IMG/VR virus record: IMGVR_UViG_3300042524_000214
Coordinates: 38,663 to 102,662 of that record
Direction: 5' to 3' (one strand)
DNA: 64,000 nucleotides
DNA from: a virus
Taxonomy: Duplodnaviria; Heunggongvirae; Uroviricota; Caudoviricetes
Part shown: piece after piece, positions 1 to 64,000 of the stretch
How the letters are laid out: the number at the start of each line of letters is the position of its first letter
Position numbering within the stretch: the stretch's first letter is position 1
Position numbers and translations under genes: made by a program
The notes under the pieces: generated by a model
The model's input: only the letters and a program-made list of their open reading frames with translations
Told to the model about the DNA's origin: nothing
Database searches by the model: none

Positions 1-133
1 ACAAAATTTTAGTTGGCAATTATTAAATGTTTACTTAAATAGTAATCTAAAGTTTGTCAAACAACAATTAGGAGGGGTATGTCAGTACCTCTCCTTATCT
101 AAAGAAAAATCAATCAACAAAGAAACTGGGGAA

Positions 134-322
134 ATGGAATCTTATGATGCCTTTAATGCAGTTATAAAGAATGATTTAGGTGGTACTGACAGAGTAATAT
201 ACAGGATTAACAAAGATTTACACCTTTTACAAAAAGAGGACTTTGAAAACCTGAGATTTAATTTAGCTAGTAGAGCGTATGAAAGAGAACCAGGAAGCAC
301 AGAAACAGTACCAGTCGTTTAA
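134..322 (+). CDS. hypothetical small protein
   Basis: 62-aa ORF with ATG start, upstream of the chaperonin gene; no recognisable motifs. Confidence 0.3.
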   Translation: MESYDAFNAVIKNDLGGTDRVIYRINKDLHLLQKEDFENLRFNLASRAYEREPGSTETVPVV

Positions 323-453
323 AGACTCTGGGGATTTAAAAGTTCTTTTTAGAGGTATGTCTGGGGATTGGGAAAAAGACAAATTAAAATTTACCCGAAT
401 CTACGAGGAAAACCAAAGGATAATGCAAGAAGCAACAAAAGATTTAGAATAAT

Positions 454-1995
454 ATGACACTAAAAACAGGCATAGAAGCCAAAAAATCTTTAATCATAGG
501 TGCTAACATAGTAGCCGATGCAGTTAAAGTGACCATGGGTGCTGAAGGGAAATTAGCAATAATCCGAAACAAAATGGGTTTTGCTCCACACGTAACTAAA
601 GATGGTGTTACTGTTGCTGAGGCTATAGAGCTTGATGATGACTTTGAGGAGTTAGGTGCCAAGGCTATAAAAGAAACAGCAAGAAAAACCGTAGATTTAG
701 TAGGAGACGGAACAACAACTGCAACAGTTATTGCTCAGTATTTATTAAACGAAGGTTTTGAAAAGTTAGAATTAGGTACTTCTCACGTTGAATTACGTGA
801 AGGTATGGAAATAGCAGTTGAAGATGTTAGATTAGCTTTATCAAAGTTAAAGAAAAATGCCGGATACGAAGAGACAAAACAAATCGCAACTATTTCTGCA
901 AACAACGATGAAAAACTAGGTCAGTTAATTGCTGATGTTTATGCCAAAATTGGAGTAGATGGTAAAGTAGACGTTCAAGAAGGTGCTACTAGGGATACCA
1001 ATGTAAATTACGTAGAAGGTTTGTCAATTGATAGAGGTTGGTCATTGCCACACTTTATCACAGACCAATCAAACATGACTGCGGTCTTAGAAGATTCATA
1101 CGTATTAATTTTTGATGGTAAAATTGGTTCAGTTGCAGATATTGCAGAGCCTATTAGAAAAGCCCAATCAGAGGGTAAAGCAATTATGATTTTTGCAGAG
1201 GATGTAGATGAAGCGGTAATGGCAGTATTAGTTCGAGGAAAATTAGAAGGCACATTCAACCTTTGTGTTACAATGAACCCAGATTTCGGATTGAACAGAG
1301 GTAATATTTTGGAAGATTTAGCAATATTTACAAGTGGAGAAGTTTATTCTCCTAAATATCCAACAACAATCAAGATGGGTATGGCTAAAAAAGTAATATG
1401 CGAAAAAGACAGAACAGTTATTCTTCCAGCAATTACCGGAGAACGCCTTGAAGCAAGGCTTGAGTTGATTAAATCTCAAATAGAGAATATAGAAGACAAG
1501 ATTGACAGAAGTAAGTTAGAAGGTAGGCTCCAAAATCTTAGAAATGCAGTAGCAATTATCACCGTTGGTGGTGTAACCGCTTCTGAAGTTAAAGAAAAGA
1601 AGGATAGAATAGACGATGCAGTTAGTGCTGTTAAGTCTGCGATAGAGGGGGGTTATGTTTCTGGTGGAGGTTCTACATTATTGTACATATCAAAGTACAA
1701 AATGAAACGTAAGTTAAGAAATGGTCAAAAAGAAGGATATAATCTTGTTAAACAAGCAATTAGAAAGCCTTTTGAGCAAATCTTGATTAATGCAGGATTA
1801 AAAACAGAAGATTTTGAGCCTAAATTAAAGCAGTATGGTAGAGGAGTTAATGTTAAGACTCGCAAAATACAAAACTTACTTGATAAAGGTATTATAGACT
1901 CAGCAAAAGTTCTTGAGGTAGCTCTTGAAAACGCAAATGCTGTTGCTTCTATCGTTCTTCAAACAGATTGTGTAATTACAAATACCGGACTATAA
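454..1995 (+). CDS. groL: GroEL-like chaperonin (Cpn60), phage-encoded; lacks the C-terminal GGM tail
   Basis: 513 aa with characteristic Cpn60 stretches AKKSLIIGANIVADAVKVTMGAEG, ATVIAQYLLNEG, ITVGGVTASEVKEKKDRIDDAVSAVKSAIEGGYVSGGGSTLL and DSAKVLEVALENA. Confidence 0.9.
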   Translation: MTLKTGIEAKKSLIIGANIVADAVKVTMGAEGKLAIIRNKMGFAPHVTKDGVTVAEAIELDDDFEELGAKAIKETARKTVDLVGDGTTTATVIAQYLLNEGFEKLELGTSHVELREGMEIAVEDVRLALSKLKKNAGYEETKQIATISANNDEKLGQLIADVYAKIGVDGKVDVQEGATRDTNVNYVEGLSIDRGWSLPHFITDQSNMTAVLEDSYVLIFDGKIGSVADIAEPIRKAQSEGKAIMIFAEDVDEAVMAVLVRGKLEGTFNLCVTMNPDFGLNRGNILEDLAIFTSGEVYSPKYPTTIKMGMAKKVICEKDRTVILPAITGERLEARLELIKSQIENIEDKIDRSKLEGRLQNLRNAVAIITVGGVTASEVKEKKDRIDDAVSAVKSAIEGGYVSGGGSTLLYISKYKMKRKLRNGQKEGYNLVKQAIRKPFEQILINAGLKTEDFEPKLKQYGRGVNVKTRKIQNLLDKGIIDSAKVLEVALENANAVASIVLQTDCVITNTGL

Positions 1996-2243
1996 TGGGA
2001 AAGCCTTTATTTAGCAGAGTTTTATTGAGAATAGAAACTGTAAAAGACAAACCCTTATTCGGGGAAGAAGAAAAAAAGCCAAAGATATTTATAGAGGATG
2101 CTGCTGACGATTGTAGCACGTATGTATTATCAAAAATAGGGGCGGAAGTTAGATTTAATAATGTCGTCCTAGAAGTTGTAGAAAAGACTGATGAGTACCA
2201 AAAAGTACTTACTCACGAAACCAACCTTTTACAACTAGTATAA
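1995..2243 (+). CDS. putative GroES-like co-chaperonin (weak)
   Basis: ATG overlaps the groEL stop (TAATG). N-terminus GKPLFSRVLLRIE resembles the GroES start IRPLHDRVIVKR. About 83 aa, adjacent to groEL. Confidence 0.4.
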   Translation: MGKPLFSRVLLRIETVKDKPLFGEEEKKPKIFIEDAADDCSTYVLSKIGAEVRFNNVVLEVVEKTDEYQKVLTHETNLLQLV

Positions 2244-2411
2244 TAATCGGCTCTTGAGGCTAGAGAGACGTAAATGAGAATTGCCTCTGGTAGACAGGCT
2301 CCTCGCTGGAATTAACCCTTAGTTGGGACAGTTGTGGGGCTGGACAGTCTACAAAAGCACACTAATCTCCTGCATCGTAGGGCAGCGTTTGGGATAACGA
2401 AATAATCCCGG

Positions 2412-2487
2412 TGCTTTGTAGCTCAGTTGGTTAGAGCCAGCATCTACTGGATGCACAGGGTCGGAGGTTCGAGTCCTCTCAAAGTAA
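2412..2487 (+). tRNA. tRNA with atypical anticodon arm (apparent anticodon ACU, 7-nt variable loop); isotype uncertain
   Basis: Acceptor TGCTTTG/CAAAGTA, D-arm GCTC-AGTTGGTTA-GAGC, T-arm GGAGG-TTCGAGT-CCTCT. Anticodon stem AGCAT/ATGCA has an A-A mismatch and loop CTACTGG. Confidence 0.6.
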
Positions 2488-2500
2488 CAAAACTTATATT

Positions 2501-2725
2501 ATGAAAGAGCAGTTTAAAGAAATGGTGAAAACAAGGAACTTTCCAATAGAATGGTTCTTTCACTACTATCATCAAAAAGGCGGAATACCAATAAACATTC
2601 ATTTGTTTATGCAATGGTTTGAACAATTTAACTTTAATGATATTTTAGATAATATAGCAAAGTCATTTGGATTAACCAGATTAGTAAACAAAGAAGGAAT
2701 TTTAATAGCAGTATACGAACCTTGA
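2501..2725 (+). CDS. hypothetical protein
   Basis: 74-aa ORF starting immediately 3' of the tRNA. Confidence 0.4.
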   Translation: MKEQFKEMVKTRNFPIEWFFHYYHQKGGIPINIHLFMQWFEQFNFNDILDNIAKSFGLTRLVNKEGILIAVYEP

Positions 2726-3111
2726 TGGAATTAATATCAACACATCCGATAAAAAAGTCAGATTTAGGATTTCATGGTAATCTCTTTGGGGGAAAACTAC
2801 TAGCCTGGATGGATGCTTCTGCCGCTGCTTTTGCAATGCAGGTTTGTGACACTCCAAGAATGGTTACAGTAATGATAGACCAATGTGTTTTTAAGAAGGC
2901 AGCAAAAGAGGGACAGCTAATAAAAATATATGGTGAAGTTTCTAATATAGGAAATACATCAATAACGATTTATATGGAGGCACGCTCACACAGTGTGTAT
3001 TCCGGTTCACAAGCAACAATACTTCATACAAATATGAAGTTCGTAAGAATAGATGAGGGAGGGGATGCTATTCCAATCTCAGATAATGTTAAACAAAAAT
3101 TTAAAAATTAA
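2722..3111 (+). CDS. hotdog-fold acyl-CoA thioesterase (YciA/4HBT-like)
   Basis: HGNLFGGKLLAWMDASAAAFA motif typical of YciA-type thioesterases; 129 aa. Confidence 0.65.
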   Translation: MMELISTHPIKKSDLGFHGNLFGGKLLAWMDASAAAFAMQVCDTPRMVTVMIDQCVFKKAAKEGQLIKIYGEVSNIGNTSITIYMEARSHSVYSGSQATILHTNMKFVRIDEGGDAIPISDNVKQKFKN

Positions 3112-3114
3112 AGT

Positions 3115-3783
3115 ATGGCAAAAGTAGTAATAACGGGTGAAGAATTAAAAAAAGACGGTACCCCAGTAGTAGACAAAATTGTAGAAGTTATTAAATTTTC
3201 AGCAGAGTGGTGTAAGCCATGTGGTTTTTTAGCAAATGAGCTTAAAGATATAGAGCTAGAAATTAAAAACGTAGATGTAGATACCGAAGAGGGGCAAGCA
3301 TTGTCCAAACAATACAAGGTTAGAAGCATACCTCTTATTTTATTTGTGGATGAAAATGGAGCAGAAATACATAGACACTCTGGAATGATAAGCAAAAAAG
3401 CTTTGACAGACATTGTAGATGCTCTACTTTATGACAAAGTAAACCCAGAGTACCAAGAATTAGTAGCACAAATTGGCTCACCGCAAGAAGACAATAAGCT
3501 TTTTATTTATACTCAAGTTCTAGATTTTGGTAGAAGCCCATTAAATAGTTTAGATTTTTTATGTGATGGGGTAAAGACTGTTACGGAGTATGGAACAAAC
3601 CAGACAAACATCACAGACTTTGTAGGAATGTTAAATTCAGACCCACAACCAAACGGTCAATTTACTGCCTATGGTAACTATTTTGATAATGGCGATGGTA
3701 GAGTTCGTTTAGAAGCTTTTCCAGAAGTTTTTGCTAAGTATTGTTCTACTGGTAAAATGTCACTTGAAGCATTCTGGGATTAA
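3115..3783 (+). CDS. thioredoxin-domain protein with about 115-aa C-terminal extension
   Basis: WCKPCG active-site motif (WCxPC) in the N-terminal ~105 aa, with a thioredoxin fold pattern around it. Confidence 0.75.
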   Translation: MAKVVITGEELKKDGTPVVDKIVEVIKFSAEWCKPCGFLANELKDIELEIKNVDVDTEEGQALSKQYKVRSIPLILFVDENGAEIHRHSGMISKKALTDIVDALLYDKVNPEYQELVAQIGSPQEDNKLFIYTQVLDFGRSPLNSLDFLCDGVKTVTEYGTNQTNITDFVGMLNSDPQPNGQFTAYGNYFDNGDGRVRLEAFPEVFAKYCSTGKMSLEAFWD

Positions 3784-3785
3784 TC

Positions 3786-4277
3786 ATGGAGAATATGAGT
3801 AGGTACACCTACATATTTGATGATGAGATTACTCTAGAGACTGTACAAAATTGTATAGATGCAATTCACATACACCCGGAGGTAGATTTATTTTTCTCTA
3901 CCCAGGGTGGTGAGACCTGTATGATGGATGCCTTTATCAACTATTTGAATTTGCGGCAAGAAGAAATCACGATACATTTGACCGATGCAGTTGCATCTTC
4001 CGGAGCATTTTTATTAACAGATTTCAAAGGGGTGATAATTCTAACGGACAATCTAGAGTGGATTATGTTTCACAAAGCAGACCGTTTGACTTATTCAAGT
4101 AGAAGAAGCTTTTTCAATGAGACAATTCTCAAAAAACAACTTGATGAGTATAACAATAAGTACTCAAAGAAGTTCCAGGATTTGGGACTTTCAGACAAAG
4201 AAATTAAAGCATATAATTCCGGGAAGGATGTCTTCCTATATAGAAAAGATTTTAACCGATTAAATTTAAACAAGTAA
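3786..4277 (+). CDS. ClpP-like serine protease (S14 family), short form
   Basis: FFSTQGGETCMMDAFINYL...AVASSGAFLLT...IMFHKA...LSDKEIKAYNSGKD aligns with the ClpP pattern YINSPGG...AASMGAFLLT...MIHQP...LSAPEAVEYGLVD; Ser/His/Asp positions conserved. Confidence 0.55.
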   Translation: MENMSRYTYIFDDEITLETVQNCIDAIHIHPEVDLFFSTQGGETCMMDAFINYLNLRQEEITIHLTDAVASSGAFLLTDFKGVIILTDNLEWIMFHKADRLTYSSRRSFFNETILKKQLDEYNNKYSKKFQDLGLSDKEIKAYNSGKDVFLYRKDFNRLNLNK

Positions 4278-4531
4278 TGAAAGTAGTTTACACAGAAAAT
4301 GAAAAACGACACATCTTTGAATCAGAGACTGGTCACATGTCAACTTTCTTGAAAGAGAGAGTTACAAAAGAACAAGCAGAAGTTTTGTTCCAAGCACAAT
4401 TAGCAAACGAGGGTATTACCTCACCAGCAGTTACTTCTGAAGAACCAGCAACACCGGCACCAGAAGCACCAGTTGCTCCAACAGAAGAGTCTGCACCGGC
4501 AGATGTAACACCAACTCCAGAGAATGCTTAG
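4277..4531 (+). CDS. hypothetical protein with Pro/Ala/Thr-rich C-terminus
   Basis: 84-aa ORF, ATG overlaps upstream stop (TAATG). Confidence 0.4.
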   Translation: MKVVYTENEKRHIFESETGHMSTFLKERVTKEQAEVLFQAQLANEGITSPAVTSEEPATPAPEAPVAPTEESAPADVTPTPENA

Positions 4532-4666
4532 TATGATTTTAATATTCTTAGTTATAACTTATGTGGTTATTAACTTAGTATTATTTGGCTCCGCATTAGT
4601 AATAATGCCTTTTAAAGATGCTTCCAAGTATCTTTTCTTTGGGGTATTAATTATGATAAACGAAGT

Positions 4667-5032
4667 ATGGACACAGTAAGAGAGGGGATAGAAAATCTGG
4701 ATATGGCAGTTGCTTCACAAAGCACACAAGCAGCATTGACAGAAAAAGGTTGGGTAAAAGGCAGAATCTTCAAGAGAAGAAACTGTGAAAACTACCCTAG
4801 CGGTTACGGTGTTTTTACCGGTAAGTGGGGTTTCTCAGAAGACTTCACATTGATATTTACAGATGGCAGCGAGTTCTTATGGAACTTCTGTGAACTGGTT
4901 GAACTTGCTGACCCGGAAGTAGCCTGGTTCATCAATCTAGAAATGGAACGCATCAACAGAGAACACGCAGAGTTCATGGAGATAATCGGTACAAGTTACC
5001 AAAAAATTTACAGTAAAGCAATAAATCGTTAA
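4667..5032 (+). CDS. hypothetical protein
   Basis: 121-aa ORF. Confidence 0.4.
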   Translation: MDTVREGIENLDMAVASQSTQAALTEKGWVKGRIFKRRNCENYPSGYGVFTGKWGFSEDFTLIFTDGSEFLWNFCELVELADPEVAWFINLEMERINREHAEFMEIIGTSYQKIYSKAINR

Positions 5033-5035
5033 GTT

Positions 5036-5263
5036 ATGTTTTTTAAACCAACAGCAGCCAAATTAGGCAGAAAAAAGACCAGAATTTTAGGGGTATTTAC
5101 CCAAGCCCAAGCAGAGTTAACAGCTTTGATGGATGAACAAACAGCTTATAACAATGAGCTATTTGACAAAATTACAGAGTTAGAGGCAGAAAGAAATGCA
5201 GTAGAGAAAGAGAACAACAGCACTCGAAAGTTGTTGAAGAAAATCTCAGAGTTTTTAGACTAA
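5036..5263 (+). CDS. hypothetical coiled-coil protein
   Basis: 75-aa ORF. Confidence 0.35.
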   Translation: MFFKPTAAKLGRKKTRILGVFTQAQAELTALMDEQTAYNNELFDKITELEAERNAVEKENNSTRKLLKKISEFLD

Positions 5264-5283
5264 TCAACCTCACTCAACAGAAA

Positions 5284-5314
5284 CCAAGCCCTCTTAACCG
5301 GGGGCTTTTATTTT
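5284..5314 (+). terminator. intrinsic terminator
   Basis: AAGCCC...GGGCTT hairpin followed by TTTATTTT. Confidence 0.5.
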
Positions 5315-5320
5315 AAAAAT

Positions 5321-5605
5321 ATGATAAAAACTTATAGAAAAAAACCGGTGGACATCGAGGCAGTTCAATTTACAAGAGATAACTTTACTGAAGTAGCAAG
5401 ATTCACAGGAGGTGCCGCACATACTTTTACTATTGAGAGAAGAATAGACGGTGTAGCCAAATGTATTATCCCAACATTAGAGGGACAGCACATTGCAACA
5501 GAGGGGGATTATATTATCCGAGGAGTAGAGGGAGAATTTTACCCTTGTAAACCTGGCATTTTTGAAAAGACTTACGAACAAAGTTATAAAACAACTGAGG
5601 GATAA
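5321..5605 (+). CDS. hypothetical protein
   Basis: 94-aa ORF. Confidence 0.4.
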   Translation: MIKTYRKKPVDIEAVQFTRDNFTEVARFTGGAAHTFTIERRIDGVAKCIIPTLEGQHIATEGDYIIRGVEGEFYPCKPGIFEKTYEQSYKTTEG

Positions 5606-5832
5606 TGGACGAAGAGCAATTAATAGAAATGATTATCCAGACCAAAGAATGGTATGATAAGAAAATAGCCCAGTTAGAGCAAGTATCAAACACAAGGGAT
5701 TATAAAATAAAATTCCAAGGAGAGGACGGAAACCAGGAAGAGCTTCCAGAAGAACACAGTAAGGGATTTCATTTAGGAATACTTACAGCATTAGAAATAC
5801 TAGGCAAGTTCCCTATAAGTATAGGAGAATAA
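5605..5832 (+). CDS. hypothetical protein
   Basis: 75-aa ORF, start overlaps upstream stop. Confidence 0.4.
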   Translation: MDEEQLIEMIIQTKEWYDKKIAQLEQVSNTRDYKIKFQGEDGNQEELPEEHSKGFHLGILTALEILGKFPISIGE

Positions 5833-5837
5833 TAAAC

Positions 5838-5870
5838 ACCCCCGGCACATAGTTGGGGGTTTTTTATGCC
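5838..5870. terminator. bidirectional intrinsic terminator between convergent genes
   Basis: CCCCC-GGCACATAGTT-GGGGG followed by TTTTTT, then GGGGGTTTTTTATGCCCCC forming a second hairpin for the minus strand. Confidence 0.55.
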
Positions 5871-5872
5871 CC

Positions 5873-6904
5873 CTAATCAAAAATATTTTGTTTTATTTTT
5901 TTACAAAACTCATACATATCTTCAAAATAATTATCACTTCTTCCCATATTTTCAAACCTTGTTACTAATGTAAAATTGTCTTTACTATAGGGCTTACTAT
6001 TATCAATCCTATCAACTGATATAGCTCTAAGTTTATCTTTTGCAGTTAGGTCAAAAGGTATTTTTAAAAAATATGACAAACCATTTTGTTCATTATATTT
6101 ATCAACAATATTTTTAGTTGAAATTTCTGGTTTAGTGTGACCTCTACCAGCACTACAAGAGTTCATGCTATATTTAAGATTACTTAACCAAGTTTCTCCA
6201 TTTTTTGTAATGTTAGCCAAATATAAATTATCTATATTTAAGTTGTTTCTATCGTCATCTAAAAATATAATTCTAAAATCTTTTTTGTTAAATTCACCAA
6301 AAAAAGAAGTATACAGTTTTTCATAAAACCTACTACCTTTATTTACACGTTCTTTTTTTACAATCCTACATAGTTTTTTATTATAGACTTCCCCCAAAGA
6401 GCTTACCATAAATTTATTATTATCACATAAATCAACCCATTTTTTATCTATATCTAAAGATATATCATACCTATCAGTTTTATACTTTTTAGCAGCTTTT
6501 TTACGAGTACAACCGCAACTTTTAGACATACCAGACTCTAATGAGTTTAGTGTAATATCTTTTACAGTACCACAAACACACTCTACTTTTATAGTCCTAA
6601 GTGAGTTTCCTTTAGTATCAATGTAGTCAAACCCTTCAGATTTATAAGTCCAACTACCCCAAGTTTTATTAACAACATCTTTTTTTAAAGATATGCAACC
6701 ACAAGATTTAGTATCCCCACGTTTTAGATATTTATAACTAAATTCTTTTATGTTACCACATGAACATTTACAAAGGACTTGCTTATAATAACTAGTTCCC
6801 ATTTTTTTAGAGGGTAACATTTCTATAATTGTTAAATTTGAATGTACCTCCCCGACAACATTTATTTTATCTACTCTCATAATTATTTTTTTACAAAGGT
6901 ACAA
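5873..6904 (-). CDS. HNH homing endonuclease with N-terminal Cys-rich zinc-finger repeats
   Basis: C-terminal VDRIDNSKPYSKDNFTLVTRFENMGRSD resembles the phage HNH_3 motif (IDxIDGN...NL...EN); multiple CxxC/CGC pairs N-terminally; only minus-strand gene in a + strand region. Confidence 0.65.
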   Translation of the reverse strand: MYLCKKIIMRVDKINVVGEVHSNLTIIEMLPSKKMGTSYYKQVLCKCSCGNIKEFSYKYLKRGDTKSCGCISLKKDVVNKTWGSWTYKSEGFDYIDTKGNSLRTIKVECVCGTVKDITLNSLESGMSKSCGCTRKKAAKKYKTDRYDISLDIDKKWVDLCDNNKFMVSSLGEVYNKKLCRIVKKERVNKGSRFYEKLYTSFFGEFNKKDFRIIFLDDDRNNLNIDNLYLANITKNGETWLSNLKYSMNSCSAGRGHTKPEISTKNIVDKYNEQNGLSYFLKIPFDLTAKDKLRAISVDRIDNSKPYSKDNFTLVTRFENMGRSDNYFEDMYEFCKKIKQNIFD

Positions 6905-7489
6905 ATTTAATTTTAAAATACAAAATTAATTAAATTTTTTGTTAACCCCCCAATAATAAAAAATATAATTTATGTAAAGCATATTGTACCCATCATAGGG
7001 AAAGGTGCCGGCTCGTTTGGGGATTTTTGGTGTATCCCCCCTATGATACTACACAAAAAAGTTTTTGCCTTAAAAAGCAGCTAAAGAGTTTTGACTTCTG
7101 CAAGTTATTTTTATACTCTTTATCTATGATAGGTGTTACTACTATAGATTTGTACTACACTAAAGTAGTAGGTAGTTTGGACTAGTTAGTTTGAAAGTAG
7201 TAGCTTATTTAGAATAGTTATTTATTAATTGTAATTGATAAAAATAATCGGATAAATGTATTGCTATGTGAATTGTTTTACAGGTACATTAACAATCCCT
7301 TTATTCATCGGTATTTTACGTTTAAGCAACGTTCTCACTATAAGTGATACTTAGATACCAAATGACTATCAGAGTGGCTTAAATAGCTTTATTTAGCTTT
7401 ATGAGGGCTGTTGTTTATCTTTGCCCGTATTTATTATATCTTATACTTATTAACAATTATATGTTAATAACTTTATTAATCTTTTTTAC

Positions 7490-7527
7490 TTTTATATTAG
7501 TTTATGTGAAAAGTATTTGTATCTTTG
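7490..7527 (+). promoter_or_regulatory. Bacteroidetes-type sigma-A promoter (-7 TATCTTTG at 7520-7527)
   Basis: TAnnTTTG -7 consensus with upstream TTTG/TTG. Confidence 0.5.
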
Positions 7528-7586
7528 CAATGTGTTAATGACAACACAATCTTTGAAATATTGTTTAACCTTAATTCTTTTGTACT

Positions 7587-7913
7587 ATGAAAGTAGAGAA
7601 TTTGAAAAATCCTTTTTACCACTATGGTAACAAAGGTGCGGTTTGGAGTAATGAAACTCACATCGCTAGTAGTGGTTCTTTTAGTGGAACTTTGTGTGAA
7701 ACCCCAATGTTGGCAACAAATTGGGCTAGAATTTGGGAACACCCAACCATAGGTTGTCCCGATTGTTTGACAAAGTGGCTAGAACTTGAGGGTTACATTT
7801 TAGAATGTGACATCAAGGCGGTGGAGTTCGATGAACACAACCGACCATTTTACCGCAACAATGGTAAAATAATGCTCTCAAAACGGGCTTATCAGTACGC
7901 TGTTGCAAATTAA
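7587..7913 (+). CDS. hypothetical protein
   Basis: 108-aa ORF downstream of promoter. Confidence 0.45.
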   Translation: MKVENLKNPFYHYGNKGAVWSNETHIASSGSFSGTLCETPMLATNWARIWEHPTIGCPDCLTKWLELEGYILECDIKAVEFDEHNRPFYRNNGKIMLSKRAYQYAVAN

Positions 7914-7919
7914 TTCAAG

Positions 7920-7942
7920 CCCCCGAAAGGGGGTTATTTTTC
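7920..7942 (+). terminator. intrinsic terminator
   Basis: GCCCCC-GAAA-GGGGGT hairpin followed by TATTTTT. Confidence 0.55.
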
Positions 7943-7970
7943 ACATTAACTAATTCTAATTTTTTTAAGT

Positions 7971-8852
7971 ATGGAGATTTTATCTAACATCGCAAGCGGA
8001 AACGCTAACATTGAGGGCATTAAAGGGAAATTGTTTGACGTGGTAAAAGTACCACTAATCACGGGACTAGACGGGTTCACTAACCCTGACAGCTTTGGGG
8101 TTTACAGAGCAACGGGTGGTCAAGCACTTGGTTCAGTTGGTAAAGATTTTACACCAACACAGCCGAAGCTATTGTTTGACGAGTTCGAGAATTGTTTGTA
8201 TCAGACGGATTGCGACTTCAATGATGTTCAGTACCTAGAGCTAAAAGGCGGTAAGAAGATTGTTTTTGAAGCACCTATCAAGAAAATGGGCTTCACTAAC
8301 CTACGAGGACAAGAAGACGAGATGATTGTTAAAATCAATCTTGCTACGGGCTTTGACGGGTTGACTAAAACTAGCTTATTTATTAGCTGTTTCAGACTAG
8401 TTTGTGCAAATGGTATGAAAGCTTGGAAGACAGAGTTCGCTGTTTCTTTTAAGAATACCAAAGGCAACGTTGGTAAGGCTTCTTCACTATGCAACGACAT
8501 TGCGAAAGCAACAGACAGCATAAATGATTTTGAAACCTTTATCCAACAGCTAAACAGAACTAGCGTTGATAAGGCTAAAGTAGAAGAGTTTTTGATGAAG
8601 ACTTTAGGATATAACCAATCGTTGTATTCGGAGCTTCACGGGACTAAAAAGGCTATCCTTGACAATGTTCAAGAAAGCATCGAGCTAGAGTTCAGTAGAA
8701 CGGGAGCTACACTTTGGGGACTTGTAAATGGTATTACACATTACACTAACCACGTAGCGAAGACAGACGACAGAAACGACTATGTATTAGTTGGCGGTGG
8801 TTTGAAACTGAATGACCTAGCACAAAAAGTAGCCCTAGAAATGGCTTACTAG
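7971..8852 (+). CDS. conserved phage/plasmid-type protein (possibly DUF932-like)
   Basis: 293-aa ORF; RLVCANGM segment reminiscent of the DUF932 family; assignment tentative. Confidence 0.35.
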   Translation: MEILSNIASGNANIEGIKGKLFDVVKVPLITGLDGFTNPDSFGVYRATGGQALGSVGKDFTPTQPKLLFDEFENCLYQTDCDFNDVQYLELKGGKKIVFEAPIKKMGFTNLRGQEDEMIVKINLATGFDGLTKTSLFISCFRLVCANGMKAWKTEFAVSFKNTKGNVGKASSLCNDIAKATDSINDFETFIQQLNRTSVDKAKVEEFLMKTLGYNQSLYSELHGTKKAILDNVQESIELEFSRTGATLWGLVNGITHYTNHVAKTDDRNDYVLVGGGLKLNDLAQKVALEMAY

Positions 8853-8854
8853 TA

Positions 8855-8876
8855 TTAATCAAAGCCCCTTGAAAGA
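8855..8876 (+). terminator. intrinsic terminator (CCCCT-TGAAAG-AGGGG + TTTT)
   Basis: hairpin plus T-run directly after the stop codon. Confidence 0.55.
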
Positions 8877-8899
8877 GGGGTTTTAAACTAACTAATCTT

Positions 8900-9058
8900 A
8901 TGTTATACATTATTCTTTTTTTGGTTTGCATTATTGGGCTTATTGCTCACGCTTGGTACGTTAACAAGACGGACAAGTTCAGATACATTGACTATTGTAT
9001 CTTCTGTATTTTATCTATCACACCTTTGATGTGTATAGTTGATTGGATTGTAGGTTAA
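8900..9058 (+). CDS. small hydrophobic membrane peptide (52 aa)
   Basis: Not in the ORF track (under 60 aa). ATG preceded by the AACTAACTAATCTT junction; product MLYIILFLVCIIGLIAHAWYV..., followed by a hairpin at 9068. Confidence 0.3.
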   Translation: MLYIILFLVCIIGLIAHAWYVNKTDKFRYIDYCIFCILSITPLMCIVDWIVG

Positions 9059-9067
9059 ACAATAAAT

Positions 9068-9090
9068 GCCCCTTGAAAGAGGGGCTATTT
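9068..9090 (+). terminator. hairpin terminator (GCCCCT-TGAAAG-AGGGGC), same motif as at 8855
   Basis: perfect 6-bp stem, weak T-run TATTT. Confidence 0.4.
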
Positions 9091-9689
9091 AAAACGATAC
9101 TTGGGGCAGACCATTTAGCAAAGCGAGATTGCAGTTATCGACCATTTGTAGCACGTTAAAGATTTTAGTTTATGGGTTTCTATTTTGTTGCTTGTGAAGA
9201 TTGTACCTAGGAAATGCAATGTTCAGTGCTAATGAAGATAAAAAATGAAACGCTTTAAAGTAGTTGGGTTAGTAACGTTCCTACCTTGTGAATACTTGTA
9301 AAGGTAAATTTGTTTAGATTTTTTTATTGTTTCACTTGCATATCCGGGAAGTTCTTTGTAGCTTTGCGGTATACTAATTAAAATTTATTATTATGATGTT
9401 ATGGGCAGTTCTTTTAATCGTGTGTATCATATTACTTAATATGAAACCAAATCGTTAATTATGAGAGTAGAGATAGTATTGTTAGAGTTCGGTGTTCAAG
9501 CGGACATCTTTAAGGGGAAGACATTAGTAGGTACAATGTTGGGGATAACAATGGCAAACCTTTGTCAGAGTATTCACGATGTGTATCATATAGATATATT
9601 CGGTCAAGTAGAATTGAATTAGTTAGGTTGATACTTTTCAAAGAGGGGAGAAAGGGGAGCAGAAATGTTCCTCTTTTTTTTGCATAAAA

Positions 9690-9721
9690 CTTTTTTTATT
9701 GAAAAGTATTTTGTATCTTTG
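9690..9721 (+). promoter_or_regulatory. sigma-A promoter (-7 TATCTTTG 9714-9721)
   Basis: TAnnTTTG consensus. Confidence 0.45.
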
Positions 9722-9755
9722 TATTGGCAATGGTGCCGATTTAAAACTATTTAAT

Positions 9756-10337
9756 ATGGAAAATTTATTTAATGGCTTACAAGTAGTAGGTGGAGTAATC
9801 AAAGTAACAACTATTTCTGAAACCGCATCAGTAGAAGTAAGCGGTAGGTTTACTCTTGAAAGAGGTAACTTTAAACAAGAGTTCTCTTATTGGGCAAGAA
9901 CTTACGAGAGGTTTGATAACCACGCAAAGATTGATGATTTTGATACGGAAGAACACAAATGTTCTTTGGGGGAATTACCTATTGATAGTTTGAGTTCCCT
10001 AAAAACCACATTAACTAATTCGGGGTTGACTACTTTGGCAAATAGTTTAGGGTTCAGTAATGAAGAAGTAGTTGCTGCAATGCGTTTCCACGTACAAAAC
10101 CATAAGATTTTTAAAGCAGTTTATGGGAAAAAAGTTATCTTGTGGGACTTGTTGTCAACAGAGGAACAAGCGGAAGAAACTTTAGCTTACGTCCTTAACA
10201 ACTATGATAGTTGTCCAAACTATGTTAAACAACAATGTGGTATTGTGGTGGTTGATGAAGAGGGGAATGTTATTCCAAACGCTATTCCAACCAAAGAACA
10301 AGTGAGGGAAAAGTTTTTAAGTTTAGGAACTAACTAA
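9756..10337 (+). CDS. hypothetical protein
   Basis: ORF track starts at 9699, which overlaps the promoter; ATG at 9756 (MENLFNG) chosen as start. Confidence 0.5.
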   Translation: MENLFNGLQVVGGVIKVTTISETASVEVSGRFTLERGNFKQEFSYWARTYERFDNHAKIDDFDTEEHKCSLGELPIDSLSSLKTTLTNSGLTTLANSLGFSNEEVVAAMRFHVQNHKIFKAVYGKKVILWDLLSTEEQAEETLAYVLNNYDSCPNYVKQQCGIVVVDEEGNVIPNAIPTKEQVREKFLSLGTN

Positions 10338-10354
10338 TCTAAAAGTAACTACAA

Positions 10355-10382
10355 AGAGGGGGCAAAATTGCCCTCTTTTTTT
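10355..10382 (+). terminator. intrinsic terminator
   Basis: AGAGGG...CCCTCT hairpin followed by TTTTTTT. Confidence 0.55.
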
Positions 10383-10394
10383 GTACCTAAAAGC

Positions 10395-10425
10395 TTAGAT
10401 ATATGGAAACTATTTTGTACCTTTG
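10395..10425 (+). promoter_or_regulatory. sigma-A promoter (-7 TACCTTTG 10418-10425)
   Basis: TAnnTTTG consensus. Confidence 0.45.
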
Positions 10426-10452
10426 ATAATTATTAATACTAACTAATCTATT

Positions 10453-10671
10453 ATGGCACAAGAATTTATTTTAAGAGAGAATGTTTTAACCGACAACGTT
10501 TTGCTTTTAGCTAACGAGGGTAAAGTTTTCAAAGGCGGTTACATCGCTATAATCAAAGAGTACACGTATCAAAATTCGTGGTCGGATAAATTGGGGGTAA
10601 AGAGGTTTAGAAACGAGGAGAGGTTAAATAACTACTTGAACAAGAACTACCCCGACTTTGAGAGGTACTAA
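10453..10671 (+). CDS. hypothetical protein
   Basis: 72-aa ORF. Confidence 0.5.
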   Translation: MAQEFILRENVLTDNVLLLANEGKVFKGGYIAIIKEYTYQNSWSDKLGVKRFRNEERLNNYLNKNYPDFERY

Positions 10672-10689
10672 ATTAACTAATGTGAAAAC

Positions 10690-10718
10690 AAGGGGGGCAA
10701 ATTGTCCCTCTTTTTTTG
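10690..10718 (+). terminator. intrinsic terminator
   Basis: GGGGGGCAAATTGTCCCTC hairpin followed by TTTTTTT. Confidence 0.5.
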
Positions 10719-10740
10719 TGCAAAATTTTAACACTTTTTA

Positions 10741-10772
10741 TTTGCATATATGAAACCTTAATCGTATCTTTG
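10741..10772 (+). promoter_or_regulatory. sigma-A promoter (-33 TTTG 10741, -7 TATCTTTG 10765-10772, 20-nt spacing)
   Basis: full consensus; no protein-coding ORF for about 340 nt downstream. Confidence 0.55.
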
Positions 10773-11060
10773 TTTAACAATAAGGGGGAACGATATGGAT
10801 AGATGAAATAAATAGGCGGTAAGGATTTGACAAAGGGCGGTGTGTAATACCAACACAGGAAGAGTAGACTCCGTCCTACCCTATACTGAGATGTGAGAGG
10901 GGGGTTCGTGAAGGAGTATACCCTATGCGTACCAAAAAAAAGTACGAACCCTTGAATTGCATAACTCTGGCAATTTTCTAATACAAAGTTACGACTTAAA
11001 AATGACATACACAACAAAAGTTATCAACATAATTTGTTAATAAGTTCTTTACTTTACCTA

Positions 11061-11091
11061 TTGCATATATCATTCTTATACCTTATCTTTG
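11061..11091 (+). promoter_or_regulatory. sigma-A promoter (-33 TTG 11061, -7 TATCTTTG 11084-11091)
   Basis: consensus with 20-nt spacing. Confidence 0.55.
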
Positions 11092-11132
11092 TCCTATGAT
11101 TGTAACGAAGCAATTATCTTACATTAAGTAGT

Positions 11133-11468
11133 ATGAAAAAAGTAGTAGTAAACATTGGGTTAAACATTGGAGCAGAAGAACCACAACAACAACTATCAAG
11201 AACGTTGATTTCTTTGTTAGGTTATTACGCATTAACTAGTGTAAGAGTTGAAGAAGTGGGGGTGTATAAGGGGAGCGAGGAGCGTACACTAGTAGCTTAT
11301 TTTCAAACTAGTTCAGAAGAAACTTTAGTTAGTGTATTGTCTTATTTTTGCAGAGATTTGTACCAAGAAGCTATTGCTTATAAGTGTGAAGGAGTGGGAG
11401 ATATAGCTTTTAATCCTAGTTATACGGGGGAGCAGTTTCCATTCGACCAACAATTTTTTATAGATTAA
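11133..11468 (+). CDS. hypothetical protein
   Basis: 111-aa ORF. Confidence 0.5.
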   Translation: MKKVVVNIGLNIGAEEPQQQLSRTLISLLGYYALTSVRVEEVGVYKGSEERTLVAYFQTSSEETLVSVLSYFCRDLYQEAIAYKCEGVGDIAFNPSYTGEQFPFDQQFFID

Positions 11469-11489
11469 TAAAAATAATTGCAAAAAAGT

Positions 11490-11520
11490 TTTGCAGTATC
11501 AAAAATAAACATTAAATTTG
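11490..11520 (+). promoter_or_regulatory. sigma-A promoter (-33 TTTG, -7 TAAATTTG 11513-11520)
   Basis: consensus, 19-nt spacing. Confidence 0.55.
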
Positions 11521-11543
11521 TCAAACATTTAAAAACTATCAAG

Positions 11544-12122
11544 ATGAACAGATTAAAAGTAGTACACGACAGCAGTGCAGACAGCCCTAGAAGTTGGGAT
11601 AATTTAGGTAAAATGATTTGTTTCCACAATCGTTATGATTTAGGAGATAAACACAACTACAATGCAGACGATTATTCGGGTTGGGAAGAGATGAAGAAAG
11701 CAATTATCAAGGAAGAAAATCCAGCAGTAATTCTACCTTTGTACCTATACGACCATTCGGGTATAAGTATCAGTACAAGCCCGTTCAGTTGTCGTTGGGA
11801 TAGCGGACAGATAGGTTTCGTATTAGTTAGTAAGAAACAAGTGGTTGAGGAGTTCGGGGGAGTTCGAGTTTCAAGTAAGAAAAGAGTAAAGATTGAAAGC
11901 ATCATTGAAGCAGAAGTAAAAACCTATACTCAATATGTTGAGGGGGAAGTGTACGGGTTTCAAATAGTAGATGAAGACGATGAAGTAATTGATAGTTGTT
12001 ATGGTTTCTACGGAACGGATTTTGCTACTAATGGTATGTTAGATTATATCGACCACGAGTTGTTGGGAGTAGCAGAGGGGGGAGTTGTAGCATTGCTAGA
12101 AGAAGCAGAGATTGAATATTAG
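11544..12122 (+). CDS. hypothetical protein
   Basis: ORF track starts at 11478, inside the promoter; first ATG downstream of the -7 box (MNRLK) used. Confidence 0.5.
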   Translation: MNRLKVVHDSSADSPRSWDNLGKMICFHNRYDLGDKHNYNADDYSGWEEMKKAIIKEENPAVILPLYLYDHSGISISTSPFSCRWDSGQIGFVLVSKKQVVEEFGGVRVSSKKRVKIESIIEAEVKTYTQYVEGEVYGFQIVDEDDEVIDSCYGFYGTDFATNGMLDYIDHELLGVAEGGVVALLEEAEIEY

Positions 12123-12186
12123 ATTAGTTAGTTCAGAACCCCTCAATAAAAATGTTGGGGGGCGATGAAAAAAAGTTAAAAAAAGT

Positions 12187-12217
12187 TTTGTAGATTAGAA
12201 TAAAAGTATTATCTTTA
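12187..12217 (+). promoter_or_regulatory. sigma-A promoter (-7 TATCTTTA variant)
   Basis: TTTG 12187-12190, TATCTTTA 12210-12217. Confidence 0.45.
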
Positions 12218-12240
12218 CATAGAATTTAAAACTTATCATT

Positions 12241-12435
12241 ATGAAAAAAACAGCAGACGGGTTTGTATGGTTATTAGTAACCGAGAAAGCAAAAGACATT
12301 TGGAACAGCGGTTTATTCTCTTTGTTCATTCTTTATGAAGACGACAGCGAGAGTTTGATAGAAGACTTTGACGACCTAAACAGAGCGTTAGAGAACGGAT
12401 TGAGTATTGGAATTGAAGTAGGATTTGTAAATTAA
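12241..12435 (+). CDS. hypothetical small acidic protein
   Basis: 64-aa ORF. Confidence 0.45.
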   Translation: MKKTADGFVWLLVTEKAKDIWNSGLFSLFILYEDDSESLIEDFDDLNRALENGLSIGIEVGFVN

Positions 12436-12440
12436 TTAGT

Positions 12441-12734
12441 ATGAAAATAGTAACACAAAATGCAGTAGCGTGTTTCCGTAATGGGGGTAACGCAAAGTTC
12501 AGTAACACAGAAGTAGTAACTGAAAACGGAGTATCAAAGATGTATTTGTTCGGCAACCTTATAGCAACCCTTGAACGCAACGTTGGGGGAGTTATGAAGA
12601 TAACCAATGCAGGTTGGAGAAGTAACACTACAAAGGAACGCCTTAATGGATTACCTAATGTAAGTATCCAACAGAAGAAAGGCGATTGGTACTTAAACGG
12701 GGCATTGTGGAACGGACAATTAAAGCAAGTTTAG
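12441..12734 (+). CDS. hypothetical protein
   Basis: 97-aa ORF. Confidence 0.45.
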   Translation: MKIVTQNAVACFRNGGNAKFSNTEVVTENGVSKMYLFGNLIATLERNVGGVMKITNAGWRSNTTKERLNGLPNVSIQQKKGDWYLNGALWNGQLKQV

Positions 12735-12820
12735 ATTAGTTAATACGAAGATTTTTAGGGGGGGGTTTTGAATTTGTCTTCCCCCAAAAAAATCGGGTTA
12801 ACAAAAACAGATTAGATAAT

Positions 12821-13090
12821 ATGAAACAGACAATTATCATAGGCACGTTGGAGTTCTTAAATAGAAAGACAATAGTACATTCAGTAGATGAAGTGTACCA
12901 AGCAGACAGCACCGAAGAGTTAGTAGCTTTGATTGATACATTTGACAGCGAGGGCAAAGATTGGCTAGTACTTGAAACTTATACGGGAGTAATAGAGATT
13001 AGCATCAAAGGATTGCTAGGTTTAGTTTGGGGGAGCAAGAAAGATGATATTGCGAATAATGCAACAAACGAGGGGGGGCAAAAAGTATAA
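12821..13090 (+). CDS. hypothetical protein
   Basis: 89-aa ORF. Confidence 0.45.
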   Translation: MKQTIIIGTLEFLNRKTIVHSVDEVYQADSTEELVALIDTFDSEGKDWLVLETYTGVIEISIKGLLGLVWGSKKDDIANNATNEGGQKV

Positions 13091-13147
13091 CCCCCGTAAA
13101 TTTTGATACCTACCTTACAGAATTATCAGTAAACAAACAAAAACATT

Positions 13148-13363
13148 GTGAATAATATAATCGAGCATTCTAAAGAAACAGCAAAAATGGACAAAGAATT
13201 AACTAATTTAATAGTTGGAGCAGTATTAAGTGGACAAAAAGGAGTAATGGTTGGCTCAATGGAAGTAAGTTGGAAACCATTAAAGGCAAACCTAACATCA
13301 AAACAACGTGAAGCAGAAGCAGAACGCATAGCCAAGATGAATATACAAGCTATCAAGGGGTAG
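13148..13363 (+). CDS. hypothetical protein
   Basis: 71-aa ORF. Confidence 0.4.
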   Translation: MNNIIEHSKETAKMDKELTNLIVGAVLSGQKGVMVGSMEVSWKPLKANLTSKQREAEAERIAKMNIQAIKG

Positions 13364-13644
13364 TGTAAGGGGAGCATCAAGGGGGGAGCAACGGGGAGCG
13401 TACTAATACCGGACTAACTTGTACGAAAGTGTGCGTTAGTTCGGGGGAACAAGGGCGTGTAGTTACAGATTGAAACCAATGGGGGAGCAGTTTCTATTTG
13501 CTTGTATTTGATTTGTGCAAAATGTTTCAGAATACGTTATTCTAAAGGGGTGGACAGCGGTTGCCCCCTAAAATTAGCCCTTTGGTTCGGGTGGTAGTTT
13601 TAGATTAGATTGTTTAATTATATATCGTTAAATTTATACAGATT

Positions 13645-13971
13645 ATGAAAAAAGAGGTTTTGATTGCAAGGATTTTGGAAGTTGTTTCTACCTATGGTGG
13701 ATTTAGTACTAGTGAAGTACAAAGTGATTGTGGTATTTGTGTTGGTAGTCTAGGTAATCTAGTTGGTATGGTTGAGTACATAAGCAAAGATTGTATTGAT
13801 GTATCCGTTTACAGCCCTAATAGATATTCTAGTGATAGTGTGTATGATTATACTATGCAGTATTCAGAGTTATCAAAACAGACTTTGTTAGAGATACTAT
13901 TGTTTTGTGATATGTATGTTGACCTAGTACTAGAAGAAGACCATTTGTTTGGTTCAGCAGTAGGTAATTAA
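13645..13971 (+). CDS. hypothetical protein
   Basis: 108-aa ORF. Confidence 0.45.
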   Translation: MKKEVLIARILEVVSTYGGFSTSEVQSDCGICVGSLGNLVGMVEYISKDCIDVSVYSPNRYSSDSVYDYTMQYSELSKQTLLEILLFCDMYVDLVLEEDHLFGSAVGN

Positions 13972-14006
13972 GTGTGCTTTTTTATTATGCCCGAAATTTT
14001 TAAGAT

Positions 14007-14207
14007 ATGGAAAGAGTATTATGCAAAGAAACTAACAAACAAGTTAGTTTAATTCATCAAGGTTTTGACATCGCAATTATCAAACGAGATAGTTCAGAAA
14101 GTCAAGAGTGTGTTAACATCGTAACACTAGCGGTAAATAGGAGAACTAGACCAAGAGATATTTTTGGTTACAAACCCTCTTTAAAAAAAAGACAAAACTT
14201 TTTTTAA
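14007..14207 (+). CDS. hypothetical protein
   Basis: 66-aa ORF. Confidence 0.35.
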   Translation: MERVLCKETNKQVSLIHQGFDIAIIKRDSSESQECVNIVTLAVNRRTRPRDIFGYKPSLKKRQNFF

Positions 14208-14214
14208 TTTTTTC

Positions 14215-14245
14215 TTGCATATATAAAAACTAATAGCTATATTTG
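14215..14245 (+). promoter_or_regulatory. sigma-A promoter (-33 TTG 14215, -7 TATATTTG 14238-14245)
   Basis: consensus, 20-nt spacing. Confidence 0.55.
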
Positions 14246-14270
14246 TACTCTAATTAAAACACTATCAAAG

Positions 14271-14597
14271 ATGAACACAAGAAATTTAAACAGCATTTTG
14301 GACGACCTAGAAAGAGATACAGCAATGGTATTCTCACAGCTACTAGAACAGCAAGAAGAGTTTGTAATCTTTTCAGAGGAAGACCTAGAAAACGACAGCC
14401 CCGATGACTACCTAGAAGTTCGTAACGATATGACGGGAGATGTATTTGACATACACCCATTGAAAGTTACTAGAGAGGGTATTCTAGGAGTTACAACAGA
14501 CGGAGAGTTTGTAAGACATTTATGTTTGCTATCAGATTTATCTAGCACACAAGACCGAATTAACTTATGTGAATTAATGGAAAACCTTTTAAACTAA
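14271..14597 (+). CDS. hypothetical acidic protein
   Basis: 108-aa ORF ending ...LLN followed by the junction motif. Confidence 0.5.
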   Translation: MNTRNLNSILDDLERDTAMVFSQLLEQQEEFVIFSEEDLENDSPDDYLEVRNDMTGDVFDIHPLKVTREGILGVTTDGEFVRHLCLLSDLSSTQDRINLCELMENLLN

Positions 14598-14619
14598 CTA
14601 GTATGGAATTAGAAAAGAA

Positions 14620-14775
14620 AATTAAAGCATTAATCATAGAATTAAAGCAAGAGAACGAAAGTCGTAGTATAGCAAAAAATTCCTCTAATTGTTCGGAATA
14701 TAATTATGCAGTATTAACGCATAAATACAACAACACTTTAGAGATAGTAAAAAGATTAGAAACCACTTTAAACTA
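14620..14775 (+). CDS. hypothetical small protein (51 aa)
   Basis: Not in ORF track. Bounded by two copies of TAAACTAACTAGTATG; ends ...TTLN. Confidence 0.35.
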
Positions 14776-14781
14776 ACTAGT

Positions 14782-15138
14782 ATGAAATCAGTACACGAAT
14801 TGTCGGAAGACGAGTTACAAGAATTAAGAAGTCGTTGGTATCAACAACACCTAGACGATGGTTCTTTAGAAGAGGTTATGGAGTATGACCCCGAAGATGA
14901 AGATAACGTACCTATGGATATTGTAATAGCATATTACGAGGGAACGTATTTTGTAGAAGAAGATTTTTGGTGCAACCTTTCAGAAAATGAAGAGAGCGTT
15001 ATAGAAGCCCTTAATTTAACCAAAGTACAAGTTTTACAGATTGTAAAAGAGTGGTACACAAATGGAATGTGTCCCGACATTTTTCAGAATGAAGAGGGAG
15101 AAGACCTAGAAGAATTTTTAGAAAAGTATTTAAACTAA
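14782..15138 (+). CDS. hypothetical highly acidic protein (DNA-mimic candidate)
   Basis: 118 aa, strongly enriched in D/E. Confidence 0.5.
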   Translation: MKSVHELSEDELQELRSRWYQQHLDDGSLEEVMEYDPEDEDNVPMDIVIAYYEGTYFVEEDFWCNLSENEESVIEALNLTKVQVLQIVKEWYTNGMCPDIFQNEEGEDLEEFLEKYLN

Positions 15139-15143
15139 CTAGT

Positions 15144-15326
15144 ATGAAAGCAATAGTTACAGAAATTCAGTATGATACAGACGGAGAAGTAGTAACACTA
15201 CCAACTCAACTTGAAATTGATATACCAAGCGATATTGAAGAAGACAACATTGATGATTTTGTTTCAGATGAGGTTTCTAACATCACGGGATATTGCCACT
15301 TTGGTTTTGAGATGAAAATAATTTAA
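15144..15326 (+). CDS. hypothetical acidic protein
   Basis: 60-aa ORF. Confidence 0.4.
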   Translation: MKAIVTEIQYDTDGEVVTLPTQLEIDIPSDIEEDNIDDFVSDEVSNITGYCHFGFEMKII

Positions 15327-15343
15327 AAAAACTTTGAAAAAAG

Positions 15344-15375
15344 TTTGGTAGTTACAAAAACAAGTCGTATATTTG
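15344..15375 (+). promoter_or_regulatory. sigma-A promoter (-33 TTTG 15344, -7 TATATTTG 15368-15375)
   Basis: consensus, 20-nt spacing; part of a repeated ~60-nt promoter module. Confidence 0.55.
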
Positions 15376-15398
15376 TCTAGGATTTAAAACAAACACAT

Positions 15399-15542
15399 TA
15401 TGATAAGATTAAACCTTTCAATCAGTACAAGTCGTTATTTCGACAACCAAAAAGATTTAGCAGAATTTCTAGGTATCAAGAATACCTCCAAGAAAGCAAT
15501 CGAGAGTAGATGTAGAGTATTAAGTTTTGAAGTTGAATTTTA
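15399..15542 (+). CDS. hypothetical small protein (47 aa)
   Basis: Not in ORF track; ATG shortly after the promoter. Confidence 0.3.
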
Positions 15543-15553
15543 AATTAGATAGT

Positions 15554-15844
15554 ATGAAGACAGCAGTAGTTTTTTTGAAGATAACTTTTTTTGGCGACAA
15601 CCCCAACACAGAGGGTATTAAAGAAGTTAATGCTATATTCCCCGACCATAGCCGAACAGATAGTAGAGGGGAAGTTATTTATGAGGGTTACGCTCACATA
15701 GGACAGCACACAGAAATTCACGAGGATTTTCTTCTTCACACAGAAGTTGGCTACCACAAAGTTGTGAAAGCAACACCCGAAGAGTACGCTGAATTAAAAT
15801 CAGAATTAGAACAAATAGGATACGAATTAGAAATTCTAAATTAG
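15554..15844 (+). CDS. hypothetical protein
   Basis: ORF track 15527; ATG at 15554 after junction motif AAATTAGATAGTATG. Confidence 0.45.
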   Translation: MKTAVVFLKITFFGDNPNTEGIKEVNAIFPDHSRTDSRGEVIYEGYAHIGQHTEIHEDFLLHTEVGYHKVVKATPEEYAELKSELEQIGYELEILN

Positions 15845-15849
15845 TTAGT

Positions 15850-16038
15850 ATGAAATCAGAGTTATGCCAATGTAATAGTTGTGATGCTATTTTGATTGAT
15901 GAGAACCCACAAGTTGATGCCCCTTTACTAGACGTACCCGTAGGTGCATTGAGTATGGTTCAACTAGAAGAGAACGGAGAATTTTTTTGGGCTTGTCCTA
16001 ATTGTGAAACAGATGAATTTTTAACAGATTTAAACTAG
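15850..16038 (+). CDS. zinc-ribbon protein
   Basis: CQCNSC...CPNC cysteine pairs in 62 aa. Confidence 0.45.
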   Translation: MKSELCQCNSCDAILIDENPQVDAPLLDVPVGALSMVQLEENGEFFWACPNCETDEFLTDLN

Positions 16039-16043
16039 TTTAT

Positions 16044-16430
16044 ATGAGAACAGCATACGAGTTGTACCAAGTGGCTTTTGTAAGACACAGCGATAGCGAG
16101 ATGAGTATCGAAGCACTTAATCGCAAAGGTGGAGTTTATGTAGCCCGTTTAATACGGACAGAAGACCACTATTGGGAGGGTTTTACAGATTTTGGTTTAA
16201 GCACTAAAAAAGTCTTCAAAGGTATTGTTATAGAGTTTCTTCAAGCCCTCGTAAAAGAGGTTAAAGATTATGACAAACGTTGGTATGATTTGCATTGTGT
16301 AGTTCGATGTGAAATAGACGGAAACAGACCGCTAACGTGGGAAGAAACGTATGGTGGTGGACTTATCAACGAAGATGAGCCAACATTTAAAGGGGGAGTA
16401 ACATTTTTAGTAGAGAGATATGAGCAATAG
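16044..16430 (+). CDS. hypothetical protein
   Basis: 128-aa ORF. Confidence 0.5.
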   Translation: MRTAYELYQVAFVRHSDSEMSIEALNRKGGVYVARLIRTEDHYWEGFTDFGLSTKKVFKGIVIEFLQALVKEVKDYDKRWYDLHCVVRCEIDGNRPLTWEETYGGGLINEDEPTFKGGVTFLVERYEQ

Positions 16431-16647
16431 TATCAAAGAAAATTCGATAGTGTACTTCAAAGATGACAGAAGTAAGCACCCGTATTTAGTACACGAAGTA
16501 CTAGACAAGAACAACATAATTTTGGGATTGAAAGAGTTTCCCGAAATGGAGCAGGATTTTGCAGTATCGCAAGATGATATTAGTTTGTTTGAAACTAAAG
16601 AGGAAAGAGATTTAGCAGAGGAATTTATACAACAACTTTTAGACTAG
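16420..16647 (+). CDS. hypothetical protein
   Basis: 75-aa ORF. Confidence 0.45.
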   Translation: MSNSIKENSIVYFKDDRSKHPYLVHEVLDKNNIILGLKEFPEMEQDFAVSQDDISLFETKEERDLAEEFIQQLLD

Positions 16648-16652
16648 TTAAG

Positions 16653-17102
16653 ATGATAAAATTAGATGAATTTGACGGACACATAGTGTTGTATTGTAAA
16701 GGTTGGTATTTTCAGAAAAAAGTTGACATAGATTTTTTAGTTGGCTTACGAAGAATTTGGGCTATCAGATGTGGTTACGATTGTAGAGAAAATGACAAGT
16801 CAGCAGATGAATATATCGCAGACAGAATGTTCAAAATTATTGCACAAACTAATCCAAATATAGACCTAGTGCATTTTCAAAGAAGACTTCATAGCGAAAT
16901 GGCTAAAGATTATTTGAGTACTTATCAAGGATTGAACACCCTTGAAAAACTAATCAAGTTTTACAGAAGTGAGTTGCTTTGTTTAACAATCAGAGAGGAT
17001 AAAAAAGTATTGGTTAAGTTACCTAAAGTAAAAAAGAGAATTTTCTTCAAGATAATCAAAGGTAACGGAGAGTACAACGATTATAAACTTATAACTAGTT
17101 AG
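16653..17102 (+). CDS. hypothetical protein
   Basis: 149-aa ORF. Confidence 0.5.
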   Translation: MIKLDEFDGHIVLYCKGWYFQKKVDIDFLVGLRRIWAIRCGYDCRENDKSADEYIADRMFKIIAQTNPNIDLVHFQRRLHSEMAKDYLSTYQGLNTLEKLIKFYRSELLCLTIREDKKVLVKLPKVKKRIFFKIIKGNGEYNDYKLITS

Positions 17103-17103
17103 T

Positions 17104-17271
17104 ATGAAACAGAATACATTTGTGATTATAGCAGTCTTATGTTTTGCTTTTTTAACCCACGTTTTTAGTGGTGGAATGGCTCTTACATTTTGGCAGTCAG
17201 TAGTAGGGTATTTAGTTTGTTTTGTTTTTTGGCTGTTGATATTAGCACCGGCATTTGATGTAAAAAAATAA
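17104..17271 (+). CDS. small membrane protein (about 56 aa)
   Basis: Not in ORF track; junction ATAACTAGTTAGTATG; product MKQNTFVIIAVLCFAFLTHVFSGGMALTFWQSVVGYLVCFVFWLLILAPAF... Confidence 0.3.
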   Translation: MKQNTFVIIAVLCFAFLTHVFSGGMALTFWQSVVGYLVCFVFWLLILAPAFDVKK

Positions 17272-17293
17272 TTTAAAAATAATTCAAAAAAAG

Positions 17294-17325
17294 TTTGGTA
17301 GATTAAAAACTTAATCGTACATTTG
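17294..17325 (+). promoter_or_regulatory. sigma-A promoter (-33 TTTG 17294, -7 TACATTTG 17318-17325)
   Basis: consensus; repeated promoter module. Confidence 0.55.
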
Positions 17326-17382
17326 TCAAACAAAAGAGAGGGATAGCCGAAACCCTAAAGAGTAGGCAAAAATTCAATCATT

Positions 17383-17685
17383 ATGAAAAGAACAATCGAC
17401 CAAAGTATTCTAGCAGTAGAAAAATCAGTAAGTAGTATCTTCAACAGAGAAGATGTAATAGAACTACTAAAAAACATCGAGCAAGAAACAGAACTTTCTG
17501 ACGAAAAGAAATCAGATATTATCAGCGACATTATGCAGTCGATTGAGAGTGAAGAAAGCAACATTGTTGATAAGGACAGCATAAGATTAACAATCGACAG
17601 CAGTAATTATGTTAGCGTAGATAGTTTTGACGTTGAATTTAACGTTATCAGAAACGCAGTAATAGATATAGTCGAAAATTTGTAG
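17383..17685 (+). CDS. hypothetical acidic protein
   Basis: 100-aa ORF. Confidence 0.45.
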   Translation: MKRTIDQSILAVEKSVSSIFNREDVIELLKNIEQETELSDEKKSDIISDIMQSIESEESNIVDKDSIRLTIDSSNYVSVDSFDVEFNVIRNAVIDIVENL

Positions 17686-17686
17686 T

Positions 17687-17845
17687 ATGGAAGCAAACAA
17701 AGTAAGAGTAGGATTTTGTGAACATACACAAAACGAGGTAGTTCAAGAAAAATTTGGCGAAGAGTGGGTATGTATCCACGATGAAACTAGAGAGCAAGAG
17801 TTGGAAAATATTAACGAGGTAAAAAATCTACTTAAAACTAACTAA
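17687..17845 (+). CDS. hypothetical small protein (52 aa)
   Basis: Not in ORF track; starts TAGTATGGAAGC and ends at the junction AAAACTAACTAATATG. Confidence 0.3.
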   Translation: MEANKVRVGFCEHTQNEVVQEKFGEEWVCIHDETREQELENINEVKNLLKTN

Positions 17846-17846
17846 T

Positions 17847-18242
17847 ATGAATATAGCAGTAGTAGAATACGTTGACGGAAATTCCGGAAATGATTGTGAA
17901 AGGTTTAGATTAACTAATTCAAAAGGAGAGTTAGTTTACGAAAGAGATTATGGCTCTTGCACACAAAGTGTAGATGAATACTTTGATGATTTCCTAGAGT
18001 TCATTCGACCTAAAAAAGAGGTTACGATTATACCAAAAGGGCAGAAAGATATTTTGAAGAAAGCGATTGACCTACTTCAAGATGCAGTTGTAAAAATTGG
18101 CTCAACAGATGAGTACTTGATGTTTGACCTAGTTACTTTGAAAGCCCTCTTAAATTATGAGGTTGGAGTAGCATTGACAGACCAAGAAAAAGAAAGATTT
18201 ACTTACCAAAACGGAGTTGATTTTCCGGAATACATTAACTAA
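17847..18242 (+). CDS. hypothetical protein
   Basis: 131-aa ORF. Confidence 0.5.
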   Translation: MNIAVVEYVDGNSGNDCERFRLTNSKGELVYERDYGSCTQSVDEYFDDFLEFIRPKKEVTIIPKGQKDILKKAIDLLQDAVVKIGSTDEYLMFDLVTLKALLNYEVGVALTDQEKERFTYQNGVDFPEYIN

Positions 18243-18243
18243 T

Positions 18244-18543
18244 ATGAAAAGAGAAACATTCAGATATTACCAAGTAGTTGCTACAAATAAAGTAATGGTA
18301 ATCGACAGCCACGATGTAGTAGTATTCATCACTTACAACCAATTTGGCGAAATTGAGGGAATTAATTTCCACTATGGGGCAGACGTACTTGACCAAGATT
18401 TCAAAAAACCTTGCCCTCACGTTACAGAATTGTTCAACCGAGTTTCGGGAGAGTACTCTTCACACAAAGACAAAAGTGAGAAGAAAAGAATTTTACTTGC
18501 TGTTAAATTATTCACAGATGCTTTCATCGTAGGTACTTTGTAA
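18244..18543 (+). CDS. hypothetical protein
   Basis: ORF track 18217; ATG at 18244 after junction motif. Confidence 0.45.
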   Translation: MKRETFRYYQVVATNKVMVIDSHDVVVFITYNQFGEIEGINFHYGADVLDQDFKKPCPHVTELFNRVSGEYSSHKDKSEKKRILLAVKLFTDAFIVGTL

Positions 18544-18869
18544 TGAAAAGAGATTATACACCAAGACAGCTAGAAGTAATTGACTTTTTAGAGCAGTTAG
18601 TTCATAATCGGTTCAGTATGGAGAGTTTGAACAAAAAGTTATCAGACTTTTTTGGACAGCCGATTGAAGTAGAGAACAACACACAAGCTAGATTAGACAG
18701 CGGAGATTTCACTTGTGATGATGACCTAACAGCAGATTTTAATTTGATGTTTAATGTTGAAACGGAAGATGAGTTCGGATATGTCGATATTTATATGTTG
18801 CCTATGCGTAGAGAGGGTTTTGACGGAAGTACAATGTACATAACAGAAGTTGGCTATGAGTTCGATTAA
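18543..18869 (+). CDS. hypothetical acidic protein
   Basis: 108-aa ORF. Confidence 0.45.
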   Translation: MKRDYTPRQLEVIDFLEQLVHNRFSMESLNKKLSDFFGQPIEVENNTQARLDSGDFTCDDDLTADFNLMFNVETEDEFGYVDIYMLPMRREGFDGSTMYITEVGYEFD

Positions 18870-19068
18870 ATTACACGACACAGACTATGTTCTTTGGGAT
18901 AAAGCCAACGATAGATTAGTTAGTTTTACAGACGGAGAAGTTGTTATTTATGGCGACAAAGAAGAAGCGGAGATTGATTGCTATGGTAATGAGCATGTTA
19001 CTAGATGTACAGATTTGCCCGAACATCATCAAGAAGCCCTAAAAAAACAAATTGAAAAATATTATTAA
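18856..19068 (+). CDS. hypothetical protein
   Basis: ORF track start 18850 is TTG; first ATG at 18856. Confidence 0.4.
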   Translation: MSSIKLHDTDYVLWDKANDRLVSFTDGEVVIYGDKEEAEIDCYGNEHVTRCTDLPEHHQEALKKQIEKYY

Positions 19069-19074
19069 AAAAGT

Positions 19075-19104
19075 TTTGTAATTAGGAAAAAAGTAGTATC
19101 TTTA
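19075..19104 (+). promoter_or_regulatory. sigma-A promoter (-7 TATCTTTA 19097-19104)
   Basis: TTTG 19075-19078, 18-nt spacing; followed by the conserved leader GGAGAATTTAAAA...ATG. Confidence 0.5.
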
Positions 19105-19127
19105 CGGAGAATTTAAAATCAGAAATT

Positions 19128-19862
19128 ATGTGTAAGACTATCAGAGAAAAAATACTAGAACAAATTGACCTAGTTGAAGAGTTACAAAGTGTAGCCGGAA
19201 TAAATATTGTAAATTGTGGAAATTGTGGTTCAGTACTTCTTCATAGAATAGTACCGATAGAAACGGATACACCAATAGAAGATTACGACATAACTTGTCC
19301 TTATTGTGATTTTCAGAGTGAACCTTGTGATTTCCCCGATTTTTTGTATCAAGGTATGGAGCATTCCTTGATTGTAGATATTGTATTAACTAGTTTGAAA
19401 GAGAACGATACTTTATCCGTTGACCAAGCCAAAAGTGTTGAAGATGCTATTGAAAATGGTTACATAAGTTCTTCTGACATATATGAAGATTTTGTTGAGT
19501 ATGTTCTTGAAACTATAAATTCAGACAGAGATATAATAGAAGATTACAAAGAACACTATCAGAATTTATTATCGCACAAAGAAAATTTAAAAATAATTCA
19601 AGAAAGTTTTGGTAGTTCGGAAAAAAACACTATCTTTACGGAGAATTTAAAACCTATCAGTATGCAATTAGAAAAACAACATCGAGAAGCGTTGATAAAC
19701 GAACTCGAAAAAGCCAAAGAAGAAAAAGATTTGGCAGAATTAGTTATCAGAAAAAAATCAGATGATAATTTAGACGGGTGGCACGACATTCGTTTGTTTA
19801 TGGCTCAACAGAAAATTAAGTTGATTGAGCAAAGTTTAATTGATAACCAAATTGACTTTTAG
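19128..19862 (+). CDS. zinc-ribbon protein; C-terminal 64 aa may be a separately expressed product (internal promoter-like module at 19600-19668)
   Basis: NCGNCGS...CPYCDF cysteine pairs; continuous 244-aa ORF containing a duplicated promoter/leader. Confidence 0.45.
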   Translation: MCKTIREKILEQIDLVEELQSVAGINIVNCGNCGSVLLHRIVPIETDTPIEDYDITCPYCDFQSEPCDFPDFLYQGMEHSLIVDIVLTSLKENDTLSVDQAKSVEDAIENGYISSSDIYEDFVEYVLETINSDRDIIEDYKEHYQNLLSHKENLKIIQESFGSSEKNTIFTENLKPISMQLEKQHREALINELEKAKEEKDLAELVIRKKSDDNLDGWHDIRLFMAQQKIKLIEQSLIDNQIDF

Positions 19863-19863
19863 T

Positions 19864-20106
19864 ATGGAAGCAAAACCTAGAGTAAGAAAGGAAGAGTTGT
19901 TAGATTGGTTATTTTCAGATAGTGATGATGCCAAGCAGTTAGGAGTTAGAATTATCCGACAACTTAAAGACACCGGTAGTGCTACAATTACCACACAAGA
20001 GTTGTTTAATGAGTGTGGATACATTCCGGCACACATTCTTCTAAATGAAGAAGAGTTCCACGAAGACGATGAGTTTGAACCAAAAGAAGTTGAATTAATA
20101 AATTAG
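19864..20106 (+). CDS. hypothetical acidic protein
   Basis: ATG at 19864 directly after TAG (TAGTATGGAAGC). Confidence 0.45.
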   Translation: MEAKPRVRKEELLDWLFSDSDDAKQLGVRIIRQLKDTGSATITTQELFNECGYIPAHILLNEEEFHEDDEFEPKEVELIN

Positions 20107-20111
20107 TTAGT

Positions 20112-20336
20112 ATGAAAAAGTTTTATTATATTGCTCGTCCTCAACTAGAAGATATTGGGGATTTTAAAGAAACTAATGGTTGGAAAGATATTTCAATCTA
20201 CAAAGTTGAAGATGATGATTTAGTACACGTTGTTACTTTTACAACAGAACTAGAAGCAAATAGCCAAGAAGAAGTTTTGGAATTTATTGACCAAGACATA
20301 GCACCCGATGAAACCATTAAACTACTAGAACTTTAA
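20112..20336 (+). CDS. hypothetical acidic protein
   Basis: 74-aa ORF after junction AATTAGTTAGTATG. Confidence 0.45.
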   Translation: MKKFYYIARPQLEDIGDFKETNGWKDISIYKVEDDDLVHVVTFTTELEANSQEEVLEFIDQDIAPDETIKLLEL

Positions 20337-20337
20337 G

Positions 20338-20547
20338 ATGAACACAGATTTATTAGTCGTTGTAGGTTACATAATGCACTACGATTTATTACAAGGTAGT
20401 ATCAATGGTAGTTTCTTCTCAAAGATTGATAAGGCAATAGAGTTGGCAGAGCAGTTTGTAGAGTTGTACCCCGAAGATTATAATTGGGTTGACACAGACA
20501 TAGATTTTGAAGAAGCGATTGAAAAATTTTTAGAAAGTAAATTATGA
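20338..20547 (+). CDS. hypothetical acidic protein
   Basis: 69-aa ORF. Confidence 0.4.
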   Translation: MNTDLLVVVGYIMHYDLLQGSINGSFFSKIDKAIELAEQFVELYPEDYNWVDTDIDFEEAIEKFLESKL

Positions 20548-20903
20548 TTAGAGATTTTGACGAGTTAAGAGATATTGCTATCCGAATGGTTGATAACCTA
20601 GTGGAGCAAGGGTTTATTAAAGATTGCACAGACGAACCCGATGACAGCACCGAGTTTGATGTACAAGATTTATTACTAGAAACGTTGATAGACAGCTTAC
20701 GACAAGATGAGTGTATTATTCCGGATTATGTTCCAACAGCTTATGTTGAGTTGAAAGAAGTTAATGAAGACTACGAAATTGCTTTTATTAGTGCTGACGA
20801 AATTCCTTTAGGTATCTTTACTATTTTTAAAGACCACGAACAAGAAGATAGACCTTACGTTACGATTGATTTCGAGGTTAGGTACATTGATGAATTAATT
20901 TAA
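20544..20903 (+). CDS. hypothetical highly acidic protein
   Basis: 119-aa ORF, D/E-rich. Confidence 0.45.
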   Translation: MIRDFDELRDIAIRMVDNLVEQGFIKDCTDEPDDSTEFDVQDLLLETLIDSLRQDECIIPDYVPTAYVELKEVNEDYEIAFISADEIPLGIFTIFKDHEQEDRPYVTIDFEVRYIDELI

Positions 20904-20909
20904 AAAAAG

Positions 20910-20941
20910 TTTGCATAGTTAAAAAATAAGTATTATATTTG
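20910..20941 (+). promoter_or_regulatory. sigma-A promoter (-33 TTTG 20910, -7 TATATTTG 20934-20941)
   Basis: consensus, 20-nt spacing. Confidence 0.55.
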
Positions 20942-20964
20942 TAGAGAATTTAAAACCTATCAAA

Positions 20965-21495
20965 ATGAAAAATGTAACAATCAAGTCAGCACTAGAAACT
21001 CAAATTTTGGAAGCCCAATTTGAATTAGTGCAAGAGTATTTAAACAGCATAGAAAACATTAATTGTGGTGGCTGTGGTATTTCAGCTTATGCGATGTTTC
21101 TTTGGCTACGCAAAATGAATATGTTGACAGAAGACGTTAAAGTAGTCTTTTTGCACCACTCTTATTCAGAGGGAGATTTTCAAACTAACCAATCTTTTTA
21201 TCTACAAGGGATAGGCAATCCGGTTGCTCCGGAACACGTTGCTATTATGAAAGACGGGTTTATGATTGATAGTTCGGGAGTTTACAAGAAAGCAAATGAT
21301 TACGCTTATAATCTAGCAGTTTCTATTGACAAAGCCGAAGACTTTTTAGTCAATTCTTTGAACGACAATAATTGGAATAGTTGGTTTGATAGACCGAACA
21401 TTGCTCCAATGATTGAGAAAAAATTAGGCATCTCTTTCAGAGCCGATATGCGAAGACTAAATAAGTCGTGGGAACTAGAAGAACAATCAAACTAA
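20965..21495 (+). CDS. hypothetical protein
   Basis: 176-aa ORF. Confidence 0.5.
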   Translation: MKNVTIKSALETQILEAQFELVQEYLNSIENINCGGCGISAYAMFLWLRKMNMLTEDVKVVFLHHSYSEGDFQTNQSFYLQGIGNPVAPEHVAIMKDGFMIDSSGVYKKANDYAYNLAVSIDKAEDFLVNSLNDNNWNSWFDRPNIAPMIEKKLGISFRADMRRLNKSWELEEQSN

Positions 21496-21500
21496 CTAGT

Positions 21501-21908
21501 ATGAAATCATTTATCAGAGTTCAAGACAAGCACGGAAGAGGTATGTTTCAATATGGAAACCAAGACAACTTTCAAACAGCCGGTGTTTATGATATAGACG
21601 ATTTGCAAGTACTAGCAGAAAGACACTTAAATTTTCCTAATTTATGGCTAGACAAAAAATTAGCCAAGTTCCTAGAGGGAAAATTAGGTAAAAATTTTGA
21701 AGCTAGTAAATTAGATTACAGATTTGCTTTCAAGAACCTAGACCAATTTGAAGAATGGGTATTGAGGGAAGAAGTTGCTGTTTTAAATGACTATGGATAC
21801 AGAGTTTACAAAATCGAAACAGACGACTTCAAAGAAAGTGATTTCCAAGTACTTTTCAATGTAAATAGTATAAAGTCAGTAACCGACATAACAGATTTAT
21901 TTTTATGA
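21501..21908 (+). CDS. hypothetical protein
   Basis: ORF track 21468; ATG at 21501 after AACTAACTAGTATG. Confidence 0.45.
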   Translation: MKSFIRVQDKHGRGMFQYGNQDNFQTAGVYDIDDLQVLAERHLNFPNLWLDKKLAKFLEGKLGKNFEASKLDYRFAFKNLDQFEEWVLREEVAVLNDYGYRVYKIETDDFKESDFQVLFNVNSIKSVTDITDLFL

Positions 21909-22189
21909 TAACAGATTGGGTTTGTACAGATTTAGATAACGAGCAGTACGGAAGACAGCTTTCAGAAACTCGATTTGAGTTTAAAGAAAAAAATCGTGGA
22001 CTTTTAGATTACGATGAAGATGAGATTATCGAATTTGGAGTTGATTTAAGCGATTATTCCGAAAAAGAACTATATGACGTTGCTAGAACATATTATGGTT
22101 CATTAGATGAACTAAAAGAGCAATGTGGCGATAGTTGGCAATGGATTTTAGCCGAGTGTATCTTTGAGCAAGAAAGCGGTTTGTATTAA
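21905..22189 (+). CDS. hypothetical acidic protein
   Basis: 94-aa ORF. Confidence 0.45.
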   Translation: MITDWVCTDLDNEQYGRQLSETRFEFKEKNRGLLDYDEDEIIEFGVDLSDYSEKELYDVARTYYGSLDELKEQCGDSWQWILAECIFEQESGLY

Positions 22190-22290
22190 TGTTTGTACCA
22201 AAGTGTTTTCAATGCGGTAGAGTTCTAAAATATTTAGGACTATCAAGAATGGGTTTCCCTAGATATTCTAGGTGTAGATGCAGAAAATAA
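22189..22290 (+). CDS. tiny Cys-rich peptide (33 aa)
   Basis: Not in ORF track; TAATG overlap; product MFVPKCFQCGRVLKYLGLSRMGFPRYSRCRCRK. Confidence 0.2.
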   Translation: MFVPKCFQCGRVLKYLGLSRMGFPRYSRCRCRK

Positions 22291-22308
22291 AAAATAATTC
22301 AAAAAAAG

Positions 22309-22339
22309 TTTGGTAGTTACAAAAAAAGCACTACCTTTG
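22309..22339 (+). promoter_or_regulatory. sigma-A promoter (-33 TTTG 22309, -7 TACCTTTG 22332-22339)
   Basis: consensus; repeated promoter module. Confidence 0.55.
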
Positions 22340-22368
22340 TAAAAAATTTATAACCAATATTAATAAAA

Positions 22369-22650
22369 ATGAGAGTAACAGAAGTTGTTGTGTCGGAAAA
22401 TCAAGTAGTAGTTAAGTCAACAGATAGAGTTGTTGGTATCACTCAAACCAAAAAAGGTAACAATTTGTTACATTTTAAAGCACCTACATCAAAAGTAGGC
22501 ACAGATAAAGGAGTAAAGCACTTCTTGTCAGAAGACGGGTTAGTAAAAAACTCAATGTTAGGTCTTTCAGACGAAGCAATCATAGATTTGACTTTCGCTT
22601 TAGCCCACTATGTTGAAGAAGTATTAGGAGTTAGTGTAATAGAAATGTAA
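22369..22650 (+). CDS. hypothetical protein
   Basis: 93-aa ORF. Confidence 0.5.
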   Translation: MRVTEVVVSENQVVVKSTDRVVGITQTKKGNNLLHFKAPTSKVGTDKGVKHFLSEDGLVKNSMLGLSDEAIIDLTFALAHYVEEVLGVSVIEM

Positions 22651-22655
22651 ATAAG

Positions 22656-22686
22656 TATCCCCCCGATTATGTCGGGGGATATTTTA
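22656..22686 (+). terminator. hairpin terminator
   Basis: ATCCCCCC-GATTATGTC-GGGGGAT followed by ATTTT. Confidence 0.45.
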
Positions 22687-22699
22687 AAACCTTATCAGA

Positions 22700-23077
22700 A
22701 TGAATAAAATAACAGCAGAGCAAAGATTAGTCTTCATAAGACAAGATGTTGCTAGAATATTAGAGCAATTACCGGAAGTATTATTAGAAACACCTATCGA
22801 GGGTTTTGAAAATTTAGGGGTTGTATTAAACAACATTGCCATTGCTTCTGACGAAACAGATGTAGAACCTTTACATTGGTTAATAACGTGGTTTGAAGTG
22901 TTTATATACGATGATGAGGAAGGTACACACACTCTTGCCAGTTTTGACACAGAGAAACAAGCGAAAGACTTTATATATGATTACTCAATGAGGTATCCGG
23001 AAGCAGAGTTGTTTTGTGATGAGTGGAAGTCTAACGCAGACGGAAGCGGAGTAGAAAAATTATATCCATTTAATTAA
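22700..23077 (+). CDS. hypothetical acidic protein
   Basis: 125-aa ORF. Confidence 0.5.
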   Translation: MNKITAEQRLVFIRQDVARILEQLPEVLLETPIEGFENLGVVLNNIAIASDETDVEPLHWLITWFEVFIYDDEEGTHTLASFDTEKQAKDFIYDYSMRYPEAELFCDEWKSNADGSGVEKLYPFN

Positions 23078-23087
23078 ACTAACTAAT

Positions 23088-23315
23088 ATGAGATTTTCAG
23101 TAGAATATAACCCAAGTATCTCTAAACACGCAGAGAGATTTATTCAATCAGCAATCACACCAAGTATGACCTCCGAAGACGGAGATAGCAGTCAATATCC
23201 TATTGACTTCTGCATTGAGAGTTTAGAAGAAGAGAACCAAGACGAAGTGTTTAACCAAGACATCACTTATTTGAAACAACTTTCAGATGAAGATGTAGCT
23301 TATATCGAGATTTAA
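23088..23315 (+). CDS. hypothetical acidic protein
   Basis: 75-aa ORF after TAAACTAACTAATATG. Confidence 0.45.
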   Translation: MRFSVEYNPSISKHAERFIQSAITPSMTSEDGDSSQYPIDFCIESLEEENQDEVFNQDITYLKQLSDEDVAYIEI

Positions 23316-23317
23316 TT

Positions 23318-23503
23318 ATGATGTTAGCAATAGCAATTATTCTAGGTATCGCAATGATACTTAATATCGTACAAGAAAATGGTAACTACAACGTATTAAT
23401 GGCAACAGCTTTGATACTTTCTTTGTGGGTACTATGCTTACCACTAGCGATAGTTATCCTAGTGTTATTAGTATTAATCGGAATATCAAAAATAGTAAAT
23501 TAA
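23318..23503 (+). CDS. small membrane protein (2 TM)
   Basis: 61 aa, entirely hydrophobic. Confidence 0.4.
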   Translation: MMLAIAIILGIAMILNIVQENGNYNVLMATALILSLWVLCLPLAIVILVLLVLIGISKIVN

Positions 23504-23504
23504 A

Positions 23505-23975
23505 ATGAGTGAATTAGCACAAGTAATACAGCAAAACACAGATTTGTTTTACTATGAAAAAGAACAAAAAATAAAAGAACAAGAGGCTTTTTACCAAGAG
23601 CTTTTTACAAAATCTTTGAATGGTATTCAACAAAACAAACAAATGTTTGATGACCTAAAAATAGGTTATACACTAACTAATCAGAAAGGTAAGGCTGTTT
23701 TGAGTACGGAAGTTTTAATCTTTAAAGAAGATAAAGAGAAACTAACATTGACTTTAGTTGGAGATTACAAGAAAGAAAATGGGGATAGGTACTACTCTTA
23801 CTACACAATAGATGCCGGAGTAGATAGTTCATCAATAAGAACAGTTTATGATGATGAAACAGCTTTGAGTAAAGACTACTCTAACTTGATATTAGAGATT
23901 TTAGAAAAAAGACCTCTAGGAGAATTTTTAAACAATTTTGGGGTACTATACTCACAAGAAAAAAGAAGAAAGTAA
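23505..23975 (+). CDS. hypothetical protein
   Basis: 156-aa ORF. Confidence 0.5.
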   Translation: MSELAQVIQQNTDLFYYEKEQKIKEQEAFYQELFTKSLNGIQQNKQMFDDLKIGYTLTNQKGKAVLSTEVLIFKEDKEKLTLTLVGDYKKENGDRYYSYYTIDAGVDSSSIRTVYDDETALSKDYSNLILEILEKRPLGEFLNNFGVLYSQEKRRK

Positions 23976-24265
23976 TGGGTAAATTTATGATAAACAATAT
24001 CCCGATGCAGATAGTAACTGCAACGGGGACTATTAATGCTATCGCTTCTATTAGTCCAAATAGAATGGAGATGGCACCAAAAGGCACGGAGATTGAAGAC
24101 TACGTTAAAAAAATTGTTAATGTAGAGATTAGAACAGAAGACAACACAAAGTACTTCAAAGATTTAATGTTAGAGGTTATAAAAGAAAACACAGCTTCTT
24201 TCACAGAGTTAATTTTAGAGGTTTTAATAGAGCAAGGTTTAATCAAAAAAGAACAAATTAAGTAG
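23975..24265 (+). CDS. hypothetical protein
   Basis: 96-aa ORF. Confidence 0.45.
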   Translation: MGKFMINNIPMQIVTATGTINAIASISPNRMEMAPKGTEIEDYVKKIVNVEIRTEDNTKYFKDLMLEVIKENTASFTELILEVLIEQGLIKKEQIK

Positions 24266-24266
24266 T

Positions 24267-24500
24267 ATGAATATCACAATCAACATCATAGAAGTAGCAA
24301 GTGAACTTGCTGACAAAGATTTAATACTTTCCTACGGAGATGAGGGTGGTAAAAACAGATTTCCAAATGGGATTGTCAAATTTATTGACGATGATGAGGA
24401 TATAACGGAATACACAGATGAAGCCCAAGAGTTCTTCAACAGAAGATACGATTATTGGTGGGACTTTTTGTATGACCAAAAAATTGGTGGAGATGAGTAA
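24267..24500 (+). CDS. hypothetical acidic protein
   Basis: 77-aa ORF. Confidence 0.45.
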   Translation: MNITINIIEVASELADKDLILSYGDEGGKNRFPNGIVKFIDDDEDITEYTDEAQEFFNRRYDYWWDFLYDQKIGGDE

Positions 24501-24717
24501 AGAAAATCTACTTATTAACATAGCAGATGTTAACAGCTTTTTGTTAGATGATACAAGATGCTCTAAAGAGCAGAAAGAAGAGATTATTGGTACTCTATGG
24601 GGTATTAATCAAATAAAGGGTAGAAATTGGGTTTTTAGCCACGATTGGAAAGAGTACATCATTGATGAGTACAACGAGCATAACGATTTTATAAAAACTT
24701 ACACATTCAAAGTATGA
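24493..24717 (+). CDS. hypothetical protein
   Basis: ORF track 24418 overlaps the upstream gene by 80 nt; ATG at 24493 (ATGAGTAA overlap) preferred. Confidence 0.4.
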   Translation: MSKENLLINIADVNSFLLDDTRCSKEQKEEIIGTLWGINQIKGRNWVFSHDWKEYIIDEYNEHNDFIKTYTFKV

Positions 24718-24917
24718 ATACAAAAAAAGTAGAGTTAGTAGAGATAGACATCACTCTAAACACGGGTTTCAATATGTTCTTAAACCCAAATAATGTAGTC
24801 CTCCGGTTCAACAGAGTTGTAAAGGACAGCATACCAAAAAACAAAGTGGTATTAGGAAGAGAAACCACACACAAAGAAAGTGTAGCAAAGTCTTCCAAAA
24901 ATAAACAAACTAAATAG
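24714..24917 (+). CDS. hypothetical basic protein
   Basis: 67-aa ORF. Confidence 0.4.
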   Translation: MNTKKVELVEIDITLNTGFNMFLNPNNVVLRFNRVVKDSIPKNKVVLGRETTHKESVAKSSKNKQTK

Positions 24918-25066
24918 TATGATATTGTGGGGAATTTTGTTAATAACTATTTTGTATTTATTAACTAGAAAATCAGATTAATTTTGTAAATTTGCATAAT
25001 GATATTATATTTAATAGGAGCTGTAATATTCCTTTGGGTATTCAGTAACACAAAAGACTAAAAATT

Positions 25067-25486
25067 ATGACGAGAATTTCAGTTGGTGTAAGAGCCATAG
25101 AGTTGTGCGATGCACATTTAATCAAAGAAAGAGTTGAATTGGTTAGGATACCTAACGCAGTAAGAACCGGAAAGGCAGTAATCAAAAACATTCCTAAAGA
25201 GTTTACTCTAGGAACAGGACACGTCAAGTTCTTCTACGACAAAATGGGTTATCTACACCAAAGATACAGCGAACTCACAGCCGAATGTATTGTGAGGGGT
25301 TTCAACATCACTGATTTCTCGGATAGTTTTGAGGGCATTTCCCCCTCTTTATGGAAAAACTACAACGAAACAACACAAGACAGAAGAATAGTAGTTCAGA
25401 GAGTAAACGAAAGATTATTAGGTATGAAGAACCTAAAGTATAATCGTATGCCGGTAGAAGTACAGAAAGTATTAATTAAAATTTAA
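25067..25486 (+). CDS. denV: pyrimidine-dimer DNA glycosylase (T4 endonuclease V / DenV family)
   Basis: MTRISVGVRAIELCDAHLIKERVEL...LGTGHVKFFYDKMGYL...LTAECIVRGFNITD closely parallels T4 DenV MTRINLTLVSELADQHL...LGAGHVTFFYDKLEFL...LIAECLKRGFNIKD. Confidence 0.85.
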   Translation: MTRISVGVRAIELCDAHLIKERVELVRIPNAVRTGKAVIKNIPKEFTLGTGHVKFFYDKMGYLHQRYSELTAECIVRGFNITDFSDSFEGISPSLWKNYNETTQDRRIVVQRVNERLLGMKNLKYNRMPVEVQKVLIKI

Positions 25487-25490
25487 CAAG

Positions 25491-25522
25491 TTTGCATATT
25501 TAAAATAAAGGTTGTATCTTTG
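25491..25522 (+). promoter_or_regulatory. sigma-A promoter (-33 TTTG 25491, -7 TATCTTTG 25515-25522)
   Basis: consensus, 20-nt spacing. Confidence 0.55.
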
Positions 25523-25635
25523 CACATAAGTTTCGCTTCGACATTATAGAAACTAAAGATATTTGCCTATTGATATATAGCGGAGAGGTCGAAGCCTCCG
25601 TGAAAGTATTGGTAGGCTTTTTTATTTTAAAAAAT

Positions 25636-26154
25636 ATGGAAACTAAAATTTGCCCCAAATGTGGGGAGAATAAAGAGTTAAACTCTGAAAACTTTTACAA
25701 CTCTAAACAGACAAAATCAGGGTATAGGGCTTATTGTAAATTATGTGTTAATACAGATAACAAAACTTACAACGAACTAAACCCAAAACAACTTATTAAT
25801 AGGGTAATGAAAAGCAGAAATAGATGTGATGAGAGTAAAGAAAAACACGTAAATTCATCAGCACTATGGAGAAAAAATAATAAGGAAACTTATAAAAATA
25901 GTATCCTAAAAAGGAAATATGGCATAACCTTTACTGAATTTAAAGAAATGTTTGAAATTCAAGAAAGTAAATGTAAAATATGCCAAAAAGAATTAGAACT
26001 ACTAGATAAAAATACACACGTTGACCACTGCCATTTTAGTGGAAAAGTTAGGGGTATATTATGTAGTAGGTGTAATCTAACACTAGGTCAGATAAAAGAC
26101 AGTATAGTAATTTTAGAAAATGCTATAAAATATTTAAAAAGCAATCAAGAATGA
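25636..26154 (+). CDS. endonuclease VII-family protein (T4 gp49-like zinc-binding nuclease)
   Basis: CKICQKEL...VDHCHFSGKVRGILCSRCNLTLG matches the Endonuclease_7 core (CxxC...DHdH...RGlLC..CN..lG); N-terminal CPKCG zinc ribbon. ATG at 25636 downstream of promoter. Confidence 0.7.
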   Translation: METKICPKCGENKELNSENFYNSKQTKSGYRAYCKLCVNTDNKTYNELNPKQLINRVMKSRNRCDESKEKHVNSSALWRKNNKETYKNSILKRKYGITFTEFKEMFEIQESKCKICQKELELLDKNTHVDHCHFSGKVRGILCSRCNLTLGQIKDSIVILENAIKYLKSNQE

Positions 26155-26345
26155 AGACAATAATACACGTCAATCAAAGTGTTGTGAGGGCAAATAAAAA
26201 GAACGGATTAGAAAATCCCGTACTTACTTGTAAGACTTACAAAGAAAATATATATGCCAAAGAACTAGAAATACTAGATGAGGGGGGGGAACGTAGTAGC
26301 GAAAGTTATTTACAGCCCAGACAAACCTTTATCTTGTGGTGCTAG
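26151..26345 (+). CDS. hypothetical protein
   Basis: 64-aa ORF overlapping upstream stop. Confidence 0.3.
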   Translation: MKTIIHVNQSVVRANKKNGLENPVLTCKTYKENIYAKELEILDEGGERSSESYLQPRQTFILWC

Positions 26346-26584
26346 AGTTTGGATAGAAACCCATCACGAAGTGAGGGTAACGAAATAAAAACTCATTGCT
26401 AGATAGAAATCCTTTCAAACTCTGAAATGTAGGTCGTTACTTTGGTCGTTTCGCTGTTGTCGTAGCAATGAGGAGATTATTCATGTCGGCACAAAAAGTA
26501 ATATGAGTGACAATCCGGAAAGACGGGTTTAATTTTAAGTCTAATACCGGTGATTATCACCGGCAACTATAAAAATCGTAAACT

Positions 26585-26845
26585 ATGTACGGAAATTTAA
26601 GAATTTTTGCAATAATTATGACTTGTGCTTGTCTTCTAGCAGTAGGTTTTACCTTTTTAGAAAAAGTAGAGAGCAAGTACAAATACACAATCCAAACGGA
26701 GAGTGGAACTTATCGAACTAACTCGTATGAAAAAGTTGACGGGAGTTGTATAGAGTTCAGCAATCAATGTGGTTGTGGAGGAAAAAGTAAAGGAAGTAAG
26801 GTTAGAGTTTGTGGAAACTACTCTGTAACAACAAATAAGAGATGA
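26585..26845 (+). CDS. secreted/lipoprotein-like small protein
   Basis: N-terminal hydrophobic signal (IFAIIMTCACLLAVGF), Cys-rich mature part. Confidence 0.4.
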   Translation: MYGNLRIFAIIMTCACLLAVGFTFLEKVESKYKYTIQTESGTYRTNSYEKVDGSCIEFSNQCGCGGKSKGSKVRVCGNYSVTTNKR

Positions 26846-27072
26846 ATTCATTTGGAGTAGGAATGCTAGTAGGTTTTGCATTAGGTTGTTTAGTAATTGG
26901 GTTCTTGTGGGTTAAAACTTTGAAGAAGCAATGAAGTTAATCTATATGGAACAGACATTACAGCTTATAGCCAAGACACAAGGTGTTGAAGTAGCTAAAG
27001 CAATAGAAGAAACGGGGGAGATAAATTATCTAGGAGATACTCCCTATTTAGTAATTAAACAACAAGAGTAAT

Positions 27073-27288
27073 ATGGGTTGGATAATTTATATTTCGGGTT
27101 TTATATTAACTTATTTGATGTGCAAATGGTTAAGAAACAAAGATAATGATAACACTTGGGGGGACGTTGATGCCACAATATTTGCATCAATATTTAGTTG
27201 GGTAGCAATAATTGCTTTTTTGGTTTGTATAGGGGTTATAATTTTAGTAGAAATGGTAAAAGTAAAAAATCCTCCAAAATGGTTGTAG
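27073..27288 (+). CDS. small membrane protein (2 TM)
   Basis: 71 aa, two hydrophobic segments. Confidence 0.4.
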   Translation: MGWIIYISGFILTYLMCKWLRNKDNDNTWGDVDATIFASIFSWVAIIAFLVCIGVIILVEMVKVKNPPKWL

Positions 27289-27313
27289 GATTAAAAAAGA
27301 AGTTGTAACTTTG
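27283..27313 (+). promoter_or_regulatory. sigma-A promoter (-7 TAACTTTG 27306-27313)
   Basis: TTG 27283, 20-nt spacing. Confidence 0.5.
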
Positions 27314-27329
27314 CAAAAAAATAATTAGT

Positions 27330-27818
27330 ATGTCAGAAAAAGTATTAAAGGTATCCGACCTTGTAAAATTCTCGGAGAATGATTACCTAGAAACAAGAAA
27401 GACGTTAAAGGTAATGGACGGTATGGTTCAAGAGTACGTTAGCAGTACAGACAACCTAGACTTCCTAGAGGGATTGAAGAAACGCTTTAATGGGTACTTG
27501 ATTTACCTTGCCGGTTATTACAGCAAAATCAGATGTTTCAGAGAAAACTTTGAGTACCTAGAAGCACAGCGTAAACGTATCAAGAGTGAAGCTATTGAGG
27601 ATTTGATTAAGAACAGCGAAGTAAAGCTAACTCAATCAGCTGCCGAAAAGGTTGTGTACTCACACCCTTACTACATTGAGCGTATCGAGTTATTAGAGCA
27701 GTTAAAAAAGTTCTTCTACCTAGTAGACTTGTCTTACCAAAATTATCAAGATGTTCAAAGAAGTATCTACCAAAGTATATCAGTATTATCAAAAGAAAAG
27801 CAATCAACAATATCATAG
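27330..27818 (+). CDS. hypothetical protein
   Basis: 162-aa ORF. Confidence 0.5.
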   Translation: MSEKVLKVSDLVKFSENDYLETRKTLKVMDGMVQEYVSSTDNLDFLEGLKKRFNGYLIYLAGYYSKIRCFRENFEYLEAQRKRIKSEAIEDLIKNSEVKLTQSAAEKVVYSHPYYIERIELLEQLKKFFYLVDLSYQNYQDVQRSIYQSISVLSKEKQSTIS

Positions 27819-27819
27819 T

Positions 27820-28254
27820 ATGGGAAGCGTAATAGATTTTATAGAGTGTCCACGATGTAAGAGCGAAGATTGTTTCGATGATTACTACTACAAAACCGGA
27901 GAAGAGTATATAAGCTGTCCGGATTGTGGCTATAATAGGTCTTCTTTTATCAAAAGAGATGATGAGGGTAATATGTTTAAAATAGATGAAGATAAAGACT
28001 TTGCTATTGATAACGTAGTTAGAGAAGAAACTCTATTAGAGGAACCTTTCGGGGCGTATCTTATACGATACGAGGATGGTTCGGGTTCGGGGGGAGCAAC
28101 CCCAACAGAAGACGACTACAATACTTTTGTATCAGACATAGTGTCATTAACTAATCAACCCGACCATAAAATGAAAAGGGTAATTGTTAGTAGGTTTGTT
28201 GACGGAGAAATCAAAAAAGAAACAATTTGGGAAACCACTAATAAAGAAAAATAA
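27820..28254 (+). CDS. zinc-ribbon protein
   Basis: ATG at 27820 right after upstream TAG; CPRCKSEDC...CPDCG pairs; Gly/Ser linker. Confidence 0.45.
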   Translation: MGSVIDFIECPRCKSEDCFDDYYYKTGEEYISCPDCGYNRSSFIKRDDEGNMFKIDEDKDFAIDNVVREETLLEEPFGAYLIRYEDGSGSGGATPTEDDYNTFVSDIVSLTNQPDHKMKRVIVSRFVDGEIKKETIWETTNKEK

Positions 28255-28646
28255 TGAAAAAAGTAATTTTATTTTTGATGTTGGTTCTAGTAATCAACAC
28301 AACATTTGCACAAGAGGCACCAGAACAGTTTAGACGAGTTTATTCGGAGGTTGTTTGTGTAAAGAAAAAAACTACACCTATAAGAAGAGAAGCTGAAAAT
28401 ACAGTCTTCTTTAACTATGGTAATGAAGCTGTAATAAAAATATATATGGCAGATGGAACTGTTAGGTATTATGACCAAATTACAGATAGAGAAGAGGGTA
28501 GTACTGACGGGGGAATGGCTTATAGCAGTGCAATCTATAAAGAGAGGGGGAAAACTTTTGAAATATATATTCAGCTATTCGAGGATAGTAAATATGGTTT
28601 TAGGATTATTTTTTCCAATGGCGATATGATACAATTTTTAGAATAA
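28254..28646 (+). CDS. secreted protein (signal peptide)
   Basis: MKKVILFLMLVLVINTTFAQE signal-peptide-like N-terminus. Confidence 0.5.
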   Translation: MKKVILFLMLVLVINTTFAQEAPEQFRRVYSEVVCVKKKTTPIRREAENTVFFNYGNEAVIKIYMADGTVRYYDQITDREEGSTDGGMAYSSAIYKERGKTFEIYIQLFEDSKYGFRIIFSNGDMIQFLE

Positions 28647-28788
28647 TGATTATAGATTATTTTGACGTAGAAACCTATGGTGGTATCCAAGGGGGTATGC
28701 GAGATAGGGAAATTGATAGCAGAGATGTAATCAATGTGGAGAGTAAAAAAAAGTATTTTAGGATTTGGTTTAGAAGAAAAGAGTAGTT

Positions 28789-29109
28789 ATGATAAAAAAA
28801 GTTACGGGTGCAATACTAATGAGGTTAGGCATCAAAAGAGCAGTAGCCCACGCAAACGCAGAGGTTAAAGGTTGGTCAGACTTAGCATATAATTATTTGC
28901 TAGAGTACTCAAGAACACACTCACAATTCATGGTAGAAGATATTAGGGAAGCCTCTAAGGGCATTGTACCTACACCGCCAAGTGGTAGAGCTTGGGGGGG
29001 AGTAGTAGTGAGAGCATCGAGAGCCGGAGTTATAAAAAGTAAAGGTTTGCAAAGAAAGAAGAATGCTGAGGCACATTGTACACCAGCAACTTTGTGGCAA
29101 GTAATTTAA
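28789..29109 (+). CDS. hypothetical protein
   Basis: 106-aa ORF. Confidence 0.4.
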   Translation: MIKKVTGAILMRLGIKRAVAHANAEVKGWSDLAYNYLLEYSRTHSQFMVEDIREASKGIVPTPPSGRAWGGVVVRASRAGVIKSKGLQRKKNAEAHCTPATLWQVI

Positions 29110-29115
29110 AACACA

Positions 29116-29289
29116 ATGGAAGAATTATCAGTAAGATTAGAAAATTCCTTAAAACAGTTTAGTTTTACTTTAGAAGAAGCTATAAATACAGAACCAAGAG
29201 TTCTTAAAAAAATAGGTTTTGGAAATAGGAGTATAATTGAATTAGAAAAAATAAAAGAAAAGTTTGCACAAGTCCAAAACATTTTGTAA
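29116..29289 (+). CDS. small helix-hairpin-helix protein resembling the RNA polymerase alpha-subunit C-terminal domain (57 aa)
   Basis: Not in ORF track. ELSVRLENSLKQFSFTLEEAINTEPRVLKKIGFGNRSIIELEKIKEK parallels RpoA alphaCTD ELSVRSANCLK...IGDL...ELLKTPNLGKKSLTEIK. Confidence 0.35.
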   Translation: MEELSVRLENSLKQFSFTLEEAINTEPRVLKKIGFGNRSIIELEKIKEKFAQVQNIL

Positions 29290-29294
29290 TTTTG
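29263..29294 (+). promoter_or_regulatory. sigma-A promoter (-33 TTTG 29263, -7 TAATTTTG 29287-29294)
   Basis: consensus, 20-nt spacing; embedded in the 3' end of the small HhH gene. Confidence 0.5.
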
Positions 29295-29319
29295 CACAGA
29301 ATTTAAAAACAAATAGAAT

Positions 29320-30396
29320 ATGAAGTTATTAAGAGATATTCCTACAAGACATTTTGTAGCGATTGACATTGAAACAGTGAGAATTGTTGAGAAGTATGAA
29401 GACTTATCCGATGAGTGGAAGTCAGCGTGGGAGTACAAGAATAAACAATCCGGAGAAGTTCCATTCTTCGAGGAGTTATCAGACTCTTGGGAAAAAACAG
29501 CATCGTTGTATGCAGAGTTCAGTAAGATTTGTGCTGTCAGCATCACGTTCTTATCTAAAGGAGAAGACAAGTTACTTTGTAAAGAGTTCTTTGGACAGCA
29601 AGAGGGTGTATTGTTATCTCAATTAGGAGACTTCTTAAACCAAATCTCAGGCAGTAGCAAAGATTTCAGATTGGTCGGGCATGCAGCTAAGTATTTTGAT
29701 TACCCTTTCTTATGCAAGAGGTACATCATTAACAACCTAGCAATACCAACAATACTTGACACAGCTCACTTGAAGCCTTGGGAGAGTAGAAACCTTTGTA
29801 CGAATGCAGACATTTGGAAAATGGGTGGCACGGGTGCCGGTAGTTCTCTTCAAGCATTGTGTACAGCTCTAGGTATTCCAATTTCTAAAGTTGATTTAGT
29901 TGGAGATGAGGTTGGGAATGCGTATTACAGAGGAGAAGTAGAGAGAATTGCTCACTATTGCTCACTTGACACTATTGCTACATTCAACGTAATTCGTAGA
30001 ATTAAGGGAGAGAAAATCTTTCAGTTTGATGAGGTATCTTACTTAGACAGAAAAGAGAAATCTAATGTAGCCAAGCCAGTAGAAAAGAAAGAGGCTGTTG
30101 CTAAAAAAACAGCACCGGCTAAAAAACAAGTTGCTGAGAAAAAAGAGCCGGAAGATGTGTTGTTTGAGAAATTACCAATACTTCACAGAATTTTGAATGC
30201 TACGGAGATACTTCCGGAAACAAGACAAGAGTTAGAAGCTTTGTTAAAGAAGAAAAAGCTAACCAAGAAAGACCGAGTTATTGTAGAGGACATATTAGTT
30301 AATCTATACATTAACAGCGAGATGTTCAAGTCTGATAAACCGGAGTTGAAAGAGAGTAAAAAAGCCGAGATTAAAGAAATTTTAGATAGCATATAA
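29320..30396 (+). CDS. DEDDh 3'-5' exonuclease (DnaQ-like) with Lys-rich C-terminal tail
   Basis: Exo I VAIDIETV, Exo II LVGHAAKYFDYPFL, Exo III HYCSLD (H-x4-D); KPVEKKEAVAKKTAPAKKQVAEKK tail. Confidence 0.7.
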   Translation: MKLLRDIPTRHFVAIDIETVRIVEKYEDLSDEWKSAWEYKNKQSGEVPFFEELSDSWEKTASLYAEFSKICAVSITFLSKGEDKLLCKEFFGQQEGVLLSQLGDFLNQISGSSKDFRLVGHAAKYFDYPFLCKRYIINNLAIPTILDTAHLKPWESRNLCTNADIWKMGGTGAGSSLQALCTALGIPISKVDLVGDEVGNAYYRGEVERIAHYCSLDTIATFNVIRRIKGEKIFQFDEVSYLDRKEKSNVAKPVEKKEAVAKKTAPAKKQVAEKKEPEDVLFEKLPILHRILNATEILPETRQELEALLKKKKLTKKDRVIVEDILVNLYINSEMFKSDKPELKESKKAEIKEILDSI

Positions 30397-31085
30397 TGAC
30401 AAAAGCAAAAATGTTAGACTTACCAAAAGTCTATGAGAATGAGGGTGGTAATTACCCTCAACACGTTGGGAAACCAAAACTATCTTATTCGGCTTACAAT
30501 TCTTTCTGTGAGGAAAGTTATAGAGGGGAGTTCTTTGCTAACTACTTCTTAGGTAAGAGAAGTGAGGGTAACATCTTCACAGAGTACGGAAGTAAGTGTG
30601 GGGAGTATTTAGAGAAGCTAGAGAAGTCAGATTTATCAGAGTTCGACTTATCAGTGCTAGAGAAAATTGAACGCCCCGAACATGCTCGTTATGAAGTAGA
30701 GGTTGTAGTTGATAGAGGTTCTTATGTTATCCAAGGGTTTATTGACCAAGAGTTCACAGTTTCCGATGGCTTAGTCATCAAGGATTTAAAAACCGGAGCG
30801 ATTGACAAAAAAGCCAAGGACTATGCCGGAGAAGAGTACCAACAAACTACTCTATACGCTCATCAAAGAACCTTAGAGGGGGAGAATGTAGTTTATTCCG
30901 GAGTTATGCTTTTAGACCGCAAAGGAAATGGTCAAGAGAAGTATCCTTTAAGATTAACCGGAGAGATTGCAGACATTCCTACACCTTATTCTACAGAGAG
31001 AGCAGAAGAGTTCTTAAAGAAGTTTGACAAGGTAGCAATGCAGATTGAAGAATATCACAAAGTTTACAAAAAATATTTCGCATAA
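30396..31085 (+). CDS. PD-(D/E)XK nuclease (RecB/Cas4-like fold)
   Basis: GFIDQEF...VIKDLKTG (D...E-x-K) and QQTTLY (QxxxY) motifs. Confidence 0.6.
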   Translation: MTKAKMLDLPKVYENEGGNYPQHVGKPKLSYSAYNSFCEESYRGEFFANYFLGKRSEGNIFTEYGSKCGEYLEKLEKSDLSEFDLSVLEKIERPEHARYEVEVVVDRGSYVIQGFIDQEFTVSDGLVIKDLKTGAIDKKAKDYAGEEYQQTTLYAHQRTLEGENVVYSGVMLLDRKGNGQEKYPLRLTGEIADIPTPYSTERAEEFLKKFDKVAMQIEEYHKVYKKYFA

Positions 31086-31088
31086 AGC

Positions 31089-31119
31089 TTGCGAGATTAA
31101 AAAAGAGTTTGTATCTTTG
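31089..31119 (+). promoter_or_regulatory. sigma-A promoter (-33 TTG 31089, -7 TATCTTTG 31112-31119)
   Basis: consensus; shares AAAAAGCTTGCGAGATTAAAAAAG upstream module with promoters at 47903 and 51755. Confidence 0.5.
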
Positions 31120-31381
31120 CAGAAGAAATAATAACACATAGAAAGACAACATAAGATAGTAGGAGGAGCAAATCAAATTCAGTGATATTTACAGTCTGGA
31201 TGCTACTATAATACAACAAGAAGTATTATGTTTGTTGAGTATGAGAAAACCGGTCACGGGGTTTTATAGAGTGCCTAGAAAGTTCCTTTTAGCGGAGGAC
31301 ATACATTCGGACTTGGAGTGTAGAAACGTCCAAGAGAAATTTCTCCCAATCTTGATGGATGTGTTATTTTTTTAAAAAAAG

Positions 31382-31413
31382 TTTGCAGGATTAAAATAAA
31401 GGTTGTACCTTTG
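31382..31413 (+). promoter_or_regulatory. sigma-A promoter (-33 TTTG 31382, -7 TACCTTTG 31406-31413)
   Basis: consensus, 20-nt spacing. Confidence 0.55.
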
Positions 31414-31432
31414 CAAAACAAAATTAGAAAGT

Positions 31433-31594
31433 ATGATAAATAAAGTAGCAGGAGTAATTCTCCTAGTTTTCGGATGGGTATTCGGAACATTTTGGATTTT
31501 TAACCACATCAATGCTTGGGCTGGAATTGCAGTTGGTGTGTTAGGACTAATAATTTCAGCAAACCAAATTAATAAAAAAATCAAAACAAATTAA
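31433..31594 (+). CDS. small 2-TM membrane protein (possible NfeD-like partner of SPFH protein)
   Basis: ORF track 31403 overlaps the promoter; ATG at 31433 gives 53 aa, MINKVAGVILLVFGWVFGTFWIF...GIAVGVLGLIISA. Confidence 0.4.
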   Translation: MINKVAGVILLVFGWVFGTFWIFNHINAWAGIAVGVLGLIISANQINKKIKTN

Positions 31595-31597
31595 AAA

Positions 31598-32410
31598 ATG
31601 AAGAAATTTTCAGGGTTATTTTTAGTGTTAGTATTCGCAGTGTTTATGACATCATGTGAAAGAGTTGCTCCAAACTATTATGGAGTATTAATGGAAAATT
31701 ATGGTAAGAATGGGAAAGATGACTATACCAAACAACAAGGTAGAGTAACCACATTATCACCGGGGACAGAGTTATTTCAAGTACCGGCTTGGGAGCAAAG
31801 AGGTCAATTTACCGATGATGAGGGGCAAGACAGAGTATTGCAAGTAAAAGCAGCTGATAACACAGCATTTACGTCAAAACCTTTATATTCATACAAAGTA
31901 ATGGAAAACCGAGTTGTAGATGTAGTCTTTCAAAATTCAAGATTAGGTTCGGGAGATGATTTTATGACAGCTTTACAAGATAATGTATTAGAGCCAAGAA
32001 TTTACGATATTATTAAAGAGGCTTCAAGAAGTTATACAACAGAACAATTAATGGCAAACGGAGGTTCGCTGAAGTTTGAGCAATACGTTCAAGATATAGT
32101 TACGAAAGAGTTTGAAAAGTCAGGATTACAATTAGTGAGTTTCAGTTTAAATCTAGATTTCTCTAGCAAAGTAAAAGCTAAGATTGATAGTCGTAATGAA
32201 GTTAACACAAATATATCTGTATTAGACCAAGAGATTGCCGAACAAAAGAAGAAAAACGAATTAGAGGTATTAAAAGCTGAGCAAAACAAAATTAGAAGTG
32301 CCGGTATTACTCCTCAGTTGTTACAAGAGCAAGCAATACGTAAATGGAATGGTCAATTACCAACAACAGTTTCAGGTGGTACTATCCCCTTTGTTAAGAC
32401 AGTAAACTAA
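31598..32410 (+). CDS. SPFH/band-7 domain lipoprotein
   Basis: Lipobox-like LVFAVFMTSC; body resembles stomatin/HflK-type SPFH domain followed by a charged coiled coil (VLDQEIAEQKKKNELEVLKAEQNKIRS). Confidence 0.5.
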   Translation: MKKFSGLFLVLVFAVFMTSCERVAPNYYGVLMENYGKNGKDDYTKQQGRVTTLSPGTELFQVPAWEQRGQFTDDEGQDRVLQVKAADNTAFTSKPLYSYKVMENRVVDVVFQNSRLGSGDDFMTALQDNVLEPRIYDIIKEASRSYTTEQLMANGGSLKFEQYVQDIVTKEFEKSGLQLVSFSLNLDFSSKVKAKIDSRNEVNTNISVLDQEIAEQKKKNELEVLKAEQNKIRSAGITPQLLQEQAIRKWNGQLPTTVSGGTIPFVKTVN

Positions 32411-32790
32411 CCTTTCATAGTCGAATTGTGAGTTTAAAACTGACTAGAGTGATACAAAACATAACCTGTACCCCCGAAAAACTCGTATTAGCAACCACGA
32501 AAGTGTAGTCCCCTGATAGTATCAGTGGTAGTTGTAAGATAAGCAGGTTATCCCGATATAAAGGGGTAGTAGAATAGGGGAAATGTGGTCTTACATCCAC
32601 TTGAAACTTGTAAGATTGGTCTCTGATGTTAGGGAACGCTTGTGAGTGGCAGGGAATAAGAACTCTCATTTATAGTAGAAACAACATCTCCCCAGTTTCT
32701 TGTGGTGTGCACACCGAGGATTTATAAGGAGGTTGAGACCGAGTGACGTTAGCCTTTTGTAACTCGGCAATAAACAGAAAAAGGCAACTT

Positions 32791-32864
32791 GGTTCGGTAG
32801 CTCAGTTGGATAGAGCAACAGATTTCTAATCTGTAGGTCGTAGGTTCGAGCCCTACCCGAATCA
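32791..32864 (+). tRNA. tRNA-Arg (anticodon TCT)
   Basis: Acceptor GGTTCGG/CCGAATC, D-arm GCTC-AGTTGGATA-GAGC, anticodon arm ACAGA-TTTCTAA-TCTGT, T-arm GTAGG-TTCGAGC-CCTAC; 74 nt, no encoded CCA. Confidence 0.9.
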
Positions 32865-32990
32865 CGATTGTTGGAACCTCTCGTATGAAAGAAGAACGCT
32901 AACCCAATGTTCCTGTCGGGTTAGACCTAGCATCAAGGACTTGGCAAGTTTTCGGTAGCCGAGCAGATGTAACCGATGACACTGGGAAAG

Positions 32991-33074
32991 ACTAGAATAT
33001 TGCGGAGTAGTCAGTAGATGGAAGCTTGTGAGGCTCATAACCTCATGTCGAAAGACCCCGTTGGTTCGAGTCCA
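32991..33074 (+). ncRNA. tRNA-like element with CAU anticodon arm and long variable arm; possible pseudo-tRNA
   Basis: Anticodon arm TGAGG-CTCATAA-CCTCA; variable hairpin GTC-GAAA-GAC; T-arm GTTGG-TTCGAGT-CCAAC; acceptor TGCGGAG/CTCCGCT with a T1-T72 mismatch. No canonical D-arm found. Confidence 0.35.
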
Positions 33075-33106
33075 ACCTCCGCTACGAAATAGTTTGTTGA
33101 TGTGTT

Positions 33107-33142
33107 AGTGAATTTTGTTTGGACGGGGGTTCGACTCCCCCC
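33107..33142 (+). ncRNA. tmRNA-like T-arm plus 3' acceptor strand (candidate acceptor piece of a permuted tmRNA)
   Basis: GTTTGGACGGGGGTTCGACTCCCCCCACCTCCA-CAA closely resembles tmRNA 3' ends (B. subtilis GTTTGGACGCGGGTTCGACTCCCGCCGTCTCCACCA). Confidence 0.45.
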
Positions 33143-33241
33143 ACCTCCACAAGAGTTTCCTTGAACTATAAACAAGGTGGTGGAGTCGCTGATTATCAGA
33201 TGACCTAGGCTTTATCGGTTGTGCCTCGAACAACTGAACAT

Positions 33242-33385
33242 GGGGGTGCTTGGTTTTGACAGCAATTTAGTAGGTAGCAAGGAGAACGAATTTCAAAAAT
33301 AAACGACAACGTTTACCAACTTGGTGGCGTACAGCTTAGAGCTGTAGCGTAATCACGCTCTAGGGGGAGCGAAATCCCCCTAAAT
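33242..33385 (+). ncRNA. candidate tmRNA coding piece
   Basis: 5' acceptor strand GGGGGTG pairs with the upstream CACCTCC giving a G3-U70 pair. D-loop analogue GGTTTTGAC (tmRNA consensus GGATTCGAC). Short stop-terminated frame ...NDNVYQLGGVQLRAVA-TAA at 33278-33352. Confidence 0.35.
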
Positions 33386-33459
33386 GTCCTAGTAGCTCAG
33401 TTGGTTAGAGCAGCTGACTCATAATCAGCAGGTCACAGGTTCGAGCCCTGTCTAGGACA
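33386..33459 (+). tRNA. tRNA-Met (anticodon CAT; could be elongator Met or Ile-lysidine)
   Basis: Acceptor GTCCTAG/CTAGGAC, D-arm GCTC-AGTTGGTTA-GAGC, anticodon arm GCTGA-CTCATAA-TCAGC, T-arm ACAGG-TTCGAGC-CCTGT; 74 nt. Confidence 0.9.
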
Positions 33460-33714
33460 CTTAGCAAGGCATAAACGATAAGGAAAAGCTGTCACAGGTT
33501 TATGTTAAGTTGCAGACAGACCGAAATGCTTACGGTTAACGGGGCTAACTCATATAGTCCAGAGAGCAAAATCTAACGAGTGACTGATGGAAAGACATCA
33601 ACATGGAAAGAGTAGTAGTTGAGGTCGCTCCAAAAGCTACGAGTGGGATTAACGATGACTTAGTATTACTGCCCGATATTCTAGATAAGGCTTGGTAAGT
33701 GATTAAGTATGTAG

Positions 33715-33750
33715 TTAACACCGGGGGTTCGATTCCTCCCTCTTTTACAA
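33715..33750 (+). ncRNA. isolated tRNA-like T-arm plus 3' acceptor strand (3' fragment or 3' half of a split/intron-containing tRNA)
   Basis: GGGGG-TTCGATT-CCTCC followed by CTCTTTT-A; a complementary 5' strand GAAAGAG lies at 33606-33612, but no canonical cloverleaf in between. Confidence 0.3.
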
Positions 33751-33760
33751 ATTAGTTAGT

Positions 33761-34345
33761 ATGAAAAAATTAGAATTAAAAGTTCTTCTGAAAGAACAAG
33801 AGGAGAGTCTACAAGAGTTAGAATATGGTTATACCAAACTAGAAGAGTATATAGCTATAAGAAAACAAATTGGAGAGTTGCAAGACAAAGGTAGAGCTAT
33901 TGAGAGAAAGTGGTATGATGAAAACCAAGAATCTGCTAGAAGTTGTAGAGCCGAAATACGTGAGTATAAGGAACTGATTGACTACAAAGGACATCTTAAC
34001 CCTAAGAACTACTGCCAGGCTGTCCAAGACTGCTACAATGCTTATTTTAGAGGTACTACTTCTTATCGTTGGAGACAACTTGTTTGGGTTTCAGATGACC
34101 AAAGATATTGTGTCTTAAAAATGCCTTCACATAGTGAGTACACAGATAGAATGTCCGGTGTTGTATCTAGTCCCTCAGAGTGGGTATTAGTGGAATGTTC
34201 TATTTTTAAGAACGATAGAAATGTACTAGTATACCACAATACTCCCGGAGTATTGCTAAAAAGAGATGGTGGAAGATGGAGTAAAAGATTTGAACAAGAA
34301 ATTTTAGAAATAATTAACAAGCACGAAAATGAACGACCTATTTAA
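33761..34345 (+). CDS. hypothetical protein
   Basis: 194 aa; junction ACAAATTAGTTAGTATG at start. Confidence 0.5.
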   Translation: MKKLELKVLLKEQEESLQELEYGYTKLEEYIAIRKQIGELQDKGRAIERKWYDENQESARSCRAEIREYKELIDYKGHLNPKNYCQAVQDCYNAYFRGTTSYRWRQLVWVSDDQRYCVLKMPSHSEYTDRMSGVVSSPSEWVLVECSIFKNDRNVLVYHNTPGVLLKRDGGRWSKRFEQEILEIINKHENERPI

Positions 34346-34634
34346 AAAAGCCAAAACAGATAGATTTCAATTAGATGAAAACTATTTCCTAGAGTCAGAT
34401 GGATACCATGGGCTAACCTTAGTTTTTGAAGAAACTAGGATGAAAAAGAAAAAAGACGGTAGTGGGGAAGAGGAGTTCCTTTACACAGATAAGTGGTATT
34501 ACCCTAGAATATCTATGGTTTTACACAAGTACCTAGAGTTAAGAACAAAAGATACTAAATCTGTAGAAGAGTTGAGAGAGGTTGTTTTAAGAATAGAAAC
34601 TAAAATTGATTCGATTAAAGAGTTATGGCGATAA
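34329..34634 (+). CDS. hypothetical protein
   Basis: 101-aa ORF. Confidence 0.45.
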   Translation: MNDLFKKAKTDRFQLDENYFLESDGYHGLTLVFEETRMKKKKDGSGEEEFLYTDKWYYPRISMVLHKYLELRTKDTKSVEELREVVLRIETKIDSIKELWR

Positions 34635-35131
34635 TTATAGGTTCAACAGCTATCAAACATTATTATCCGGATTTTCCAAGAGAGCCTAAAGATTTAGACT
34701 TTGCTGTCATGCCGGGAGAAAAGTTTGAGAAAAAAGGTGGTGTAGAGTACTTAGAGAACTCTGTTATCCACGAGTATCAAGACCAAGGGTACTTGAAGCC
34801 GGGGTTGATGATTTCTTTGAAAGCTTCTCACATGTTTTGGGACAATAATTGGGATAAACATTTGTTTGACATTCAGTTTCTTTTGAAGAAAGGTTATAGC
34901 TTTGACTATGAATTAATAGATAAGTTAGTTCCATATTGGGAAAAAATTCTTCCGGGAGTTAGAAGAAGCCAATTAGAGTCAAGCAAAGATGACTTTTTTA
35001 CCAATGCTGTCAACGAAGATACAGAAGAGCATGATTATCTTCACACTCTGATTAACCCGGTGCCGATGTACACAAGACTCTTAAAAGATGGTTGTGAGGT
35101 AGAGTTAGATGAGTTGAAGTGGTGGTATTGA
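34625..35131 (+). CDS. hypothetical protein; a downstream +1-frame ORF continuation lacks a start codon
   Basis: 168-aa ORF; 78 further sense codons in the +1 frame at 35133-35367 with no ATG. Confidence 0.45.
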   Translation: MAIIIGSTAIKHYYPDFPREPKDLDFAVMPGEKFEKKGGVEYLENSVIHEYQDQGYLKPGLMISLKASHMFWDNNWDKHLFDIQFLLKKGYSFDYELIDKLVPYWEKILPGVRRSQLESSKDDFFTNAVNEDTEEHDYLHTLINPVPMYTRLLKDGCEVELDELKWWY

Positions 35132-35388
35132 TGCCTTTGCTCACGAAGATTTTTACAGAGATGAGTTAGATTTAGGACTAATTGAAGACGTAGATTCTTA
35201 CGGTGGGGAAGGTCAAGGAGAGCGTTGGTGGGTAACTAGACACTTTGTTGACCACGATGTTTACATTAAAACTAGAGGTTTTTACTCTTCTTACAATGGT
35301 GTTGATTTTGATTATGGTATTGGCGAAGTGGTTAAACCGGTTCAGAAGACGATAACGGTTTTTGAATAATTTAACCTATTTGCAAATT

Positions 35389-35420
35389 TGCTAGATTAGT
35401 AGTATCTTTGCATTAATAAA
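35389..35420 (+). promoter_or_regulatory. sigma-A promoter (-33 TTTG 35389, -7 TATCTTTG 35413-35420) upstream of nrdBA
   Basis: consensus, 20-nt spacing. Confidence 0.55.
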
Positions 35421-35434
35421 TTTCAGCACCCCTT

Positions 35435-35469
35435 TTTCAGGATTGGGGTGCTTTTTTTTCCAAAATAAT
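35435..35469 (+). terminator. terminator/attenuator hairpin in the nrd leader
   Basis: AGCACCCC-TTTTTCAGGATT-GGGGTGCT followed by TTTTTTTT, between the -7 box and the nrdB ATG. Confidence 0.5.
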
Positions 35470-35485
35470 TAAAAAATAATTAACC

Positions 35486-36463
35486 ATGAGCATCTTTGTA
35501 GAAAGAAAAAATTACAAGCCATTCGAGTATAATGGCATCACAGACCCCCTCATCAACGCAATGTGGGCGAGTCACTGGACTCATAACGAGTTCAACTTCT
35601 TGAATGATATTCAAGACTATAAAACAAAATTATCCCCGGAGGAACAAGAAGTAATCAAGAGAGCAATCTTATTAACTTCACAAGTAGAAGTAGCGGTAAA
35701 ATCCTATTGGTCTAGTATAGGTAAACTTTTACCAAAGCCGGAAATAGCAGACATGGGGGCTGTATTCGGAGGAGTTGAAGTAATTCACTCAAAAGCATAC
35801 GCAGAGATTTTATCTAAGTTAGGGTTAGAAGACCAGTTTAATGACATTTTTAACGAGCCGGTTGTTGTTGGGAGAGTAAACTACTTGTCGAAGTACATCA
35901 ACAAGATTTACAAAAATGACCACAAGAACATTTGTTATTCATTAGTACTTTTCACACTATTTACTGAGTACACAGCATTGTTCTCTCAGTTTTATACTAT
36001 CTTAGGGTTCAACAGATTTAGAGGTGTTTTGAAAGACGTTGCAAATGTTGTTCAGTACACATCAAAGGAAGAGAATTTACATGCTGAGGGAGGGATTGCT
36101 TTACTTAACCAAATCAGAGCAGAGCACCCGGAATTGTTTGACGAAGAATTTATCCAAAAAATTCAAGACGAAGTACAAGAAGCTTTCAAAGCTGAGTCAG
36201 ACTTGATTGATTGGATTTTAGAGGGGTATCAAAATGAGTTTTTGTCCCCGGAAATATTGAAAGGGTACATCAAAATTAGATTGAATGACTCTTTAGTGAA
36301 GATTGGGATGGAGCCGGCATTTGAAGTGGAGCCGGAGATAAGACAAAAAACATTGTGGATGGAAGAAGAGGTTTACGCAAGTGCCTTGACTGATTTCTTT
36401 CACAAGAAGCCTATTGATTATTCAAAGAAAATGAAAGCATATAACGAAGACGAGTTATTTTAA
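35486..36463 (+). CDS. nrdB: ribonucleotide reductase small (beta) subunit, class I
   Basis: 325 aa ferritin-like R2 pattern (EVIHSKAY, FTEYTALFSQF, EENLHAEGG); immediately upstream of nrdA. Confidence 0.8.
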   Translation: MSIFVERKNYKPFEYNGITDPLINAMWASHWTHNEFNFLNDIQDYKTKLSPEEQEVIKRAILLTSQVEVAVKSYWSSIGKLLPKPEIADMGAVFGGVEVIHSKAYAEILSKLGLEDQFNDIFNEPVVVGRVNYLSKYINKIYKNDHKNICYSLVLFTLFTEYTALFSQFYTILGFNRFRGVLKDVANVVQYTSKEENLHAEGGIALLNQIRAEHPELFDEEFIQKIQDEVQEAFKAESDLIDWILEGYQNEFLSPEILKGYIKIRLNDSLVKIGMEPAFEVEPEIRQKTLWMEEEVYASALTDFFHKKPIDYSKKMKAYNEDELF

Positions 36464-36464
36464 G

Positions 36465-38111
36465 ATGAAAAATTATTATTGGTTAAACGAGGATTCTAGA
36501 AAGTTTCTAGGAAAAGATTACTTACTTCCGGGAGTTACACCGGAGGCACGTATTAGAGAGATTGCCGAAACCGCTGAGAAAATCTTAGGTATTGAAGGCT
36601 TTGCAGACAAATTTGAAGGGTATATGTCTAGAGGGTTTTTCTCTTTGGCTACACCGGTTTGGATGAACTTTGGGTTAGACCGAGGACTACCAATTTCTTG
36701 TTATGGTATTGACATACAAGATGACACCATGGATATTTTAAGAGCGACAGCAGAGATTGGTGCCCTTACAAAAATGGGTGGCGGTACTGCCGGTTACTTC
36801 GGTAAATTAAGAGGACGAGGAGCACCTATCAGAAACAACGGAGTTTCTAACGGAGCAGTTAGTTTCTTATTACCATTTCAAACTACAACAGATGTTATTA
36901 CCCAAGGGCAAGCACGTAGAGGATACTTTGCTGCTTATCTACCGGTTGACCACCCGGACATCGAGGAGTTTTTACAATGCCGAGAAGAGGGAAATGTTAT
37001 CCAAAACATAGCACTAGGAGTTTGTATTTCAGATGAGTGGATGGAAGCGGTAGAAGCCGGAGACAAAGACAAAAGAAAGATTTTAGCTAAGATACACCAA
37101 AAGAGAGCTGAGTCAGGATTTCCTTATATCTTCTTTACCGGGAATGTAAACAAAAACAAACCTAAAGTTTACAAAGACAAAGAGATGGAAATTAACCATT
37201 CTCAGATGTGTACAGAGATTTTAGAATATACAGATGAGTTCAAGTCATTTGTTTGCTGTTTGTCTTCTTTGAACCTTTTACATTGGGACGAGATTGTTGA
37301 AACAGATGCAGTAGAAACTTTGGCTTTCTTCTTAGATGCAGTTTATTCTGAATTTATTGAAAAAACAGAGGGTATTCCTTTTATGGAAAAAGCTTTATTG
37401 TTTGCCAAAGAGCATAGAAGTATCGGATTAGGTGTTCTAGGATGGCACAGTTTATTGCAGTCTAAGCTAATTCCTTTTGAAGGATTAGAGGCTAAGATGT
37501 TGAACGCTGAGATATTCAGAACGATTAATGATAAAAGTTTGATTGCTAGTATGCAGTTGGCTACTATGTTTGGGGAGCCAAAAATGTTGGAAGGATATGG
37601 ACAAAGATTTACTACTAGGTTGGCAATTGCCCCTACAACTAGTTCTTCTTTCATTCTTGGACAAGTTAGTCCGAGTATTGAGCCATTAGAGTCTAATTAC
37701 TTTATCAAAGATTTAGCCAAAGGGAAATTTGTTTATAGAAACCCTTATTTGAAACAGCTATTGAAAGATAAATCACAAGACTCCCCGGAAGTTTGGAATA
37801 GTATTTTATTAAAGGGTGGCTCAGTACAGCACCTAGATTTCTTAGACGAAAGAGAAAAAGGAGTATTCAAAACATTTGGGGAAATCAGCCAATTAGAAAT
37901 TATACAGCAAGCTGCTCAAAGACAAAAATTTATTGACCAAGGACAATCGTTAAATTTGATGATTCATCCGGATGTTCCATTAAAAGAAGTTAACGCTTTA
38001 TTTTATGAGGCATGGAAACTTGGGATTAAAACCTTATATTACCAGCGTAGTGTGAATATGGCTCAACAAGTCTCTAGGGATTTAATGAACTGTAGTTCAT
38101 GTGAAGCGTAA
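36465..38111 (+). CDS. nrdA: ribonucleotide reductase large (alpha) subunit, short form lacking ATP cone
   Basis: Active-site CCLSSLNL (C...S.N) and AIAPTTSSS segments; C-terminal CSSCEA cysteine pair; 548 aa. Confidence 0.8.
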   Translation: MKNYYWLNEDSRKFLGKDYLLPGVTPEARIREIAETAEKILGIEGFADKFEGYMSRGFFSLATPVWMNFGLDRGLPISCYGIDIQDDTMDILRATAEIGALTKMGGGTAGYFGKLRGRGAPIRNNGVSNGAVSFLLPFQTTTDVITQGQARRGYFAAYLPVDHPDIEEFLQCREEGNVIQNIALGVCISDEWMEAVEAGDKDKRKILAKIHQKRAESGFPYIFFTGNVNKNKPKVYKDKEMEINHSQMCTEILEYTDEFKSFVCCLSSLNLLHWDEIVETDAVETLAFFLDAVYSEFIEKTEGIPFMEKALLFAKEHRSIGLGVLGWHSLLQSKLIPFEGLEAKMLNAEIFRTINDKSLIASMQLATMFGEPKMLEGYGQRFTTRLAIAPTTSSSFILGQVSPSIEPLESNYFIKDLAKGKFVYRNPYLKQLLKDKSQDSPEVWNSILLKGGSVQHLDFLDEREKGVFKTFGEISQLEIIQQAAQRQKFIDQGQSLNLMIHPDVPLKEVNALFYEAWKLGIKTLYYQRSVNMAQQVSRDLMNCSSCEA

Positions 38112-38145
38112 TTAGTTGTTATTTTATATTATTTTTTAGTTTTTA

Positions 38146-38172
38146 ACCTCCCAGAAATGGGGGGTTTTTTTA
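38146..38172 (+). terminator. intrinsic terminator after nrdA
   Basis: ACCTCCC-AGAAAT-GGGGGG followed by TTTTTTT. Confidence 0.6.
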
Positions 38173-38198
38173 TTTAGTTAAAAATAGTTTAACTTTTT

Positions 38199-38230
38199 CT
38201 TGCGTATGTTAAAGATTAGTTATATCTTTG
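38199..38230 (+). promoter_or_regulatory. sigma-A promoter (-33 TTG 38199, -7 TATCTTTG 38223-38230)
   Basis: consensus. Confidence 0.5.
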
Positions 38231-38256
38231 CAAAGTGAAATTAGAACATTAAAAAT

Positions 38257-38535
38257 ATGAATACAAAACTAGCAATACAAAAGCACATAGAAAAACACGA
38301 AGCTACAAACAAGATGTACCCCAATAGGTATAAAGAGATACACAAAGCTCCTTGTAAGAACTGCCCAAGTATTATAGACAAACTTAATGGAGTAGTTGAC
38401 CCGGAGGTAGAAGATACAAAGATGTTGCCGAGAGAACAGCAAATCAAAACTGTTTTTGCTTGTGGTTGGAGACCCTCAAAGTTGTGTAAAGGTTATTGTG
38501 ATGAGTTTAACATTAAAGAAGAAGATTTAGTATGA
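38257..38535 (+). CDS. hypothetical Cys-containing protein
   Basis: 92-aa ORF. Confidence 0.45.
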   Translation: MNTKLAIQKHIEKHEATNKMYPNRYKEIHKAPCKNCPSIIDKLNGVVDPEVEDTKMLPREQQIKTVFACGWRPSKLCKGYCDEFNIKEEDLV

Positions 38536-38738
38536 AAAATTTAGTATTGATTTTTATGGGGGTTTTAGTAATGTCTTGCTCCTCAGTTGAAGAAAGAATA
38601 AAAGATTACTCTTATACAGATGAGTGGCACTATGTAAACACCGAAAGGTACCAATTGTATAAAACAAAAGCCGGTAAAAAGTACATCATAGTGCTTAACA
38701 ATAGACAAACTAATTTTAAACGTAAATACATTAACTAG
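38532..38738 (+). CDS. small lipoprotein
   Basis: MKNLVLIFMGVLVMSCSS lipobox-type signal. Confidence 0.45.
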   Translation: MKNLVLIFMGVLVMSCSSVEERIKDYSYTDEWHYVNTERYQLYKTKAGKKYIIVLNNRQTNFKRKYIN

Positions 38739-38739
38739 T

Positions 38740-38943
38740 ATGAAAAATACAAATCCTAAAATAAATCCATTACTTATAGATGAAATGGGTCATTGGGATT
38801 TTCCAAGACCTAAGACATATAGTGAGGAGGATATGAGAAGTATGTACGACAAATCTTGTGGATTAATTGGGTTAGGTGAACTTGATGACCAAACTGAAAA
38901 TGATAATAGATTCAGAGAATTACTAGAGCAAGTTAAAAAATAG
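38740..38943 (+). CDS. hypothetical protein
   Basis: 67-aa ORF. Confidence 0.4.
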   Translation: MKNTNPKINPLLIDEMGHWDFPRPKTYSEEDMRSMYDKSCGLIGLGELDDQTENDNRFRELLEQVKK

Positions 38944-38947
38944 AATT

Positions 38948-39304
38948 ATGAAAGGGATGACACTAGAACAATTTGCAGAGATTACTCGCTTTGTTCAAAA
39001 ATACCACGGATTTGCAAAGGCAAACTGTTTCAAAGAAGGTAAAGTAGAAGAGGCAATATCTGAGGGTATTTCTCCGGAGATGGCAGAATACGGTTTGAAC
39101 ATAAAATATGTCAGATGTGACTACGATACTAGGTTCGGAGATATTTGGGGGATTACACTAGATAATGTAAGATTTGCCACAAATCATTTTAACGCTTTTA
39201 ATAAGCCCCCTAAACAGTGGAAGTACGACAATATATACGACCTAGCAATGGCGTATCTAAAAGGAGAGTTTAAACCCAAAAAAGAATTCTACATTGAGCG
39301 ATAA
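38948..39304 (+). CDS. hypothetical protein
   Basis: 118-aa ORF. Confidence 0.5.
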   Translation: MKGMTLEQFAEITRFVQKYHGFAKANCFKEGKVEEAISEGISPEMAEYGLNIKYVRCDYDTRFGDIWGITLDNVRFATNHFNAFNKPPKQWKYDNIYDLAMAYLKGEFKPKKEFYIER

Positions 39305-39381
39305 AGAAAACAAAGTTCCATACTACAAATGGTGTTATGGAAAGTTTATTTTAGTAGGTTATGTAACAAAAGATAAAAAAG

Positions 39382-39987
39382 ATGGTAAATAATTTTGAAC
39401 AAATCAAAAAAATGCTTAACTTTGCATCCGAAGATGATTTCTATCATTTGCAAATCATAAAGCGTAAGAAGGAACACCCGGAATTAGGAAGCAACAGTTA
39501 TGTAGTAAAAACATACTATATAAGCTCTGTGGAGTATTTAGAAAAGAAAAAGGATGAGATTATCAACCTATGTGAGTTTCATAATGCTAGAGGTTGTATT
39601 AACTTAAATAGACGGTCTTTTGAGAAGATTGCTTTTCACGCTATGCAGAAAGTAGCTAATCAGTTGATGAACCGTGATTTTAGGTCTGTTAGAAAAGCTT
39701 ATGACTCTGTTTGTGGTGCCAATTCAAGTGAGCCTAACAAGAAGTGGATTATCGACATTGATAATGTTTCGGTAGATGCTATGGCACACGATAAAAACAT
39801 ACAAAAGATGATAGACCGTATAGTGGAATTACAATCTCAAACAGGTAAAGAGCCTTATTTGGCATCTGTAAGAACAAAAAGTGGGTTCCATTTAATATCC
39901 ATACCTTTTAGACTAGATACTTTTTGTGAAGAGTATCCGGGAATAGATATTCACAAAGATAATCCAACAATTTTATACGTTAAGTAA
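39382..39987 (+). CDS. hypothetical protein
   Basis: 201-aa ORF. Confidence 0.5.
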   Translation: MVNNFEQIKKMLNFASEDDFYHLQIIKRKKEHPELGSNSYVVKTYYISSVEYLEKKKDEIINLCEFHNARGCINLNRRSFEKIAFHAMQKVANQLMNRDFRSVRKAYDSVCGANSSEPNKKWIIDIDNVSVDAMAHDKNIQKMIDRIVELQSQTGKEPYLASVRTKSGFHLISIPFRLDTFCEEYPGIDIHKDNPTILYVK

Positions 39988-39989
39988 TT

Positions 39990-40517
39990 ATGTACAAATT
40001 TAATTCAGATAAGTTAATTTATGAAAAAGTTAACGTTAGAAAGTATATCGGGATGATAGTACTTTCTTTTATAACAGTTTTTGTTTTGAGTTCTTTTATG
40101 TTAAAGGAAGTCATATTTGTTAGAGCAGAAAAAGAAATTGTGTTAAAGACAGATGACAGTTTTTCTAAAGAGAAGTTATTTTTAGAGATAGATAAATATT
40201 CTTTCAAGTACCCCGATATTGTTAAAGCACAAGCTGTAGTAGAAAGTGGGCATTTTAAATCCCCGGTTTTCAAACAAAACAATAATATGTTTGGTATGAG
40301 AGAAGCAATGATTAGAATAAGCACAGCAGAAGGCTCAAATTTGAATCATGCGTATTATGTTGATTGGAAGTATTGTGTGGCTGACAGAGCCTTATATGAA
40401 GCACAGTACCTATCTAAACTTAGTAGAGAAGAATACTTTTCTTATTTAGACCAAACTTACGCTGAGGGAAAGGGTTATAGTAAATTATTAAAACAAGTAA
40501 TACAAAAAAATGATTAG
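39990..40517 (+). CDS. membrane-anchored peptidoglycan hydrolase (glucosaminidase / FlgJ-like domain); endolysin candidate
   Basis: N-terminal TM segment MIVLSFITVFVLSSFML; AQAVVESGHFKSPVFKQNNNMFGMR matches the Glucosaminidase motif (AQAalESgwGkS...NNlFGi). Confidence 0.55.
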   Translation: MYKFNSDKLIYEKVNVRKYIGMIVLSFITVFVLSSFMLKEVIFVRAEKEIVLKTDDSFSKEKLFLEIDKYSFKYPDIVKAQAVVESGHFKSPVFKQNNNMFGMREAMIRISTAEGSNLNHAYYVDWKYCVADRALYEAQYLSKLSREEYFSYLDQTYAEGKGYSKLLKQVIQKND

Positions 40518-40773
40518 AGTTATGAAAATATCAGTGGAGTTTTTTTCAAAAATAGAACATGACAAGTTACTGCACTTTTTTTATGGGACATTAATATCTT
40601 TTCCTCTAATACTATTTTTTGGTAACATAGGATTTTTAATTAGCCTAGTAATATTTGCAGCAAAAGAGATTGTGTACGATAAGATAATGGCAAAAGGGAA
40701 TGCTGACATAATGGATTTTTTATATTCAGCACTCCCGGCAATTATGTTTTTAATCCTTAAAAATTATATATGA
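40510..40773 (+). CDS. putative holin (2-3 TM small membrane protein)
   Basis: 87 aa with hydrophobic segments LISFPLILFFGNIGFLISLVIFAA and ALPAIMFLIL, directly downstream of the lysin. Confidence 0.4.
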   Translation: MIRVMKISVEFFSKIEHDKLLHFFYGTLISFPLILFFGNIGFLISLVIFAAKEIVYDKIMAKGNADIMDFLYSALPAIMFLILKNYI

Positions 40774-40982
40774 CATTCACGCTAAGCTTAGATGAAAAAA
40801 GGGATTACGATTGGGCGTGCAAAGTCATGCTATCTTGTAGAACAAAGGAACAAAATGATAATGCTTTTGAATTAGTTACTTTGTTTTATAAAAAACACGA
40901 AAACTTAACAATGACAGGTTCTCTAATGAACTTATCAACAGAAGTAGAACAAAAAATAAAATTAAATGAAATTACAAATTAA
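40770..40982 (+). CDS. hypothetical protein
   Basis: 70-aa ORF. Confidence 0.4.
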   Translation: MTFTLSLDEKRDYDWACKVMLSCRTKEQNDNAFELVTLFYKKHENLTMTGSLMNLSTEVEQKIKLNEITN

Positions 40983-41673
40983 CAACAAACAGAATATATT
41001 TTTCTGTTCAGACCCCCATTACGGACATGCCGGCATTGTCCGGGGGACTTCCACTTGGGAAGGTAAAAGAGGATGCCGAGATTTTGATACTCTTGAAGAG
41101 CACGACCAAGCTTTAATAGACGGAATAAACAAAACTGTTGGAGAAGATGACATTTTGTTCTGCCTCGGGGATTGGAGTTTTGGTGGTTATAAAAATGGGG
41201 ATAATGTAAGTAATATAAAAAAATTCCGTGAACAAATTATATGCAAAAATGTACACTTGGTACTTGGGAATCACGATACGGAGATTGCTAAAAACAAGAA
41301 CGGGGAGAAGGAGTTATTTTCTTCTGTAAACCCTTATTTAGAAGTGTTGATTGTTGACCAACCAAAAGAGCAGAATGAGGTACCATTGAGATATAATCTT
41401 GTACTTTGCCATTATGCTATGCGAGTTTGGAATAAGTCTTTCCGTGGTTCATGGATGCTTTATGGGCACAGCCACGGTAACTTAGACGAGTTCACACCAT
41501 TGACAGCTAACCCCGATTGGATTGGCGACCAATACTACACCAAAAGTTACAGAACTATGGATGTGGGTTTTGATGGTCATCCAGAATTTAGACCTTATAG
41601 CTTTCAAGAGCTGAAAGAAATTATGCAAAGAAGAAACGTAACAATAGAAGTTGACCACCATAACGGAGAATAG
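40966..41673 (+). CDS. calcineurin-like metallophosphoesterase
   Basis: SDPHYGH (DxH), GDWSFGG (GDxxD), LVLGNHD (GNHD/E), CHYAM. Confidence 0.65.
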   Translation: MKLQINNKQNIFFCSDPHYGHAGIVRGTSTWEGKRGCRDFDTLEEHDQALIDGINKTVGEDDILFCLGDWSFGGYKNGDNVSNIKKFREQIICKNVHLVLGNHDTEIAKNKNGEKELFSSVNPYLEVLIVDQPKEQNEVPLRYNLVLCHYAMRVWNKSFRGSWMLYGHSHGNLDEFTPLTANPDWIGDQYYTKSYRTMDVGFDGHPEFRPYSFQELKEIMQRRNVTIEVDHHNGE

Positions 41674-41674
41674 T

Positions 41675-42367
41675 ATGAAAGTAGAATTAGTTAGTATGAC
41701 CCAAGGGGTAGGAAAGTATGAGGGGTTAACCTCAGAGGAGATTGTAGCAGCTATTGCTAGGCACGGTGTTATTAAAGAGGACAACGGTAAACTTGTAAAG
41801 TATTTGATGTCGAATGCACATTGGAGTCCTCTGGACATGATTAATTTTACGTTTGAGTTTGAAACGAGCCGAGATATTGGAAGACAGATTTTGAGACACC
41901 AATCAATCAAGTTCCAAGAGCATAGCACAAGATACTCAGATAGAGTTCAATTTGAGCCTATTGAATTACGTAAAGAGGATACAGTGAATAGACAAAGTAG
42001 TACAGAAGTATTTGACCCTCCTATGTGTCCTTTTTCAAACCCTTGGACTGGGGAAGATGAAGGAGATGCTTTTCCTGCTAGTATTTTGATAGATGGATTC
42101 TTGAAAGACGTTGAGGAGTTCTATGATAGATTAATAAAACTAGGTGTTGCCAAAGAATGTGCTCGTAAGATTTTACCGGGCTGTTTAACTACTACTATGA
42201 GTGCTAATGGTACTTTGAGAAGTTGGTTAGCTTTTTTGAATGTTCGTTGCGACCATCATGCAGAAAAGGAGATACAAGAACTTGCTTATGAAATTGGTAA
42301 GATTTTAGAAAATGAGATGCCGGGTGTATTTGGTTACATTAGATGGCGTGAAGGAATGTTCATGTAA
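41675..42367 (+). CDS. thyX: flavin-dependent thymidylate synthase ThyX
   Basis: RQILRHQSIKFQEHSTRYSD matches the ThyX RHR-x7-S motif; ORF track start 41651 is TTG, first ATG at 41675. Confidence 0.75.
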   Translation: MKVELVSMTQGVGKYEGLTSEEIVAAIARHGVIKEDNGKLVKYLMSNAHWSPLDMINFTFEFETSRDIGRQILRHQSIKFQEHSTRYSDRVQFEPIELRKEDTVNRQSSTEVFDPPMCPFSNPWTGEDEGDAFPASILIDGFLKDVEEFYDRLIKLGVAKECARKILPGCLTTTMSANGTLRSWLAFLNVRCDHHAEKEIQELAYEIGKILENEMPGVFGYIRWREGMFM

Positions 42368-42894
42368 TGATACAACAGAAGAAAAAGATTTGTAAGAACT
42401 GTCAGACAGAGCAATATATTTTTTCAAAAGGTAGGTGCCAAAGATGTGCAACAATAGAAGATAGTAAGCCCCTGAAAAGGGGTACTACTATTAAGAAGCA
42501 GACCGAGAAAAACAAGGTGCATCGCAAATCGCAATCTGCGATACGAGATGTCTATTTTGATTACCATATCCGTAACTGTAGGAGTTCGGAGCATAGTGGT
42601 ACTATTATCTTTTTTCCTACTAGAGCTAATTGTTGTCATCTTTTTGACAAAGCCCGGCATCCAAGCGTACAAGGCAATTTAATAAACTGTATTTACTTGA
42701 CTTTGGATGAGCATACTAGATTTGACCAGTTATTGTATAGTAATGAATTTGATAAGCTAGAAGAAGAATTCCCAAATGCTTGGGCATCTGCTAGAGGTAG
42801 AATGAGATTATTATTACCGGTAGTAAAAGAAGAAACAAAATTTAAAAATAAGTTTGAGAAATGGATACAATCAAAACAGTCAGAGATAGACTAA
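42367..42894 (+). CDS. zinc-ribbon protein (possible NinG/HNH-like; uncertain)
   Basis: CKNCQ...CQRC N-terminal pair; later NCCHLF...DEH; 175 aa. Confidence 0.4.
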   Translation: MIQQKKKICKNCQTEQYIFSKGRCQRCATIEDSKPLKRGTTIKKQTEKNKVHRKSQSAIRDVYFDYHIRNCRSSEHSGTIIFFPTRANCCHLFDKARHPSVQGNLINCIYLTLDEHTRFDQLLYSNEFDKLEEEFPNAWASARGRMRLLLPVVKEETKFKNKFEKWIQSKQSEID

Positions 42895-43008
42895 ATCATG
42901 TAAAGTCAGATTTGGCTACATTGAAACAGCCAAAGATGGGTAAGAGTCATTTTGATAGTCTTAGAATATGGAACTTGGAGCAAGAAAAAAAAGTTTTAGA
43001 AGAAAAGC

Positions 43009-43038
43009 TTGTGGAATTAAAAAACAATTTGTAACTTT
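43009..43038 (+). promoter_or_regulatory. sigma-A promoter (-33 TTG 43009, -7 TAACTTTG 43031-43038)
   Basis: consensus, 19-nt spacing. Confidence 0.5.
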
Positions 43039-43054
43039 GCAAAAAAATAAAATT

Positions 43055-43270
43055 ATGAGAAAATTTTTAAAATACATATATGTATTACAAGAAGTACCTA
43101 ATAAAGACAAAAAACTAGGTCATGGATTTTCAACTGCAATAAGATTAAATCCTTATAACCCATTAGGTTATTTAACTATTATTATTGCACTTGTTATTGG
43201 GATTTTAATGTTTGGATTTGTTGGTTTTTGGAAAGAGACTGATTTAAGTAATCCTTTCAAATGGAGTTAA
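43055..43270 (+). CDS. small membrane protein
   Basis: ORF track 42968 spans the promoter; ATG at 43055 (MRKFLKYIY...) with a C-terminal TM segment. Confidence 0.45.
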   Translation: MRKFLKYIYVLQEVPNKDKKLGHGFSTAIRLNPYNPLGYLTIIIALVIGILMFGFVGFWKETDLSNPFKWS

Positions 43271-43290
43271 CAATTTAAAAAAATAAGATT

Positions 43291-43584
43291 ATGAAATCAA
43301 TAAGATTATCAAACAATACTTATGTGCATGTGTTTTTACACCATATAAACGTATCTTTAGAGGAAGCAGTTGTTTCTAGTGAAACTTGGGAATTCCCGGA
43401 CTTTAAGAAAATGGCTAATGACTATATTGATGCTTTGGAAGAACACGATTGTGTAGCTTTTTTAGAAGAGCTTCATAAAGCAACTGCCCAAAGAATTGTA
43501 AGACATTGGGAAGAGTTTGCTCCAAACCAATTAGAAGAAGAACGAAATAAACAATACCTAAAATTTACAGAATGCGAGGAATAG
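43291..43584 (+). CDS. hypothetical protein
   Basis: 97-aa ORF. Confidence 0.45.
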   Translation: MKSIRLSNNTYVHVFLHHINVSLEEAVVSSETWEFPDFKKMANDYIDALEEHDCVAFLEELHKATAQRIVRHWEEFAPNQLEEERNKQYLKFTECEE

Positions 43585-44129
43585 TAAAAAAAGATGAAGA
43601 GAGTAACTTCATAGTAGTTTATTCAAGAGAGTGTGTAGAAGATTCAGAAGCTGTAATCAGAGTTTCTTGCAAACTAATGCCTAATTATGGGCATTTTAGA
43701 GACGGAGATACTATAGAGTTTGAATTAATTGAGTTTGCTCAAGAGGACGGTAGTTTTAGTACCTATGCCAAACCTTACTTAACAGTAAACCCACACATAG
43801 CAAAAGTAATTAGCACAAAAGAGGAAAGTAAAATGAAAATAGTTTTATCAGAGCATTGTTTTGGAAGTGGTGTCTATGTTAATGGGATAGACTTGGCAGA
43901 AACAGAAGAGGGTTTATTTGACCCAACTGCACAAAGAGATGCTCGTGGAGCCATTCTCCTTGAGATTATGCAGAATATGGATAATTTACCAAGTTACCAT
44001 TGGAACGAACTAGTACAAATGGCAGTTCAAAATAACCCAAGGTATGAGGAAAACAAAGAAGAAAGTTACCACGATACTTGCGAGCAATGTGGAAATTGGA
44101 ATAGTAGTATAGAATATAACAAAAAGTAA
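43572..44129 (+). CDS. hypothetical protein
   Basis: 185-aa ORF. Confidence 0.5.
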   Translation: MRGIVKKDEESNFIVVYSRECVEDSEAVIRVSCKLMPNYGHFRDGDTIEFELIEFAQEDGSFSTYAKPYLTVNPHIAKVISTKEESKMKIVLSEHCFGSGVYVNGIDLAETEEGLFDPTAQRDARGAILLEIMQNMDNLPSYHWNELVQMAVQNNPRYEENKEESYHDTCEQCGNWNSSIEYNKK

Positions 44130-44132
44130 AAG

Positions 44133-44663
44133 ATGAAACACGTAATGATTGACATTGAGACTATGGGAAACATGTCTCACTCAGCTATCGTAAGCATAGG
44201 TGCTGTACGATTTGACTTAAAAACCGGAGAGATTGGAGAAAAATTCTACATGAATGTAGATTTACAGTCTTGTCTTGATGCTGGTTTGATTATTAATGCC
44301 GACACTTTGATGTGGTGGTTAAACCAAAGTGATGCAGCTCGTAAAAAGATTACTGAAAAAGGACATACTTTGAATAAAGCATTGATTTCTTTATCAGCCT
44401 TTGTAACTAAAGATGACCAAGTTTGGGGCAACTCGGCTAGATTTGATTTAGGTATTTTATCAGATGCTTTAAATGCTCTAGGTATGACAATTCCATGGGA
44501 TTTCCGAAAAGAGCGTTGTGTTCGCACATTGGTTTCTTTTGCTCCGGAAGTAAAAGATGCAGAACCAAATACCGGAGTTGCACACGATGCTTTAGCAGAC
44601 TGTATCTTTCAAATAAATTATTGTTCAAAAATATTTAACAAATTAAACAATGGCAGCCGTTAA
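44133..44663 (+). CDS. DEDDh 3'-5' exonuclease (DnaQ/RNase T-like)
   Basis: MIDIETMG (Exo I), GNSARFD (Exo II region), HDALAD (H-x4-D Exo III). Confidence 0.65.
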   Translation: MKHVMIDIETMGNMSHSAIVSIGAVRFDLKTGEIGEKFYMNVDLQSCLDAGLIINADTLMWWLNQSDAARKKITEKGHTLNKALISLSAFVTKDDQVWGNSARFDLGILSDALNALGMTIPWDFRKERCVRTLVSFAPEVKDAEPNTGVAHDALADCIFQINYCSKIFNKLNNGSR

Positions 44664-44859
44664 AAAAGAATTAACACCCCCACAAAAAGCTAAACAGCTA
44701 GTTGATAGCTACGGAGTTGTTGTAGCCAAAGAGGTTATTGATGGTATTTTAACAGAGGTACAAGAGTTAGGATGGAACCAAAAAAAGATTGATTATTACC
44801 TAGATGTGAGAGGTGGTGTCAGTATGATTGAAAAGTATTTAAACCAAAATAAAAAATAG
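44650..44859 (+). CDS. hypothetical protein
   Basis: 69-aa ORF. Confidence 0.4.
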   Translation: MAAVKKELTPPQKAKQLVDSYGVVVAKEVIDGILTEVQELGWNQKKIDYYLDVRGGVSMIEKYLNQNKK

Positions 44860-44860
44860 T

Positions 44861-45298
44861 ATGACTTTTAACATTGATTTTGACGGGACAGTCGTAACAC
44901 ACGCTTTCCCCCACGTAGGTAAAGATATTGGAGCAGCTCCAGTTCTTAAAGCCTTGACAGATGCCGGGCACCAACTTATTCTTTTTACTATGAGGTCTAA
45001 TAGGAAAGAAGCAAAACCAGTAATAGACCCAACTATACAAAACGTAACTGGAGATTTTTTGACAGATGCTGTGAATTGGTTCAAGGAAAATGATATACCT
45101 TTATACGGTATTCAATCAAATCCTACACAACATAATTGGACTACATCCCCAAAATCTTATGCAGAAATAATGATTGATGATAGTGCCATGGGTTGTCCTT
45201 TAATTTTTGATGAAACCTTGTCACCAAGACCCTTTGTAAATTGGGTAAAAATAGCTGAAATGTTAAACGAAATGGGCTTAATTGACCCTATAATGTAA
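44861..45298 (+). CDS. HAD-superfamily phosphatase (resembles T4 Pnk 3'-phosphatase domain / 5'-nucleotidase)
   Basis: DFDGTV motif I at the N-terminus, MIDDS motif near the C-terminus; 145 aa. Confidence 0.5.
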   Translation: MTFNIDFDGTVVTHAFPHVGKDIGAAPVLKALTDAGHQLILFTMRSNRKEAKPVIDPTIQNVTGDFLTDAVNWFKENDIPLYGIQSNPTQHNWTTSPKSYAEIMIDDSAMGCPLIFDETLSPRPFVNWVKIAEMLNEMGLIDPIM

Positions 45299-45306
45299 TT
45301 AAAAAA

Positions 45307-45822
45307 ATGGAAGTAAAAATTAAAAGATTATCAGAAAAAGCAGTAATCCCTACTTATGGGAAACCGGGGGATGCCGGAATGGACTTAACAGCAATCACTA
45401 GACATTTTGATGAAGATGGAAACGTGGTTTACGGAACCGGTCTATGTTTTGAAATACCCGAAGGACATGTTGGTTTAATTTTCCCAAGAAGTTCTAATGC
45501 CAAAAAAGATTTAACATTAACTAATTCGGTAGGTGTTATCGACAGTGGTTACAGAGGAGAAGTTTCTTTTAAATTTAAACCTACAGCTTTCTTTGCAGAT
45601 AACGATTGTACAGAAGGTGGAGATACTGCATGGTTTGATTTTACTATTCTTTCTGGAAGTAAGTTTGCTGATTCTAAAGAATTTGGCACTGAGCTTTATG
45701 AAGTAGGCGATAGAGTGGGTCAGATTATCATTATGCCTTACCCTAAAGTAGTGTTTGTTGAGTCAGAAGATTTAACAGAGACAGTACGTGGAGGTGATGG
45801 TTTTGGTAGTACTGGAAATTAA
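45307..45822 (+). CDS. dut: dUTP pyrophosphatase
   Basis: dUTPase motifs GDAGMDL, FPRSS, GVIDSGYRGEV, GDRVGQIII, RGGDGFGSTG. Confidence 0.9.
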   Translation: MEVKIKRLSEKAVIPTYGKPGDAGMDLTAITRHFDEDGNVVYGTGLCFEIPEGHVGLIFPRSSNAKKDLTLTNSVGVIDSGYRGEVSFKFKPTAFFADNDCTEGGDTAWFDFTILSGSKFADSKEFGTELYEVGDRVGQIIIMPYPKVVFVESEDLTETVRGGDGFGSTGN

Positions 45823-45839
45823 ATAAGATTTAATTAGGT

Positions 45840-45865
45840 TAATTAAGAAATAAGTTGTAAATTTG
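45840..45865 (+). promoter_or_regulatory. sigma-A promoter (-7 TAAATTTG 45858-45865)
   Basis: TAnnTTTG consensus; -33 element not clear. Confidence 0.4.
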
Positions 45866-45972
45866 CAGAATGAAAGATAAAATTAAATTTTGGCTAATAG
45901 TACTTTGGTACTTTCTCATATTAGGAGTTGAAATATGGGGTATAATTTGGCTAGTAAAAAACATTTTTTAAT

Positions 45973-46575
45973 ATGTATGTAAATTTTGAAATTGCAAAAA
46001 AGAGGGGACTTTCCCCCACAGATGTAGCTAACCTACAACTTATTTCTCAGAACAAAACCGAGAAGTTAGAGGGGATTATTTTTGACCATATATCCCTTAC
46101 GCTCTTAGATGATTATCAACAACAAGAACTTGTAAATTTAGTCAAAGCTAAGAACAAAAGTGACACTATTCAGAACAGAGTTAGATTAACCCCTAAAGGG
46201 CATGCTATATTAGAGGATTTACAAATACCCGAAGTTAATGATGATGATTTACAACTGTATGGTTGGCTAGAGAAGACTTATCAGAAAGAGGGTAAAGAAT
46301 TAGGTAATAGAAAGAAGACTAAATTGTATATCGCTTTATTCCGAGTTAATTCGGGTATTGACAGAAACAAGTTAGCTCTTCTTTGTAAAGCCTTTATGAA
46401 TGATAGCAGTCAGTTTGAGTGGTCAAAGAGATTAGAATTCCTTTTCTTTAAGCCCGGAAACGTGTTCTCAGTTAAGTTTGATTTGGAGCAGTCCAAGTTA
46501 TACCAATACTACATAAAGCATAAAGAACATTTTGATAACAAATTTGCAAAAATAGACGAAGAAGATGGCAATTAA
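45973..46575 (+). CDS. hypothetical protein (possibly replication-associated, precedes helicase)
   Basis: 200-aa ORF. Confidence 0.45.
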   Translation: MYVNFEIAKKRGLSPTDVANLQLISQNKTEKLEGIIFDHISLTLLDDYQQQELVNLVKAKNKSDTIQNRVRLTPKGHAILEDLQIPEVNDDDLQLYGWLEKTYQKEGKELGNRKKTKLYIALFRVNSGIDRNKLALLCKAFMNDSSQFEWSKRLEFLFFKPGNVFSVKFDLEQSKLYQYYIKHKEHFDNKFAKIDEEDGN

Positions 46576-47731
46576 ACCACTAGGAGAAGTAGTAGATAGG
46601 TCGTTTAGAGACCTTAACAAATACCAAAAAGGTAAGAACAAACCGGTTAAGACCGGTAGAGAGTGGTTAGATGAAATCTTTGGGGGCTTGCTGCCAGGAG
46701 ATATTGCTACCATTGCCGGACAATCCGGAGGTGGTAAATCCTTTGAGTTGCAGCGTATCAAGAACTTTGTGATGAACCCGGAGAACAACGAAGATGCCAA
46801 AGATTTTATTTGGTTAGATTATGCTTGGGAGATGCGTTTCTTGTCTAATATTCTTCGTGACCTTAACAGAAGTTTGAAAAAGACTAAGAAAGAACTTTTA
46901 ACAGAAGAGTTCACAGATGAGGAAAAAGAATTAGTTAAATCTTATGCAAAAAATTTATCTGATGGTAGATTTTTTATTAATGAAGAAACTATAACTCCAA
47001 GAGCGTTTGAAAAAGAAGCTAGAGCTTTCTTAGAGCAACACAAAGATAAAAAAGGTGTATTTATATCAATTGACCACATTGCTTTGGCTATGGATGAGAA
47101 TGGAGAAAAGAAATCCACAGTTGATGCGATAATTGAAATTGTAAATAGACTTAAAAAAGAGTTCCCTAATACTTATTGGATTATCTTATCACAGATGAAC
47201 CGTAACATATTAGGTAGAATAAAAGACAAGGACATAAATGCTATGCCAAATAGGTCAGATATTTTTCAATCGGATGCTATGTTTTTTATCTCAGATTATT
47301 TGTATATTTGTCACAACCCCTACAGATTAGGGATTAAGCAGTTCTCTAGGGTTAATGAGGGAGCTTATGAATATTTAAGTGACCATTTCTGTGAAGAAAA
47401 AAATGGTAAGGTTTCTTTTGATACATTAGGTAAAATGTTCTACATTGTGCTTAAATCAAGGGAATCCGATGTTATGTTTAAAGACATCTTTATTGAGGAT
47501 GTTGGTGTTAAAGATAAAGAGAAATACCGAGATAAACCGGAGTCAGTTACAGAGTCGATTGATATTCCTTTCTTTAAGAAGGAGAATACTAAATTGGTTG
47601 ACGATGTTACTTTTGAACCACCGGCTCCTAAACTGGCTAGTCTAGAAGAAGCTTTTGGTTCTGCTTTTAGCAGTACGGAATCTTTTTCTTTTAACCAATC
47701 GTCTGAAGATGATGACGATAAACCATTTTAG
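46565..47731 (+). CDS. DnaB-like replicative helicase / RecA-fold ATPase
   Basis: TGREWLDEIFGGLLPGDIATIAGQSGGGKSF matches the DnaB C-terminal domain Walker A region; acidic C-terminal tail. Confidence 0.6.
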   Translation: MAIKPLGEVVDRSFRDLNKYQKGKNKPVKTGREWLDEIFGGLLPGDIATIAGQSGGGKSFELQRIKNFVMNPENNEDAKDFIWLDYAWEMRFLSNILRDLNRSLKKTKKELLTEEFTDEEKELVKSYAKNLSDGRFFINEETITPRAFEKEARAFLEQHKDKKGVFISIDHIALAMDENGEKKSTVDAIIEIVNRLKKEFPNTYWIILSQMNRNILGRIKDKDINAMPNRSDIFQSDAMFFISDYLYICHNPYRLGIKQFSRVNEGAYEYLSDHFCEEKNGKVSFDTLGKMFYIVLKSRESDVMFKDIFIEDVGVKDKEKYRDKPESVTESIDIPFFKKENTKLVDDVTFEPPAPKLASLEEAFGSAFSSTESFSFNQSSEDDDDKPF

Positions 47732-47784
47732 TCGTAATAAAGTTAACAGCTTTATCGTGCAAATTTTAGTTTATTATTGTGGAA

Positions 47785-47814
47785 CCCCTACTATTAATTT
47801 AGTGGGGGTTTTTT
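47785..47814 (+). terminator. intrinsic terminator
   Basis: CCCCTAC-TATTAATTTA-GTGGGGG followed by TTTTTT. Confidence 0.55.
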
Positions 47815-47885
47815 GTTCACATTTATTTAGTGTTCACTGAAACGTGAACGTTCAGTTACAATGAACAGACCAAAAAAATGAACAT
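47814..47885. repeat. cluster of five TGTTCA/TGAACA hexamer sites (iteron/operator-like)
   Basis: TGTTCAC at 47814 and 47831; GTGAACGTTCAG palindromic core at 47844-47855; TGAACA at 47862 and 47879. Confidence 0.5.
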
Positions 47886-47907
47886 TAAAAAATATTTACG
47901 AAAAAGC

Positions 47908-47938
47908 TTGTGAGATTAAAAAAGATGTCGTACTTTTG
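47908..47938 (+). promoter_or_regulatory. sigma-A promoter (-33 TTG 47908, -7 TACTTTTG 47931-47938)
   Basis: consensus, 20-nt spacing. Confidence 0.55.
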
Positions 47939-47962
47939 CAAAAGGAAATTAAAACATTAATT

Positions 47963-48160
47963 ATGAGCAATAAAATTAAATCAGTATTTGAGGCATTCAA
48001 AAAGGACTTTATAGATATACATCCCGACAATGAGGGTTGTGAAAAATTCTTAGTTAGACCAGAGAATGTATATTCAAAGAAAACGTTAACCCTAAACAGA
48101 GATTTAGGAATTCATAAACTAAATAAAAAACAAAATGACAAAGTACGAAAAGTTAGTTAA
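47963..48160 (+). CDS. hypothetical protein
   Basis: ORF track 47936 overlaps the -7 box; ATG at 47963. Confidence 0.4.
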   Translation: MSNKIKSVFEAFKKDFIDIHPDNEGCEKFLVRPENVYSKKTLTLNRDLGIHKLNKKQNDKVRKVS

Positions 48161-48389
48161 AGATTTTAGAAAAAAAGGCTTTTTTGTAAGAGAGACAACT
48201 TGTGTTGAAACAGTTGGGTATGATAAACCTACTGATGAGTATCTGTTTACTGTACAGCTGAAAAAGTCTAAAAAGAAAGTTGTAGAGCTTGTGTATAGCT
48301 TCAAGAACAACAAGGACGTTATTGATTACGTTCAAATGTGGGAAACAAAATTAGAGTTAGTAGAAAAAGAACAAAAACAAATTTTTTAG
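48135..48389 (+). CDS. hypothetical basic protein
   Basis: 84-aa ORF. Confidence 0.4.
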   Translation: MTKYEKLVKDFRKKGFFVRETTCVETVGYDKPTDEYLFTVQLKKSKKKVVELVYSFKNNKDVIDYVQMWETKLELVEKEQKQIF

Positions 48390-48390
48390 T

Positions 48391-49125
48391 ATGGTAATAG
48401 GAATTAGTGGGCGATTAGGCTCAGGGAAAGACACAGTAGGAGAGATTATCCAGTATCTAACAGGCGTTGATGCCAATGGTAAATTTACAAAAGGTTTGAA
48501 TTGGTCATACTCTAGCAATTTTGAGATAAAGAAATTTGCAGGTATGCTGAAATACTTTGCGAGTAGATTAACTGGGATACCGGTAGAGTACTTTGAAGAC
48601 CAAGATTTTAAAAAGCGAGAAATGTCTGAAGAATGGTGGTATTGGTCTAATACAGATAAAACCACTACTAAAATACCTTACACAAATGAAACAAAAATTT
48701 TAGCTAATTCTAATAGTGATATTGTTCTCTATAAAACTACTTATAGAGAGTTTCTTCAAGTTTTAGGCACCGAAGCTATGCGTGATGGTCTTCATACAAA
48801 TGTTTGGGTGAATGGTTTATTTGCCGATTATAAAGGTAAGGACTTGTATAGAAAAACCAATCCTTTAAATCCTTGGAAGTTTCCAGATTGGATTATTACA
48901 GACATGAGATTCCCTAATGAGATTGCAGCTGTTGAGTTAAGAGAAGGTATTACTATTCGGGTAAACAGAGATAATGGTACAAGAGCAATTGATGTAAACC
49001 CTCATCCAAGCGAAACAGCTTTGGACGATGCTAAGTTTGATTACACAATCGAGAACAATGGAACTTTGGACGAGTTAGTTGAAAAAGTTCGTGCAATATT
49101 AATCCGAGAAAAAATTATTTCGTAA
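48391..49125 (+). CDS. P-loop kinase resembling T4 deoxynucleoside monophosphate kinase
   Basis: MVIGISGRLGSGKDTVGEII parallels T4 gp1 MKLIFLSGVKRSGKDTTADFI. Confidence 0.5.
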   Translation: MVIGISGRLGSGKDTVGEIIQYLTGVDANGKFTKGLNWSYSSNFEIKKFAGMLKYFASRLTGIPVEYFEDQDFKKREMSEEWWYWSNTDKTTTKIPYTNETKILANSNSDIVLYKTTYREFLQVLGTEAMRDGLHTNVWVNGLFADYKGKDLYRKTNPLNPWKFPDWIITDMRFPNEIAAVELREGITIRVNRDNGTRAIDVNPHPSETALDDAKFDYTIENNGTLDELVEKVRAILIREKIIS

Positions 49126-49493
49126 TGGAGTACGTAGGAATTAACGAGCAATGTGAAGATTGGAGAGGTACTTGGCAAAACAGCGAGTTCATGGCTAAAG
49201 TAAACGAAAAGAAACGAGAAAGAGATTTCCGTGAAGGTTATATGAGAGGTTTTGAAATGGCTAAAATAGATGCAAAAAAAGAATTGGAGAATGTATTTTT
49301 TAATAGTCTAGACCAAGACTTACTTCAAGAGATGGTAAAGTATGCAGAAAAGAATAAGCCGGAAGTAAAAAGAGTAGAAGTAATACAACACTCCCCTCCA
49401 TACAACGGAAGAGCCTATACAAACTATGCCGCCAAAGAGGTAGAAGTTCAGTATCAAGATGGGGGAAGAACATTAAAAGTATTTTGTAAATGA
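49125..49493 (+). CDS. hypothetical protein
   Basis: 122-aa ORF. Confidence 0.45.
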   Translation: MEYVGINEQCEDWRGTWQNSEFMAKVNEKKRERDFREGYMRGFEMAKIDAKKELENVFFNSLDQDLLQEMVKYAEKNKPEVKRVEVIQHSPPYNGRAYTNYAAKEVEVQYQDGGRTLKVFCK

Positions 49494-49813
49494 TGGAAGA
49501 TAAAAAGTCACCAAAGAAAATTAAAAAAGAAAAGCAGATATTTGTCGGTCATAATGACAAACAAATGCGTTGGGCTGACATTAAGCATCTACAATTAGAA
49601 GATGACGATGTAATCCATTCAGGCTGGGTTGATGATGAAAATTTTGATTATCATGGATATTGGCATAATGAAATTACTCGTATGGTTGAAGAGACAGACC
49701 AGCAATTTGAAAAACGTATTGCTAAGATGAAGCAAGACGATATTTGGGCAAAAGAGAGAAGAAGAGAAAGTTATTTAAGACTAAAAGCAGAATTTGAAAA
49801 TGAACCTAGATAA
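49490..49813 (+). CDS. hypothetical protein
   Basis: 107-aa ORF. Confidence 0.45.
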   Translation: MMEDKKSPKKIKKEKQIFVGHNDKQMRWADIKHLQLEDDDVIHSGWVDDENFDYHGYWHNEITRMVEETDQQFEKRIAKMKQDDIWAKERRRESYLRLKAEFENEPR

Positions 49814-51743
49814 AGTTTACGTAATAGATGCCGAGTCAAATGGGCTTGTGCCTGAATCTACAAAGATTTGGTGTATGGGTATTGGTTGGCAGAATAAAGA
49901 AGGGAATTGGGTGGTTAAATCTACTACCAATTATGATGATATGATAAAGGTTCTTGGTAATCCGGAGAACACTGTTGTATGTCATAACTTGATTAGATTT
50001 GACGTACCTTTGTATGAGAAGCATCTTGGCATAAAAGTTCAAGCTAGTTTAGTTGACTCTTTAGGTTTGTCTTGGTACTTGTACCCGGAAAGAGGACAAG
50101 GAGAGCATGGTTTGGCTGTTTGGGGTGAGTTTTTTGGTGTGCCGAAACCTAAGATTGATGATTGGGACAACCTTTCAGTTGAAGAGTACTGCCACCGTGT
50201 GGAAGAGGATATTAAAATCAATATCAAACTTTGGGCAAAACAATACGAATATCTAAAAGAAATCTATGAAGACCCTAAAGATATACTCAGAATTGTAAAC
50301 TACTTGAACTTCAAACTAACTTGTTTGAAAATACAAGAGGATGAAAAGATTTTGATTGATGTTGTTCAATGCCAAAAAAACTTAGATTTTCTCCAAGGTA
50401 TAGAGGGAGAAAAGAAAGGATTACTAGAAGCTGCAATGCCGAAGTTACCAATAATAAAAAATGTTACTAAACCAAAAGTGATGTTTAAGAAAAATGGTTC
50501 ATTGAGTGTTGCCGGTACTAAGTGGTTTGAAATATTAGAGGAAAATAATATCCCTAGAGATTATGAAGGGGAATTAAATATTACAACTGGTTATGATGAA
50601 CCTAATGCCGGCAGCCCAAGTCAAGTTAAAGATTGGTTAATGAAGCTTGGTTGGAAACCTTTACTTTTTGAAGATGGTAGAAATGGTAAAGTCCCTCAAG
50701 TACGAGATAAAGAAAAGATGCTTTGTAAAAGTGTTTTGGCTTTGAAAGAAGTTGAGCCGGCAATCGAACACTTGGAAGGTCTGTCTGTAGTAACTCACAG
50801 AGCTGGGTATTTGAAAGGTTTCTTAGAACGTGCAGATGAGGAAGGTTACGCTGTAGCATTTGCCCATGGGTTCACAAAAACTCTAAGGTTAAAACATGCC
50901 AAGCCATTTGTTAATTTACCTAAACCTACATCGCCTTATGGGGATTTAGTTCGTGGTGTTATGATTGCTCCGGAAGGAAGTATTTTGATTGGTTCCGATG
51001 TTAGTAGTTTGGAAGATAAGATGAAGCAGATTTCTATCTACCCTTATGACCCAGAATACGTTGAGGATATGAATAGACCGGGATGGGATGCCCACTTAGA
51101 TATTGGGTTACGAAGTGGTATGATTTCACAAGAAGAGTCTGACTTCTTTCGTTGGTATAAAAAGAAAGATAAGAAAAAAGAAGACCTACCTGAGATTTTT
51201 AAGGTGTATTCGGATGAAGAGTTGTCAGAGCAATTTGAAAAGGTTAGTAAAAAAAGAGCTGTAGCCAAGACTGTAAATTATGCTTGTACATACGGAGCCG
51301 GTGTTGCTAAGATTGCTGAGTCTTCTAGCCTACCTCACAAGGATGCCAAAAAACTTCACGAGGGTTATTGGGGGCGTAACTGGTCAGTTAAAAAGTACGC
51401 AGAAGACCAAAGAGTTAAAAATGTGAATGGTAAATCTTGGATTTGGAATCCTATTACTAGTTTTTACTATTTCTTAGCTTCAGAAAAAGACCGCTTTTCT
51501 GCTTGTAATCAGTCTGCCGGTGTTCGAGTGTTCGATGGTTATGTGTATGAGATGATTAAACGTGGTGTAAAACCTATTTTTCAGGCTCACGATGAGGTTT
51601 TATTAAGAGTAAAGAATGAAGATGTGGATTCTACAATAGAGGCTCTTAAAACGTCTATAAATAAGGTGAATGCACAATACAAGTTCCCGGTGGATATTGA
51701 GATAGATATTCAGACCGGAATGAATTATTCTGCTGTTCACTAA
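49794..51743 (+). CDS. family A DNA polymerase with N-terminal exonuclease-like domain
   Basis: Motif A LIGSDVSSLED, motif B RAVAKTVNYACTYGAG, motif C QAHDEVLL; N-terminal VIDAESNG. Confidence 0.8.
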   Translation: MKMNLDKVYVIDAESNGLVPESTKIWCMGIGWQNKEGNWVVKSTTNYDDMIKVLGNPENTVVCHNLIRFDVPLYEKHLGIKVQASLVDSLGLSWYLYPERGQGEHGLAVWGEFFGVPKPKIDDWDNLSVEEYCHRVEEDIKINIKLWAKQYEYLKEIYEDPKDILRIVNYLNFKLTCLKIQEDEKILIDVVQCQKNLDFLQGIEGEKKGLLEAAMPKLPIIKNVTKPKVMFKKNGSLSVAGTKWFEILEENNIPRDYEGELNITTGYDEPNAGSPSQVKDWLMKLGWKPLLFEDGRNGKVPQVRDKEKMLCKSVLALKEVEPAIEHLEGLSVVTHRAGYLKGFLERADEEGYAVAFAHGFTKTLRLKHAKPFVNLPKPTSPYGDLVRGVMIAPEGSILIGSDVSSLEDKMKQISIYPYDPEYVEDMNRPGWDAHLDIGLRSGMISQEESDFFRWYKKKDKKKEDLPEIFKVYSDEELSEQFEKVSKKRAVAKTVNYACTYGAGVAKIAESSSLPHKDAKKLHEGYWGRNWSVKKYAEDQRVKNVNGKSWIWNPITSFYYFLASEKDRFSACNQSAGVRVFDGYVYEMIKRGVKPIFQAHDEVLLRVKNEDVDSTIEALKTSINKVNAQYKFPVDIEIDIQTGMNYSAVH

Positions 51744-51761
51744 AAATAAATTAAAAAAAGC

Positions 51762-51792
51762 TTGCAGGAATGAAATGTTGTTCGTATCTTTG
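51762..51792 (+). promoter_or_regulatory. sigma-A promoter (-33 TTG 51762, -7 TATCTTTG 51785-51792)
   Basis: consensus, 20-nt spacing. Confidence 0.55.
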
Positions 51793-52020
51793 CAAAAATA
51801 AAATTAGAAAAATATGATAGCATTTATGATTATAGTCTTTATCTTGTATCTTGTTGAAGGTATTTGGTGTCCTCGTTTGGATTGGATAGATAAAGAAAAT
51901 ATGTTACTTTTACATTATTCCAGTAAAAAACATACTAGAGAATATCTAGTTGTTGTAAGATTTTAACATATATTCAGATAAAAAAACACTACACAATGTG
52001 TAGTATAACGCAAACAAAAT

Positions 52021-52254
52021 ATGCAAGTAGAAATTAACTATTTAGAAGTGCCACTTACTGTAAGTGGTACATATTATGAGGGAGACCCTCAAGTAATGTA
52101 TGACAGTAACGGAGAAGGTTATCCGGGAAGTCCAGCTGAGTTCGAGATTATAAAAATAACCGTATCAGATAGTGATGTGGATATTTGGGAGCTTTTCTCA
52201 AATAAGCAAATTGACGAAATAACTGAGTTAGTAATTGAAAAAACAGAAGAGTAA
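52021..52254 (+). CDS. hypothetical acidic protein
   Basis: 77-aa ORF. Confidence 0.45.
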   Translation: MQVEINYLEVPLTVSGTYYEGDPQVMYDSNGEGYPGSPAEFEIIKITVSDSDVDIWELFSNKQIDEITELVIEKTEE

Positions 52255-53291
52255 TGAAAAAAATGATTAAATTCCCGTCAATTGAACAATTCCGTTCAAC
52301 GGTATCAAATGTAAAAAGGCATTACGCTTTTACTGGTATAGATGAAAATGGTGAGGCTATTTACGACAACAATTTACCTAAGCCAAAATTGGTATTTAAA
52401 GGAACTGTGAAACTTCATGGGACTAATGCCGCTATTTGTTATAATAGTGTAAGTGGTTTTTGGGCTCAATCTCGTGAAAACATTATTACATCACAAAAAG
52501 ATAATGCAGGATTTGCTTTCTTTGCTGAGTCTAAAATTGATGTACTTATCGAATTAGTTAAGATGGTAGCAGAAAGAGAGAATGTTGATTTGTCAAACAA
52601 TACTATTACTATCTACGGAGAGTGGTGTGGTGGTAATATTCAAAAAGGGGTTGGTATTTCTAACTTACCTAAATCTTTCTTTATTTTTGGGGTTAAAGTT
52701 AGCCCTTTTGAAATTGAAGGTGCCGAAAAACAGCCGGTAGCTTATTGGGTTGATTATTCAGACCTTGGAAACAGCGAAGATAGGATTTACAATATTGATG
52801 ATTTTCAGACGTACAGTATAGAGGTTGATTTTAATTACCCAGAGCTTGTACAAAATAAATTGTCAGAGTTGACTATCGCTGTCGAAGAGGAGTGCCCAGT
52901 GGCAAAAGCTTTTGGCTTCTCTGGAATTGGTGAGGGTATTGTTTGGACTACTAACCTAAATGGGGAAAGTTACCGATTCAAAGTAAAAGGTGAAAAACAC
53001 TCTGCTTCTAAAGTAAAAGTGTTAGCCGCTGTAGATGTTGAGAAAGTAGAGAGTATTCAAAAATTTGTTGAATATGCTGTTACTGAAAGTCGATTAAACC
53101 AAGCTATCGAAAATGTGTTTCCTAATAATGAGCCAGTAAGTATGCAAAAGTTTGGGGAAATTGTTAGATGGATGGTAAACGATATTATCAAAGAAGAGAT
53201 GGATGTTTTGGTTGAAAATGGTTTAGAGCCTAAATTAGTTAATTCAAAAATATCTTTTAAAACAAAAGAAATGTTTTTAAATAAATTGTAA
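52254..53291 (+). CDS. ATP-dependent RNA ligase, Rnl2 family
   Basis: Nucleotidyltransferase motif I VKLHGTNAA (T4 Rnl2 EKIHGTNFS); YGEWCGGNIQKGV parallels Rnl2 FGEFAGPGIQKNV. Confidence 0.6.
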   Translation: MKKMIKFPSIEQFRSTVSNVKRHYAFTGIDENGEAIYDNNLPKPKLVFKGTVKLHGTNAAICYNSVSGFWAQSRENIITSQKDNAGFAFFAESKIDVLIELVKMVAERENVDLSNNTITIYGEWCGGNIQKGVGISNLPKSFFIFGVKVSPFEIEGAEKQPVAYWVDYSDLGNSEDRIYNIDDFQTYSIEVDFNYPELVQNKLSELTIAVEEECPVAKAFGFSGIGEGIVWTTNLNGESYRFKVKGEKHSASKVKVLAAVDVEKVESIQKFVEYAVTESRLNQAIENVFPNNEPVSMQKFGEIVRWMVNDIIKEEMDVLVENGLEPKLVNSKISFKTKEMFLNKL

Positions 53292-53614
53292 TGTTACAAC
53301 CAGGAGATAAATACATTCACTTCACTAAGTATGGTGGAGTGAATTTTGGAACAGTTAAGGAGGTATTTAATCAGCATTCTTTTGACCACTTAAATAAAGT
53401 AATGTATTTAAAACCATACATTAGAAATGAAAATGGTATGTCTTATGAGATTGGAAAAGAGGGTAGTTTTTATAAAATTCATCAAGAATTTACTCAAGAG
53501 CAAGCTGATAAAATACACAATGATTTTATGCGTTTAGCAGGTATGAGTAAGCATGAAAGAATTTCAGAAATGTTAAAAGGAGTAAAATTACCCCATGAAA
53601 AAGCTGATTTGTAG
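53291..53614 (+). CDS. hypothetical protein
   Basis: 107-aa ORF. Confidence 0.45.
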   Translation: MLQPGDKYIHFTKYGGVNFGTVKEVFNQHSFDHLNKVMYLKPYIRNENGMSYEIGKEGSFYKIHQEFTQEQADKIHNDFMRLAGMSKHERISEMLKGVKLPHEKADL

Positions 53615-53792
53615 GCTTTTAGGTCATAGGTTTAAATACAACTTCGGTTGGGCACCTAATAAATGTTACTGCTCACGATGTGGGGCAAAGTGGAAAACAA
53701 TTAAAAACCCGGATTACAATGGAAACCCAATTGAAACAGAAATGTACATTTGGGTTCCTAGTGAGCCACAAATAGAAGAAAATGTACTATAG
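53595..53792 (+). CDS. zinc-ribbon protein
   Basis: CRLLGHRF...CYCSRCG. Confidence 0.4.
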   Translation: MKKLICRLLGHRFKYNFGWAPNKCYCSRCGAKWKTIKNPDYNGNPIETEMYIWVPSEPQIEENVL

Positions 53793-54039
53793 ATTAAAAA
53801 GAGAAGAAGACGGACTTATGAAAGAGTCCAAAGATGTTAAGTGGATTGAGTTTGATGAGCAAGGAAAATTCAAAAAAGACTACAAAACCCCTAAGAAAGG
53901 TAGAAGTTTATTGATGAGTCCTTTTAATGCCTTTTTTACTTGGCAAACAACAGAGGTTGTGAAAGTGATAGAAAAAACAGAAACTATGGTTCATTTCAAA
54001 ACCAAAAATTCAGAGTATAAACTTTATAAAATAGACTAA
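53782..54039 (+). CDS. hypothetical protein
   Basis: 85-aa ORF. Confidence 0.4.
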   Translation: MYYRLKREEDGLMKESKDVKWIEFDEQGKFKKDYKTPKKGRSLLMSPFNAFFTWQTTEVVKVIEKTETMVHFKTKNSEYKLYKID

Positions 54040-54602
54040 TGAAAGGTATTTTAAGATTTGATATTGATAAAGACAATTGGTTTATTGATTATGAAGAGCA
54101 CTTTAGGATATTAAAAGATGATAAAGGGCAAGCCTATGGTGCAGAAACTACTACTGTAAGAGTTCAAGTAGAACCACATTCATGTCCTGATAAATACCCT
54201 ACAAGTGTTTTAAAACTTGATGGTACAGAGGTTAATTTTGAACTAACTACTTTAGACCCAGATGAATCAGGTATAGAAAGAGTTTTTGGTACTCTTGTTA
54301 CAGAATCTGTTCCAGTGGAAACAATTCTTGAAGAGGAAGACGATGATGACTCTTATTCTCCTTATTGCCCGGTTTGTTCCGGTTGTGGAGAGTCTGGTTG
54401 TTGTAGTCCTTTAAACTGTGAGCCGGATAACCCGGAGTGTCACTACCCAAAGACCTATACAGCAGACCTTAAACTAGGTTACAGCACTTGGAGTAGATTT
54501 TGGGATTTGCTTGAAGAGAATCAATGGTTTGGTAAAAAGAAAGAGTTTATGAAAATATACGATGAGGAGTTGGACATTAGGTTTAAACAAAATGAAGAAT
54601 AA
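54039..54602 (+). CDS. hypothetical Cys-rich protein
   Basis: CPVCSGCGESGCCSPLNCEPDNPEC cluster. Confidence 0.45.
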   Translation: MKGILRFDIDKDNWFIDYEEHFRILKDDKGQAYGAETTTVRVQVEPHSCPDKYPTSVLKLDGTEVNFELTTLDPDESGIERVFGTLVTESVPVETILEEEDDDDSYSPYCPVCSGCGESGCCSPLNCEPDNPECHYPKTYTADLKLGYSTWSRFWDLLEENQWFGKKKEFMKIYDEELDIRFKQNEE

Positions 54603-55068
54603 ATTTCAAAGAGTTTTAGACCACTTTTTTCCAAAGAAGAAAGTAGTTCAAGAGGTTACTAAAAACATAGTACACAGCCAAGTTACTTGCTTGGAGTGTG
54701 GGGAAGTTTTAGTAAGTGAACATAGACACGATTACAAGACTTGTTCTTGTCCTAATGAAACTATGATTGACGGTGGTAATGCTTATGTTAGGTACGGGGG
54801 TAAAGATTTATCAAAAATTGAATTTTTTACAGTTTTTGATACTGATGACTTTAAGTTTGTTCGTAGATACGCCTCTCGTGGAGGTCGTGGTATTGATGGA
54901 AGACAACCGTTAACTTATACTAAGCTTTGTGATATGAATGATGGTTGGTTAGAAGCTGTTTTGGATTACTATCCCGAAGGCACCGATAATCCCCACTTAC
55001 GCCTTATTCGTAAAGAAATAGAATATCGTAAAGAAACAAAGATATGGGGAAGCCGACTTCAGGGATAG
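54595..55068 (+). CDS. zinc-ribbon protein
   Basis: ATG at 54595 (MKNKFQRV); CLECGEV...CSCPNE. Confidence 0.4.
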   Translation, partial: KNKFQRVLDHFFPKKKVVQEVTKNIVHSQVTCLECGEVLVSEHRHDYKTCSCPNETMIDGGNAYVRYGGKDLSKIEFFTVFDTDDFKFVRRYASRGGRGIDGRQPLTYTKLCDMNDGWLEAVLDYYPEGTDNPHLRLIRKEIEYRKETKIWGSRLQG

Positions 55069-55418
55069 CAGTAGATGGAGCTTGCTCAGGTAATCCTGGG
55101 CAGGCTGAATACAAGATTGTAGATATAGCTACCGGTAAGACATTAGTTAGTAGAAAGATTGGTATTGCAACAAATAACCATGCTGAGTTCATTGGTTTAT
55201 GTCATGCTTTGTTTTCCTACCCTAATGAAAAGATTTATACCGATAGCGTTACCGCAATGTCTTGGGTAAAGAATAAACGAGTTAATTCAAAACACCCTCA
55301 CCCAGATGTCGATAGATGTCTTGAGATGTTGAATAAATTGAATAAAAAAGTAGAAATTTTAAAATGGGATACCCGTACATACGGAGAAATCCCAGCAGAT
55401 TTTGGAAGAAAAAAATAA
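55044..55418 (+). CDS. ribonuclease H
   Basis: IAVDGACSGNPGQAEY and TNNHAEFIGLCHAL parallel RnhA FTDGSCLGNPGPGGY and TNNRMELMAAIVAL. Confidence 0.8.
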   Translation: MGKPTSGIAVDGACSGNPGQAEYKIVDIATGKTLVSRKIGIATNNHAEFIGLCHALFSYPNEKIYTDSVTAMSWVKNKRVNSKHPHPDVDRCLEMLNKLNKKVEILKWDTRTYGEIPADFGRKK

Positions 55419-55420
55419 TT

Positions 55421-56320
55421 ATGAAAGACGTATCCTTTTTTTATTACCCGGCAGATGTCCACATACCTACACCAATAGGTAGAGTTAGTTTTGAGCAATT
55501 CTTAAAAGCTAATAAAAGTCCTAAAGGAGAAATTGTGTCTTTATTTGAACAAATAGAAGAAGCTACTAAAAAAGGAGACCAAGATTTAAAAGGGAAACTG
55601 AAATCAAAATTATTTTATTTTACCCCTTGTGTTGAGACCGATGGTATTGGTAGATGCTACACAAATATAAAAGGCTTTACCGGGTTAATGGTACTAGACT
55701 TTGATAAGTTATCCGATGCACCAGCTTTTAAGCAGTTCTTGTTTGATAATTTGAAGTGTGTTGTGGCAGCTTATTTATCTCCCTCGAAAAAGGGCTGTAA
55801 ATTTATAGTTAGAATTCCTAAGTGCCAAACTATTGACGAGTTTAAAAGTTACTTTTATGGCTTGGGTTTTTATATGGAGAAGTATGAAGGATTTGACCCC
55901 TCTACCCAGAATTGTATCCTACCATTGTATTTGTCTATCGACCCAAATTTATTGTACCGAGAAGATGCCGAAGTTTGGGATGTACAAGGAGAAAAGTTGG
56001 ATGAGTTCAAAGTTTTTGAAGGAGAAATTGAAGTCCTTGAAGATGTTTCTGATAATGATAGAAATAAGGTCAAAAGTATAATCAAAAGGTCAATGGATAA
56101 AATTATTGATTCTGGTCATTACATCATAAGGTCTACTTCTTTATCCGGTGGTGGTTATGTTGCCAGTGGGTATTACACCCAGGAAGAAATGGAGAATATG
56201 ATATTTGAGATGATTGAAAATAATGACTACTGTAAAAAGAACACTAGAGGTTACAAACAGACAGCTCGTGAAATGATTACTAAGGGGATGAAAAGCCCAT
56301 TATATTTGAAAAATGGATAA
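55421..56320 (+). CDS. hypothetical protein, possibly archaeo-eukaryotic primase (AEP)-like
   Basis: ATG at 55421; MVLDFD (hhhDhD motif I-like); 299 aa; assignment speculative. Confidence 0.3.
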   Translation: MKDVSFFYYPADVHIPTPIGRVSFEQFLKANKSPKGEIVSLFEQIEEATKKGDQDLKGKLKSKLFYFTPCVETDGIGRCYTNIKGFTGLMVLDFDKLSDAPAFKQFLFDNLKCVVAAYLSPSKKGCKFIVRIPKCQTIDEFKSYFYGLGFYMEKYEGFDPSTQNCILPLYLSIDPNLLYREDAEVWDVQGEKLDEFKVFEGEIEVLEDVSDNDRNKVKSIIKRSMDKIIDSGHYIIRSTSLSGGGYVASGYYTQEEMENMIFEMIENNDYCKKNTRGYKQTAREMITKGMKSPLYLKNG

Positions 56321-56463
56321 AAAAGACTTCTACCGTAAAGATTTTACAACATATAAAAAAAAGTATAAACTTTTAGATAAAAAATATGAGCAAAAATTTA
56401 ATAAATTTGGAGAAACCAAAAAAGATTCGTAATTTTGCTTAAATATTAACCAATTAGATAAAA

Positions 56464-57690
56464 ATGGAATTAAACAAAAAAAGGTTACAAGAGCTCTATG
56501 AGCAAGAACAAAGTAAAACACTAGCTGCCAAAGCATACTGTGAAGAATCTGGTATTGCTTATGACGAAACTTTTCGTAAAAAAGCTAATGCTGTTATTTT
56601 GAAAGCTGAAAGAGTTTCCGATTTAGAGAATGAAACAGAAACAGAAACTAATCAGTATATAGCTTCACCTCTATCAGCCCTCAAAGCAGATGGTAAGATT
56701 ATGAGCATACAAGAGTATTGTGAATTTTACAATATACCTTTTGAACAAGTGCGAACTTTTAAACTAGTTACTCATACCGGTAAAGGTGCCTATTATAATA
56801 TAGCATCCAATGCTATTGAAGGAGATGGTTTTAAGGCATTTTACGAGCAGATGTTAAAAGACATAGCTGATATACCAAATAAGCCTAAAACAATCGGTAG
56901 AGTGGATACAGATGATGTTAAATTAGATGATGAACATTTATTGATGATTGACCCTGCTGACATCCATATCGGTAAGTTAGCTGAAAGTTTTGAAACTGGA
57001 GAAGATTATAATAATCAAATCGCTGTACAACGTGTTAGAGAAGGTGTGGAAGGTATTTTACACAAAGCTAGAGGATTTAGAGTAGACAAAATATTGTTCA
57101 TAGGTGGTAATGACATCTTACATATTGATACTCCTAGAAGAATGACTACCTCTGGCACCCCTCAAGATACCGATGGTATGTGGTACTCAAACTTCTTGAT
57201 TGCAAAACAACTTTACATAGAGGTTTTGAATAGATTATTAAAAGTTGCGGATGTTCACTTTGTGTATAATCCTAGTAACCACGATTACACTCACGGTTTC
57301 TTTTTGGCTGATGTGATTCAGACTTATTTCAAAGATTGTAAAAATATTACTTTTGATTGTAGCATTGCTCACAGAAAGTATTTTGTTTACGGTGATAATT
57401 TGATTGGTACATCACACGGTGACGGTGGTAAGACTCAGGATTTACCGTTGACTATGGCACACGAGAGTCCAGATTGGAGTAGATGTAAACATAGATATTT
57501 CTATATACACCACTTCCATCACAAAGTGGCTAAAGATTATATGGGAGTTTGTGTTGAAGCTTTGAGAAGTCCATCGGGGACAGACTCCTGGCACCACCGG
57601 AATCAATACCAGCACGCCCCTAAGGCGATTGAAGGCTTCATCCATCATCCTAAGTTTGGTCAGATTGCTAGATTGACTCACTTGTTCTAA
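56464..57690 (+). CDS. calcineurin-like metallophosphoesterase with N-terminal extension (SbcD/Mre11- or PnkP-phosphoesterase-like)
   Basis: IDPADIHIG (DxH), GGNDILHID, NPSNHDY (GNHD-like), TSHGDGG (GH). Confidence 0.5.
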   Translation: MELNKKRLQELYEQEQSKTLAAKAYCEESGIAYDETFRKKANAVILKAERVSDLENETETETNQYIASPLSALKADGKIMSIQEYCEFYNIPFEQVRTFKLVTHTGKGAYYNIASNAIEGDGFKAFYEQMLKDIADIPNKPKTIGRVDTDDVKLDDEHLLMIDPADIHIGKLAESFETGEDYNNQIAVQRVREGVEGILHKARGFRVDKILFIGGNDILHIDTPRRMTTSGTPQDTDGMWYSNFLIAKQLYIEVLNRLLKVADVHFVYNPSNHDYTHGFFLADVIQTYFKDCKNITFDCSIAHRKYFVYGDNLIGTSHGDGGKTQDLPLTMAHESPDWSRCKHRYFYIHHFHHKVAKDYMGVCVEALRSPSGTDSWHHRNQYQHAPKAIEGFIHHPKFGQIARLTHLF

Positions 57691-57696
57691 AAAAAT

Positions 57697-57733
57697 AACC
57701 CCCTCAGATTTTTAAGTCTTTGGGGGTTTTTCT
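57697..57733 (+). terminator. intrinsic terminator
   Basis: CCCCC...GGGGG stem followed by TTTTT directly after the last + strand gene. Confidence 0.55.
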
Positions 57734-57818
57734 TTGCCTATACCTTAACACCGCCTATGCCAATTGGCTGGATTCAGAACTGCCGGGGAACCCCGACAGC
57801 GATAGGCTTACTTGTATT

Positions 57819-60800
57819 TTATAAATCTTCTTCATCTAGGAACCAAGCTACTGGAATAAGTGCCTCTTCCTTGTTAAAATAATCGTATGAATCTCTCTGA
57901 GATTTCAAGTTTTCTGCATTCCAAACATCAAAGGCAGGTTTAGCTCCAACAACATTTTTTATAAAATAAGATTGTTGTTTTGTTAATCCTTTGTATCTAC
58001 CCCTATCAATAACGCTTGTATCTAGTAAATCTCCAAGTTTGGAAAGGTTTTCTATCTTCTGTAAACCTACAATAGGCTCTTTGAAAGATGCGTAAAATTC
58101 TCCAAAAACTCCTAATTGAGAAGAAGCTACCTCGGTTGTTGTTCTTTCAAACAAATACGCTGAAAGTTGTGCTCCCCATAAATCTTCTTCATCATCTGCC
58201 CAACTAGATAAAAATATAGTTAGTAAAAATAAACCGGATAAAAATAAGACTTCTTTACTAACTCGTTCAAGATTCTTTCTTGTTGTTTCGTCCCCGTTAA
58301 CATACAAGTCTTTAAACTCTTGCATTATACCTTTTAGCTTTCCTTTTTTGTAGCCCATATTGATTGCATCTACAAAATAGTTAGCAGCTGTAACGTAAGT
58401 TCCCTCTTCTACTTTACCAGTTTGAAAGTTTATGTGTCTTCTTTTAAAACGTGTAGCAGCAGATATTGATAACCAACCTTTGTGAGTCATTGTAAATCTA
58501 CCTAAAACATCTCTTTGTAAAGTTGTTCTTTCCTCATTTGTAATTTGACCATCAATTCTTTCAACTAACTTTCTGGTTTTAGACATGACCCCTAACTCTA
58601 TGTTTCTGAAATCTTTTCTAAATTCCTCATCATTAGTCCTATTCATATCTCTAGCCAAAGCCTCGAAATCATAAGTCATAGTTGGGTAAGGTTTACCATT
58701 CTTATCTTCTGTAAGGATGTAGTTGTAGAAAGTTTTACCTTCTAAATTTTTCCAAGCTGCGGTGACATCTTTAATGTTGGCTCTTGAACCATTTGCATTA
58801 TTAAACATTACTTTAAACTGCTCAAAATCTACCACTTTTCCTTCATAAATTCTATTGCCATAAACTTGAGATAGCATAGCTTTTGATAAAGGTACAAAGT
58901 TACCAGCTGTGTGCAAAATATACATAGACCTACTTAAAGCCCTTGGTGTTTTAGCGTACATAGAATTTTCAAATCTACGGTCTAAATCAAAAATACCGAA
59001 GTATTCCCCCATTAAGGATAATTTAGCTCTAGAATTAAGTTCTAAACTCTCTTTCATTGCTGGTGTAGACAACTTCAAAAATTCTTTATTTGCTAAAGTA
59101 TAAGAACCAGAATCTACGTATTGATTTAATAATCTTTCTATGATAAGAGAAGCTTCCGCTGTCATCCAAGAAGTTATAGGTACAATAAAGTTTCTACCAA
59201 GTGAGTTATTTCTAAGCCAAGTGTGGAGTTTATTAATAACTTTTGTGACATCTACTTGTCCTAAAACAGGTAAATTAACCCTCCAGTTTCTTCTTTCTTT
59301 TACTCCAAATAAGTTATAATCCATATAGGATTTAAACATCTTATAAGTATTGGTAGCCTGAGCTGATTTACCTCCTGGATAAGCTCTGTTTAAAGCTTTA
59401 TCATTAAGTGTTGCAAACTCAGAGTATCTTTCTTTTTTAGATTTATACAACTCTGCTTGTTGAGCCATTAATACCGATGTATAGAATAAATCTTCAGACA
59501 CAAATTCTTTCTCAGAAAGCCTGTTCAAGAAGTATTTAGGAATTACTCTAAAGCCTTCATTTCTTACAAAAGCCTCTCCTTTATTTGCTTCATCACCAAA
59601 AGCTTGTTCATCTACTCTAAATCTTAAAAAATCCTGCCATATATCTTTTACTGCACTTTTTGGGTTTTTCAAAGTATCAACAGTTTTGTTGAAACTGGTT
59701 TTTGAAATTTGTGGTGCCAAGTATAAATTATGTAACCCTAATTCTCCGTAAGAACGTAAAGTATCTTTTTGGAAACTTATATACTCTTTGTACAACTCAA
59801 ACATATCTTTGTTAGTTGTTGCTTGTATATTTCCATCAGCATCTAGTATAGGGTTATTTTGAGAATCTCTTTGTGGGTTAAACATTTGTATAAATCCGCT
59901 GTTTGAGTATTGGGATAGCTTAGGCTGTCTTGAACCTCCCTCGAAATCCTCTCTATAGCTGCTATTTTTAAACTTGATTTCCCCCATTTCATAGTAAGAG
60001 AAGTTGTTACTAACTTTCACATCGTCTCTATTATTTAATGAATTAACTAATCCAAAAACATTACCATTACCATTTTTTAAGTTACTATAAAATTCAGCTA
60101 AGCCTACTGGGGCAAAAGCTTTGTAATACATAGCTATCTTTGATTCGGCATACTTTAAAACTATATCGTCAACTTCTTCTTTGATAATATCCTCTCTACC
60201 TACTATATTTTCTATCAACTTTCTGTTTGCAGCAGTTATAGGTCTATTTCTAGTAAAGTTTTCTAAAGCATCTCTTAACCTTTCTACTCTTCTTCTATTA
60301 GTTAAAGTCATATTCTTCAAGGCAAAATCTATTTTGTCTGAAGTTTCTGTATACCCTTTGTCCGTTAAGGCATCATAGTAAGCTTGGTTTGGGGTTACTT
60401 CGGAAAGTTTTTCTGCCTCTTCTCCAATTTCTTGTATTGTGCTTTTTTGGAATGTTTTGTATAAATCAGAATAAAGCTCATCTATTCTTTCCGATAAATC
60501 CAGTACGCTTTTTCTAACGTCATCCGGCATTTCGTCTGCCAAAATATTAGTGTAGTTTCTAGAATCCTGGAATTGTTTTAATATCGCTTTCCTTTTATCT
60601 AAACTGTCTTTATAGTCTTTTATTCTTAATATCATTAGCTCATCGGCTTCCGGGTCTTGCTCATATAAATCAAGTTCCGTCATCAAATTTTCAGAAGAGT
60701 TAAAACTGTTCCAAAAATCATTTGAGAATCCTACAGTAGAGTTTAATAAAAAGAACTCAACAGCCGCTTCTCTACCCTCTTCTGCTTCTATTCTTTCAAG

Positions 60801-63545
60801 CTCCTCTAAGAATTTAGGTGCTAGTTTATCAACATCAATTTTTTGACCCGATAAAGCGGCTTCTCTTTTCTTTTGTTCAAGTAAATCAAGGTCTAATTTA
60901 GTTATCTCAAAAGCTGTTCTTGAAGAGGTGTCATTCTCATTAGCTAATATGTAATACGTACCATTAATTTCTAATGAGTCGCTGGAAGGAAAATCTACTT
61001 TTCTAATACCAGCTTTTAAACTACCGTCATTTTCAAAAAATGATTTTAGTTGTTTTCTTTTTAAATTAAAACCATCCAGCTCGTGTTTATCTTGAAGAGT
61101 GTACCTTGGCAAACCTTTTTCTGTTTTTACCCTAGCCATAAGCTCCCCCAAATCCATAGACAAAAGGCTTAGTTCTGTTTTAGTTGTTTCGGAAATACCT
61201 AGTCTACTATAACGGTCTTCTCTTTCTTGGTAGTACTCATCTGTAAAGCTTCTTTCAACAATGCTATTTACAGCTTTGCTTACTTCTTGCTTGTATAAAA
61301 ATTCATTACCTCCATCTTTTTCATCTTTAATTTTAGGCAAACTGTTTGTGTTAAGCCCCTCAATTATTTCTTCATCAGTCATAGTGTAACCACTATATTT
61401 TTTGAAGTTTTCTACTTTTATATTAAGGACATCTTTTTCAAAATTAGCCCAATCGTACATACTTAATATGTAACCATCTTTATCAATAAATTTAGGTAAG
61501 TCTTTTTCTGTAAAGCCTAATTCTCTCATCTTCATCTGGAAGGACTTAACTCTATTTATGTAAGACAATTCCGCATCTCTGTTCATATCAGAGATTACAG
61601 TGCTCAACATATTCAATATAGGGTCGTTTGCATGTGAAAGTTGACCAAAAACTGCATACACCATTTGTGTATCTCTCATGGCTACATCTATAGCTTTCTC
61701 TAATTCAAGTCTCAAATCATCGCTTAGATTATGTCTTACCATTAACCTATTTACAATTTCATCTATAATTTTAGTTTCGGTAAGTTGTACTTTTGCTGTA
61801 ACCCCAGAAATAGATGTTTCCACATTTTCTAAATCTGTAATTAAAGTTTTTAATGATGGGTCATTTTGTATCAATACCCTAAGTTTGCTTAATAAAGGAC
61901 TGATTTCGTCTTTTAAACTACGAAGAACAATTCCTTCTTCATTAGACAAAGTTTTACCTTTTTTGTTTGCGTTATCAATAGCAAATCCAACATATCTAGC
62001 TTGGCTTTTTGCTAAAGCTATCAAATCCAAAGCAGAGCTTTTTGTAAGCTCTTTTTCTAATATGTCATTAAGTTTTTGTATTGTAGCTCTGGAACCTCTA
62101 CCTGCTTTTCTTAGGTTTTTTTCTTGTTCAATCAAAGCTCTAACCAATTGTTTTGATACAGAAGCTTTAGCATCTAAAGCCGGGTCTCCACTTTGGTTTA
62201 ACTGATACATTCTAAACTTCTTACCTTTAGCTTTTTCTAAATTAAGGTATCTGTTTACATCTTTAGTTATAAGTAAGTCTTCAACTTTATCTGTTAACTT
62301 TGCTATATCGTCATAAACATTTTGATTCAAAGTAATAGCATCAAAAAACTTTCTGAATAAATCAAAAATTCTAGATATTATGCTAGATTGAATTTCTGTT
62401 TTGCCATCTATATTAAATCTATTCTGTAATGATTTTGCTAATTCTTTACCTAGTATTTCTCTTCTAACTAAATCTTCTATTTCGTCAAAAGACATATCAG
62501 GATTTTCGTAGGTATACACCTCTCTATATTGCTCTGATAATTCTTGATAAGTTTGTGTTTTGTGAATATTTCTAAGAATATTTTCAATTTCAGAATCCCC
62601 CCAAGTTTCCACTATAAAGTGGGCTGTTTCTTCTAGTAATCCGTCTGTAGATATGGCTCCTTCTCTATAAGCTATAACTTGTTGAGATATATCTAATAGT
62701 GTTTTAGCATCCGGAGAAACTCCATTTCTTATTTCGTAGTTTTTTATGTAGTTATCTATAGACATTACCTTAACTCCCATTGAGTTCAGTAAGTCTAATA
62801 ATCTTAGCTTTAAAGAGTTTTCGTCTGAGTCTATGGTTTCGCCACTCAACCCGGAAGGTAAAACTTCTCTAACTAGTTTGTTTAAAAATAAAGATTTACC
62901 TTGAGTTTCCCCAAATTTTGACTGCAAATCTTCCATAGAGGATTTTGAAATCTCCTCTTTTGTAGCTGTTTTGCCATTAGACTCAATCTTATTTTTGCTG
63001 TCTTTTAGTTCTATTCTACCATCCTTGTATATTTTTGTGTTGGCTTTACCTAAAAGTACTATGCCTTCTTCTTTTATTATTTGTTCATTGGCTAACTGTA
63101 GGATTTGGTTGGTACCTGCTGCTTTGTGGTAACTTTTGCCAGCTTCTATTAACCTTTCGTCAGATAAAACATCTTCTTTTATAAGGCTGTTTATAAAACC
63201 TTCGTATGTTTCTACGTTTGTGTTTGAAGATACTTTTTGTAGTGATACAAATTTGTCATCTACTAATATACCTGTTTCAATATCCCCACCAGTAGAGTCT
63301 TTTAAAGCTTCCTTGAAAGAATCAAACATGCCATTTTTATCTGACTTAAAAGTTAAGCCAGGCTCTGTTTCTGTGTTATTACCAATACTGTCAGAATAGA
63401 TGTTTTTAAAAGTCTCTAAAGCTTCTTCTAAAGAGTTTGTATGGGGTAATCTAGCAATTTGCTTAAACAGTCTACTCTCTTCACCATTTGGTGTAAGTAC
63501 ATTGTCTATCGCCCCATTTTTATTAAATTTTATTGTACAAGCCAT
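57819..63545 (-). CDS. very large (1908 aa) protein, probably virion-associated (tape-measure-like or internal/ejection protein); function unknown
   Basis: Uninterrupted 5.7-kb ORF on the minus strand, coiled-coil rich, one hydrophobic segment (VLFLSGLFLLTIFLS) near the C-terminus; own promoter at 63565-63596. Confidence 0.5.
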   Translation of the reverse strand: MACTIKFNKNGAIDNVLTPNGEESRLFKQIARLPHTNSLEEALETFKNIYSDSIGNNTETEPGLTFKSDKNGMFDSFKEALKDSTGGDIETGILVDDKFVSLQKVSSNTNVETYEGFINSLIKEDVLSDERLIEAGKSYHKAAGTNQILQLANEQIIKEEGIVLLGKANTKIYKDGRIELKDSKNKIESNGKTATKEEISKSSMEDLQSKFGETQGKSLFLNKLVREVLPSGLSGETIDSDENSLKLRLLDLLNSMGVKVMSIDNYIKNYEIRNGVSPDAKTLLDISQQVIAYREGAISTDGLLEETAHFIVETWGDSEIENILRNIHKTQTYQELSEQYREVYTYENPDMSFDEIEDLVRREILGKELAKSLQNRFNIDGKTEIQSSIISRIFDLFRKFFDAITLNQNVYDDIAKLTDKVEDLLITKDVNRYLNLEKAKGKKFRMYQLNQSGDPALDAKASVSKQLVRALIEQEKNLRKAGRGSRATIQKLNDILEKELTKSSALDLIALAKSQARYVGFAIDNANKKGKTLSNEEGIVLRSLKDEISPLLSKLRVLIQNDPSLKTLITDLENVETSISGVTAKVQLTETKIIDEIVNRLMVRHNLSDDLRLELEKAIDVAMRDTQMVYAVFGQLSHANDPILNMLSTVISDMNRDAELSYINRVKSFQMKMRELGFTEKDLPKFIDKDGYILSMYDWANFEKDVLNIKVENFKKYSGYTMTDEEIIEGLNTNSLPKIKDEKDGGNEFLYKQEVSKAVNSIVERSFTDEYYQEREDRYSRLGISETTKTELSLLSMDLGELMARVKTEKGLPRYTLQDKHELDGFNLKRKQLKSFFENDGSLKAGIRKVDFPSSDSLEINGTYYILANENDTSSRTAFEITKLDLDLLEQKKREAALSGQKIDVDKLAPKFLEELERIEAEEGREAAVEFFLLNSTVGFSNDFWNSFNSSENLMTELDLYEQDPEADELMILRIKDYKDSLDKRKAILKQFQDSRNYTNILADEMPDDVRKSVLDLSERIDELYSDLYKTFQKSTIQEIGEEAEKLSEVTPNQAYYDALTDKGYTETSDKIDFALKNMTLTNRRRVERLRDALENFTRNRPITAANRKLIENIVGREDIIKEEVDDIVLKYAESKIAMYYKAFAPVGLAEFYSNLKNGNGNVFGLVNSLNNRDDVKVSNNFSYYEMGEIKFKNSSYREDFEGGSRQPKLSQYSNSGFIQMFNPQRDSQNNPILDADGNIQATTNKDMFELYKEYISFQKDTLRSYGELGLHNLYLAPQISKTSFNKTVDTLKNPKSAVKDIWQDFLRFRVDEQAFGDEANKGEAFVRNEGFRVIPKYFLNRLSEKEFVSEDLFYTSVLMAQQAELYKSKKERYSEFATLNDKALNRAYPGGKSAQATNTYKMFKSYMDYNLFGVKERRNWRVNLPVLGQVDVTKVINKLHTWLRNNSLGRNFIVPITSWMTAEASLIIERLLNQYVDSGSYTLANKEFLKLSTPAMKESLELNSRAKLSLMGEYFGIFDLDRRFENSMYAKTPRALSRSMYILHTAGNFVPLSKAMLSQVYGNRIYEGKVVDFEQFKVMFNNANGSRANIKDVTAAWKNLEGKTFYNYILTEDKNGKPYPTMTYDFEALARDMNRTNDEEFRKDFRNIELGVMSKTRKLVERIDGQITNEERTTLQRDVLGRFTMTHKGWLSISAATRFKRRHINFQTGKVEEGTYVTAANYFVDAINMGYKKGKLKGIMQEFKDLYVNGDETTRKNLERVSKEVLFLSGLFLLTIFLSSWADDEEDLWGAQLSAYLFERTTTEVASSQLGVFGEFYASFKEPIVGLQKIENLSKLGDLLDTSVIDRGRYKGLTKQQSYFIKNVVGAKPAFDVWNAENLKSQRDSYDYFNKEEALIPVAWFLDEEDL

Positions 63546-63564
63546 TTTATTTATTTATTTTGTG

Positions 63565-63596
63565 CAAAATTAATACTTTTATTTGTATTACGCAAA
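63565..63596 (-). promoter_or_regulatory. sigma-A promoter on minus strand
   Basis: Plus-strand CAAAATTA at 63565-63572 is rc of -7 TAATTTTG; plus-strand CAAA at 63593-63596 is rc of -33 TTTG; 20-nt spacing. Confidence 0.5.
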
Positions 63597-63637
63597 TAGA
63601 TTAAAAAAGTTAGGCTACTTTTCAGTAGCCTTTCTCT

Positions 63638-64000
63638 TTATTGACAGCCGAAGTATTCTTCGTTTATGTCGTTCAACTCCTTTTTGGAGTAATAGTTTTT
63701 AGAAGTCTTGAAAGACTCCGGGCTATTCGCTAGGTACACATAATCTTTAAAGTTTATATCTGAGAACGGTGCCTCAGAATTAGCTTTCTTATACCCTTGC
63801 TTTTTGTCTGTATCCAACTTACCGTAGAATTTCACATTCTCAAATTCAAATATCTTTTCAAAGATTCCTATTGGTGTTTTAACAAAAGTCTCACTTTCAT
63901 TCTTGACAGCCAAAACTCCTCCTTTTAAATAAGTGTATTGCCCTGCTACTTTTTTAACTCTGTCTGGGTTATTTACAGCTCTTTGTCTCTGTTCTAATTG
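63638..64000 (-). CDS. hypothetical protein, 5'-partial (continues beyond window end)
   Basis: Track start 63913 is a TTG; the frame stays open upstream to position 64000 (...QLEQRQRAVNNPDRVKKVAGQYTYLKGGVLAVKNESE...). Confidence 0.45.
   Translation of the reverse strand, partial: QLEQRQRAVNNPDRVKKVAGQYTYLKGGVLAVKNESETFVKTPIGIFEKIFEFENVKFYGKLDTDKKQGYKKANSEAPFSDINFKDYVYLANSPESFKTSKNYYSKKELNDINEEYFGCQ

What the first reader, a model, noticed from the sequence alone, without database searches (positions are those of the whole stretch)
8880..23101. Conserved 16-nt gene-junction module TAAACTAACTAGTATG joining early genes
At least 18 gene boundaries carry the same or near-identical junction: 8870, 10330, 10440, 12430, 14583, 14766, 15128, 15540, 15840, 16030, 17090, 17830, 18230, 20100, 21488, 23078 and 33748. 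The upstream stop TAA is followed by ACTAACTAG(T), giving stops in other frames, then ATGAAA. The motif also encodes the last residues of the upstream protein, usually Leu/Ile-Asn: ...LLN, ...TLN, ...YLN, ...ILN, ...DLN, ...YIN. A second conserved 5' leader, GGAGAATTTAAAAC(C/T)TATCA-nn-ATG, follows most promoters at 12220, 14250, 19105, 19648, 20941 and 22680. Together these act as fixed cassette boundaries. This may reflect a Shine-Dalgarno-independent reinitiation or coupling signal in a Bacteroidetes host, a recombination linker allowing modular shuffling of small early genes, or a processing site.
Basis: seen in the sequence. Interest (0 to 1): 0.6.

Follow-up and report, generated by a model that had tools for sequence, protein, structure and literature searches.

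The report
Reusable stop–start linker joining phage genes
A large phage of a Bacteroidetes-type host joins many small early genes with one short reusable sequence that ends one gene, starts the next without a classical ribosome-binding site, and marks the points where genes and gene pieces have been swapped between related phages.

Summary
TAAACTAACTAGTATG occurs 3 times exactly and 23 times within 3 mismatches (1.8 expected). Its core, A-YTAR-YTAR-T, occurs 37 times (3.7 expected), and 27 of those lie at 7-24 kb.

The motif is anchored to the downstream ATG. Upstream genes stop at any of its three TAR triplets, 1, 5 or 10 nt before the ATG. It has A at -12 to -10, -7/-6 and -3 and no GGAGG. 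That fits the Shine-Dalgarno-less initiation region of Flavobacteria. The promoter leaders carry a similar UUAAA(A) block, centred within 1-3 nt of the same distance.

Translation signals alone do not explain everything:
- Orphan copies sit at gene ends before terminators.
- Perfect in-frame copies inside genes are 9-fold enriched.
- The motif is dense only in this phage clade, not in Cellulophaga phage phi4:1 or in unrelated contigs.
- Gene pairs joined by it stay adjacent in relatives less often (23% against 50%).
- A near-identical strain differs by five insertion, deletion or replacement events. Their breakpoints fall in motif copies or in promoter/leader cassettes.

Best reading: a promoter-less stop/start adaptor that also serves as the crossover point for cassette shuffling. 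It is a new variant of the PeSL-type linkers of T4-like phages. Function remains untested.

The parts
8884..8902 (+). Junction-type copy TAAACTAACTAATCTT+ATG(8900). It directly follows terminator hairpin 8865-8883, and no upstream ORF ends in it.
10327..10343 (+). Orphan copy AACTAACTAATCTAAAA at the 3' end of gene 9756-10337, followed by a terminator and a promoter. It forms a direct repeat with 10436-10450.
10436..10455 (+). Copy ATACTAACTAATCTATT+ATG(10453) inside a promoter leader.
10669..10689 (+). Orphan junction TAAATTAACTAATGTGAAAAC followed by a terminator. It is homologous to the intact junction TAAACTAACTAATATGAAAAC of L039/L040. ATG has become GTG and the downstream gene is gone.
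11120..11135 (+). Junction-type copy TACATTAAGTAGT+ATG(11133) in a promoter leader, with no upstream ORF.
12120..12135 (+). Orphan copy in reverse orientation, TAGATTAGTTAGTTCA, at the end of gene 11544-12122 and before a terminator.
12428..12443 (+). Junction TAAATTAATTAGT+ATG(12441). The upstream stop is 5 nt before the ATG.
12732..12747 (+). Orphan copy TAGATTAGTTAATACG at the end of gene 12441-12734, before a GC hairpin.
14587..14605 (+). Exact junction TTTTAAACTAACTAGT+ATG(14603). The upstream gene ends ...LLN-TAA.
14766..14784 (+). Exact junction (ATG 14782). Gene 14603-14776, between this copy and the previous one, is absent from L038.
15128..15146 (+). Exact junction (ATG 15144). Its 5' edge is the right breakpoint of the 149-nt difference to strain L171/L164.
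15538..15556 (+). Junction TTTTAAATTAGATAGT+ATG(15554). The upstream gene stops at the first TAA (10 nt gap). The same upstream gene is joined to four different genes in four phages.
15834..15852 (+). Junction TTCTAAATTAGTTAGT+ATG(15850), with the core in reverse orientation.
16028..16046 (+). Variant junction ATTTAAACTAGTTTAT+ATG(16044).
16637..16655 (+). Variant junction TTTTAGACTAGTTAAG+ATG(16653). Gene 16653-17102 is absent from L038.
17088..17106 (+). Junction CTTATAACTAGTTAGT+ATG(17104).
17831..17849 (+). Junction CTTAAAACTAACTAAT+ATG(17847).
18228..18246 (+). Junction GAATACATTAACTAAT+ATG(18244).
20096..20114 (+). Junction TAATAAATTAGTTAGT+ATG(20112). The two genes after it are absent from L038, where the same junction leads straight into the homologue of gene 20544.
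21485..21503 (+). Junction AATCAAACTAACTAGT+ATG(21501).
23072..23090 (+). Junction AATTAAACTAACTAAT+ATG(23088), conserved in L038.
24254..24269 (+). Junction copy outside the reported range (ATG 24267).
24906..24921 (+). Junction copy outside the reported range (ATG 24919).
33748..33763 (+). Junction-type copy CAAATTAGTTAGT+ATG(33761), right after a tRNA-like 3' end. No upstream ORF.
38727..38742 (+). Junction copy in the replication-module region (ATG 38740), conserved in L001.
11469..11546 (+). Promoter-leader cassette: AT-rich upstream part, -33 TTTG, -7 TAnnTTTG, leader TTTAAAAACTATCAAG+ATG.
12166..12243 (+). Promoter-leader cassette with leader AGAATTTAAAACTTATCATT+ATG.
14194..14273 (+). 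Atypical promoter-leader cassette. In strain L171/L164 it is replaced, together with gene 14007-14207, by a canonical cassette.
15324..15402 (+). Promoter-leader cassette.
19053..19130 (+). Promoter-leader cassette.
19587..19666 (+). Promoter-leader cassette lying inside the open frame 19128-19862.
20890..20967 (+). Promoter-leader cassette.
22288..22371 (+). Promoter cassette with a divergent leader.
22656..22702 (+). GC hairpin followed by leader-type ATATTTTAAAACCTTATCAGA+ATG(22700), with no promoter.
9651..9723 (+). Terminator-promoter cassette. It is the crossover partner of 10353-10428 in the event that removes gene 9756-10337 in strain L171.
10353..10428 (+). Terminator-promoter cassette, the second crossover partner.
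10010..10019 (+). In-frame internal core ATTAACTAAT (Leu-Thr-Asn) in gene 9756-10337.
11231..11240 (+). In-frame internal core ATTAACTAGT in gene 11133-11468.
11822..11831 (+). In-frame internal core ATTAGTTAGT in gene 11544-12122.
13198..13207 (+). In-frame internal core ATTAACTAAT.
17909..17918 (+). In-frame internal core with both palindromic flanks (TTTAG-ATTAACTAAT-TCAAAA) in gene 17847-18242, conserved in L034.
18915..18924 (+). In-frame internal core ATTAGTTAGT.
19385..19394 (+). In-frame internal core ATTAACTAGT. Homology to the L039/L040 clade ends about 24 nt upstream.
23672..23681 (+). In-frame internal core ACTAACTAAT.

Best explanation
The motif is a promoter-less inter-gene adaptor of about 20 nt. 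Its consensus is TTTAA-A-YTAR-YTAR-T-ATGAAA, and it is copied throughout the early, hyper-variable region of one clade of Bacteroidetes-type phages. It appears to do two things.

1) Expression (inferred from anatomy). The motif is fixed relative to the downstream ATG. It supplies the features that Flavobacterium ribosomes use instead of a Shine-Dalgarno sequence: an A-run at -12 to -10, A at -7/-6 and -3, almost no G, and weak structure. Its four YTAR units also place TAA/TAG stops in the two other reading frames. An upstream gene in either of those frames therefore ends 1, 5 or 10 nt before the next start. The third frame stays open.

2) Evolution (shown as a correlation; the mechanism is inferred). 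The many near-identical copies, together with the 80-nt promoter-leader and terminator cassettes, are the places where crossovers join genes and gene segments. A crossover in the adaptor always leaves a terminated upstream gene and a start-ready downstream gene. In the open frame it leaves an in-frame Leu-Thr/Val-Asn/Ser joint. Such recombinants survive, and the adaptor spreads and is homogenised within each genome.

The data do not decide whether the crossovers use only short homology or a factor that recognises the R/Y-palindromic core.
For: Anchoring and initiation features:
- The start-aligned profile of 42 early genes shows T-15, A-12/-11/-10 (33/29/29 of 42), T-8, A-7, T-4, A-3 (34/42) and T-1 (32/42). 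G is rare. The other 74 + strand genes share only A-12 and A-3.
- F. johnsoniae ribosome profiling and reporters identify A at -3, -6, -12 and -13 and an A-run at -14 to -11 as the positive determinants in a Shine-Dalgarno-less host (PMC6847099).
- Eleven early promoters are of the Bacteroidetes -33 TTTG / -7 TAnnTTTG type.
- Promoter leaders carry a similar UUAAA(A) block. It starts at -14 in junction genes and mostly at -17 to -14 in the others.
- The upstream stop used varies, with gaps of 1, 5 and 10 nt (7, 17 and 12 cases in five phages). The motif therefore belongs to the downstream start, and the stops it does not use are nevertheless kept.
- Four copies have no upstream ORF ending in them.
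- The junctions fold weakly, with z-scores from -1.1 to +1.1.

Clade specificity:
- Early regions of relatives hold 9-20 cores per 10 kb. Their replication modules hold 0-1.8.
- Cellulophaga phage phi4:1 is at chance level but has the generic A-12/A-11/A-3 pattern.
- About 40 unrelated contigs with a single exact hit are not enriched.

Shuffling:
- The same gene is preceded by the motif in one phage and by a promoter leader or nothing in another. One gene is joined through the motif to four different genes in four phages.
- Differences between the window and L038 are whole cassettes, several of them flanked by two motif copies.
- Neighbours are conserved at 8/35 motif junctions against 82/163 other junctions (Fisher P=0.0045).
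- A strain 94-100% identical to the window differs by five events in 6 kb. Four of the 10 breakpoints have a core within 15 nt (0.47 expected, P=0.0014). Three more lie inside promoter/leader cassettes.
- In-frame cores sit at sub-genic mosaic joints in L171.
- Each genome prefers its own variant: TAG at -4 to -2 in 13/17 junctions here, against TAA in 7 of 9-10 in three relatives.
Against: - No expression data exist. The role in translation rests on resemblance to host rules established in another genus.
- A-13, one of the host determinants, is T in the junction version.
- Between the window and L038, motif junctions are not clearly over-represented among breakpoints compared with other gene boundaries (about 10 of 21 against 17 of 42 starts; my count).
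- The strain-level sample is small (five events, effectively one strain pair). The adjacency comparisons are not phylogenetically independent.
- Ten to twenty nt of homology is short for ordinary homologous recombination.
- Perfect in-frame internal copies are 9.4-fold enriched, but one-mismatch copies are not (1.1-fold). That looks like active maintenance of an exact site and could instead point to a sequence-specific factor.
- Selection alone would also place surviving breakpoints at gene boundaries.
Confidence: 0.55

Rival explanations
1. Translation signal only. The motif is simply this clade's optimal Shine-Dalgarno-less ribosome-binding region merged with the upstream stop codon. Its repetition reflects convergent selection, and breakpoints fall there only because recombinants broken elsewhere die.
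For: The motif is anchored to the ATG, shares host-type determinants with the promoter leaders and folds weakly. Between the window and L038, motif junctions show no clear excess among breakpoints.
Against: This reading does not explain several observations:
- Orphan copies at gene ends before terminators, in both orientations.
- TAR triplets that no upstream gene uses are still kept.
- Nine-fold enrichment of perfect in-frame copies by codon choice.
- Absence from phi4:1 and from other phages.
- Genome-specific variants.
- Breakpoints inside cores between near-identical strains.
Confidence: 0.2
2. Target of a sequence-specific factor acting on RNA. The motif would be the operator of a translational repressor, or the cleavage site of an early-mRNA endoribonuclease. 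These would be functional analogues of T4 RegA, which binds AU-rich start regions of early mRNAs, and T4 RegB, which cuts GGAG in early Shine-Dalgarno regions. The factor would shut off early genes as a block.
For: - The motif is concentrated in early operons and overlaps the start codon.
- Exact copies are maintained inside coding sequence without a halo of decayed copies.
- The early region is full of small proteins without known domains that could encode such a factor.
The T4 parallels rest on my own knowledge of that system.
Against: - No RNA-binding protein or nuclease was identified.
- The motif is used in both orientations on the sense strand, which gives different RNA sequences.
- No conserved structure and no Rfam family.
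- It does not by itself explain the link with breakpoints.
Confidence: 0.1
3. Double-stranded DNA site for a dimeric protein. The extended consensus TTTAR-AYTARYTART-YTAAA is an R/Y palindrome of about 20 bp. It could be bound or cut by a phage nuclease, recombinase or regulator, which would make the exchange site-directed rather than homology-driven.
For: - Non-ATG copies show symmetric flanks. Several individual copies carry both flanks.
- The motif is used in either orientation.
- Exact internal copies are maintained in genes on both strands and are kept in the closest relative while the flanks diverge.
- HNH/EndoVII-type nuclease genes lie next to and inside the region.
Against: - The symmetry follows automatically from tandem YTAR units, each of which is self-complementary at the R/Y level.
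- The strict abutment to the ATG (15 copies) needs a translation-level reason.
- Internal sites turn over between more distant relatives.
- No binding protein is known.
Confidence: 0.12
4. Obligatory termination-reinitiation signal. Ribosomes finishing the upstream gene restart at the ATG, and the motif works only in that coupled mode.
For: Stops lie 1, 5 or 10 nt before the ATG at 36 of 39 motif junctions in five phages.
Against: Copies at 8884, 10438, 11120 and 33748 precede genes with no upstream ORF ending in them. Many neighbouring junctions achieve tight coupling by ATGA/TAATG overlap without the motif.
Confidence: 0.1
5. Compositional or chance artefact of an AT-rich genome.
For: The genome has 34% G+C, and TAA/TAG-rich strings are common there.
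Against: - Dinucleotide shuffles give 1.8 against 23 and 3.65 against 37.
- Codon shuffles give 1.7 and a codon-pair Markov model gives 1.6, against 16 observed.
- The motif is strand- and position-specific and limited to one clade.
Confidence: 0.01

Closest known systems
PeSL (promoter-early stem-loop) regulatory cassettes of T4-type phages (Arbiol et al. 2010, PMC2839356; Comeau et al. 2014, PMC4122927)
   Same: - Repeated short regulatory modules flank small orphan genes in hyper-variable early regions.
- Differences between close relatives are insertions, deletions and replacements bounded by the repeats.
- The repeats end in the translation start signal and the ATG.
- GGGG...CCCC hairpins and strong host-type promoters with AT-rich upstream parts are present. 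The window's 80-nt promoter-leader and terminator cassettes match this description closely.
- One strain-level deletion here has its crossover inside two such cassettes.
   Different: - The junction motif itself has no promoter and no stem-loop.
- It is only 10-20 nt long, against about 100 nt for a PeSL.
- It lies inside operons.
- It carries stops in two frames and an open third frame.
- It also occurs in-frame inside genes at mosaic joints.
- Its translation signal is not a Shine-Dalgarno sequence.
- The host is of the Bacteroidetes type, not Escherichia coli.
- Mini-circles were not tested here.
Shine-Dalgarno-independent initiation region of Bacteroidetes ('Kozak-like' A-3/A-6 plus an A-run at -14 to -11; Baez et al. 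2019, PMC6847099)
   Same: A at -3, -6/-7 and -12 to -10. G is rare and there is no GGAGG. Structure is weak. Host-type -33/-7 promoters lie upstream.
   Different: The host signal is a loose nucleotide preference. Here a nearly fixed 16-20-mer is repeated. It includes conserved C/T positions and TAR triplets that the host rule does not require. A-13 is T.
Linker or boundary sequences of the modular theory of phage evolution (Susskind and Botstein; lambdoid phage gene boundaries). Cited from my own knowledge.
   Same: Short conserved sequences at gene boundaries are proposed to be the sites where modules are exchanged.
   Different: Such linkers have rarely been seen as one explicit, many-copy motif. 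This one is explicit, counted, clade-wide and tied to the reading frame.
Integron gene cassettes and attC sites
   Same: Arrays of small promoter-less genes, each bounded by a related imperfectly palindromic site, are expressed from upstream promoters. Gene content varies between relatives.
   Different: attC sites are 57-141 bp structured hairpins recombined by an IntI integrase at a GTTRRRY core. Here the site is 10-20 nt and unstructured. No integrase was seen among the proteins scanned, and no GTTRRRY core is present.
T4 RegB cleavage sites and RegA operators in early-gene start regions. Cited from my own knowledge.
   Same: A short sequence shared by the start regions of many early genes could allow them to be switched off together.
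   Different: RegB cuts GGAG in Shine-Dalgarno sequences and RegA binds a loose AU-rich region. No homologue and no cleavage data exist here.
Stop-start overlaps (ATGA, TAATG) used for translational coupling in phage operons
   Same: The stop lies within a few nucleotides of the next start. The window uses both kinds of junction side by side.
   Different: Overlaps are gene-pair specific. The motif is a transferable unit that works with any upstream gene in two frames, and junctions made by it are less conserved.

Membership tests
Shine-Dalgarno ribosome-binding site | Purine-rich GGAGG-like stretch 5-10 nt upstream of the start, complementary to the 16S rRNA 3' end | tested here: not met
   G counts at -16 to -3 are 0-8 of 42. 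The motif contains no GGAG (sequence).
Bacteroidetes Shine-Dalgarno-less initiation region (Baez 2019) | Adenine at -3 | tested here: met
   A-3 in 34/42 early and 55/74 other genes. Determinant as given in PMC6847099.
Bacteroidetes Shine-Dalgarno-less initiation region (Baez 2019) | Adenine at -6 | tested here: inconclusive
   A-6 in 20/42 and G in 8/42. The position behaves as the R of a TAR stop. A-7 is 25/42.
Bacteroidetes Shine-Dalgarno-less initiation region (Baez 2019) | A-run around -14 to -11 (A-12 and A-13 most important) | tested here: met
   A-12, A-11 and A-10 are 33, 29 and 29 of 42. A-13 is only 19/42, with T in the junction version. The UUAAA block sits at -17 to -14 in both classes.
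Bacteroidetes Shine-Dalgarno-less initiation region (Baez 2019) | Low secondary structure around the start | tested here: inconclusive
   81-nt windows fold at -5 to -11 kcal/mol with z from -1.1 to +1.1. This is weak, but not weaker than shuffles.
Bacteroidetes Shine-Dalgarno-less initiation region (Baez 2019) | Measured stimulation of translation in a Bacteroidetes host | not testable with these tools
   Needs reporters or ribosome profiling.
PeSL-type mobile regulatory cassette | Contains a strong host-type early promoter | tested here: not met
   The 16-20-nt junction motif has no -33/-7 boxes. The neighbouring 80-nt cassettes do, in 11 copies.
PeSL-type mobile regulatory cassette | Contains a stable stem-loop (GGGG...CCCC) acting as a terminator | tested here: not met
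   The junction motif is unstructured. Hairpins exist in separate terminator cassettes (families D11, D16 and D20).
PeSL-type mobile regulatory cassette | Flanks orphan genes in a hyper-variable region; indels between close relatives are bounded by copies | tested here: met
   Only weak, sub-threshold Pfam hits for 18 of 20 early proteins scanned. Cassette-sized differences are bounded by copies. Breakpoints near cores: P=0.0014.
PeSL-type mobile regulatory cassette | Recombination between copies yields mini-circles during infection | not testable with these tools
   Needs inverse PCR or long reads from infected cells.
Integron attC cassette site | 57-141-bp imperfect inverted repeat folding into a hairpin | tested here: not met
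   The motif is 10-20 nt and no hairpin is predicted.
Integron attC cassette site | IntI tyrosine integrase next to the array | tested here: inconclusive
   No integrase among the roughly 40 larger proteins scanned. Small ORFs and the rest of the genome were not scanned.
Termination-reinitiation coupling site | Upstream stop within a few nucleotides of the downstream start | tested here: met
   Gaps of 1, 5 or 10 nt at 36 of 39 motif junctions.
Termination-reinitiation coupling site | Downstream translation depends on upstream translation | not testable with these tools
   Four copies lack an upstream ORF, which argues that dependence is not obligatory.
Any curated RNA family (Rfam 15) | Match to a covariance model at or near the gathering score | tested here: not met
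   The only matches at gathering score are the tRNAs and the permuted tmRNA, all outside the junctions. In 9050-13700 only two weak sub-threshold matches, neither at a junction.

The most novel reading that the evidence does not exclude
The R/Y-palindromic core, with its TTTAR/YTAAA flanks, is the recognition site of a dedicated phage-encoded nuclease, recombinase or annealing system. The early region would then be an integrase-less, integron-like cassette exchanger. Its attachment site would be 'reading-frame aware': double stops in two frames, an open third frame, and a built-in Shine-Dalgarno-less start. It could swap whole genes between cistrons and protein segments within genes. This would explain why perfect internal copies are maintained without a halo of decayed ones.
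Probability: 0.2. Interest if true: 0.85.

Novelty: new variant of a known kind. Interest (0 to 1): 0.55.

Why it matters
- Translation. Phages of Bacteroidetes cannot use Shine-Dalgarno sequences, and how they organise translation of densely packed early operons is hardly studied. An explicit, countable start module gives a direct handle for reporter and ribosome-profiling tests of initiation in this phylum.
- Genome evolution. The motif extends the PeSL idea, that regulatory repeats act as the crossover points which build hyper-variable regions. Here the linker is much smaller and promoter-less, keeps every recombinant translatable, and even appears at joints inside genes.
- Open question. 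This makes the long-standing 'linker sequence' hypothesis of modular phage evolution testable in a new system.
- Practical uses. Recognising the motif improves start-codon and small-gene calling in such phages. It also offers a natural design for stop/start adaptors in Bacteroidetes synthetic operons.

Tried and rejected
- GenBank phages by DNA: no near match. Ribonucleotide reductase and DNA polymerase protein searches returned hits too broad to place the phage. The DnaB helicase gave Cellulophaga phages phi4:1 and phi17:2 at 38% identity.
- Relatives through gene 16653-17102: none found. That gene is unique to this phage.
- crAss-like phage phi14:2 early promoters: the paper reports no common early motif, so it is not relevant.
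- Promoter reading of the motif: rejected. Canonical host-type promoters are already present, and copies occur inside genes and at gene 3' ends.
- Paralogy of the flanking genes as the source of the repeat: rejected. Only three small families have paralogues, and none of them explains the junctions.
- Extended similarity upstream of the 16-mer (families D5, D6 and D9): not convincing beyond about 20 nt on inspection. Not used as evidence.
- Positional conservation of internal copies: kept in the closest relative, lost in more distant ones.
- Bacterial genomes. The 21-mer has no hit. The 16-mer gives 54 single scattered hits, 23 of them in Bacteroidota, with no multi-copy locus. There is no prophage or host array, and the Bacteroidota excess was not normalised, so it is not used.
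- Suppressor-tRNA or recoding explanation for the double stops: no evidence. Long ORFs read normally with the standard bacterial code.
- Pairing of the motif with 16S rRNA, and resemblance to the T7 epsilon element, boxA or STAR-protein sites: recalled resemblances only. None could be tested and none is used.
- Further look-ups of window proteins: these returned only identical copies of the same phage.

Full report
**1. What the window is**

The window is part of a large phage genome. It encodes GroEL, both ribonucleotide reductase subunits, a DnaB-type helicase, a family A DNA polymerase, an RNA ligase and an Mre11-type exonuclease. It also holds tRNA genes and a permuted tmRNA. It has no close relative among GenBank phages. 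The nearest cultured relatives are Cellulophaga baltica phages phi4:1 and phi17:2, at 38% helicase identity.

The stretch from 8.8 to 24 kb holds about 42 small + strand genes. Eighteen of the 20 early proteins scanned gave only weak, sub-threshold Pfam hits. Eleven copies of an about 80-nt promoter-leader cassette drive them. The boxes of this cassette, -33 TTTG and -7 TAnnTTTG, are the Bacteroidetes primary-sigma consensus (PMC6847099). The host is therefore very probably a member of the Bacteroidetes.

**2.

TAAACTAACTAGTATG occurs three times exactly, against 0 in shuffles. It occurs 23 times within three mismatches, against 1.81 expected.

The core can be written A-YTAR-YTAR-T. That pattern occurs 37 times against 3.65 in dinucleotide shuffles, whose maximum is 10. 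Twenty-seven of the 37 lie between 7.1 and 23.7 kb.

Fifteen cores abut an ATG directly on the + strand, against one on the - strand. The looser form TAR-N-TAR-T-ATG gives 21 junctions. The conserved leader is confirmed too.

**3. Anatomy**

Early gene starts were aligned on the ATG:

| Position | Base | Count of 42 |
|---|---|---|
| -15 | T | 23 |
| -12 / -11 / -10 | A | 33 / 29 / 29 |
| -9 | C or T | 31 |
| -8 | T | 25 |
| -7 | A | 25 |
| -4 | T | 25 |
| -3 | A | 34 |
| -1 | T | 32 |

The start codon is usually followed by AAA. G is almost absent upstream. The remaining 74 + strand genes share only A-12 and A-3.

The upstream gene ends at whichever TAR triplet is in its frame. In five phages the gap to the ATG is 1 nt seven times, 5 nt seventeen times and 10 nt twelve times. 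The motif is therefore positioned by the downstream start, not by the upstream stop.

The triplets that a given upstream gene does not use are kept as TAA or TAG all the same. Because the four YTAR units are spaced 5, 4 and 5 nt apart, two frames each meet two in-frame stops 9 nt apart, and the third frame is open. This follows directly from the sequence.

Copies at 8884, 10438, 11120 and 33748 precede genes without any upstream ORF ending in them. The motif is therefore not only a reinitiation device. Junction RNAs are weakly folded and show no conserved hairpin. No Rfam family matches.

**4. Link to host translation**

In Flavobacterium johnsoniae, which ignores Shine-Dalgarno sequences, ribosome profiling and gfp reporters showed which bases stimulate initiation. 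They are adenines at -3, -6, -12 and -13 and an A-run at -14 to -11 (PMC6847099). The junction motif has A at -3, -6/-7 and -12 to -10.

The promoter leaders carry TTTAAAAC in nearly the same position. UUAAA starts at -14 in junction genes and mostly at -17 to -14 in the others. Phage phi4:1 shows the same generic A-12/A-11/A-3 preference but not the motif.

I infer that the 5' half of the motif and A-3 are the start signal for the downstream gene. The junction version is the leader version rewritten to contain stop codons. This step is inference from anatomy. No expression data exist.

**5. What translation alone does not explain**

(a) Orphan copies lie at the ends of genes and are followed by terminators, in either orientation (10329, 10672, 12123, 12735). 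One of them, TAAATTAACTAATGTGAAAAC at 10669, is homologous to an intact junction in L039/L040, TAAACTAACTAATATGAAAAC. It still carries the first bases of the gene that is no longer there.

(b) Perfect in-frame copies inside genes, reading Leu-Thr/Val/Ala/Ile-Asn/Ser, number 16.
- Codon shuffles predict 1.7 and a codon-pair Markov model predicts 1.6.
- Of 59 such tripeptides, 16 use the motif-compatible codons, against 2.4 expected.
- One-mismatch copies are not enriched (29 against 25.4). Two-mismatch copies are slightly depleted (145 against 175).
- The same excess is seen in four relatives.
- Positions are shared with the closest relative, even where the flanks have diverged, but not with more distant ones.

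(c) Non-ATG copies, once oriented, show flanks TTTAR and YTAAA. The full consensus is then an R/Y palindrome of about 20 nt. Part of this symmetry is automatic, because each YTAR unit is its own reverse complement at the R/Y level.

(d) The motif is specific to this clade.
- Early regions of the relatives recovered from IMG/VR and from metagenomes hold 9-20 cores per 10 kb.
- Their replication modules hold 0-1.8.
- phi4:1 is at chance level.
- About 40 unrelated contigs that carry one exact copy are not enriched.
- No bacterial genome holds an array of it.

(e) Each genome prefers its own variant. TAG at -4 to -2 occurs in 13 of 17 junctions here. TAA occurs in 7 of 9-10 in three relatives (P = 0.013-0.04). 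This hints at homogenisation within genomes.

**6. Link to gene shuffling**

The early regions of relatives are strongly mosaic and reordered, and alignment blocks start and end at the junctions. Gene families were clustered across five phages:
- The same gene is preceded by the motif in one phage and by a promoter leader or nothing in another.
- The 47-residue gene at 15400-15543 is joined through the motif to four different downstream genes in four phages.
- Against L038, the genes 14603-14776 and 16653-17102 are single-cassette differences lying between two motif copies. L038 in turn has an extra gene between two copies of the 15541 junction.

Gene pairs joined by the motif remain neighbours in another phage in 8 of 35 comparisons. 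For all other junction types the figure is 82 of 163, and for tightly overlapping pairs 26 of 45 (Fisher P = 0.0045 and 0.0028). These comparisons are not phylogenetically independent. Between the window and L038 alone, motif junctions are not clearly over-represented among breakpoints (about 10 of 21, against 17 of 42 starts; my count).

**7. Strain-level evidence**

This is the sharpest evidence. The same phage occurs at 100% identity in several samples. A second strain is 94-100% identical in the shared parts (L171, L164/L172, L173, L174). It differs by five events within about 6 kb:

| Event | Window coordinates | What differs in the second strain | Where the breakpoints fall |
|---|---|---|---|
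| A | 9063-9317 | Replaced by 45 nt carrying a terminator | An orphan core, ATTAGCTAGT, lies in the new segment |
| B | Gene 9756-10337 | Missing | Crossover inside two copies of the terminator-promoter cassette |
| C | Gene 14007-14207 and its odd promoter | Replaced by a canonical promoter-leader cassette | Left: inside a core (GAAATTAGTTAGTTTGAAAA against GAAATTTTTAAGATATG). Right: inside the leader TTAAAAC |
| D | 50-residue C-terminal extension of gene 14782-15138 | Missing | Right: the 5' edge of the junction at 15131. L034 also has the short form |
| E | After 15307 | The gene continues | Into a segment with two in-frame cores; details below |

In event E, the first core lies 9 nt past the breakpoint. 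The second aligns with an internal core of an L034 gene. Homology to that gene starts 9 nt before the core.

Four of the ten breakpoints have a core within 15 nt, against 0.47 expected from core density (Poisson P = 0.0014). Three more lie in promoter or leader repeats. Internal copies therefore look like in-frame joints of sub-genic mosaics, which is the best available explanation for their excess. The sample is small and comes from essentially one strain pair.

**8. Synthesis**

I commit to a composite reading. The motif is a transferable stop/start adaptor. Its sequence satisfies the host's Shine-Dalgarno-less initiation rules for the gene that follows. It closes both other frames for whatever precedes it, and it leaves one frame open. 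Its many copies, together with the larger promoter and terminator cassettes, are where crossovers that survive selection occur. That spreads and homogenises the motif.

What is shown:
- anchoring to the ATG;
- variable use of the stops;
- clade and region specificity;
- enrichment inside genes at the level of codon choice;
- association with rearranged neighbourhoods and with recent breakpoints.

What is inferred:
- stimulation of initiation;
- the motif causing recombination, rather than merely being tolerated at its sites;
- the mechanism, whether short-homology annealing or a site-recognising enzyme.

The maintenance of perfect internal copies keeps a sequence-specific DNA or RNA factor in play.

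**9. Comparison with known systems**

The closest system is the PeSL cassette of T4-type phages. There, 100-nt promoter plus stem-loop repeats, ending in the Shine-Dalgarno sequence and the ATG, flank orphan genes. They mediate insertions, deletions and mini-circle formation (PMC2839356; PMC4122927).

The window's 80-nt promoter-leader and hairpin cassettes fit that description well, in a Bacteroidetes setting. The junction motif does not. It lacks the promoter and the stem-loop, is five to ten times shorter, sits within operons and within genes, and encodes frame logic. It is therefore a new variant, not a member.

It works like a Bacteroidetes initiation region but is far more fixed than the host rule requires. 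It resembles integron cassette boundaries only in concept, because the defining features of attC are not met.

**10. Verdict**

This is a real and statistically robust feature. It is ordinary in being a phage translation-start and junction signal. It is unusual in being an explicit, clade-wide, frame-aware linker that marks recombination joints between and within genes in a Shine-Dalgarno-less system. Interest is moderate to good (0.55). Novelty: a new variant of a known kind.

Noticed in passing
window 32791-33460: A phage-borne RNA gene cluster: tRNA-Arg(TCT), two tRNA-Met, and a permuted (two-piece type) tmRNA. The tmRNA matches RF04321 at 33092-33352 with 57 bits against a gathering score of 47. 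ARAGORN reads the tag peptide DNVYQLGGVQLRAVA.
   Followed up: partly
window 33470-33746: About 280 nt of non-coding sequence ending in a tRNA-like T-arm and acceptor end (GGGGGTTCGATTCCTCCCTCTTTT). It is immediately followed by a junction motif and ATG 33761. Neither ARAGORN nor Rfam calls it.
   Followed up: no
window 2412-2488: A tRNA with the unusual anticodon ACT (ARAGORN labels it Ser). It has a short variable arm and a low Rfam score of 42.9 bits. Its identity is unclear.
   Followed up: partly
window 10775-11010 (also L038 9234-9470, L039 9040-9275, L034 1050-1250): An about 230-nt conserved non-coding stretch directly after promoter 10741-10772. RNAalifold predicts 27 pairs, 6 of them with compensatory changes. 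There is no Rfam match. It is a candidate early non-coding RNA.
   Followed up: partly
window 13380-13640: A second G-rich non-coding stretch between genes in the early region, ending in a degenerate motif copy (TTTTAGATTAGATTGTTTAATT).
   Followed up: no
window 19128-19862: One open frame runs straight through a complete promoter-leader cassette (19587-19666). In L038 the same region is two genes. Either a stop codon was lost or this is a real fusion with an internal promoter.
   Followed up: partly
window 5873-6880 (-), 25067-25486, 25636-26154: Nuclease genes border or lie in the variable region. They are an HNH/endonuclease VII-type protein on the opposite strand just upstream, a pyrimidine-dimer glycosylase, and a second endonuclease VII domain protein.
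   Followed up: partly
window 57819-63545 (-): A 1908-residue ORF with no Pfam match. It resembles the 1914-residue virion structural protein gp035 of phage phi4:1 in size, strand and position next to the replication genes. It contains two in-frame motif cores that are conserved in the closest relative.
   Followed up: partly
window 41675-41698: The ThyX gene has two candidate starts 21 nt apart. The second (ATG 41696) is preceded by a perfect junction motif and may be the real one.
   Followed up: no
window 8857-8883 and 9061-9087; 22656-22680: The U-tract of several terminator hairpins runs straight into the TTTTAAAC start of the motif or leader. Terminator and start signal therefore share bases.
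   Followed up: no
loci L089-L142 (bacterial genomes): Of 54 single exact hits to the 16-mer in 185,579 genomes, 23 are in Bacteroidota. In 34 of the 54 the ATG opens an ORF of at least 60 codons. This was not normalised for composition or taxon sampling.
   Followed up: partly

Follow-up and report, generated by a model that had tools for sequence, protein, structure and literature searches.

The tRNA cluster of phage T4 ends with a tRNA-Arg followed by two further RNAs, RNAD (119 nt) and RNAC (139 nt), the second of which carries a T arm and an acceptor strand at its 3′ end. The functions of RNAD (species 2) and RNAC (species 1) have been described as unknown (PMC3014915; PMC9697503). Phages also encode tmRNAs, and two-piece forms are documented, for example in the OM43 phage Melnitz and in pelagiphages (PMC9004378). 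A TLD-only tmRNA occurs in mycobacteriophage DS6A; a molecule resembling it is a strong inhibitor of tmRNA and may act by titrating SmpB (PMC4131195; PMC11915505).

Here, we analyzed a 64,000-nt stretch of a phage of the Caudoviricetes (hereafter, the window), which contains a 1.35-kb island of RNA genes. The island resembles the T4 layout in that a tRNA is followed by an RNA of ~120 to 145 nt and then by an RNA of ~140 nt that ends in a T arm and the 3′ strand of an acceptor stem. We refer to these two RNAs as X and TLS.

Setting and contents of the RNA island

The island occupies 32411 to 33760 on the plus strand, where the longest ORF has at most 33 aa. It is bordered upstream by an SPFH/Band-7 gene (31598 to 32410) and downstream by an ORF starting at 33761. 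A sequence-only reading had proposed a non-coding RNA island with odd tRNA-like RNAs, and this was borne out. What it had described as tRNA-like fragments turned out to be complete, conserved RNA genes. The two-piece tmRNA (33086 to 33385) and the conserved pseudoknotted RNA X had been overlooked. We consider it likely that the island forms an operon in which a large phage encodes translation-related RNAs punctuated by tRNAs, with the proposed order tRNA-Arg(UCU), initiator-derived tRNA(CAU), two-piece tmRNA, elongator-type tRNA-Met, X, and TLS. All features are listed in Table 1.

Table 1. Features of the RNA island, in window coordinates
Feature	Coordinates	Strand	Details
Upstream non-coding stretch ("leader")	32411–32790	+	Partly conserved; BLAST, alignments A4 and A7
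tRNA-Arg(UCU)	32791–32865	+	Canonical, CCA not encoded; ARAGORN; Rfam tRNA, 71.4 bits
135-nt spacer	32866–33000	+	Sequence unique to this genome
Initiator-type tRNA(CAU) variant	33001–33084	+	ARAGORN tRNA-Met; Rfam tRNA, 33.7 bits
tmRNA acceptor piece	33086–33149	+	P2 5′ strand; T arm 33125–33141; CACCUCC 33142–33148
tmRNA intervening segment	33150–33241	+	Alignment A5, extracted pieces
tmRNA coding piece	33242–33385	+	GGGGGUG 33242–33248; tag ORF 33305–33352; closing hairpin 33363–33380
tRNA-Met(CAU)	33386–33460	+	Putative elongator type, G1-C72; ARAGORN; Rfam, 74.2 bits
RNA "X", about 145 nt	33461–33604	+	Between tRNA-Met and TLS; alignment A2
tRNA-shaped RNA "TLS", 142 nt	about 33606–33747	+	Alignment A3

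The source phage has relatives among metagenomic phage contigs, which reach 373 kb; individual related loci are denoted by L numbers below. BLAST of each island segment against 50,697 GenBank phage records returned generic matches to tRNA and tmRNA T arms alone, with no close relative. Rfam scans at E ≤ 10 over 32300 to 33900 and 33455 to 33760 recovered the tRNAs and the tmRNA family RF04321; X, TLS, the leader, and the 32866 to 33000 spacer drew no match. Both tRNA-Arg(TCT) and tRNA-Met(CAT) are canonical, as had been claimed, and the tools went beyond these two: ARAGORN and Rfam also find the tmRNA and the tRNA(CAU) variant. The best E. coli match of tRNA-Met(CAU) is a gene annotated as tRNA-Met (83.6% over 61 nt), which we infer to be an elongator rather than an initiator gene from the G1-C72 pair and the poor fit to metY. 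The island has five tRNA-like 3′ ends, none of which encodes CCA.

No sigma-70-like promoter was found at the island, no SmpB domain among 40 ORFs scanned, and no integrase among the ORFs tested; the downstream 194-aa protein had no relatives in IMG/VR by a pattern method. Other gene products of the window include an RNA ligase, a metallophosphatase, and a 3′-5′ exoribonuclease, which could form an RNA-repair set. Many oversized tRNA-like RNAs populate related loci, and the tRNA array of L002 includes a homing endonuclease.

The leader had been read as a structured RNA, perhaps large or an intron. The two palindromes named in it are indeed present in the sequence, but a structured leader is unsupported because its 380 nt show no gain in folding stability over shuffled sequences (MFE z = +0.49), and there was no Rfam match at E ≤ 10. 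Its reported lack of an ORF holds on the plus strand (none above 33 aa) but not on the minus strand, which has an 84-aa ORF at 32415 to 32669. We rejected this ORF as a candidate: it is missing in L002, and two 44-nt indels inside it separate L002 and L014 from the window. Conservation of the leader is limited to 32456 to 32489 and about 32536 to 32668, in three to four relatives, and among the fetched loci only L002, L014, and L098 gave BLAST matches. Its core, GGGAACGCTTGTGAGTGGCAG, is present in three IMG/VR contigs, and in L098 it lies immediately after a one-piece tmRNA. The spacer that follows tRNA-Arg had no homologue in any fetched locus, no Rfam match, and an MFE z of +0.25. It ends in a hairpin, CTGG-GAAAGA-CTAG (32982 to 32995), 5 nt 5′ of the next tRNA, and the GGAAAGAC hairpin motif is common to this spacer end and the 3′ end of X.

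A circularly permuted tmRNA between tRNA genes

ARAGORN reported the two-piece gene as a permuted tmRNA (tmRNA*), and Rfam assigned it to RF04321 at 57.3 bits, where 47 is the gathering score. The same family scored 51.1 to 64.6 bits in the relatives L002, L003, L014, and L090, and the gene is common to eight related phage loci. Its order is permuted, with the acceptor 3′ strand first, then the acceptor 5′ strand, and then the tag (Table 1). The two strands form a 7-bp stem, GGGGGUG/CACCUCC, which includes the alanine identity pair G3:U70 and is invariant in the eight loci; the discriminator is A33149, with no encoded CCA. The T arm covaries (GGGGG/CCCCC, GGGAG/CUCCC, CCGAG/CUCGG), as does P2 (UUG/CAG, CAA/UUG, GUAA/UUAC), and the T loop is not UUCGA in L090 and L102.

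The tag ORF reads (A)DNVYQLGGVQLRAVA, then stop, and eight related phage contigs preserve it. It comes in five variants, whose ends are AVA, FAA, IAA, or SAA; they vary by synonymous substitutions and by a single 3-nt deletion that keeps the frame, showing that the ORF is under coding constraint. The hairpin holding the last codons of the tag covaries as well. Conservation extends into the intervening segment, whose first ~55 nt hardly vary among six of the eight loci and whose GGUGGAGUC block is kept in all eight; this segment is presumably removed by processing.

Like the two-piece tmRNAs of Melnitz and the pelagiphages, this one belongs to an aquatic phage, has its acceptor piece before its coding piece, and possesses G3:U70, a T arm, and a tag that ends in aliphatic residues and Ala. 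Unlike known phage examples, it falls below the thresholds of the alpha-, beta-, and cyano-lineage models; none of these three bacterial models fits (beta_tmRNA gave 37.5 bits, short of its gathering score of 84). Its PK1 region, upstream of the resume codon, also appears reduced, in that the hairpin positions of the Rfam model align there as a deletion. Further differences are the tRNA genes that directly flank it and can define its outer ends, the strongly conserved intervening segment, and the one-piece tmRNA that close relatives have in the corresponding position behind the SPFH gene. Two-piece tmRNAs of phages are already known, and by itself this one is a routine gain in annotation, whereas the initiator variant, X, and TLS are new families.

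Three conserved RNA families beside the tmRNA

The tRNA(CAU) variant had been recognized as a tRNA-like element at 32991 to 33074; the element is real, but its true position is ~10 nt to the right (Table 1). The CAU anticodon arm, GUC-GAAA-GAC variable hairpin, weak D arm, and U1×U72 mismatch ascribed to it are all present. Past the mismatch, the acceptor stem continues with G2:C71, C3:G70, and G4:C69, and the anticodon loop is CUCAUAA. G2:C71 and C3:G70 are formylation determinants of bacterial initiator tRNA. Both pairs are the same as in E. coli metY and invariant across the variant's family, which comprises 10 IMG/VR phage contigs. Compensatory changes occur in 8 of 20 pairs. Position 1:72 is the sole unpaired one, mismatched in four of five family variants (U×U in the window), and the 19 other pairs are always kept. 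At 29-31:39-41, where bacterial initiator tRNAs have three consecutive G-C pairs, the window has A-U, G-C, and G-C, and L112 alone has G-C throughout.

The variant had no BLAST match in E. coli genomes, and we compared it with metY by alignment instead. Like metY, it has CAU in a CUCAUAA loop, no Watson-Crick 1:72 pair, G2:C71, C3:G70, G4:C69, A73, and G-C pairs adjoining the anticodon loop. Unlike metY, it has an A-U pair at 29:41 in four of five variants and a U×U or A×A mismatch instead of C×A. It also departs from the canonical class I body, which has a 4-bp D stem with A11:U24 and a short variable loop: its D stem is largely unpaired yet invariant, and an extra 10-nt GNRA hairpin sits in the variable region. 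A remodeled body combined with intact initiator marks is relevant to how phages seize or safeguard the initiation of translation.

X is present in 22 IMG/VR phage contigs and is better conserved than the tRNA-like genes on either side. Its fold contains an H-type pseudoknot (helices 33464–33476/33498–33513 and 33488–33493/33515–33520), two further hairpins (33521–33535 and 33542–33560), and a covarying 3′ hairpin, TGATG-GAAAGA-CATCA (33585–33600). In the alignment, 25 pairs are 99.7% paired and seven of them show compensatory change, compared with 25% to 37% pairing in slid controls. X had no match in Rfam at E ≤ 10, and a search with its own model found it only in the close clade.

We rejected several other identities for X. 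A 20-mer from X has a single genome match, in a Bacteroidota MAG, which is due to chance: it matches no RNA family and covers 46 of 149 X-model positions. A second mRNA-like tag with the frame DKEKLSQVYVKLQTDRNAYG*, which stems from an ARAGORN mis-call in L014, was rejected because L079, L084, and L094 have stops within it and its sequence changes track the covariation of the helices. An RNase P-like RNA had been considered for its GGAAAGAC, AGAGAGCA, and GCUUAC strings, and no RNase P model matched; the GGAAAGAC of X sits in a hairpin loop. Pairing of the 3′ hairpin with the tmRNA 5′ leader (inverted repeat I9) is inconsistent with the covariation in L090, and X also exists without a permuted tmRNA.

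TLS was partly anticipated as a T arm (33723–33739) and acceptor 3′ strand CTCTTTT (33740–33746) with an upstream 5′ partner GAAAGAG (33606–33612), all of which we confirmed. Within this acceptor, it has a covarying 4-bp D stem (33615–33618/33637–33640) and, in place of the anticodon arm, a 78-nt arm (33645–33722) that abuts the T stem; the last nucleotide is A33747. Its 37 pairs are 96.7% paired, with compensatory changes in 11, and three more copies were found in metagenomes. Pair 3:70 is A-U in the window and six of seven other copies, and G-U only in L014/L092. TLS accompanies the permuted tmRNA at 8 of 8 loci and is absent from all ~11 X-bearing loci without one. An anticodon-less tRNA-shaped RNA found only beside a permuted tmRNA leads to a hypothesis on the control of ribosome rescue during infection.

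TLS does not qualify as a tRNA, having neither an RF00005 match at E ≤ 10 nor a 5-bp anticodon stem with a 7-nt loop. It matched no Rfam family, and its best tmRNA-model match is the T arm alone (7.5 bits). A search with the TLS model returned generic tRNAs only, plus T4 rnaC at an insignificant 13.8 bits (E = 0.66), which as a sign of homology is no better than the scores of ordinary tRNAs. Folding energy alone is not unusual for TLS or the initiator variant (z = −1.1 and −1.3). Both are under selection because compensatory changes preserve their helices, and the suggestion that they are pseudo-tRNAs fails on the same ground. The covariation of X and TLS comes from few independent lineages, because both are known only from one narrow clade. 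With the initiator variant, they make three conserved, covariation-supported RNA families in one compact putative operon beside a tmRNA.

Proposed processing and roles

Every RNA of the island directly adjoins a tRNA-like end, and tRNA-like 5′ ends are preceded, at a distance of 4 to 10 nt, by a hairpin with a GAAAGA loop. In the mechanism we propose, the region would be transcribed as a single precursor and host RNase P would cleave each tRNA-like 5′ end. Its cut at the 5′ end of tRNA-Met would also free the tmRNA coding piece, and that at the 5′ end of TLS would free X. A 3′ endonuclease and the CCA-adding enzyme would then complete the 3′ ends. The TLS T arm with its U-rich 3′ strand, CUCUUUU (UUUUUU in relatives), fits the pattern of a terminator, and the next gene starts 14 nt past A33747; judging from these features, this element probably also ends transcription. 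The two tmRNA pieces would pair through the acceptor stem and P2, become substrates for charging by AlaRS, and act together with host SmpB on stalled ribosomes, rescuing them and appending the tag A-DNVYQLGGVQLRAVA. Such rescue would rely on the host protein because no SmpB gene occurs among the ORFs tested. The initiator-type tRNA may supply or replace the host initiator tRNA.

X and TLS would build up as small, stable RNAs in the manner of RNAD and RNAC of T4, the nearest analogues of X, TLS, and the initiator variant. Like RNAC, TLS closes a phage tRNA cluster, is ~140 nt long, and has a T arm and acceptor strand at its end. The folds differ: the predicted MFE fold of RNAC has a long hairpin on the D-arm side and an anticodon-like hairpin, whereas TLS has the single 78-nt arm, and X has a pseudoknot that the MFE fold of RNAD does not show, though that method cannot predict pseudoknots. 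The matching layout suggests that such RNAs are general in large-phage tRNA clusters, and X and TLS offer a second system in which to study them.

Our preferred guess is that X and TLS bind proteins that handle tRNA or tmRNA. We tentatively read the two as paired stable RNAs, equivalent in function to RNAD and RNAC, that act on translation or rescue, with TLS as a tmRNA-coupled tRNA mimic that could bind, e.g. SmpB, EF-Tu, RNase P, or the CCA-adding enzyme, and the extra-arm initiator tRNA as a phage-specific or defense-resistant form; this reading may well prove wrong. GOLLD RNA (RF02032) lies in the same tRNA-rich island of related phages, ~2 to 2.5 kb downstream of X in L082, L087, and L089; it is absent from this window, where no part of the island matches it. 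If the reading is true, X and TLS, together with GOLLD and the oversized tRNA-like RNAs, would mean that phage tRNA islands carry a class of tRNA-scaffold RNAs with non-decoding roles.

Phage tRNAs are known to overcome tRNA-cleaving defenses, as in the case of Septu and tRNA-Tyr (PMC13096335). Based on this precedent, the initiator variant, TLS, and perhaps X might instead be counter-defense RNAs, serving as nuclease-resistant substitutes or decoys for host tRNAs that anti-phage tRNA nucleases cleave. The remodeling of the D and variable regions in the initiator variant, with the acceptor and anticodon arms kept, is consistent with such a role, as are the three enzymes of the possible RNA-repair set, the oversized RNAs of related loci, and the endonuclease in the L002 array. 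These RNAs have no direct link to any defense system, and tRNA-shaped RNAs lacking an anticodon loop are not known to play such a part; we regard counter-defense as rather unlikely.

X and TLS may also have no function in trans, X being a processing or stability cassette and TLS mainly a terminator with an RNase P site. The terminator-like end of TLS and the short distance to the next gene agree with this, and X always lies between two substrates of RNase P or 3′ processing; in L102, a different spacer at the X position has the same terminal hairpin. A cassette and a terminator would need neither a 145-nt pseudoknotted RNA with seven compensated pairs nor a cloverleaf-like fold with 11, and X surpasses its flanking tRNA-like genes in conservation. 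We doubt this explanation for these reasons.

A third alternative is that TLS is a tag-less derivative of tmRNA, a decoy for SmpB or another trans-translation factor that damps host tmRNA while the two-piece tmRNA of the phage works. The long arm abuts the T stem without a variable loop, as P2 does in tmRNA; TLS is restricted to loci with the permuted tmRNA; and in L008 a one-piece tmRNA fills the TLS position after X. The DS6A precedent (PMC4131195; PMC11915505) also speaks for a decoy: like the TLD-only tmRNA (PMC4131195), TLS has a tRNA-like acceptor and T arm and no tag ORF. Unlike that molecule, it mostly lacks G3:U70, has the 78-nt arm and a covarying 4-bp D stem, and is matched by tmRNA models in the T arm alone. 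Its co-occurrence with the tmRNA may reflect one block inherited in one subclade. On balance, we find a decoy quite improbable.

The original suggestions of pseudo-tRNAs, a split or intron-containing tRNA, attP remnants of a host tRNA, and a large structured or intronic leader drew on the 110-nt distance of a T arm and acceptor strand from the matching 5′ strand and would suit the lack of close GenBank relatives, but they are barely credible now, as compensatory changes exclude decay, the 78 nt between the D and T arms of TLS fold into a single long helix that covaries, lacks a conserved anticodon loop, and is matched by no intron family, the leader has no folding signal, and the TLS 3′ end, GGRGGTTCGATTCCYCCCTYTTTTA, had no exact match in 185,579 species genomes, a set from which the true host may be absent. 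A genuinely split tRNA-like gene does exist in the island: it is the permuted tmRNA, elsewhere than the sequence-only reading had placed one.

An RNA island with a two-piece tmRNA

The island, a gene-free stretch at 32411-33760 in which the longest plus-strand ORF is at most 33 aa, is real. Most of what it contains could be identified: a phage two-piece tmRNA, which is a known kind of RNA, and three new conserved RNA families. The window has a G+C content of ~35% and almost all of its genes on one strand; it encodes a GroEL-like chaperonin, ThyX, dUTPase, a DnaB-like helicase, a family A polymerase, endonuclease VII and a ribonucleotide reductase that shares ~60% identity with its counterparts in the jumbo phages Phosso and Atu_ph07. 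For comparison, we retrieved 73 related IMG/VR loci with the SPFH protein, on contigs of up to 365 kb. Against 50,697 GenBank phage records, the island had no match beyond generic tRNA/tmRNA T arms.

Positions of the island RNAs, nearby genes and oversized RNAs of related phages (window coordinates unless a related contig, L, is named)
Feature	Position	Details
SPFH/Band-7 gene	31598-32410	upstream neighbour of the island
Leader	32411-32790	380 nt
tRNA-Arg(tct)	32791-32865	ARAGORN; Rfam 71.4 bits, canonical
Odd tRNA-Met(cat)	33001-33085	ARAGORN; Rfam 33.7 bits
tmRNA acceptor piece	3' end A33149	T arm 33125-33141; 3' strand CACCUCC 33142-33148
tmRNA intervening segment		92 nt, between acceptor and coding pieces
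tmRNA coding piece	from G33242	5' strand GGGGGUG, giving G3:U70
tmRNA tag	33305-33352	
Hairpin ending the coding piece	33363-33380	immediately 5' of tRNA-Met
tRNA-Met(cat)	33386-33460	ARAGORN; Rfam 74.2 bits, canonical
RNA X	33461-33604	
tRNA-shaped RNA (TLS)	33606-33747	
Downstream ORF	starts at 33761	downstream neighbour of the island
Metallophosphatase	40966-41673	
3'-5' exoribonuclease (Rv2179c-like)	44133-44663	
RNA ligase	52254-53291	
Oversized tRNA-shaped RNAs	L060:6838-6974; L001:8305-8427, 9750-9860; L032:2112-2220; L069:10684-10797; L075:11159-11265	

The sequence-only reading of the island was incomplete, having overlooked a permuted tmRNA that ARAGORN reports with the tag DNVYQLGGVQLRAVA* and that matches the Rfam model tmRNA_permuted (RF04321) at 33092-33352 (57.3 bits vs a gathering score of 47). 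It falls below the thresholds of Rfam's alpha, beta and cyano lineage models. The same gene occurs in seven further loci (L002, L003, L014, L090 and L101-L103), across which the T arm (GGGGG/CCCCC, GGGAG/CUCCC, CCGAG/CUCGG), the first P2 helix (UUG/CAG, CAA/UUG, GUAA/UUAC) and the hairpin containing the tag end all covary. The tag shows the variation expected of a coding sequence, with the endings ...QLRAVA, ...QRRFAA, ...QRIAA, ...QKRFAA and ...QMRSAA, synonymous changes, and an in-frame 3-nt deletion that produces ...QRIAA. In other close relatives (L005-L010 and L013), the same site after the SPFH gene holds a one-piece tmRNA. Two-piece tmRNAs of aquatic phages have been described before (53 of 133 unique phage tmRNAs; PMC9004378), and thus the island tmRNA is a further case of a known type.

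In L090 and L102, the acceptor piece has the T arm CCGGG-GGCAGAG/A-CCCGG, which does not contain the UUCGA T-loop motif, and the D-loop analogue of the coding piece shifts in parallel, with GAAAUAGUAUUGA replacing CUUGGUUUUGA. The first ~55 nt of the intervening segment (33150-33205) are near-invariant in six of the eight genomes and more conserved than the tRNA-like domain. Within these ~55 nt lie CCUUG-N9-CAAGG and GGUGGAGUC, the latter complementary to either the acceptor 3' strand or the T arm. In L101 and L103 the segment is different, and only the GGUGGAGUC block is retained. This conservation hints at a processing role or an internal promoter (TATAAAC).

Conserved RNA families beside the tmRNA

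The isolated T arm near the end of the island and its upstream GAAAGAG complement had been proposed to be a tRNA fragment or a split tRNA. The two parts belong to one RNA, TLS, found in eight loci, and the fragment and split-tRNA readings are not supported. TLS comprises a 7-bp acceptor stem (3:70 mostly A-U), a 4-bp D stem with a large loop, a canonical T arm, and a 78-nt irregular helix that adjoins the T stem directly, leaving no variable loop. Its alignment has 37 pairs, with 96.7% of cells paired (43-56% in slid controls) and compensatory change at 11 pairs. No anticodon loop is conserved across the loci, and no intron was matched. Because the TLS 3' end has zero sequence matches in 185,579 species genomes, the suggestion of a tRNA-like attP site has lost its support. 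Together with the CUCUUUU 3' of it (UUUUUU in relatives), the T arm also matches a terminator pattern. TLS is confined to loci bearing the permuted tmRNA; this may reflect shared ancestry, since these loci form one subclade.

The second RNA, X, has a 20-nt core present in 22 IMG/VR contigs. A tRNA 3' end lies directly 5' of X in every contig with a visible upstream flank except L074, where a homing-endonuclease ORF separates the two; downstream lie TLS, a long-armed tRNA-like gene, a one-piece tmRNA or other sequence. An H-type pseudoknot and two more hairpins are supported by the 13 distinct sequences (25 pairs, 99.7% of cells paired against 25-37% in slid controls, compensatory change at 7). 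The 3' hairpin keeps a constant GAAAGA loop on a variable stem, with six different stem sequences, and a hairpin of this type also occurs at 32982-32995, 5 nt 5' of the odd tRNA(CAU). X had no Rfam match, and matches to our X model were confined to this phage clade, with none in bacterial genomes.

In the close relative L002, a 144-aa HNH-motif ORF (5820-6254) is inserted between tRNA-Met and X. A tRNA-Leu-like scaffold (AGTCAGGTGGCGGAATTGGTAGACGC...CCTGTCCTGACTA; 91-96 nt) recurs beside X in L008 (7201-7281), L003 (7545-7640), L079, L082, L087-L089 and L094; its copies differ widely in anticodon and variable regions, and ARAGORN gives them odd identities (Thr, Pro, Cys or undetermined).

The odd tRNA(CAU) is as first described, with its CAU anticodon arm, GNRA-capped variable arm and 1:72 mismatch, though displaced by ~10 nt. 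Exact-pattern scans found it in 10 phage contigs; with the window's sequence included, there are five distinct versions. In the alignment, pairing holds in 96% of cells, and compensatory changes occur at 8 of the 20 pairs; the sole unpaired position is 1:72 (UxU, AxA, UxU, UxU), which is A-U in L112 only. Like E. coli metY, the family has G2:C71, C3:G70, G4:C69, A73, a CUCAUAA loop and G-C pairs adjoining it; unlike in metY, the variable region carries an inserted GNRA hairpin and the D arm is weakened, yet invariant. The family is best read as a conserved initiator-tRNA derivative rather than a pseudo-tRNA. The other tRNA(CAU), at 33386-33460, pairs G1 with C72, and the E. coli gene that it matches best is annotated tRNA-Met; we read it as of elongator type. 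The initiator-type anticodon arm (GAGGCUCAUAACCUC) also appears in aberrant bodies at L109:6350-6450 and L107:2370-2480, one with a single non-UUCGA hairpin replacing the T arm and the other with a different long variable hairpin.

The leader had been called structured, but its predicted fold is no more stable than those of shuffled sequence (z = +0.49), and its conservation is limited to 32456-32489 and ~32536-32668 in three or four relatives. Among the loci compared, the spacer at 32866-33000 occurs in this genome only.

Putative processing and related RNA islands

The island is probably expressed as a single precursor, with RNase P cutting at every tRNA-like 5' end and 3' ends trimmed; the same cuts would also release the tmRNA pieces and X. 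As CCA is missing from all five tRNA-like genes, we propose that it is added after processing. The tmRNA would act with host SmpB. In layout, the nearest match is the end of the T4 tRNA cluster, which has, in order, tRNA-Arg, RNAD (119 nt) and RNAC (139 nt), the last carrying a T arm and acceptor strand at its 3' end. The roles of RNAD and RNAC are still unknown, and we found no homology between them and the island RNAs.

Within ~20 kb of the island, the metallophosphatase, exoribonuclease and RNA ligase may constitute an RNA repair or processing set. Elsewhere in the window are an isolated tRNA with anticodon ACU at 2412-2488 (ARAGORN tRNA-Ser(act); Rfam 42.9 bits), whose A34 and short variable arm are atypical of serine tRNAs, and, on the minus strand, an HNH ORF (5873-6904) and a 1908-aa ORF with no Pfam match (57819-63545).

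GOLLD RNA (RF02032, 285-309 bits), absent from the window, lies ~2-2.5 kb 3' of X in the same tRNA-rich island in three related contigs (L082:3644-4051, L087:1998-2418 and L089:4335-4742, minus strand). The tRNA arrays of related phages also contain many oversized tRNA-shaped RNAs (100-140 nt), among them one in L060 with G3:U70 and a very stable fold (z = -4.3) and the first of the two in L001, with two T-arm-like hairpins.

Follow-up and report, generated by a model that had tools for sequence, protein, structure and literature searches.

Does the tRNA cluster of a large tailed phage harbour a gene for transfer-messenger RNA (tmRNA) in which the 3' part precedes the 5' part? The question is raised by a locus in a 64,000-nt stretch (the window) of the IMG/VR virus record IMGVR_UViG_3300042524_000214 (Caudoviricetes), for which an original prediction had proposed a permuted, two-piece phage tmRNA. 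According to the present analysis, positions 33086-33385 very probably constitute a circularly permuted and functional phage ssrA gene, the product of which would be expressed within a tRNA-cluster precursor, cleaved, charged with alanine and used for tagging. This reading is based on the anatomy of the element, its fold and covariation, a tag frame under purifying selection, the conserved adjacency of tRNA genes and the lack of certain other genes, all as deduced at the level of sequence.

The window encodes GroEL, RNR, ThyX, PolA, DnaB and a virion protein of 1,908 aa. Among cultured phages, the nearest relatives of this protein belong to the Cellulophaga phages phi4:1 and phi17:2, with 28.8 % identity across 94 % of the protein; crAss-like phages come next. 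The band-7 gene located just upstream of the element (31598-32410) is similar to band-7 genes of Bacteroides and Phocaeicola phages, and the G+C content amounts to 32-39 %. The relatives of the virion protein, the likeness of the band-7 gene and the G+C content make a Bacteroidota host likely; the phage itself is distantly related to Cellulophaga and crAss-like phages and probably infects a member of the Bacteroidota.

ARAGORN called a permuted tmRNA at 33058-33443 with the tag DNVYQLGGVQLRAVA*, and the Rfam model for permuted tmRNA (RF04321, in which RF01849-51 have been merged) matched positions 33092-33352 end to end with 57.3 bits against a gathering score of 47, the E-value across the entire 64-kb window being 1.7e-8. 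Jointly folded, the two pieces yielded a 7-bp acceptor stem, a T-arm and a long, interrupted P2 (-71.7 kcal/mol, z = -3.6 versus shuffles). RF04321 E-value, independent ARAGORN call, co-fold and covariation together place the element far beyond chance expectation. The proposal of a permuted two-piece tmRNA was thus borne out by both programs and by the joint fold, which provided the anticipated tRNA-like domain and P2 and lacked the likewise expected pseudoknot PK1. Also the postulated succession of a 3' piece and then a 5' piece agrees with the coordinates, the order of acceptor piece, spacer and coding piece being that of two-piece permuted genes (Table 1). Among the subtype models RF01849, RF01850 and RF01851 (alpha, beta and cyano types), no full-length match above the gathering score was found: the best one, beta_tmRNA (RF01850), reached 37.5 bits (cut-off 84) and covered only model positions 81-162 of 331, and two weaker overlapping matches of the same clan, presumably those of the alpha and cyano types, were suppressed by the tool.

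Table 1. Features of the predicted two-piece tmRNA gene and of the adjoining tRNA genes (positions in the window)
Feature	Position	Strand	Basis or remark
tRNA-Arg	32791-32865		Member of the tRNA cluster
tRNA-like gene, anticodon CAT	33001-33085	+	ARAGORN; Rfam tRNA 33.7 bits (cut-off 29); 85 nt, long variable arm
Acceptor piece of tmRNA	33086-33149	+	RF04321 alignment, co-fold, RNAalifold, compensatory pair counts; 64 nt
P2 3' strands	33086-33121	+	Within acceptor piece
GAC	33122-33124	+	Within acceptor piece
T-stem	33125-33129 with 33137-33141	+	GGGGG/CCCCC
T-loop TTCGACT	33130-33136	+	Within acceptor piece
Acceptor 3' strand CACCTCC	33142-33148	+	Within acceptor piece
Discriminator A (A73)	33149	+	End of acceptor piece
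Intervening segment (spacer)	33150-33241	+	Alignments A2 and A3; 92 nt, 3' part variable
Coding piece of tmRNA	33242-33385	+	ARAGORN, Rfam, co-fold, covariation; 144 nt
Acceptor 5' strand GGGGGTG	33242-33248	+	Within coding piece
D-loop analogue CTTGGTTTTGA	33249-33259	+	Within coding piece
P2 5' strands	about 33260-33294	+	Within coding piece
Tag frame DNVYQLGGVQLRAVA	33305-33352	+	ARAGORN; GAC 33305-33307, 15 codons, TAA 33350-33352
Element after stop codon, GGGGG/CCCCC hairpin and candidate H-type pseudoknot	33354-33381	+	Covariation; possible PK2-equivalent
tRNA-Met (CAT)	33386-33460	+	ARAGORN; Rfam 74.2 bits

The two acceptor strands form the seven base pairs that the original prediction had assigned to them, including G3·U70, and this alanine identity pair is kept in 8/8 sequences of the homologue set described below. 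The claimed D-loop analogue, CTTGGTTTTGAC, indeed follows the acceptor 5' strand and is devoid of a D-stem, in keeping with a two-piece tmRNA. CCA is not encoded after A33149, where the sequence continues with CAA.

Homologues were accessed via the band-7 gene, with which 73 related phage loci were retrieved from IMG/VR. BLAST and pattern scans revealed seven further distinct tmRNA homologues (L021, L033, L022, L097, L098, L095 and L154) plus a partial one (L150); L154 was the only locus added by a metagenome scan with a 23-mer of the spacer. The resulting eight distinct sequences, originating from IMG/VR and one metagenome, share 76-83 % identity (17-24 % nucleotide divergence). Searches by other routes were unproductive: the ORF downstream (33761-34345) retrieved no related loci, the search for contigs encoding the band-7 protein had an 837-nt contig without context as its sole match, and 50,697 phage records, searched by blastn with 7 kb and with the 300-nt tmRNA region, yielded T-arm and tRNA matches only and no close relative.

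Acceptor and coding pieces were joined without the spacer (alignment A4), since a MAFFT alignment of the whole locus put the acceptor 5' strand one column out of place in L097 and L098. The RNAalifold prediction on A4 independently arrived at the T-arm, the acceptor stem and the three segments of P2 and included 16 compensatory pairs. An explicit structure of 58 pairs had 97.6 % of its cells paired, versus 39-49 % in slid controls with partners moved by 1-3 columns; double-sided compensatory changes, which with eight sequences from few sub-lineages represent few independent events, occurred at 17 of the 58 pairs versus 0-2 in the slid controls, and the observed pairing values were matched by none of 500 shuffles. 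Compensatory changes are distributed over the T-stem, the acceptor stem and all three segments of P2: covariation was found at three of the five pairs of the T-arm GGGGG-TTCGACT-CCCCC, the acceptor stem of L095 has G5-C68 replaced by A-U, and five of the 20 pairs of the three P2 segments display double-sided changes.

This conservation bears on the suspicion that the locus might represent the decaying, non-functional remnant of a rearranged tmRNA gene that models are still able to detect. The locus is a rearrangement hot spot, occupied in sister phages by a one-piece tmRNA, by tRNAs or by nothing; moreover, the L022 copy was missed by ARAGORN and the T-loop is non-canonical (GGCAGAG) in three homologues (L096-L098). 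Compensatory changes, however, preserve the pairing of all helices, 8/8 sequences have an intact tag frame despite 17-24 % nucleotide divergence, and the junctions with the flanking tRNA genes are conserved to the nucleotide. Stems and frame being conserved in spite of about 20 % divergence, a pseudogene is rejected as very improbable.

The tag frame provides a line of evidence of its own. The frame described in the original prediction correctly terminates with TAA as ...NDNVYQLGGVQLRAVA; the preceding N is located outside the tag, as the resume codon is GAC 33305. The resume context within the coding piece reads AAAAATAAAC, with AAAAAUAAAC located before this GAC. In E. coli, the resume codon GCA is preceded by AAA-AUA-GUC, which the AAA-AUA-AAC in front of GAC in the window resembles. 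Among the homologues, the resume codon occupies one fixed position and is GAC, GCT or GGA (D, A or G). Variation is synonymous only at five tag codons (Y, G, V, Q and the last A, third position), the frame of two copies carries an in-frame deletion of 3 nt, and Ala-TAA terminates the tag in every copy; both other frames at the tag contain stops in some copies. The tag frame hence behaves as a coding sequence under purifying selection. The tag of the window ends with AVA and not with the canonical LAA, which renders its recognition by proteases uncertain.

Selection on the encoded amino acids also matters for the possibility of a decoy, i.e. a tmRNA mimic that does not tag and instead titrates SmpB, AlaRS or EF-Tu of the host or blocks trans-translation. 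Hudson et al. 2014 (PMC4131195) noted strong inhibition of tmRNA by a TLD-only molecule, and the TLD-only tmRNA of mycobacteriophage DS6A has been suggested to be such a decoy. Such a role would be compatible with the missing PK1, with a window that does not encode SmpB and with a tag-less, tRNA-shaped RNA 220 nt downstream, but a decoy would need neither tag amino acids conserved through synonymous substitutions, nor a conserved resume context, nor an invariable Ala-stop, and is therefore regarded as unlikely.

PK1 was not detected between P2 and the resume codon, neither in the co-fold nor by RNAalifold nor in the explicit structure test; the covariation-supported P2 extends to 33294 and leaves 10 nt before the resume codon, so that no PK1 is formed. 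A PK1 before and a PK2 after the tag are typical of two-piece tmRNAs, and PK1 also of one-piece tmRNAs (review PMC3985003). Since PK1 is typical and not universal, its absence points to a variant form and is compatible with membership; judging from the lineage of the window, tmRNA can apparently function without it. Downstream of the stop codon, the hairpin at 33363-33381 is well supported, with compensatory changes at three pairs. The candidate pseudoknot comprises a weakly supported 3-bp stem of CGC with GCG in the hairpin loop, its single compensatory change being the replacement of C-G by U-A in L097 and L098. A collinear counterpart of this post-stop element is present in Maribacter phage Panino and Chryseobacterium phage MA9V-3.

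A different origin of the 3' part has to be considered, as tmRNA genes often serve as integration sites and 3' fragments of ssrA occur in phages (PMC4383910; PMC9004378). The 3' fragment might then be an attP core, copied from the end of a host ssrA gene for temperate integration, and the coding piece downstream would be fortuitous; a 29-nt core of T-arm and acceptor strand is in fact identical to many unrelated tmRNAs. The 33-nt string GTTTGGACGGGGGTTCGACTCCCCCCACCTCCA on which the original prediction was built is real, even though it is located at 33117-33149 and not at 33107-33139, having been placed 10 nt too low. Identity of this string with the end of a host ssrA, named in the prediction as the sign of an attP core, was not found: no exact copy of the 33-mer occurs in the genomes of 185,579 bacterial and archaeal species. 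A Pfam scan detected no integrase domain among the about 100 ORFs of the window, and the phage group looks lytic and crAss-like. With a complete two-piece gene, the pieces of which are linked by covariation and the tag frame of which is under selection, with no integrase and with no match of the 33-mer, the attP core is rejected and deserves hardly any credence.

The element is embedded in a tRNA cluster, as had been claimed: genes for tRNA-Arg, an odd CAT tRNA and tRNA-Met surround the element, and tRNA genes adjoin both of its ends. The coding piece stops 0-1 nt before the tRNA-Met gene in 8/8 sequences, and a T-arm-like tRNA 3' end is located directly upstream of GAAAT in most homologues (L095 is without it). 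A second tRNA-shaped RNA, devoid of a tag, lies 220 nt downstream. On this arrangement, a precursor transcript of the tRNA cluster is envisaged to be cut into two RNAs by tRNA-processing enzymes. As the upstream tRNA-like 3' end adjoins the acceptor piece, its 3' maturation would create the 5' end of this 64-nt piece; a 3' endonuclease or exonuclease would trim the piece to A33149, and the CCA-adding enzyme of the host would append CCA. Cleavage by RNase P before G33242 would release the 92-nt spacer, and cleavage by RNase P at the 5' end of tRNA-Met (33386) would define the 3' end of the 144-nt coding piece. Held together by the 7-bp acceptor stem and the three-segment P2 of roughly 20 bp, the two pieces would form an alanine-accepting tRNA-like domain with G3·U70 and A73.

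The RNA would then be charged by AlaRS and delivered to stalled ribosomes by SmpB and EF-Tu of the host, compatibility with SmpB and AlaRS of the presumed host being assumed. Translation would resume at GAC 33305, and A-DNVYQLGGVQLRAVA would be appended as a degradation-type tag ending in Ala. A presumable benefit for the phage would be that ribosomes stay available during infection, when mRNAs are undergoing damage or degradation. The Pfam scan of the about 100 window ORFs found neither SmpB nor a CCA-adding enzyme, so that charging, delivery and CCA addition would have to be host functions. Among the enzymes that the window encodes are an Rv2179c-like 3'-5' exoribonuclease, an RNase T-like exonuclease and an RNA ligase. 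A scan for sigma-70 promoters found none, which is uninformative for this host group.

The spacer is difficult to reconcile with a segment that is merely excised. A stretch of 34 nt (33153-33186) is invariant in 8/8 sequences and thereby more conserved than the tmRNA itself. The conserved block of the spacer, X' (33154-33209), is composed of a hairpin CCTTG-AACTATAAA-CAAGG, TGGTGGAGTCG, a hairpin CTGA/TCAG and GACCTA. As read from the sequence, GTGGAG (33181-33186) can pair with CTCCAC (33145-33150) in a precursor lacking CCA, and TGGTGGA in the spacer is perfectly complementary to UCCACCA, the mature 3' end. X' is absent from Panino and MA9V-3, and a 27-mer of the spacer had no match in the bacterial genome scan. 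The view of a discarded spacer does not account for such conservation; as hypotheses, the block may serve as a co-transcriptional placeholder for an acceptor strand, as a processing guide, or it may be a module moved by recombination between gene forms.

Sister phages allow the two gene forms to be compared at one and the same locus. Close relatives with band-7 proteins of 80-91 % identity differ in the form of their tmRNA: L021, L022 and L033 possess the two-piece gene, whereas L024, L026, L027, L028 and L032, and also L003 and L005, possess a one-piece tmRNA at this locus, located downstream of the same band-7 gene (protein 80-87 % identical to that of the window). The one-piece sisters have the standard gene order, PK1, further pseudoknots and longer tags, e.g., ANAQIEANMNKVFSLLREEVAVAA, and have the tRNA-like domain, both inner strands of P2 and a counterpart of X' in common with the window. 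This counterpart, X, consists of a hairpin, TGGTGGA(T)TCG, a second hairpin and GACCC, and is situated between the tag and the P2 3' strand, i.e. in the PK4 region (Rfam last-pseudoknot alignment). A covariance model built from X' of the permuted genes only (R1) gave individually marginal matches (E = 0.017-0.36); among the best nine, seven were located at one fixed position in seven one-piece genes and two were decoys of similar score. Local alignment of X' to one-piece tmRNAs was marginal as well (z = 3-5.7). The suggested homology of X and X' is marginal by any single score and relies on positional consistency.

Beyond this block, the profile of the acceptor piece aligns to the one-piece sisters from position 16 onward and to unrelated tmRNAs from 28-35, and the first 38 nt of the one-piece sisters align with the permuted P2 5' strand. 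By these alignments, the one- and two-piece forms appear related beyond the universal tRNA-like domain. A simple tandem duplication as route of permutation was considered and discarded, as it does not reproduce the order Y-T-A3-X'-A5...tag.

Permutation of tmRNA genes is thought to have arisen a few times, namely in alpha- and betaproteobacteria and in cyanobacteria, mitochondria having inherited the alpha form. Closely related genes of the two forms had, to our knowledge, been lacking, which has kept the route to permutation obscure. Phages with 80-91 % identity in the neighbouring gene that carry either form and have modules in common now make permutation or recombinational replacement testable by comparative genomics. 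We tentatively put forward, as a possibility that is more likely wrong than right, a fourth, phage-borne two-piece lineage linked to the one-piece tmRNA of the same group of Bacteroidota phages both by ancestry and by exchange or interconversion of gene form, with the spacer block as a relocated PK4-type module that may act in maturation or persist as a third RNA.

Phage-encoded permuted tmRNA as such is an already known phenomenon, found by routine annotation pipelines. Two-piece forms account for 53 of 133 unique phage tmRNAs in a survey that also describes the two-piece tmRNA of the OM43 phage Melnitz, a form present in other marine phages as well (Buchholz et al. 2022, PMC9004378), and 79 phage sequences are contained in the 2025 tmRNA database (PMC11915505). 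The assertion of the original prediction that a permuted tmRNA had not been described in a Bacteroidetes phage fails at the level of annotation, and for phages in general two-piece tmRNAs are published (PMC9004378): the GenBank tmRNA annotations of Panino, MA9V-3 and the crAss-like cr10_1 are permuted according to ARAGORN and RF04321. The annotated tmRNAs of cr7_1 and cr124_1 have the same T-arm match, and many other phage contigs of IMG/VR carry permuted or one-piece tmRNAs. Literature searches found no paper analysing the permuted form of Bacteroidota phages. Among bacterial Bacteroidota, 24,380 standard tmRNA genes contrast with 48 permuted instances (PMC11915505 Supp. Table 2). With almost exclusively one-piece genes in Bacteroidota, the phage gene would not be a recent copy of a host gene, and its RNA would have to work with, or against, a heterologous SmpB of the host.

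The closest annotated counterpart is the tmRNA of Panino (PP540027, 'transfer-messenger RNA SsrA'), to which the coding-piece profile aligns collinearly and at full length (nhmmer E = 7e-6). Both have a short distance between P2 and the resume codon, hence no PK1, a near-identical post-stop element (CACGTCCGAGGGAACGACATCCCTC in Panino) and tRNAs adjoining both ends, with tRNA-Thr at the position of tRNA-Met; Panino differs in its tag (GKVMNVSFAPTVRQFA) and in a spacer of only about 39 nt that lacks X'. MA9V-3 (PV245944) is marginally similar to the coding piece of the window (E = 0.015), and cr10_1, with a tRNA in the same position as tRNA-Met, is not matched by the coding-piece profile of the window clade. 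The hosts of Panino and MA9V-3 belong to the Flavobacteriia, and their tmRNA records are automatic annotations; both phages are in culture, which makes experiments feasible.

The two-piece tmRNAs of bacteria (Caulobacter and other Alphaproteobacteria, Betaproteobacteria, Cyanobacteria) have the same order of pieces, a tRNA-like domain assembled in trans, G3·U70 and a tag ending in Ala, and processing by tRNA enzymes is expected for them as for the window; they were reportedly described by Keiler in 2000 and by Sharkady and Williams in 2004. The window differs from these forms in lacking PK1, in not fitting the subtype models and in having its outer ends set by tRNA genes. Melnitz likewise encodes a permuted ssrA with no integrase found (PMC9004378), yet its gene belongs to the alphaproteobacterial type and has a glutamine riboswitch linked to it, whereas the lineage of the window is associated with Bacteroidota phages. 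New in relation to these known systems are the absence of PK1 together with the lack of fit to any subtype, the tRNA genes at both ends, the invariant module in the spacer and the alternation of gene forms among close relatives.

Downstream of the band-7 gene, the related phage loci compared around this gene (L020-L092) harbour a hypervariable island of RNA genes. Depending on the phage, it contains a two-piece tmRNA, a one-piece tmRNA, tRNA arrays with up to 8-13 members, or no called RNA gene at all. RNA features of the window, on the island and elsewhere, are compiled in the table together with further RNA genes of the compared phages.

RNA features of the window and of compared phage contigs
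Feature	Location	Strand	Basis or score
RNA-cluster stretch, 380 nt	window 32411-32790	+	no convincing ORF, no RNA call
RNA-cluster stretch, 135 nt	window 32866-33000	+	no convincing ORF, no RNA call
Atypical upstream "tRNA-Met", CAT anticodon, 85 nt	window 33001-33085	+	ARAGORN; Rfam tRNA model
Element E, 140 nt, ORF-free	window 33461-33600	+	conservation
Conserved tRNA-shaped RNA, ~145 nt	window 33606-33750	+	predicted pairing and homologues
tRNA-Ser, anticodon ACT (unusual call)	window 2412-2488	+	
Suppressor-type tRNA, TTA ("Stop")	L037 4808-4885		
Suppressor-type tRNA, CTA ("Pyl")	L145 7693-7766		
Suppressor-type tRNA, CTA ("Pyl")	L153 2184-2257		
RAGATH-9 RNA	L019 128-306 (cr10_1, MT774382)		97 bits (cut-off 75.2)

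Neither of the two RNA-cluster stretches was found to contain a convincing ORF or matched by Rfam or ARAGORN; portions of the longer one are common to the window and two phages with two-piece tmRNA homologues (L021 and L033). In the atypical tRNA-Met the variable arm is long and U1 apparently faces U72 as a mismatch; it reaches only 33.7 bits with the Rfam tRNA model. Element E is conserved with 88-95 % identity across seven distinct related loci, and is located after the tRNA-Met that follows the tmRNA in the window; in sister phage L027 it is flanked by a tRNA on one side and by the one-piece tmRNA on the other. No Rfam family matched element E, which may represent a leader or a small RNA.

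The suppressor-type tRNAs were called in related or otherwise retrieved phage contigs; the unusual tRNA calls hint that some of the phages recode stop codons.

Among the tmRNA homologues, a sub-lineage of three (L096-L098) carries the T-loop GGCAGAG in place of TTCGAnT and an altered D-loop analogue (TAGTATTGA), with stems and tag still intact; the tertiary contact between the two loops may have changed in a coupled fashion. In the crAss-like phage cr10_1, the RAGATH-9 RNA is located ~1.2 kb upstream of the permuted tmRNA, the spacer of which harbours an additional T-arm-like hairpin, AGAGGTTCGACTCCTCT.

The tRNA-shaped RNA was called neither by ARAGORN nor by Rfam. Its acceptor stem, GAAAGAG/CTCTTTT, is followed by the discriminator A; U8-A9 are present, and the D-stem GTAG/CTAC closes a loop of 18 nt. 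The RNA further has a long central arm (~80 nt) and the T-arm GGGGG-TTCGATT-CCTCC, but no variable loop. Compensatory changes were observed in 11 of the 40 predicted pairs (five homologues). The alanine identity pair G3·U70 is absent from this RNA family, with L033 as the sole exception. T-arm and U-rich strand also score as a terminator-like site. Apart from itself, this RNA matches the tmRNA acceptor piece best within the window (E = 0.002), and the position it holds is occupied in L027 by the full one-piece tmRNA. The RNA may be a tmRNA derivative reduced to the tRNA-like domain (TLD), for which the TLD-only tmRNA of mycobacteriophage DS6A provides a possible parallel.
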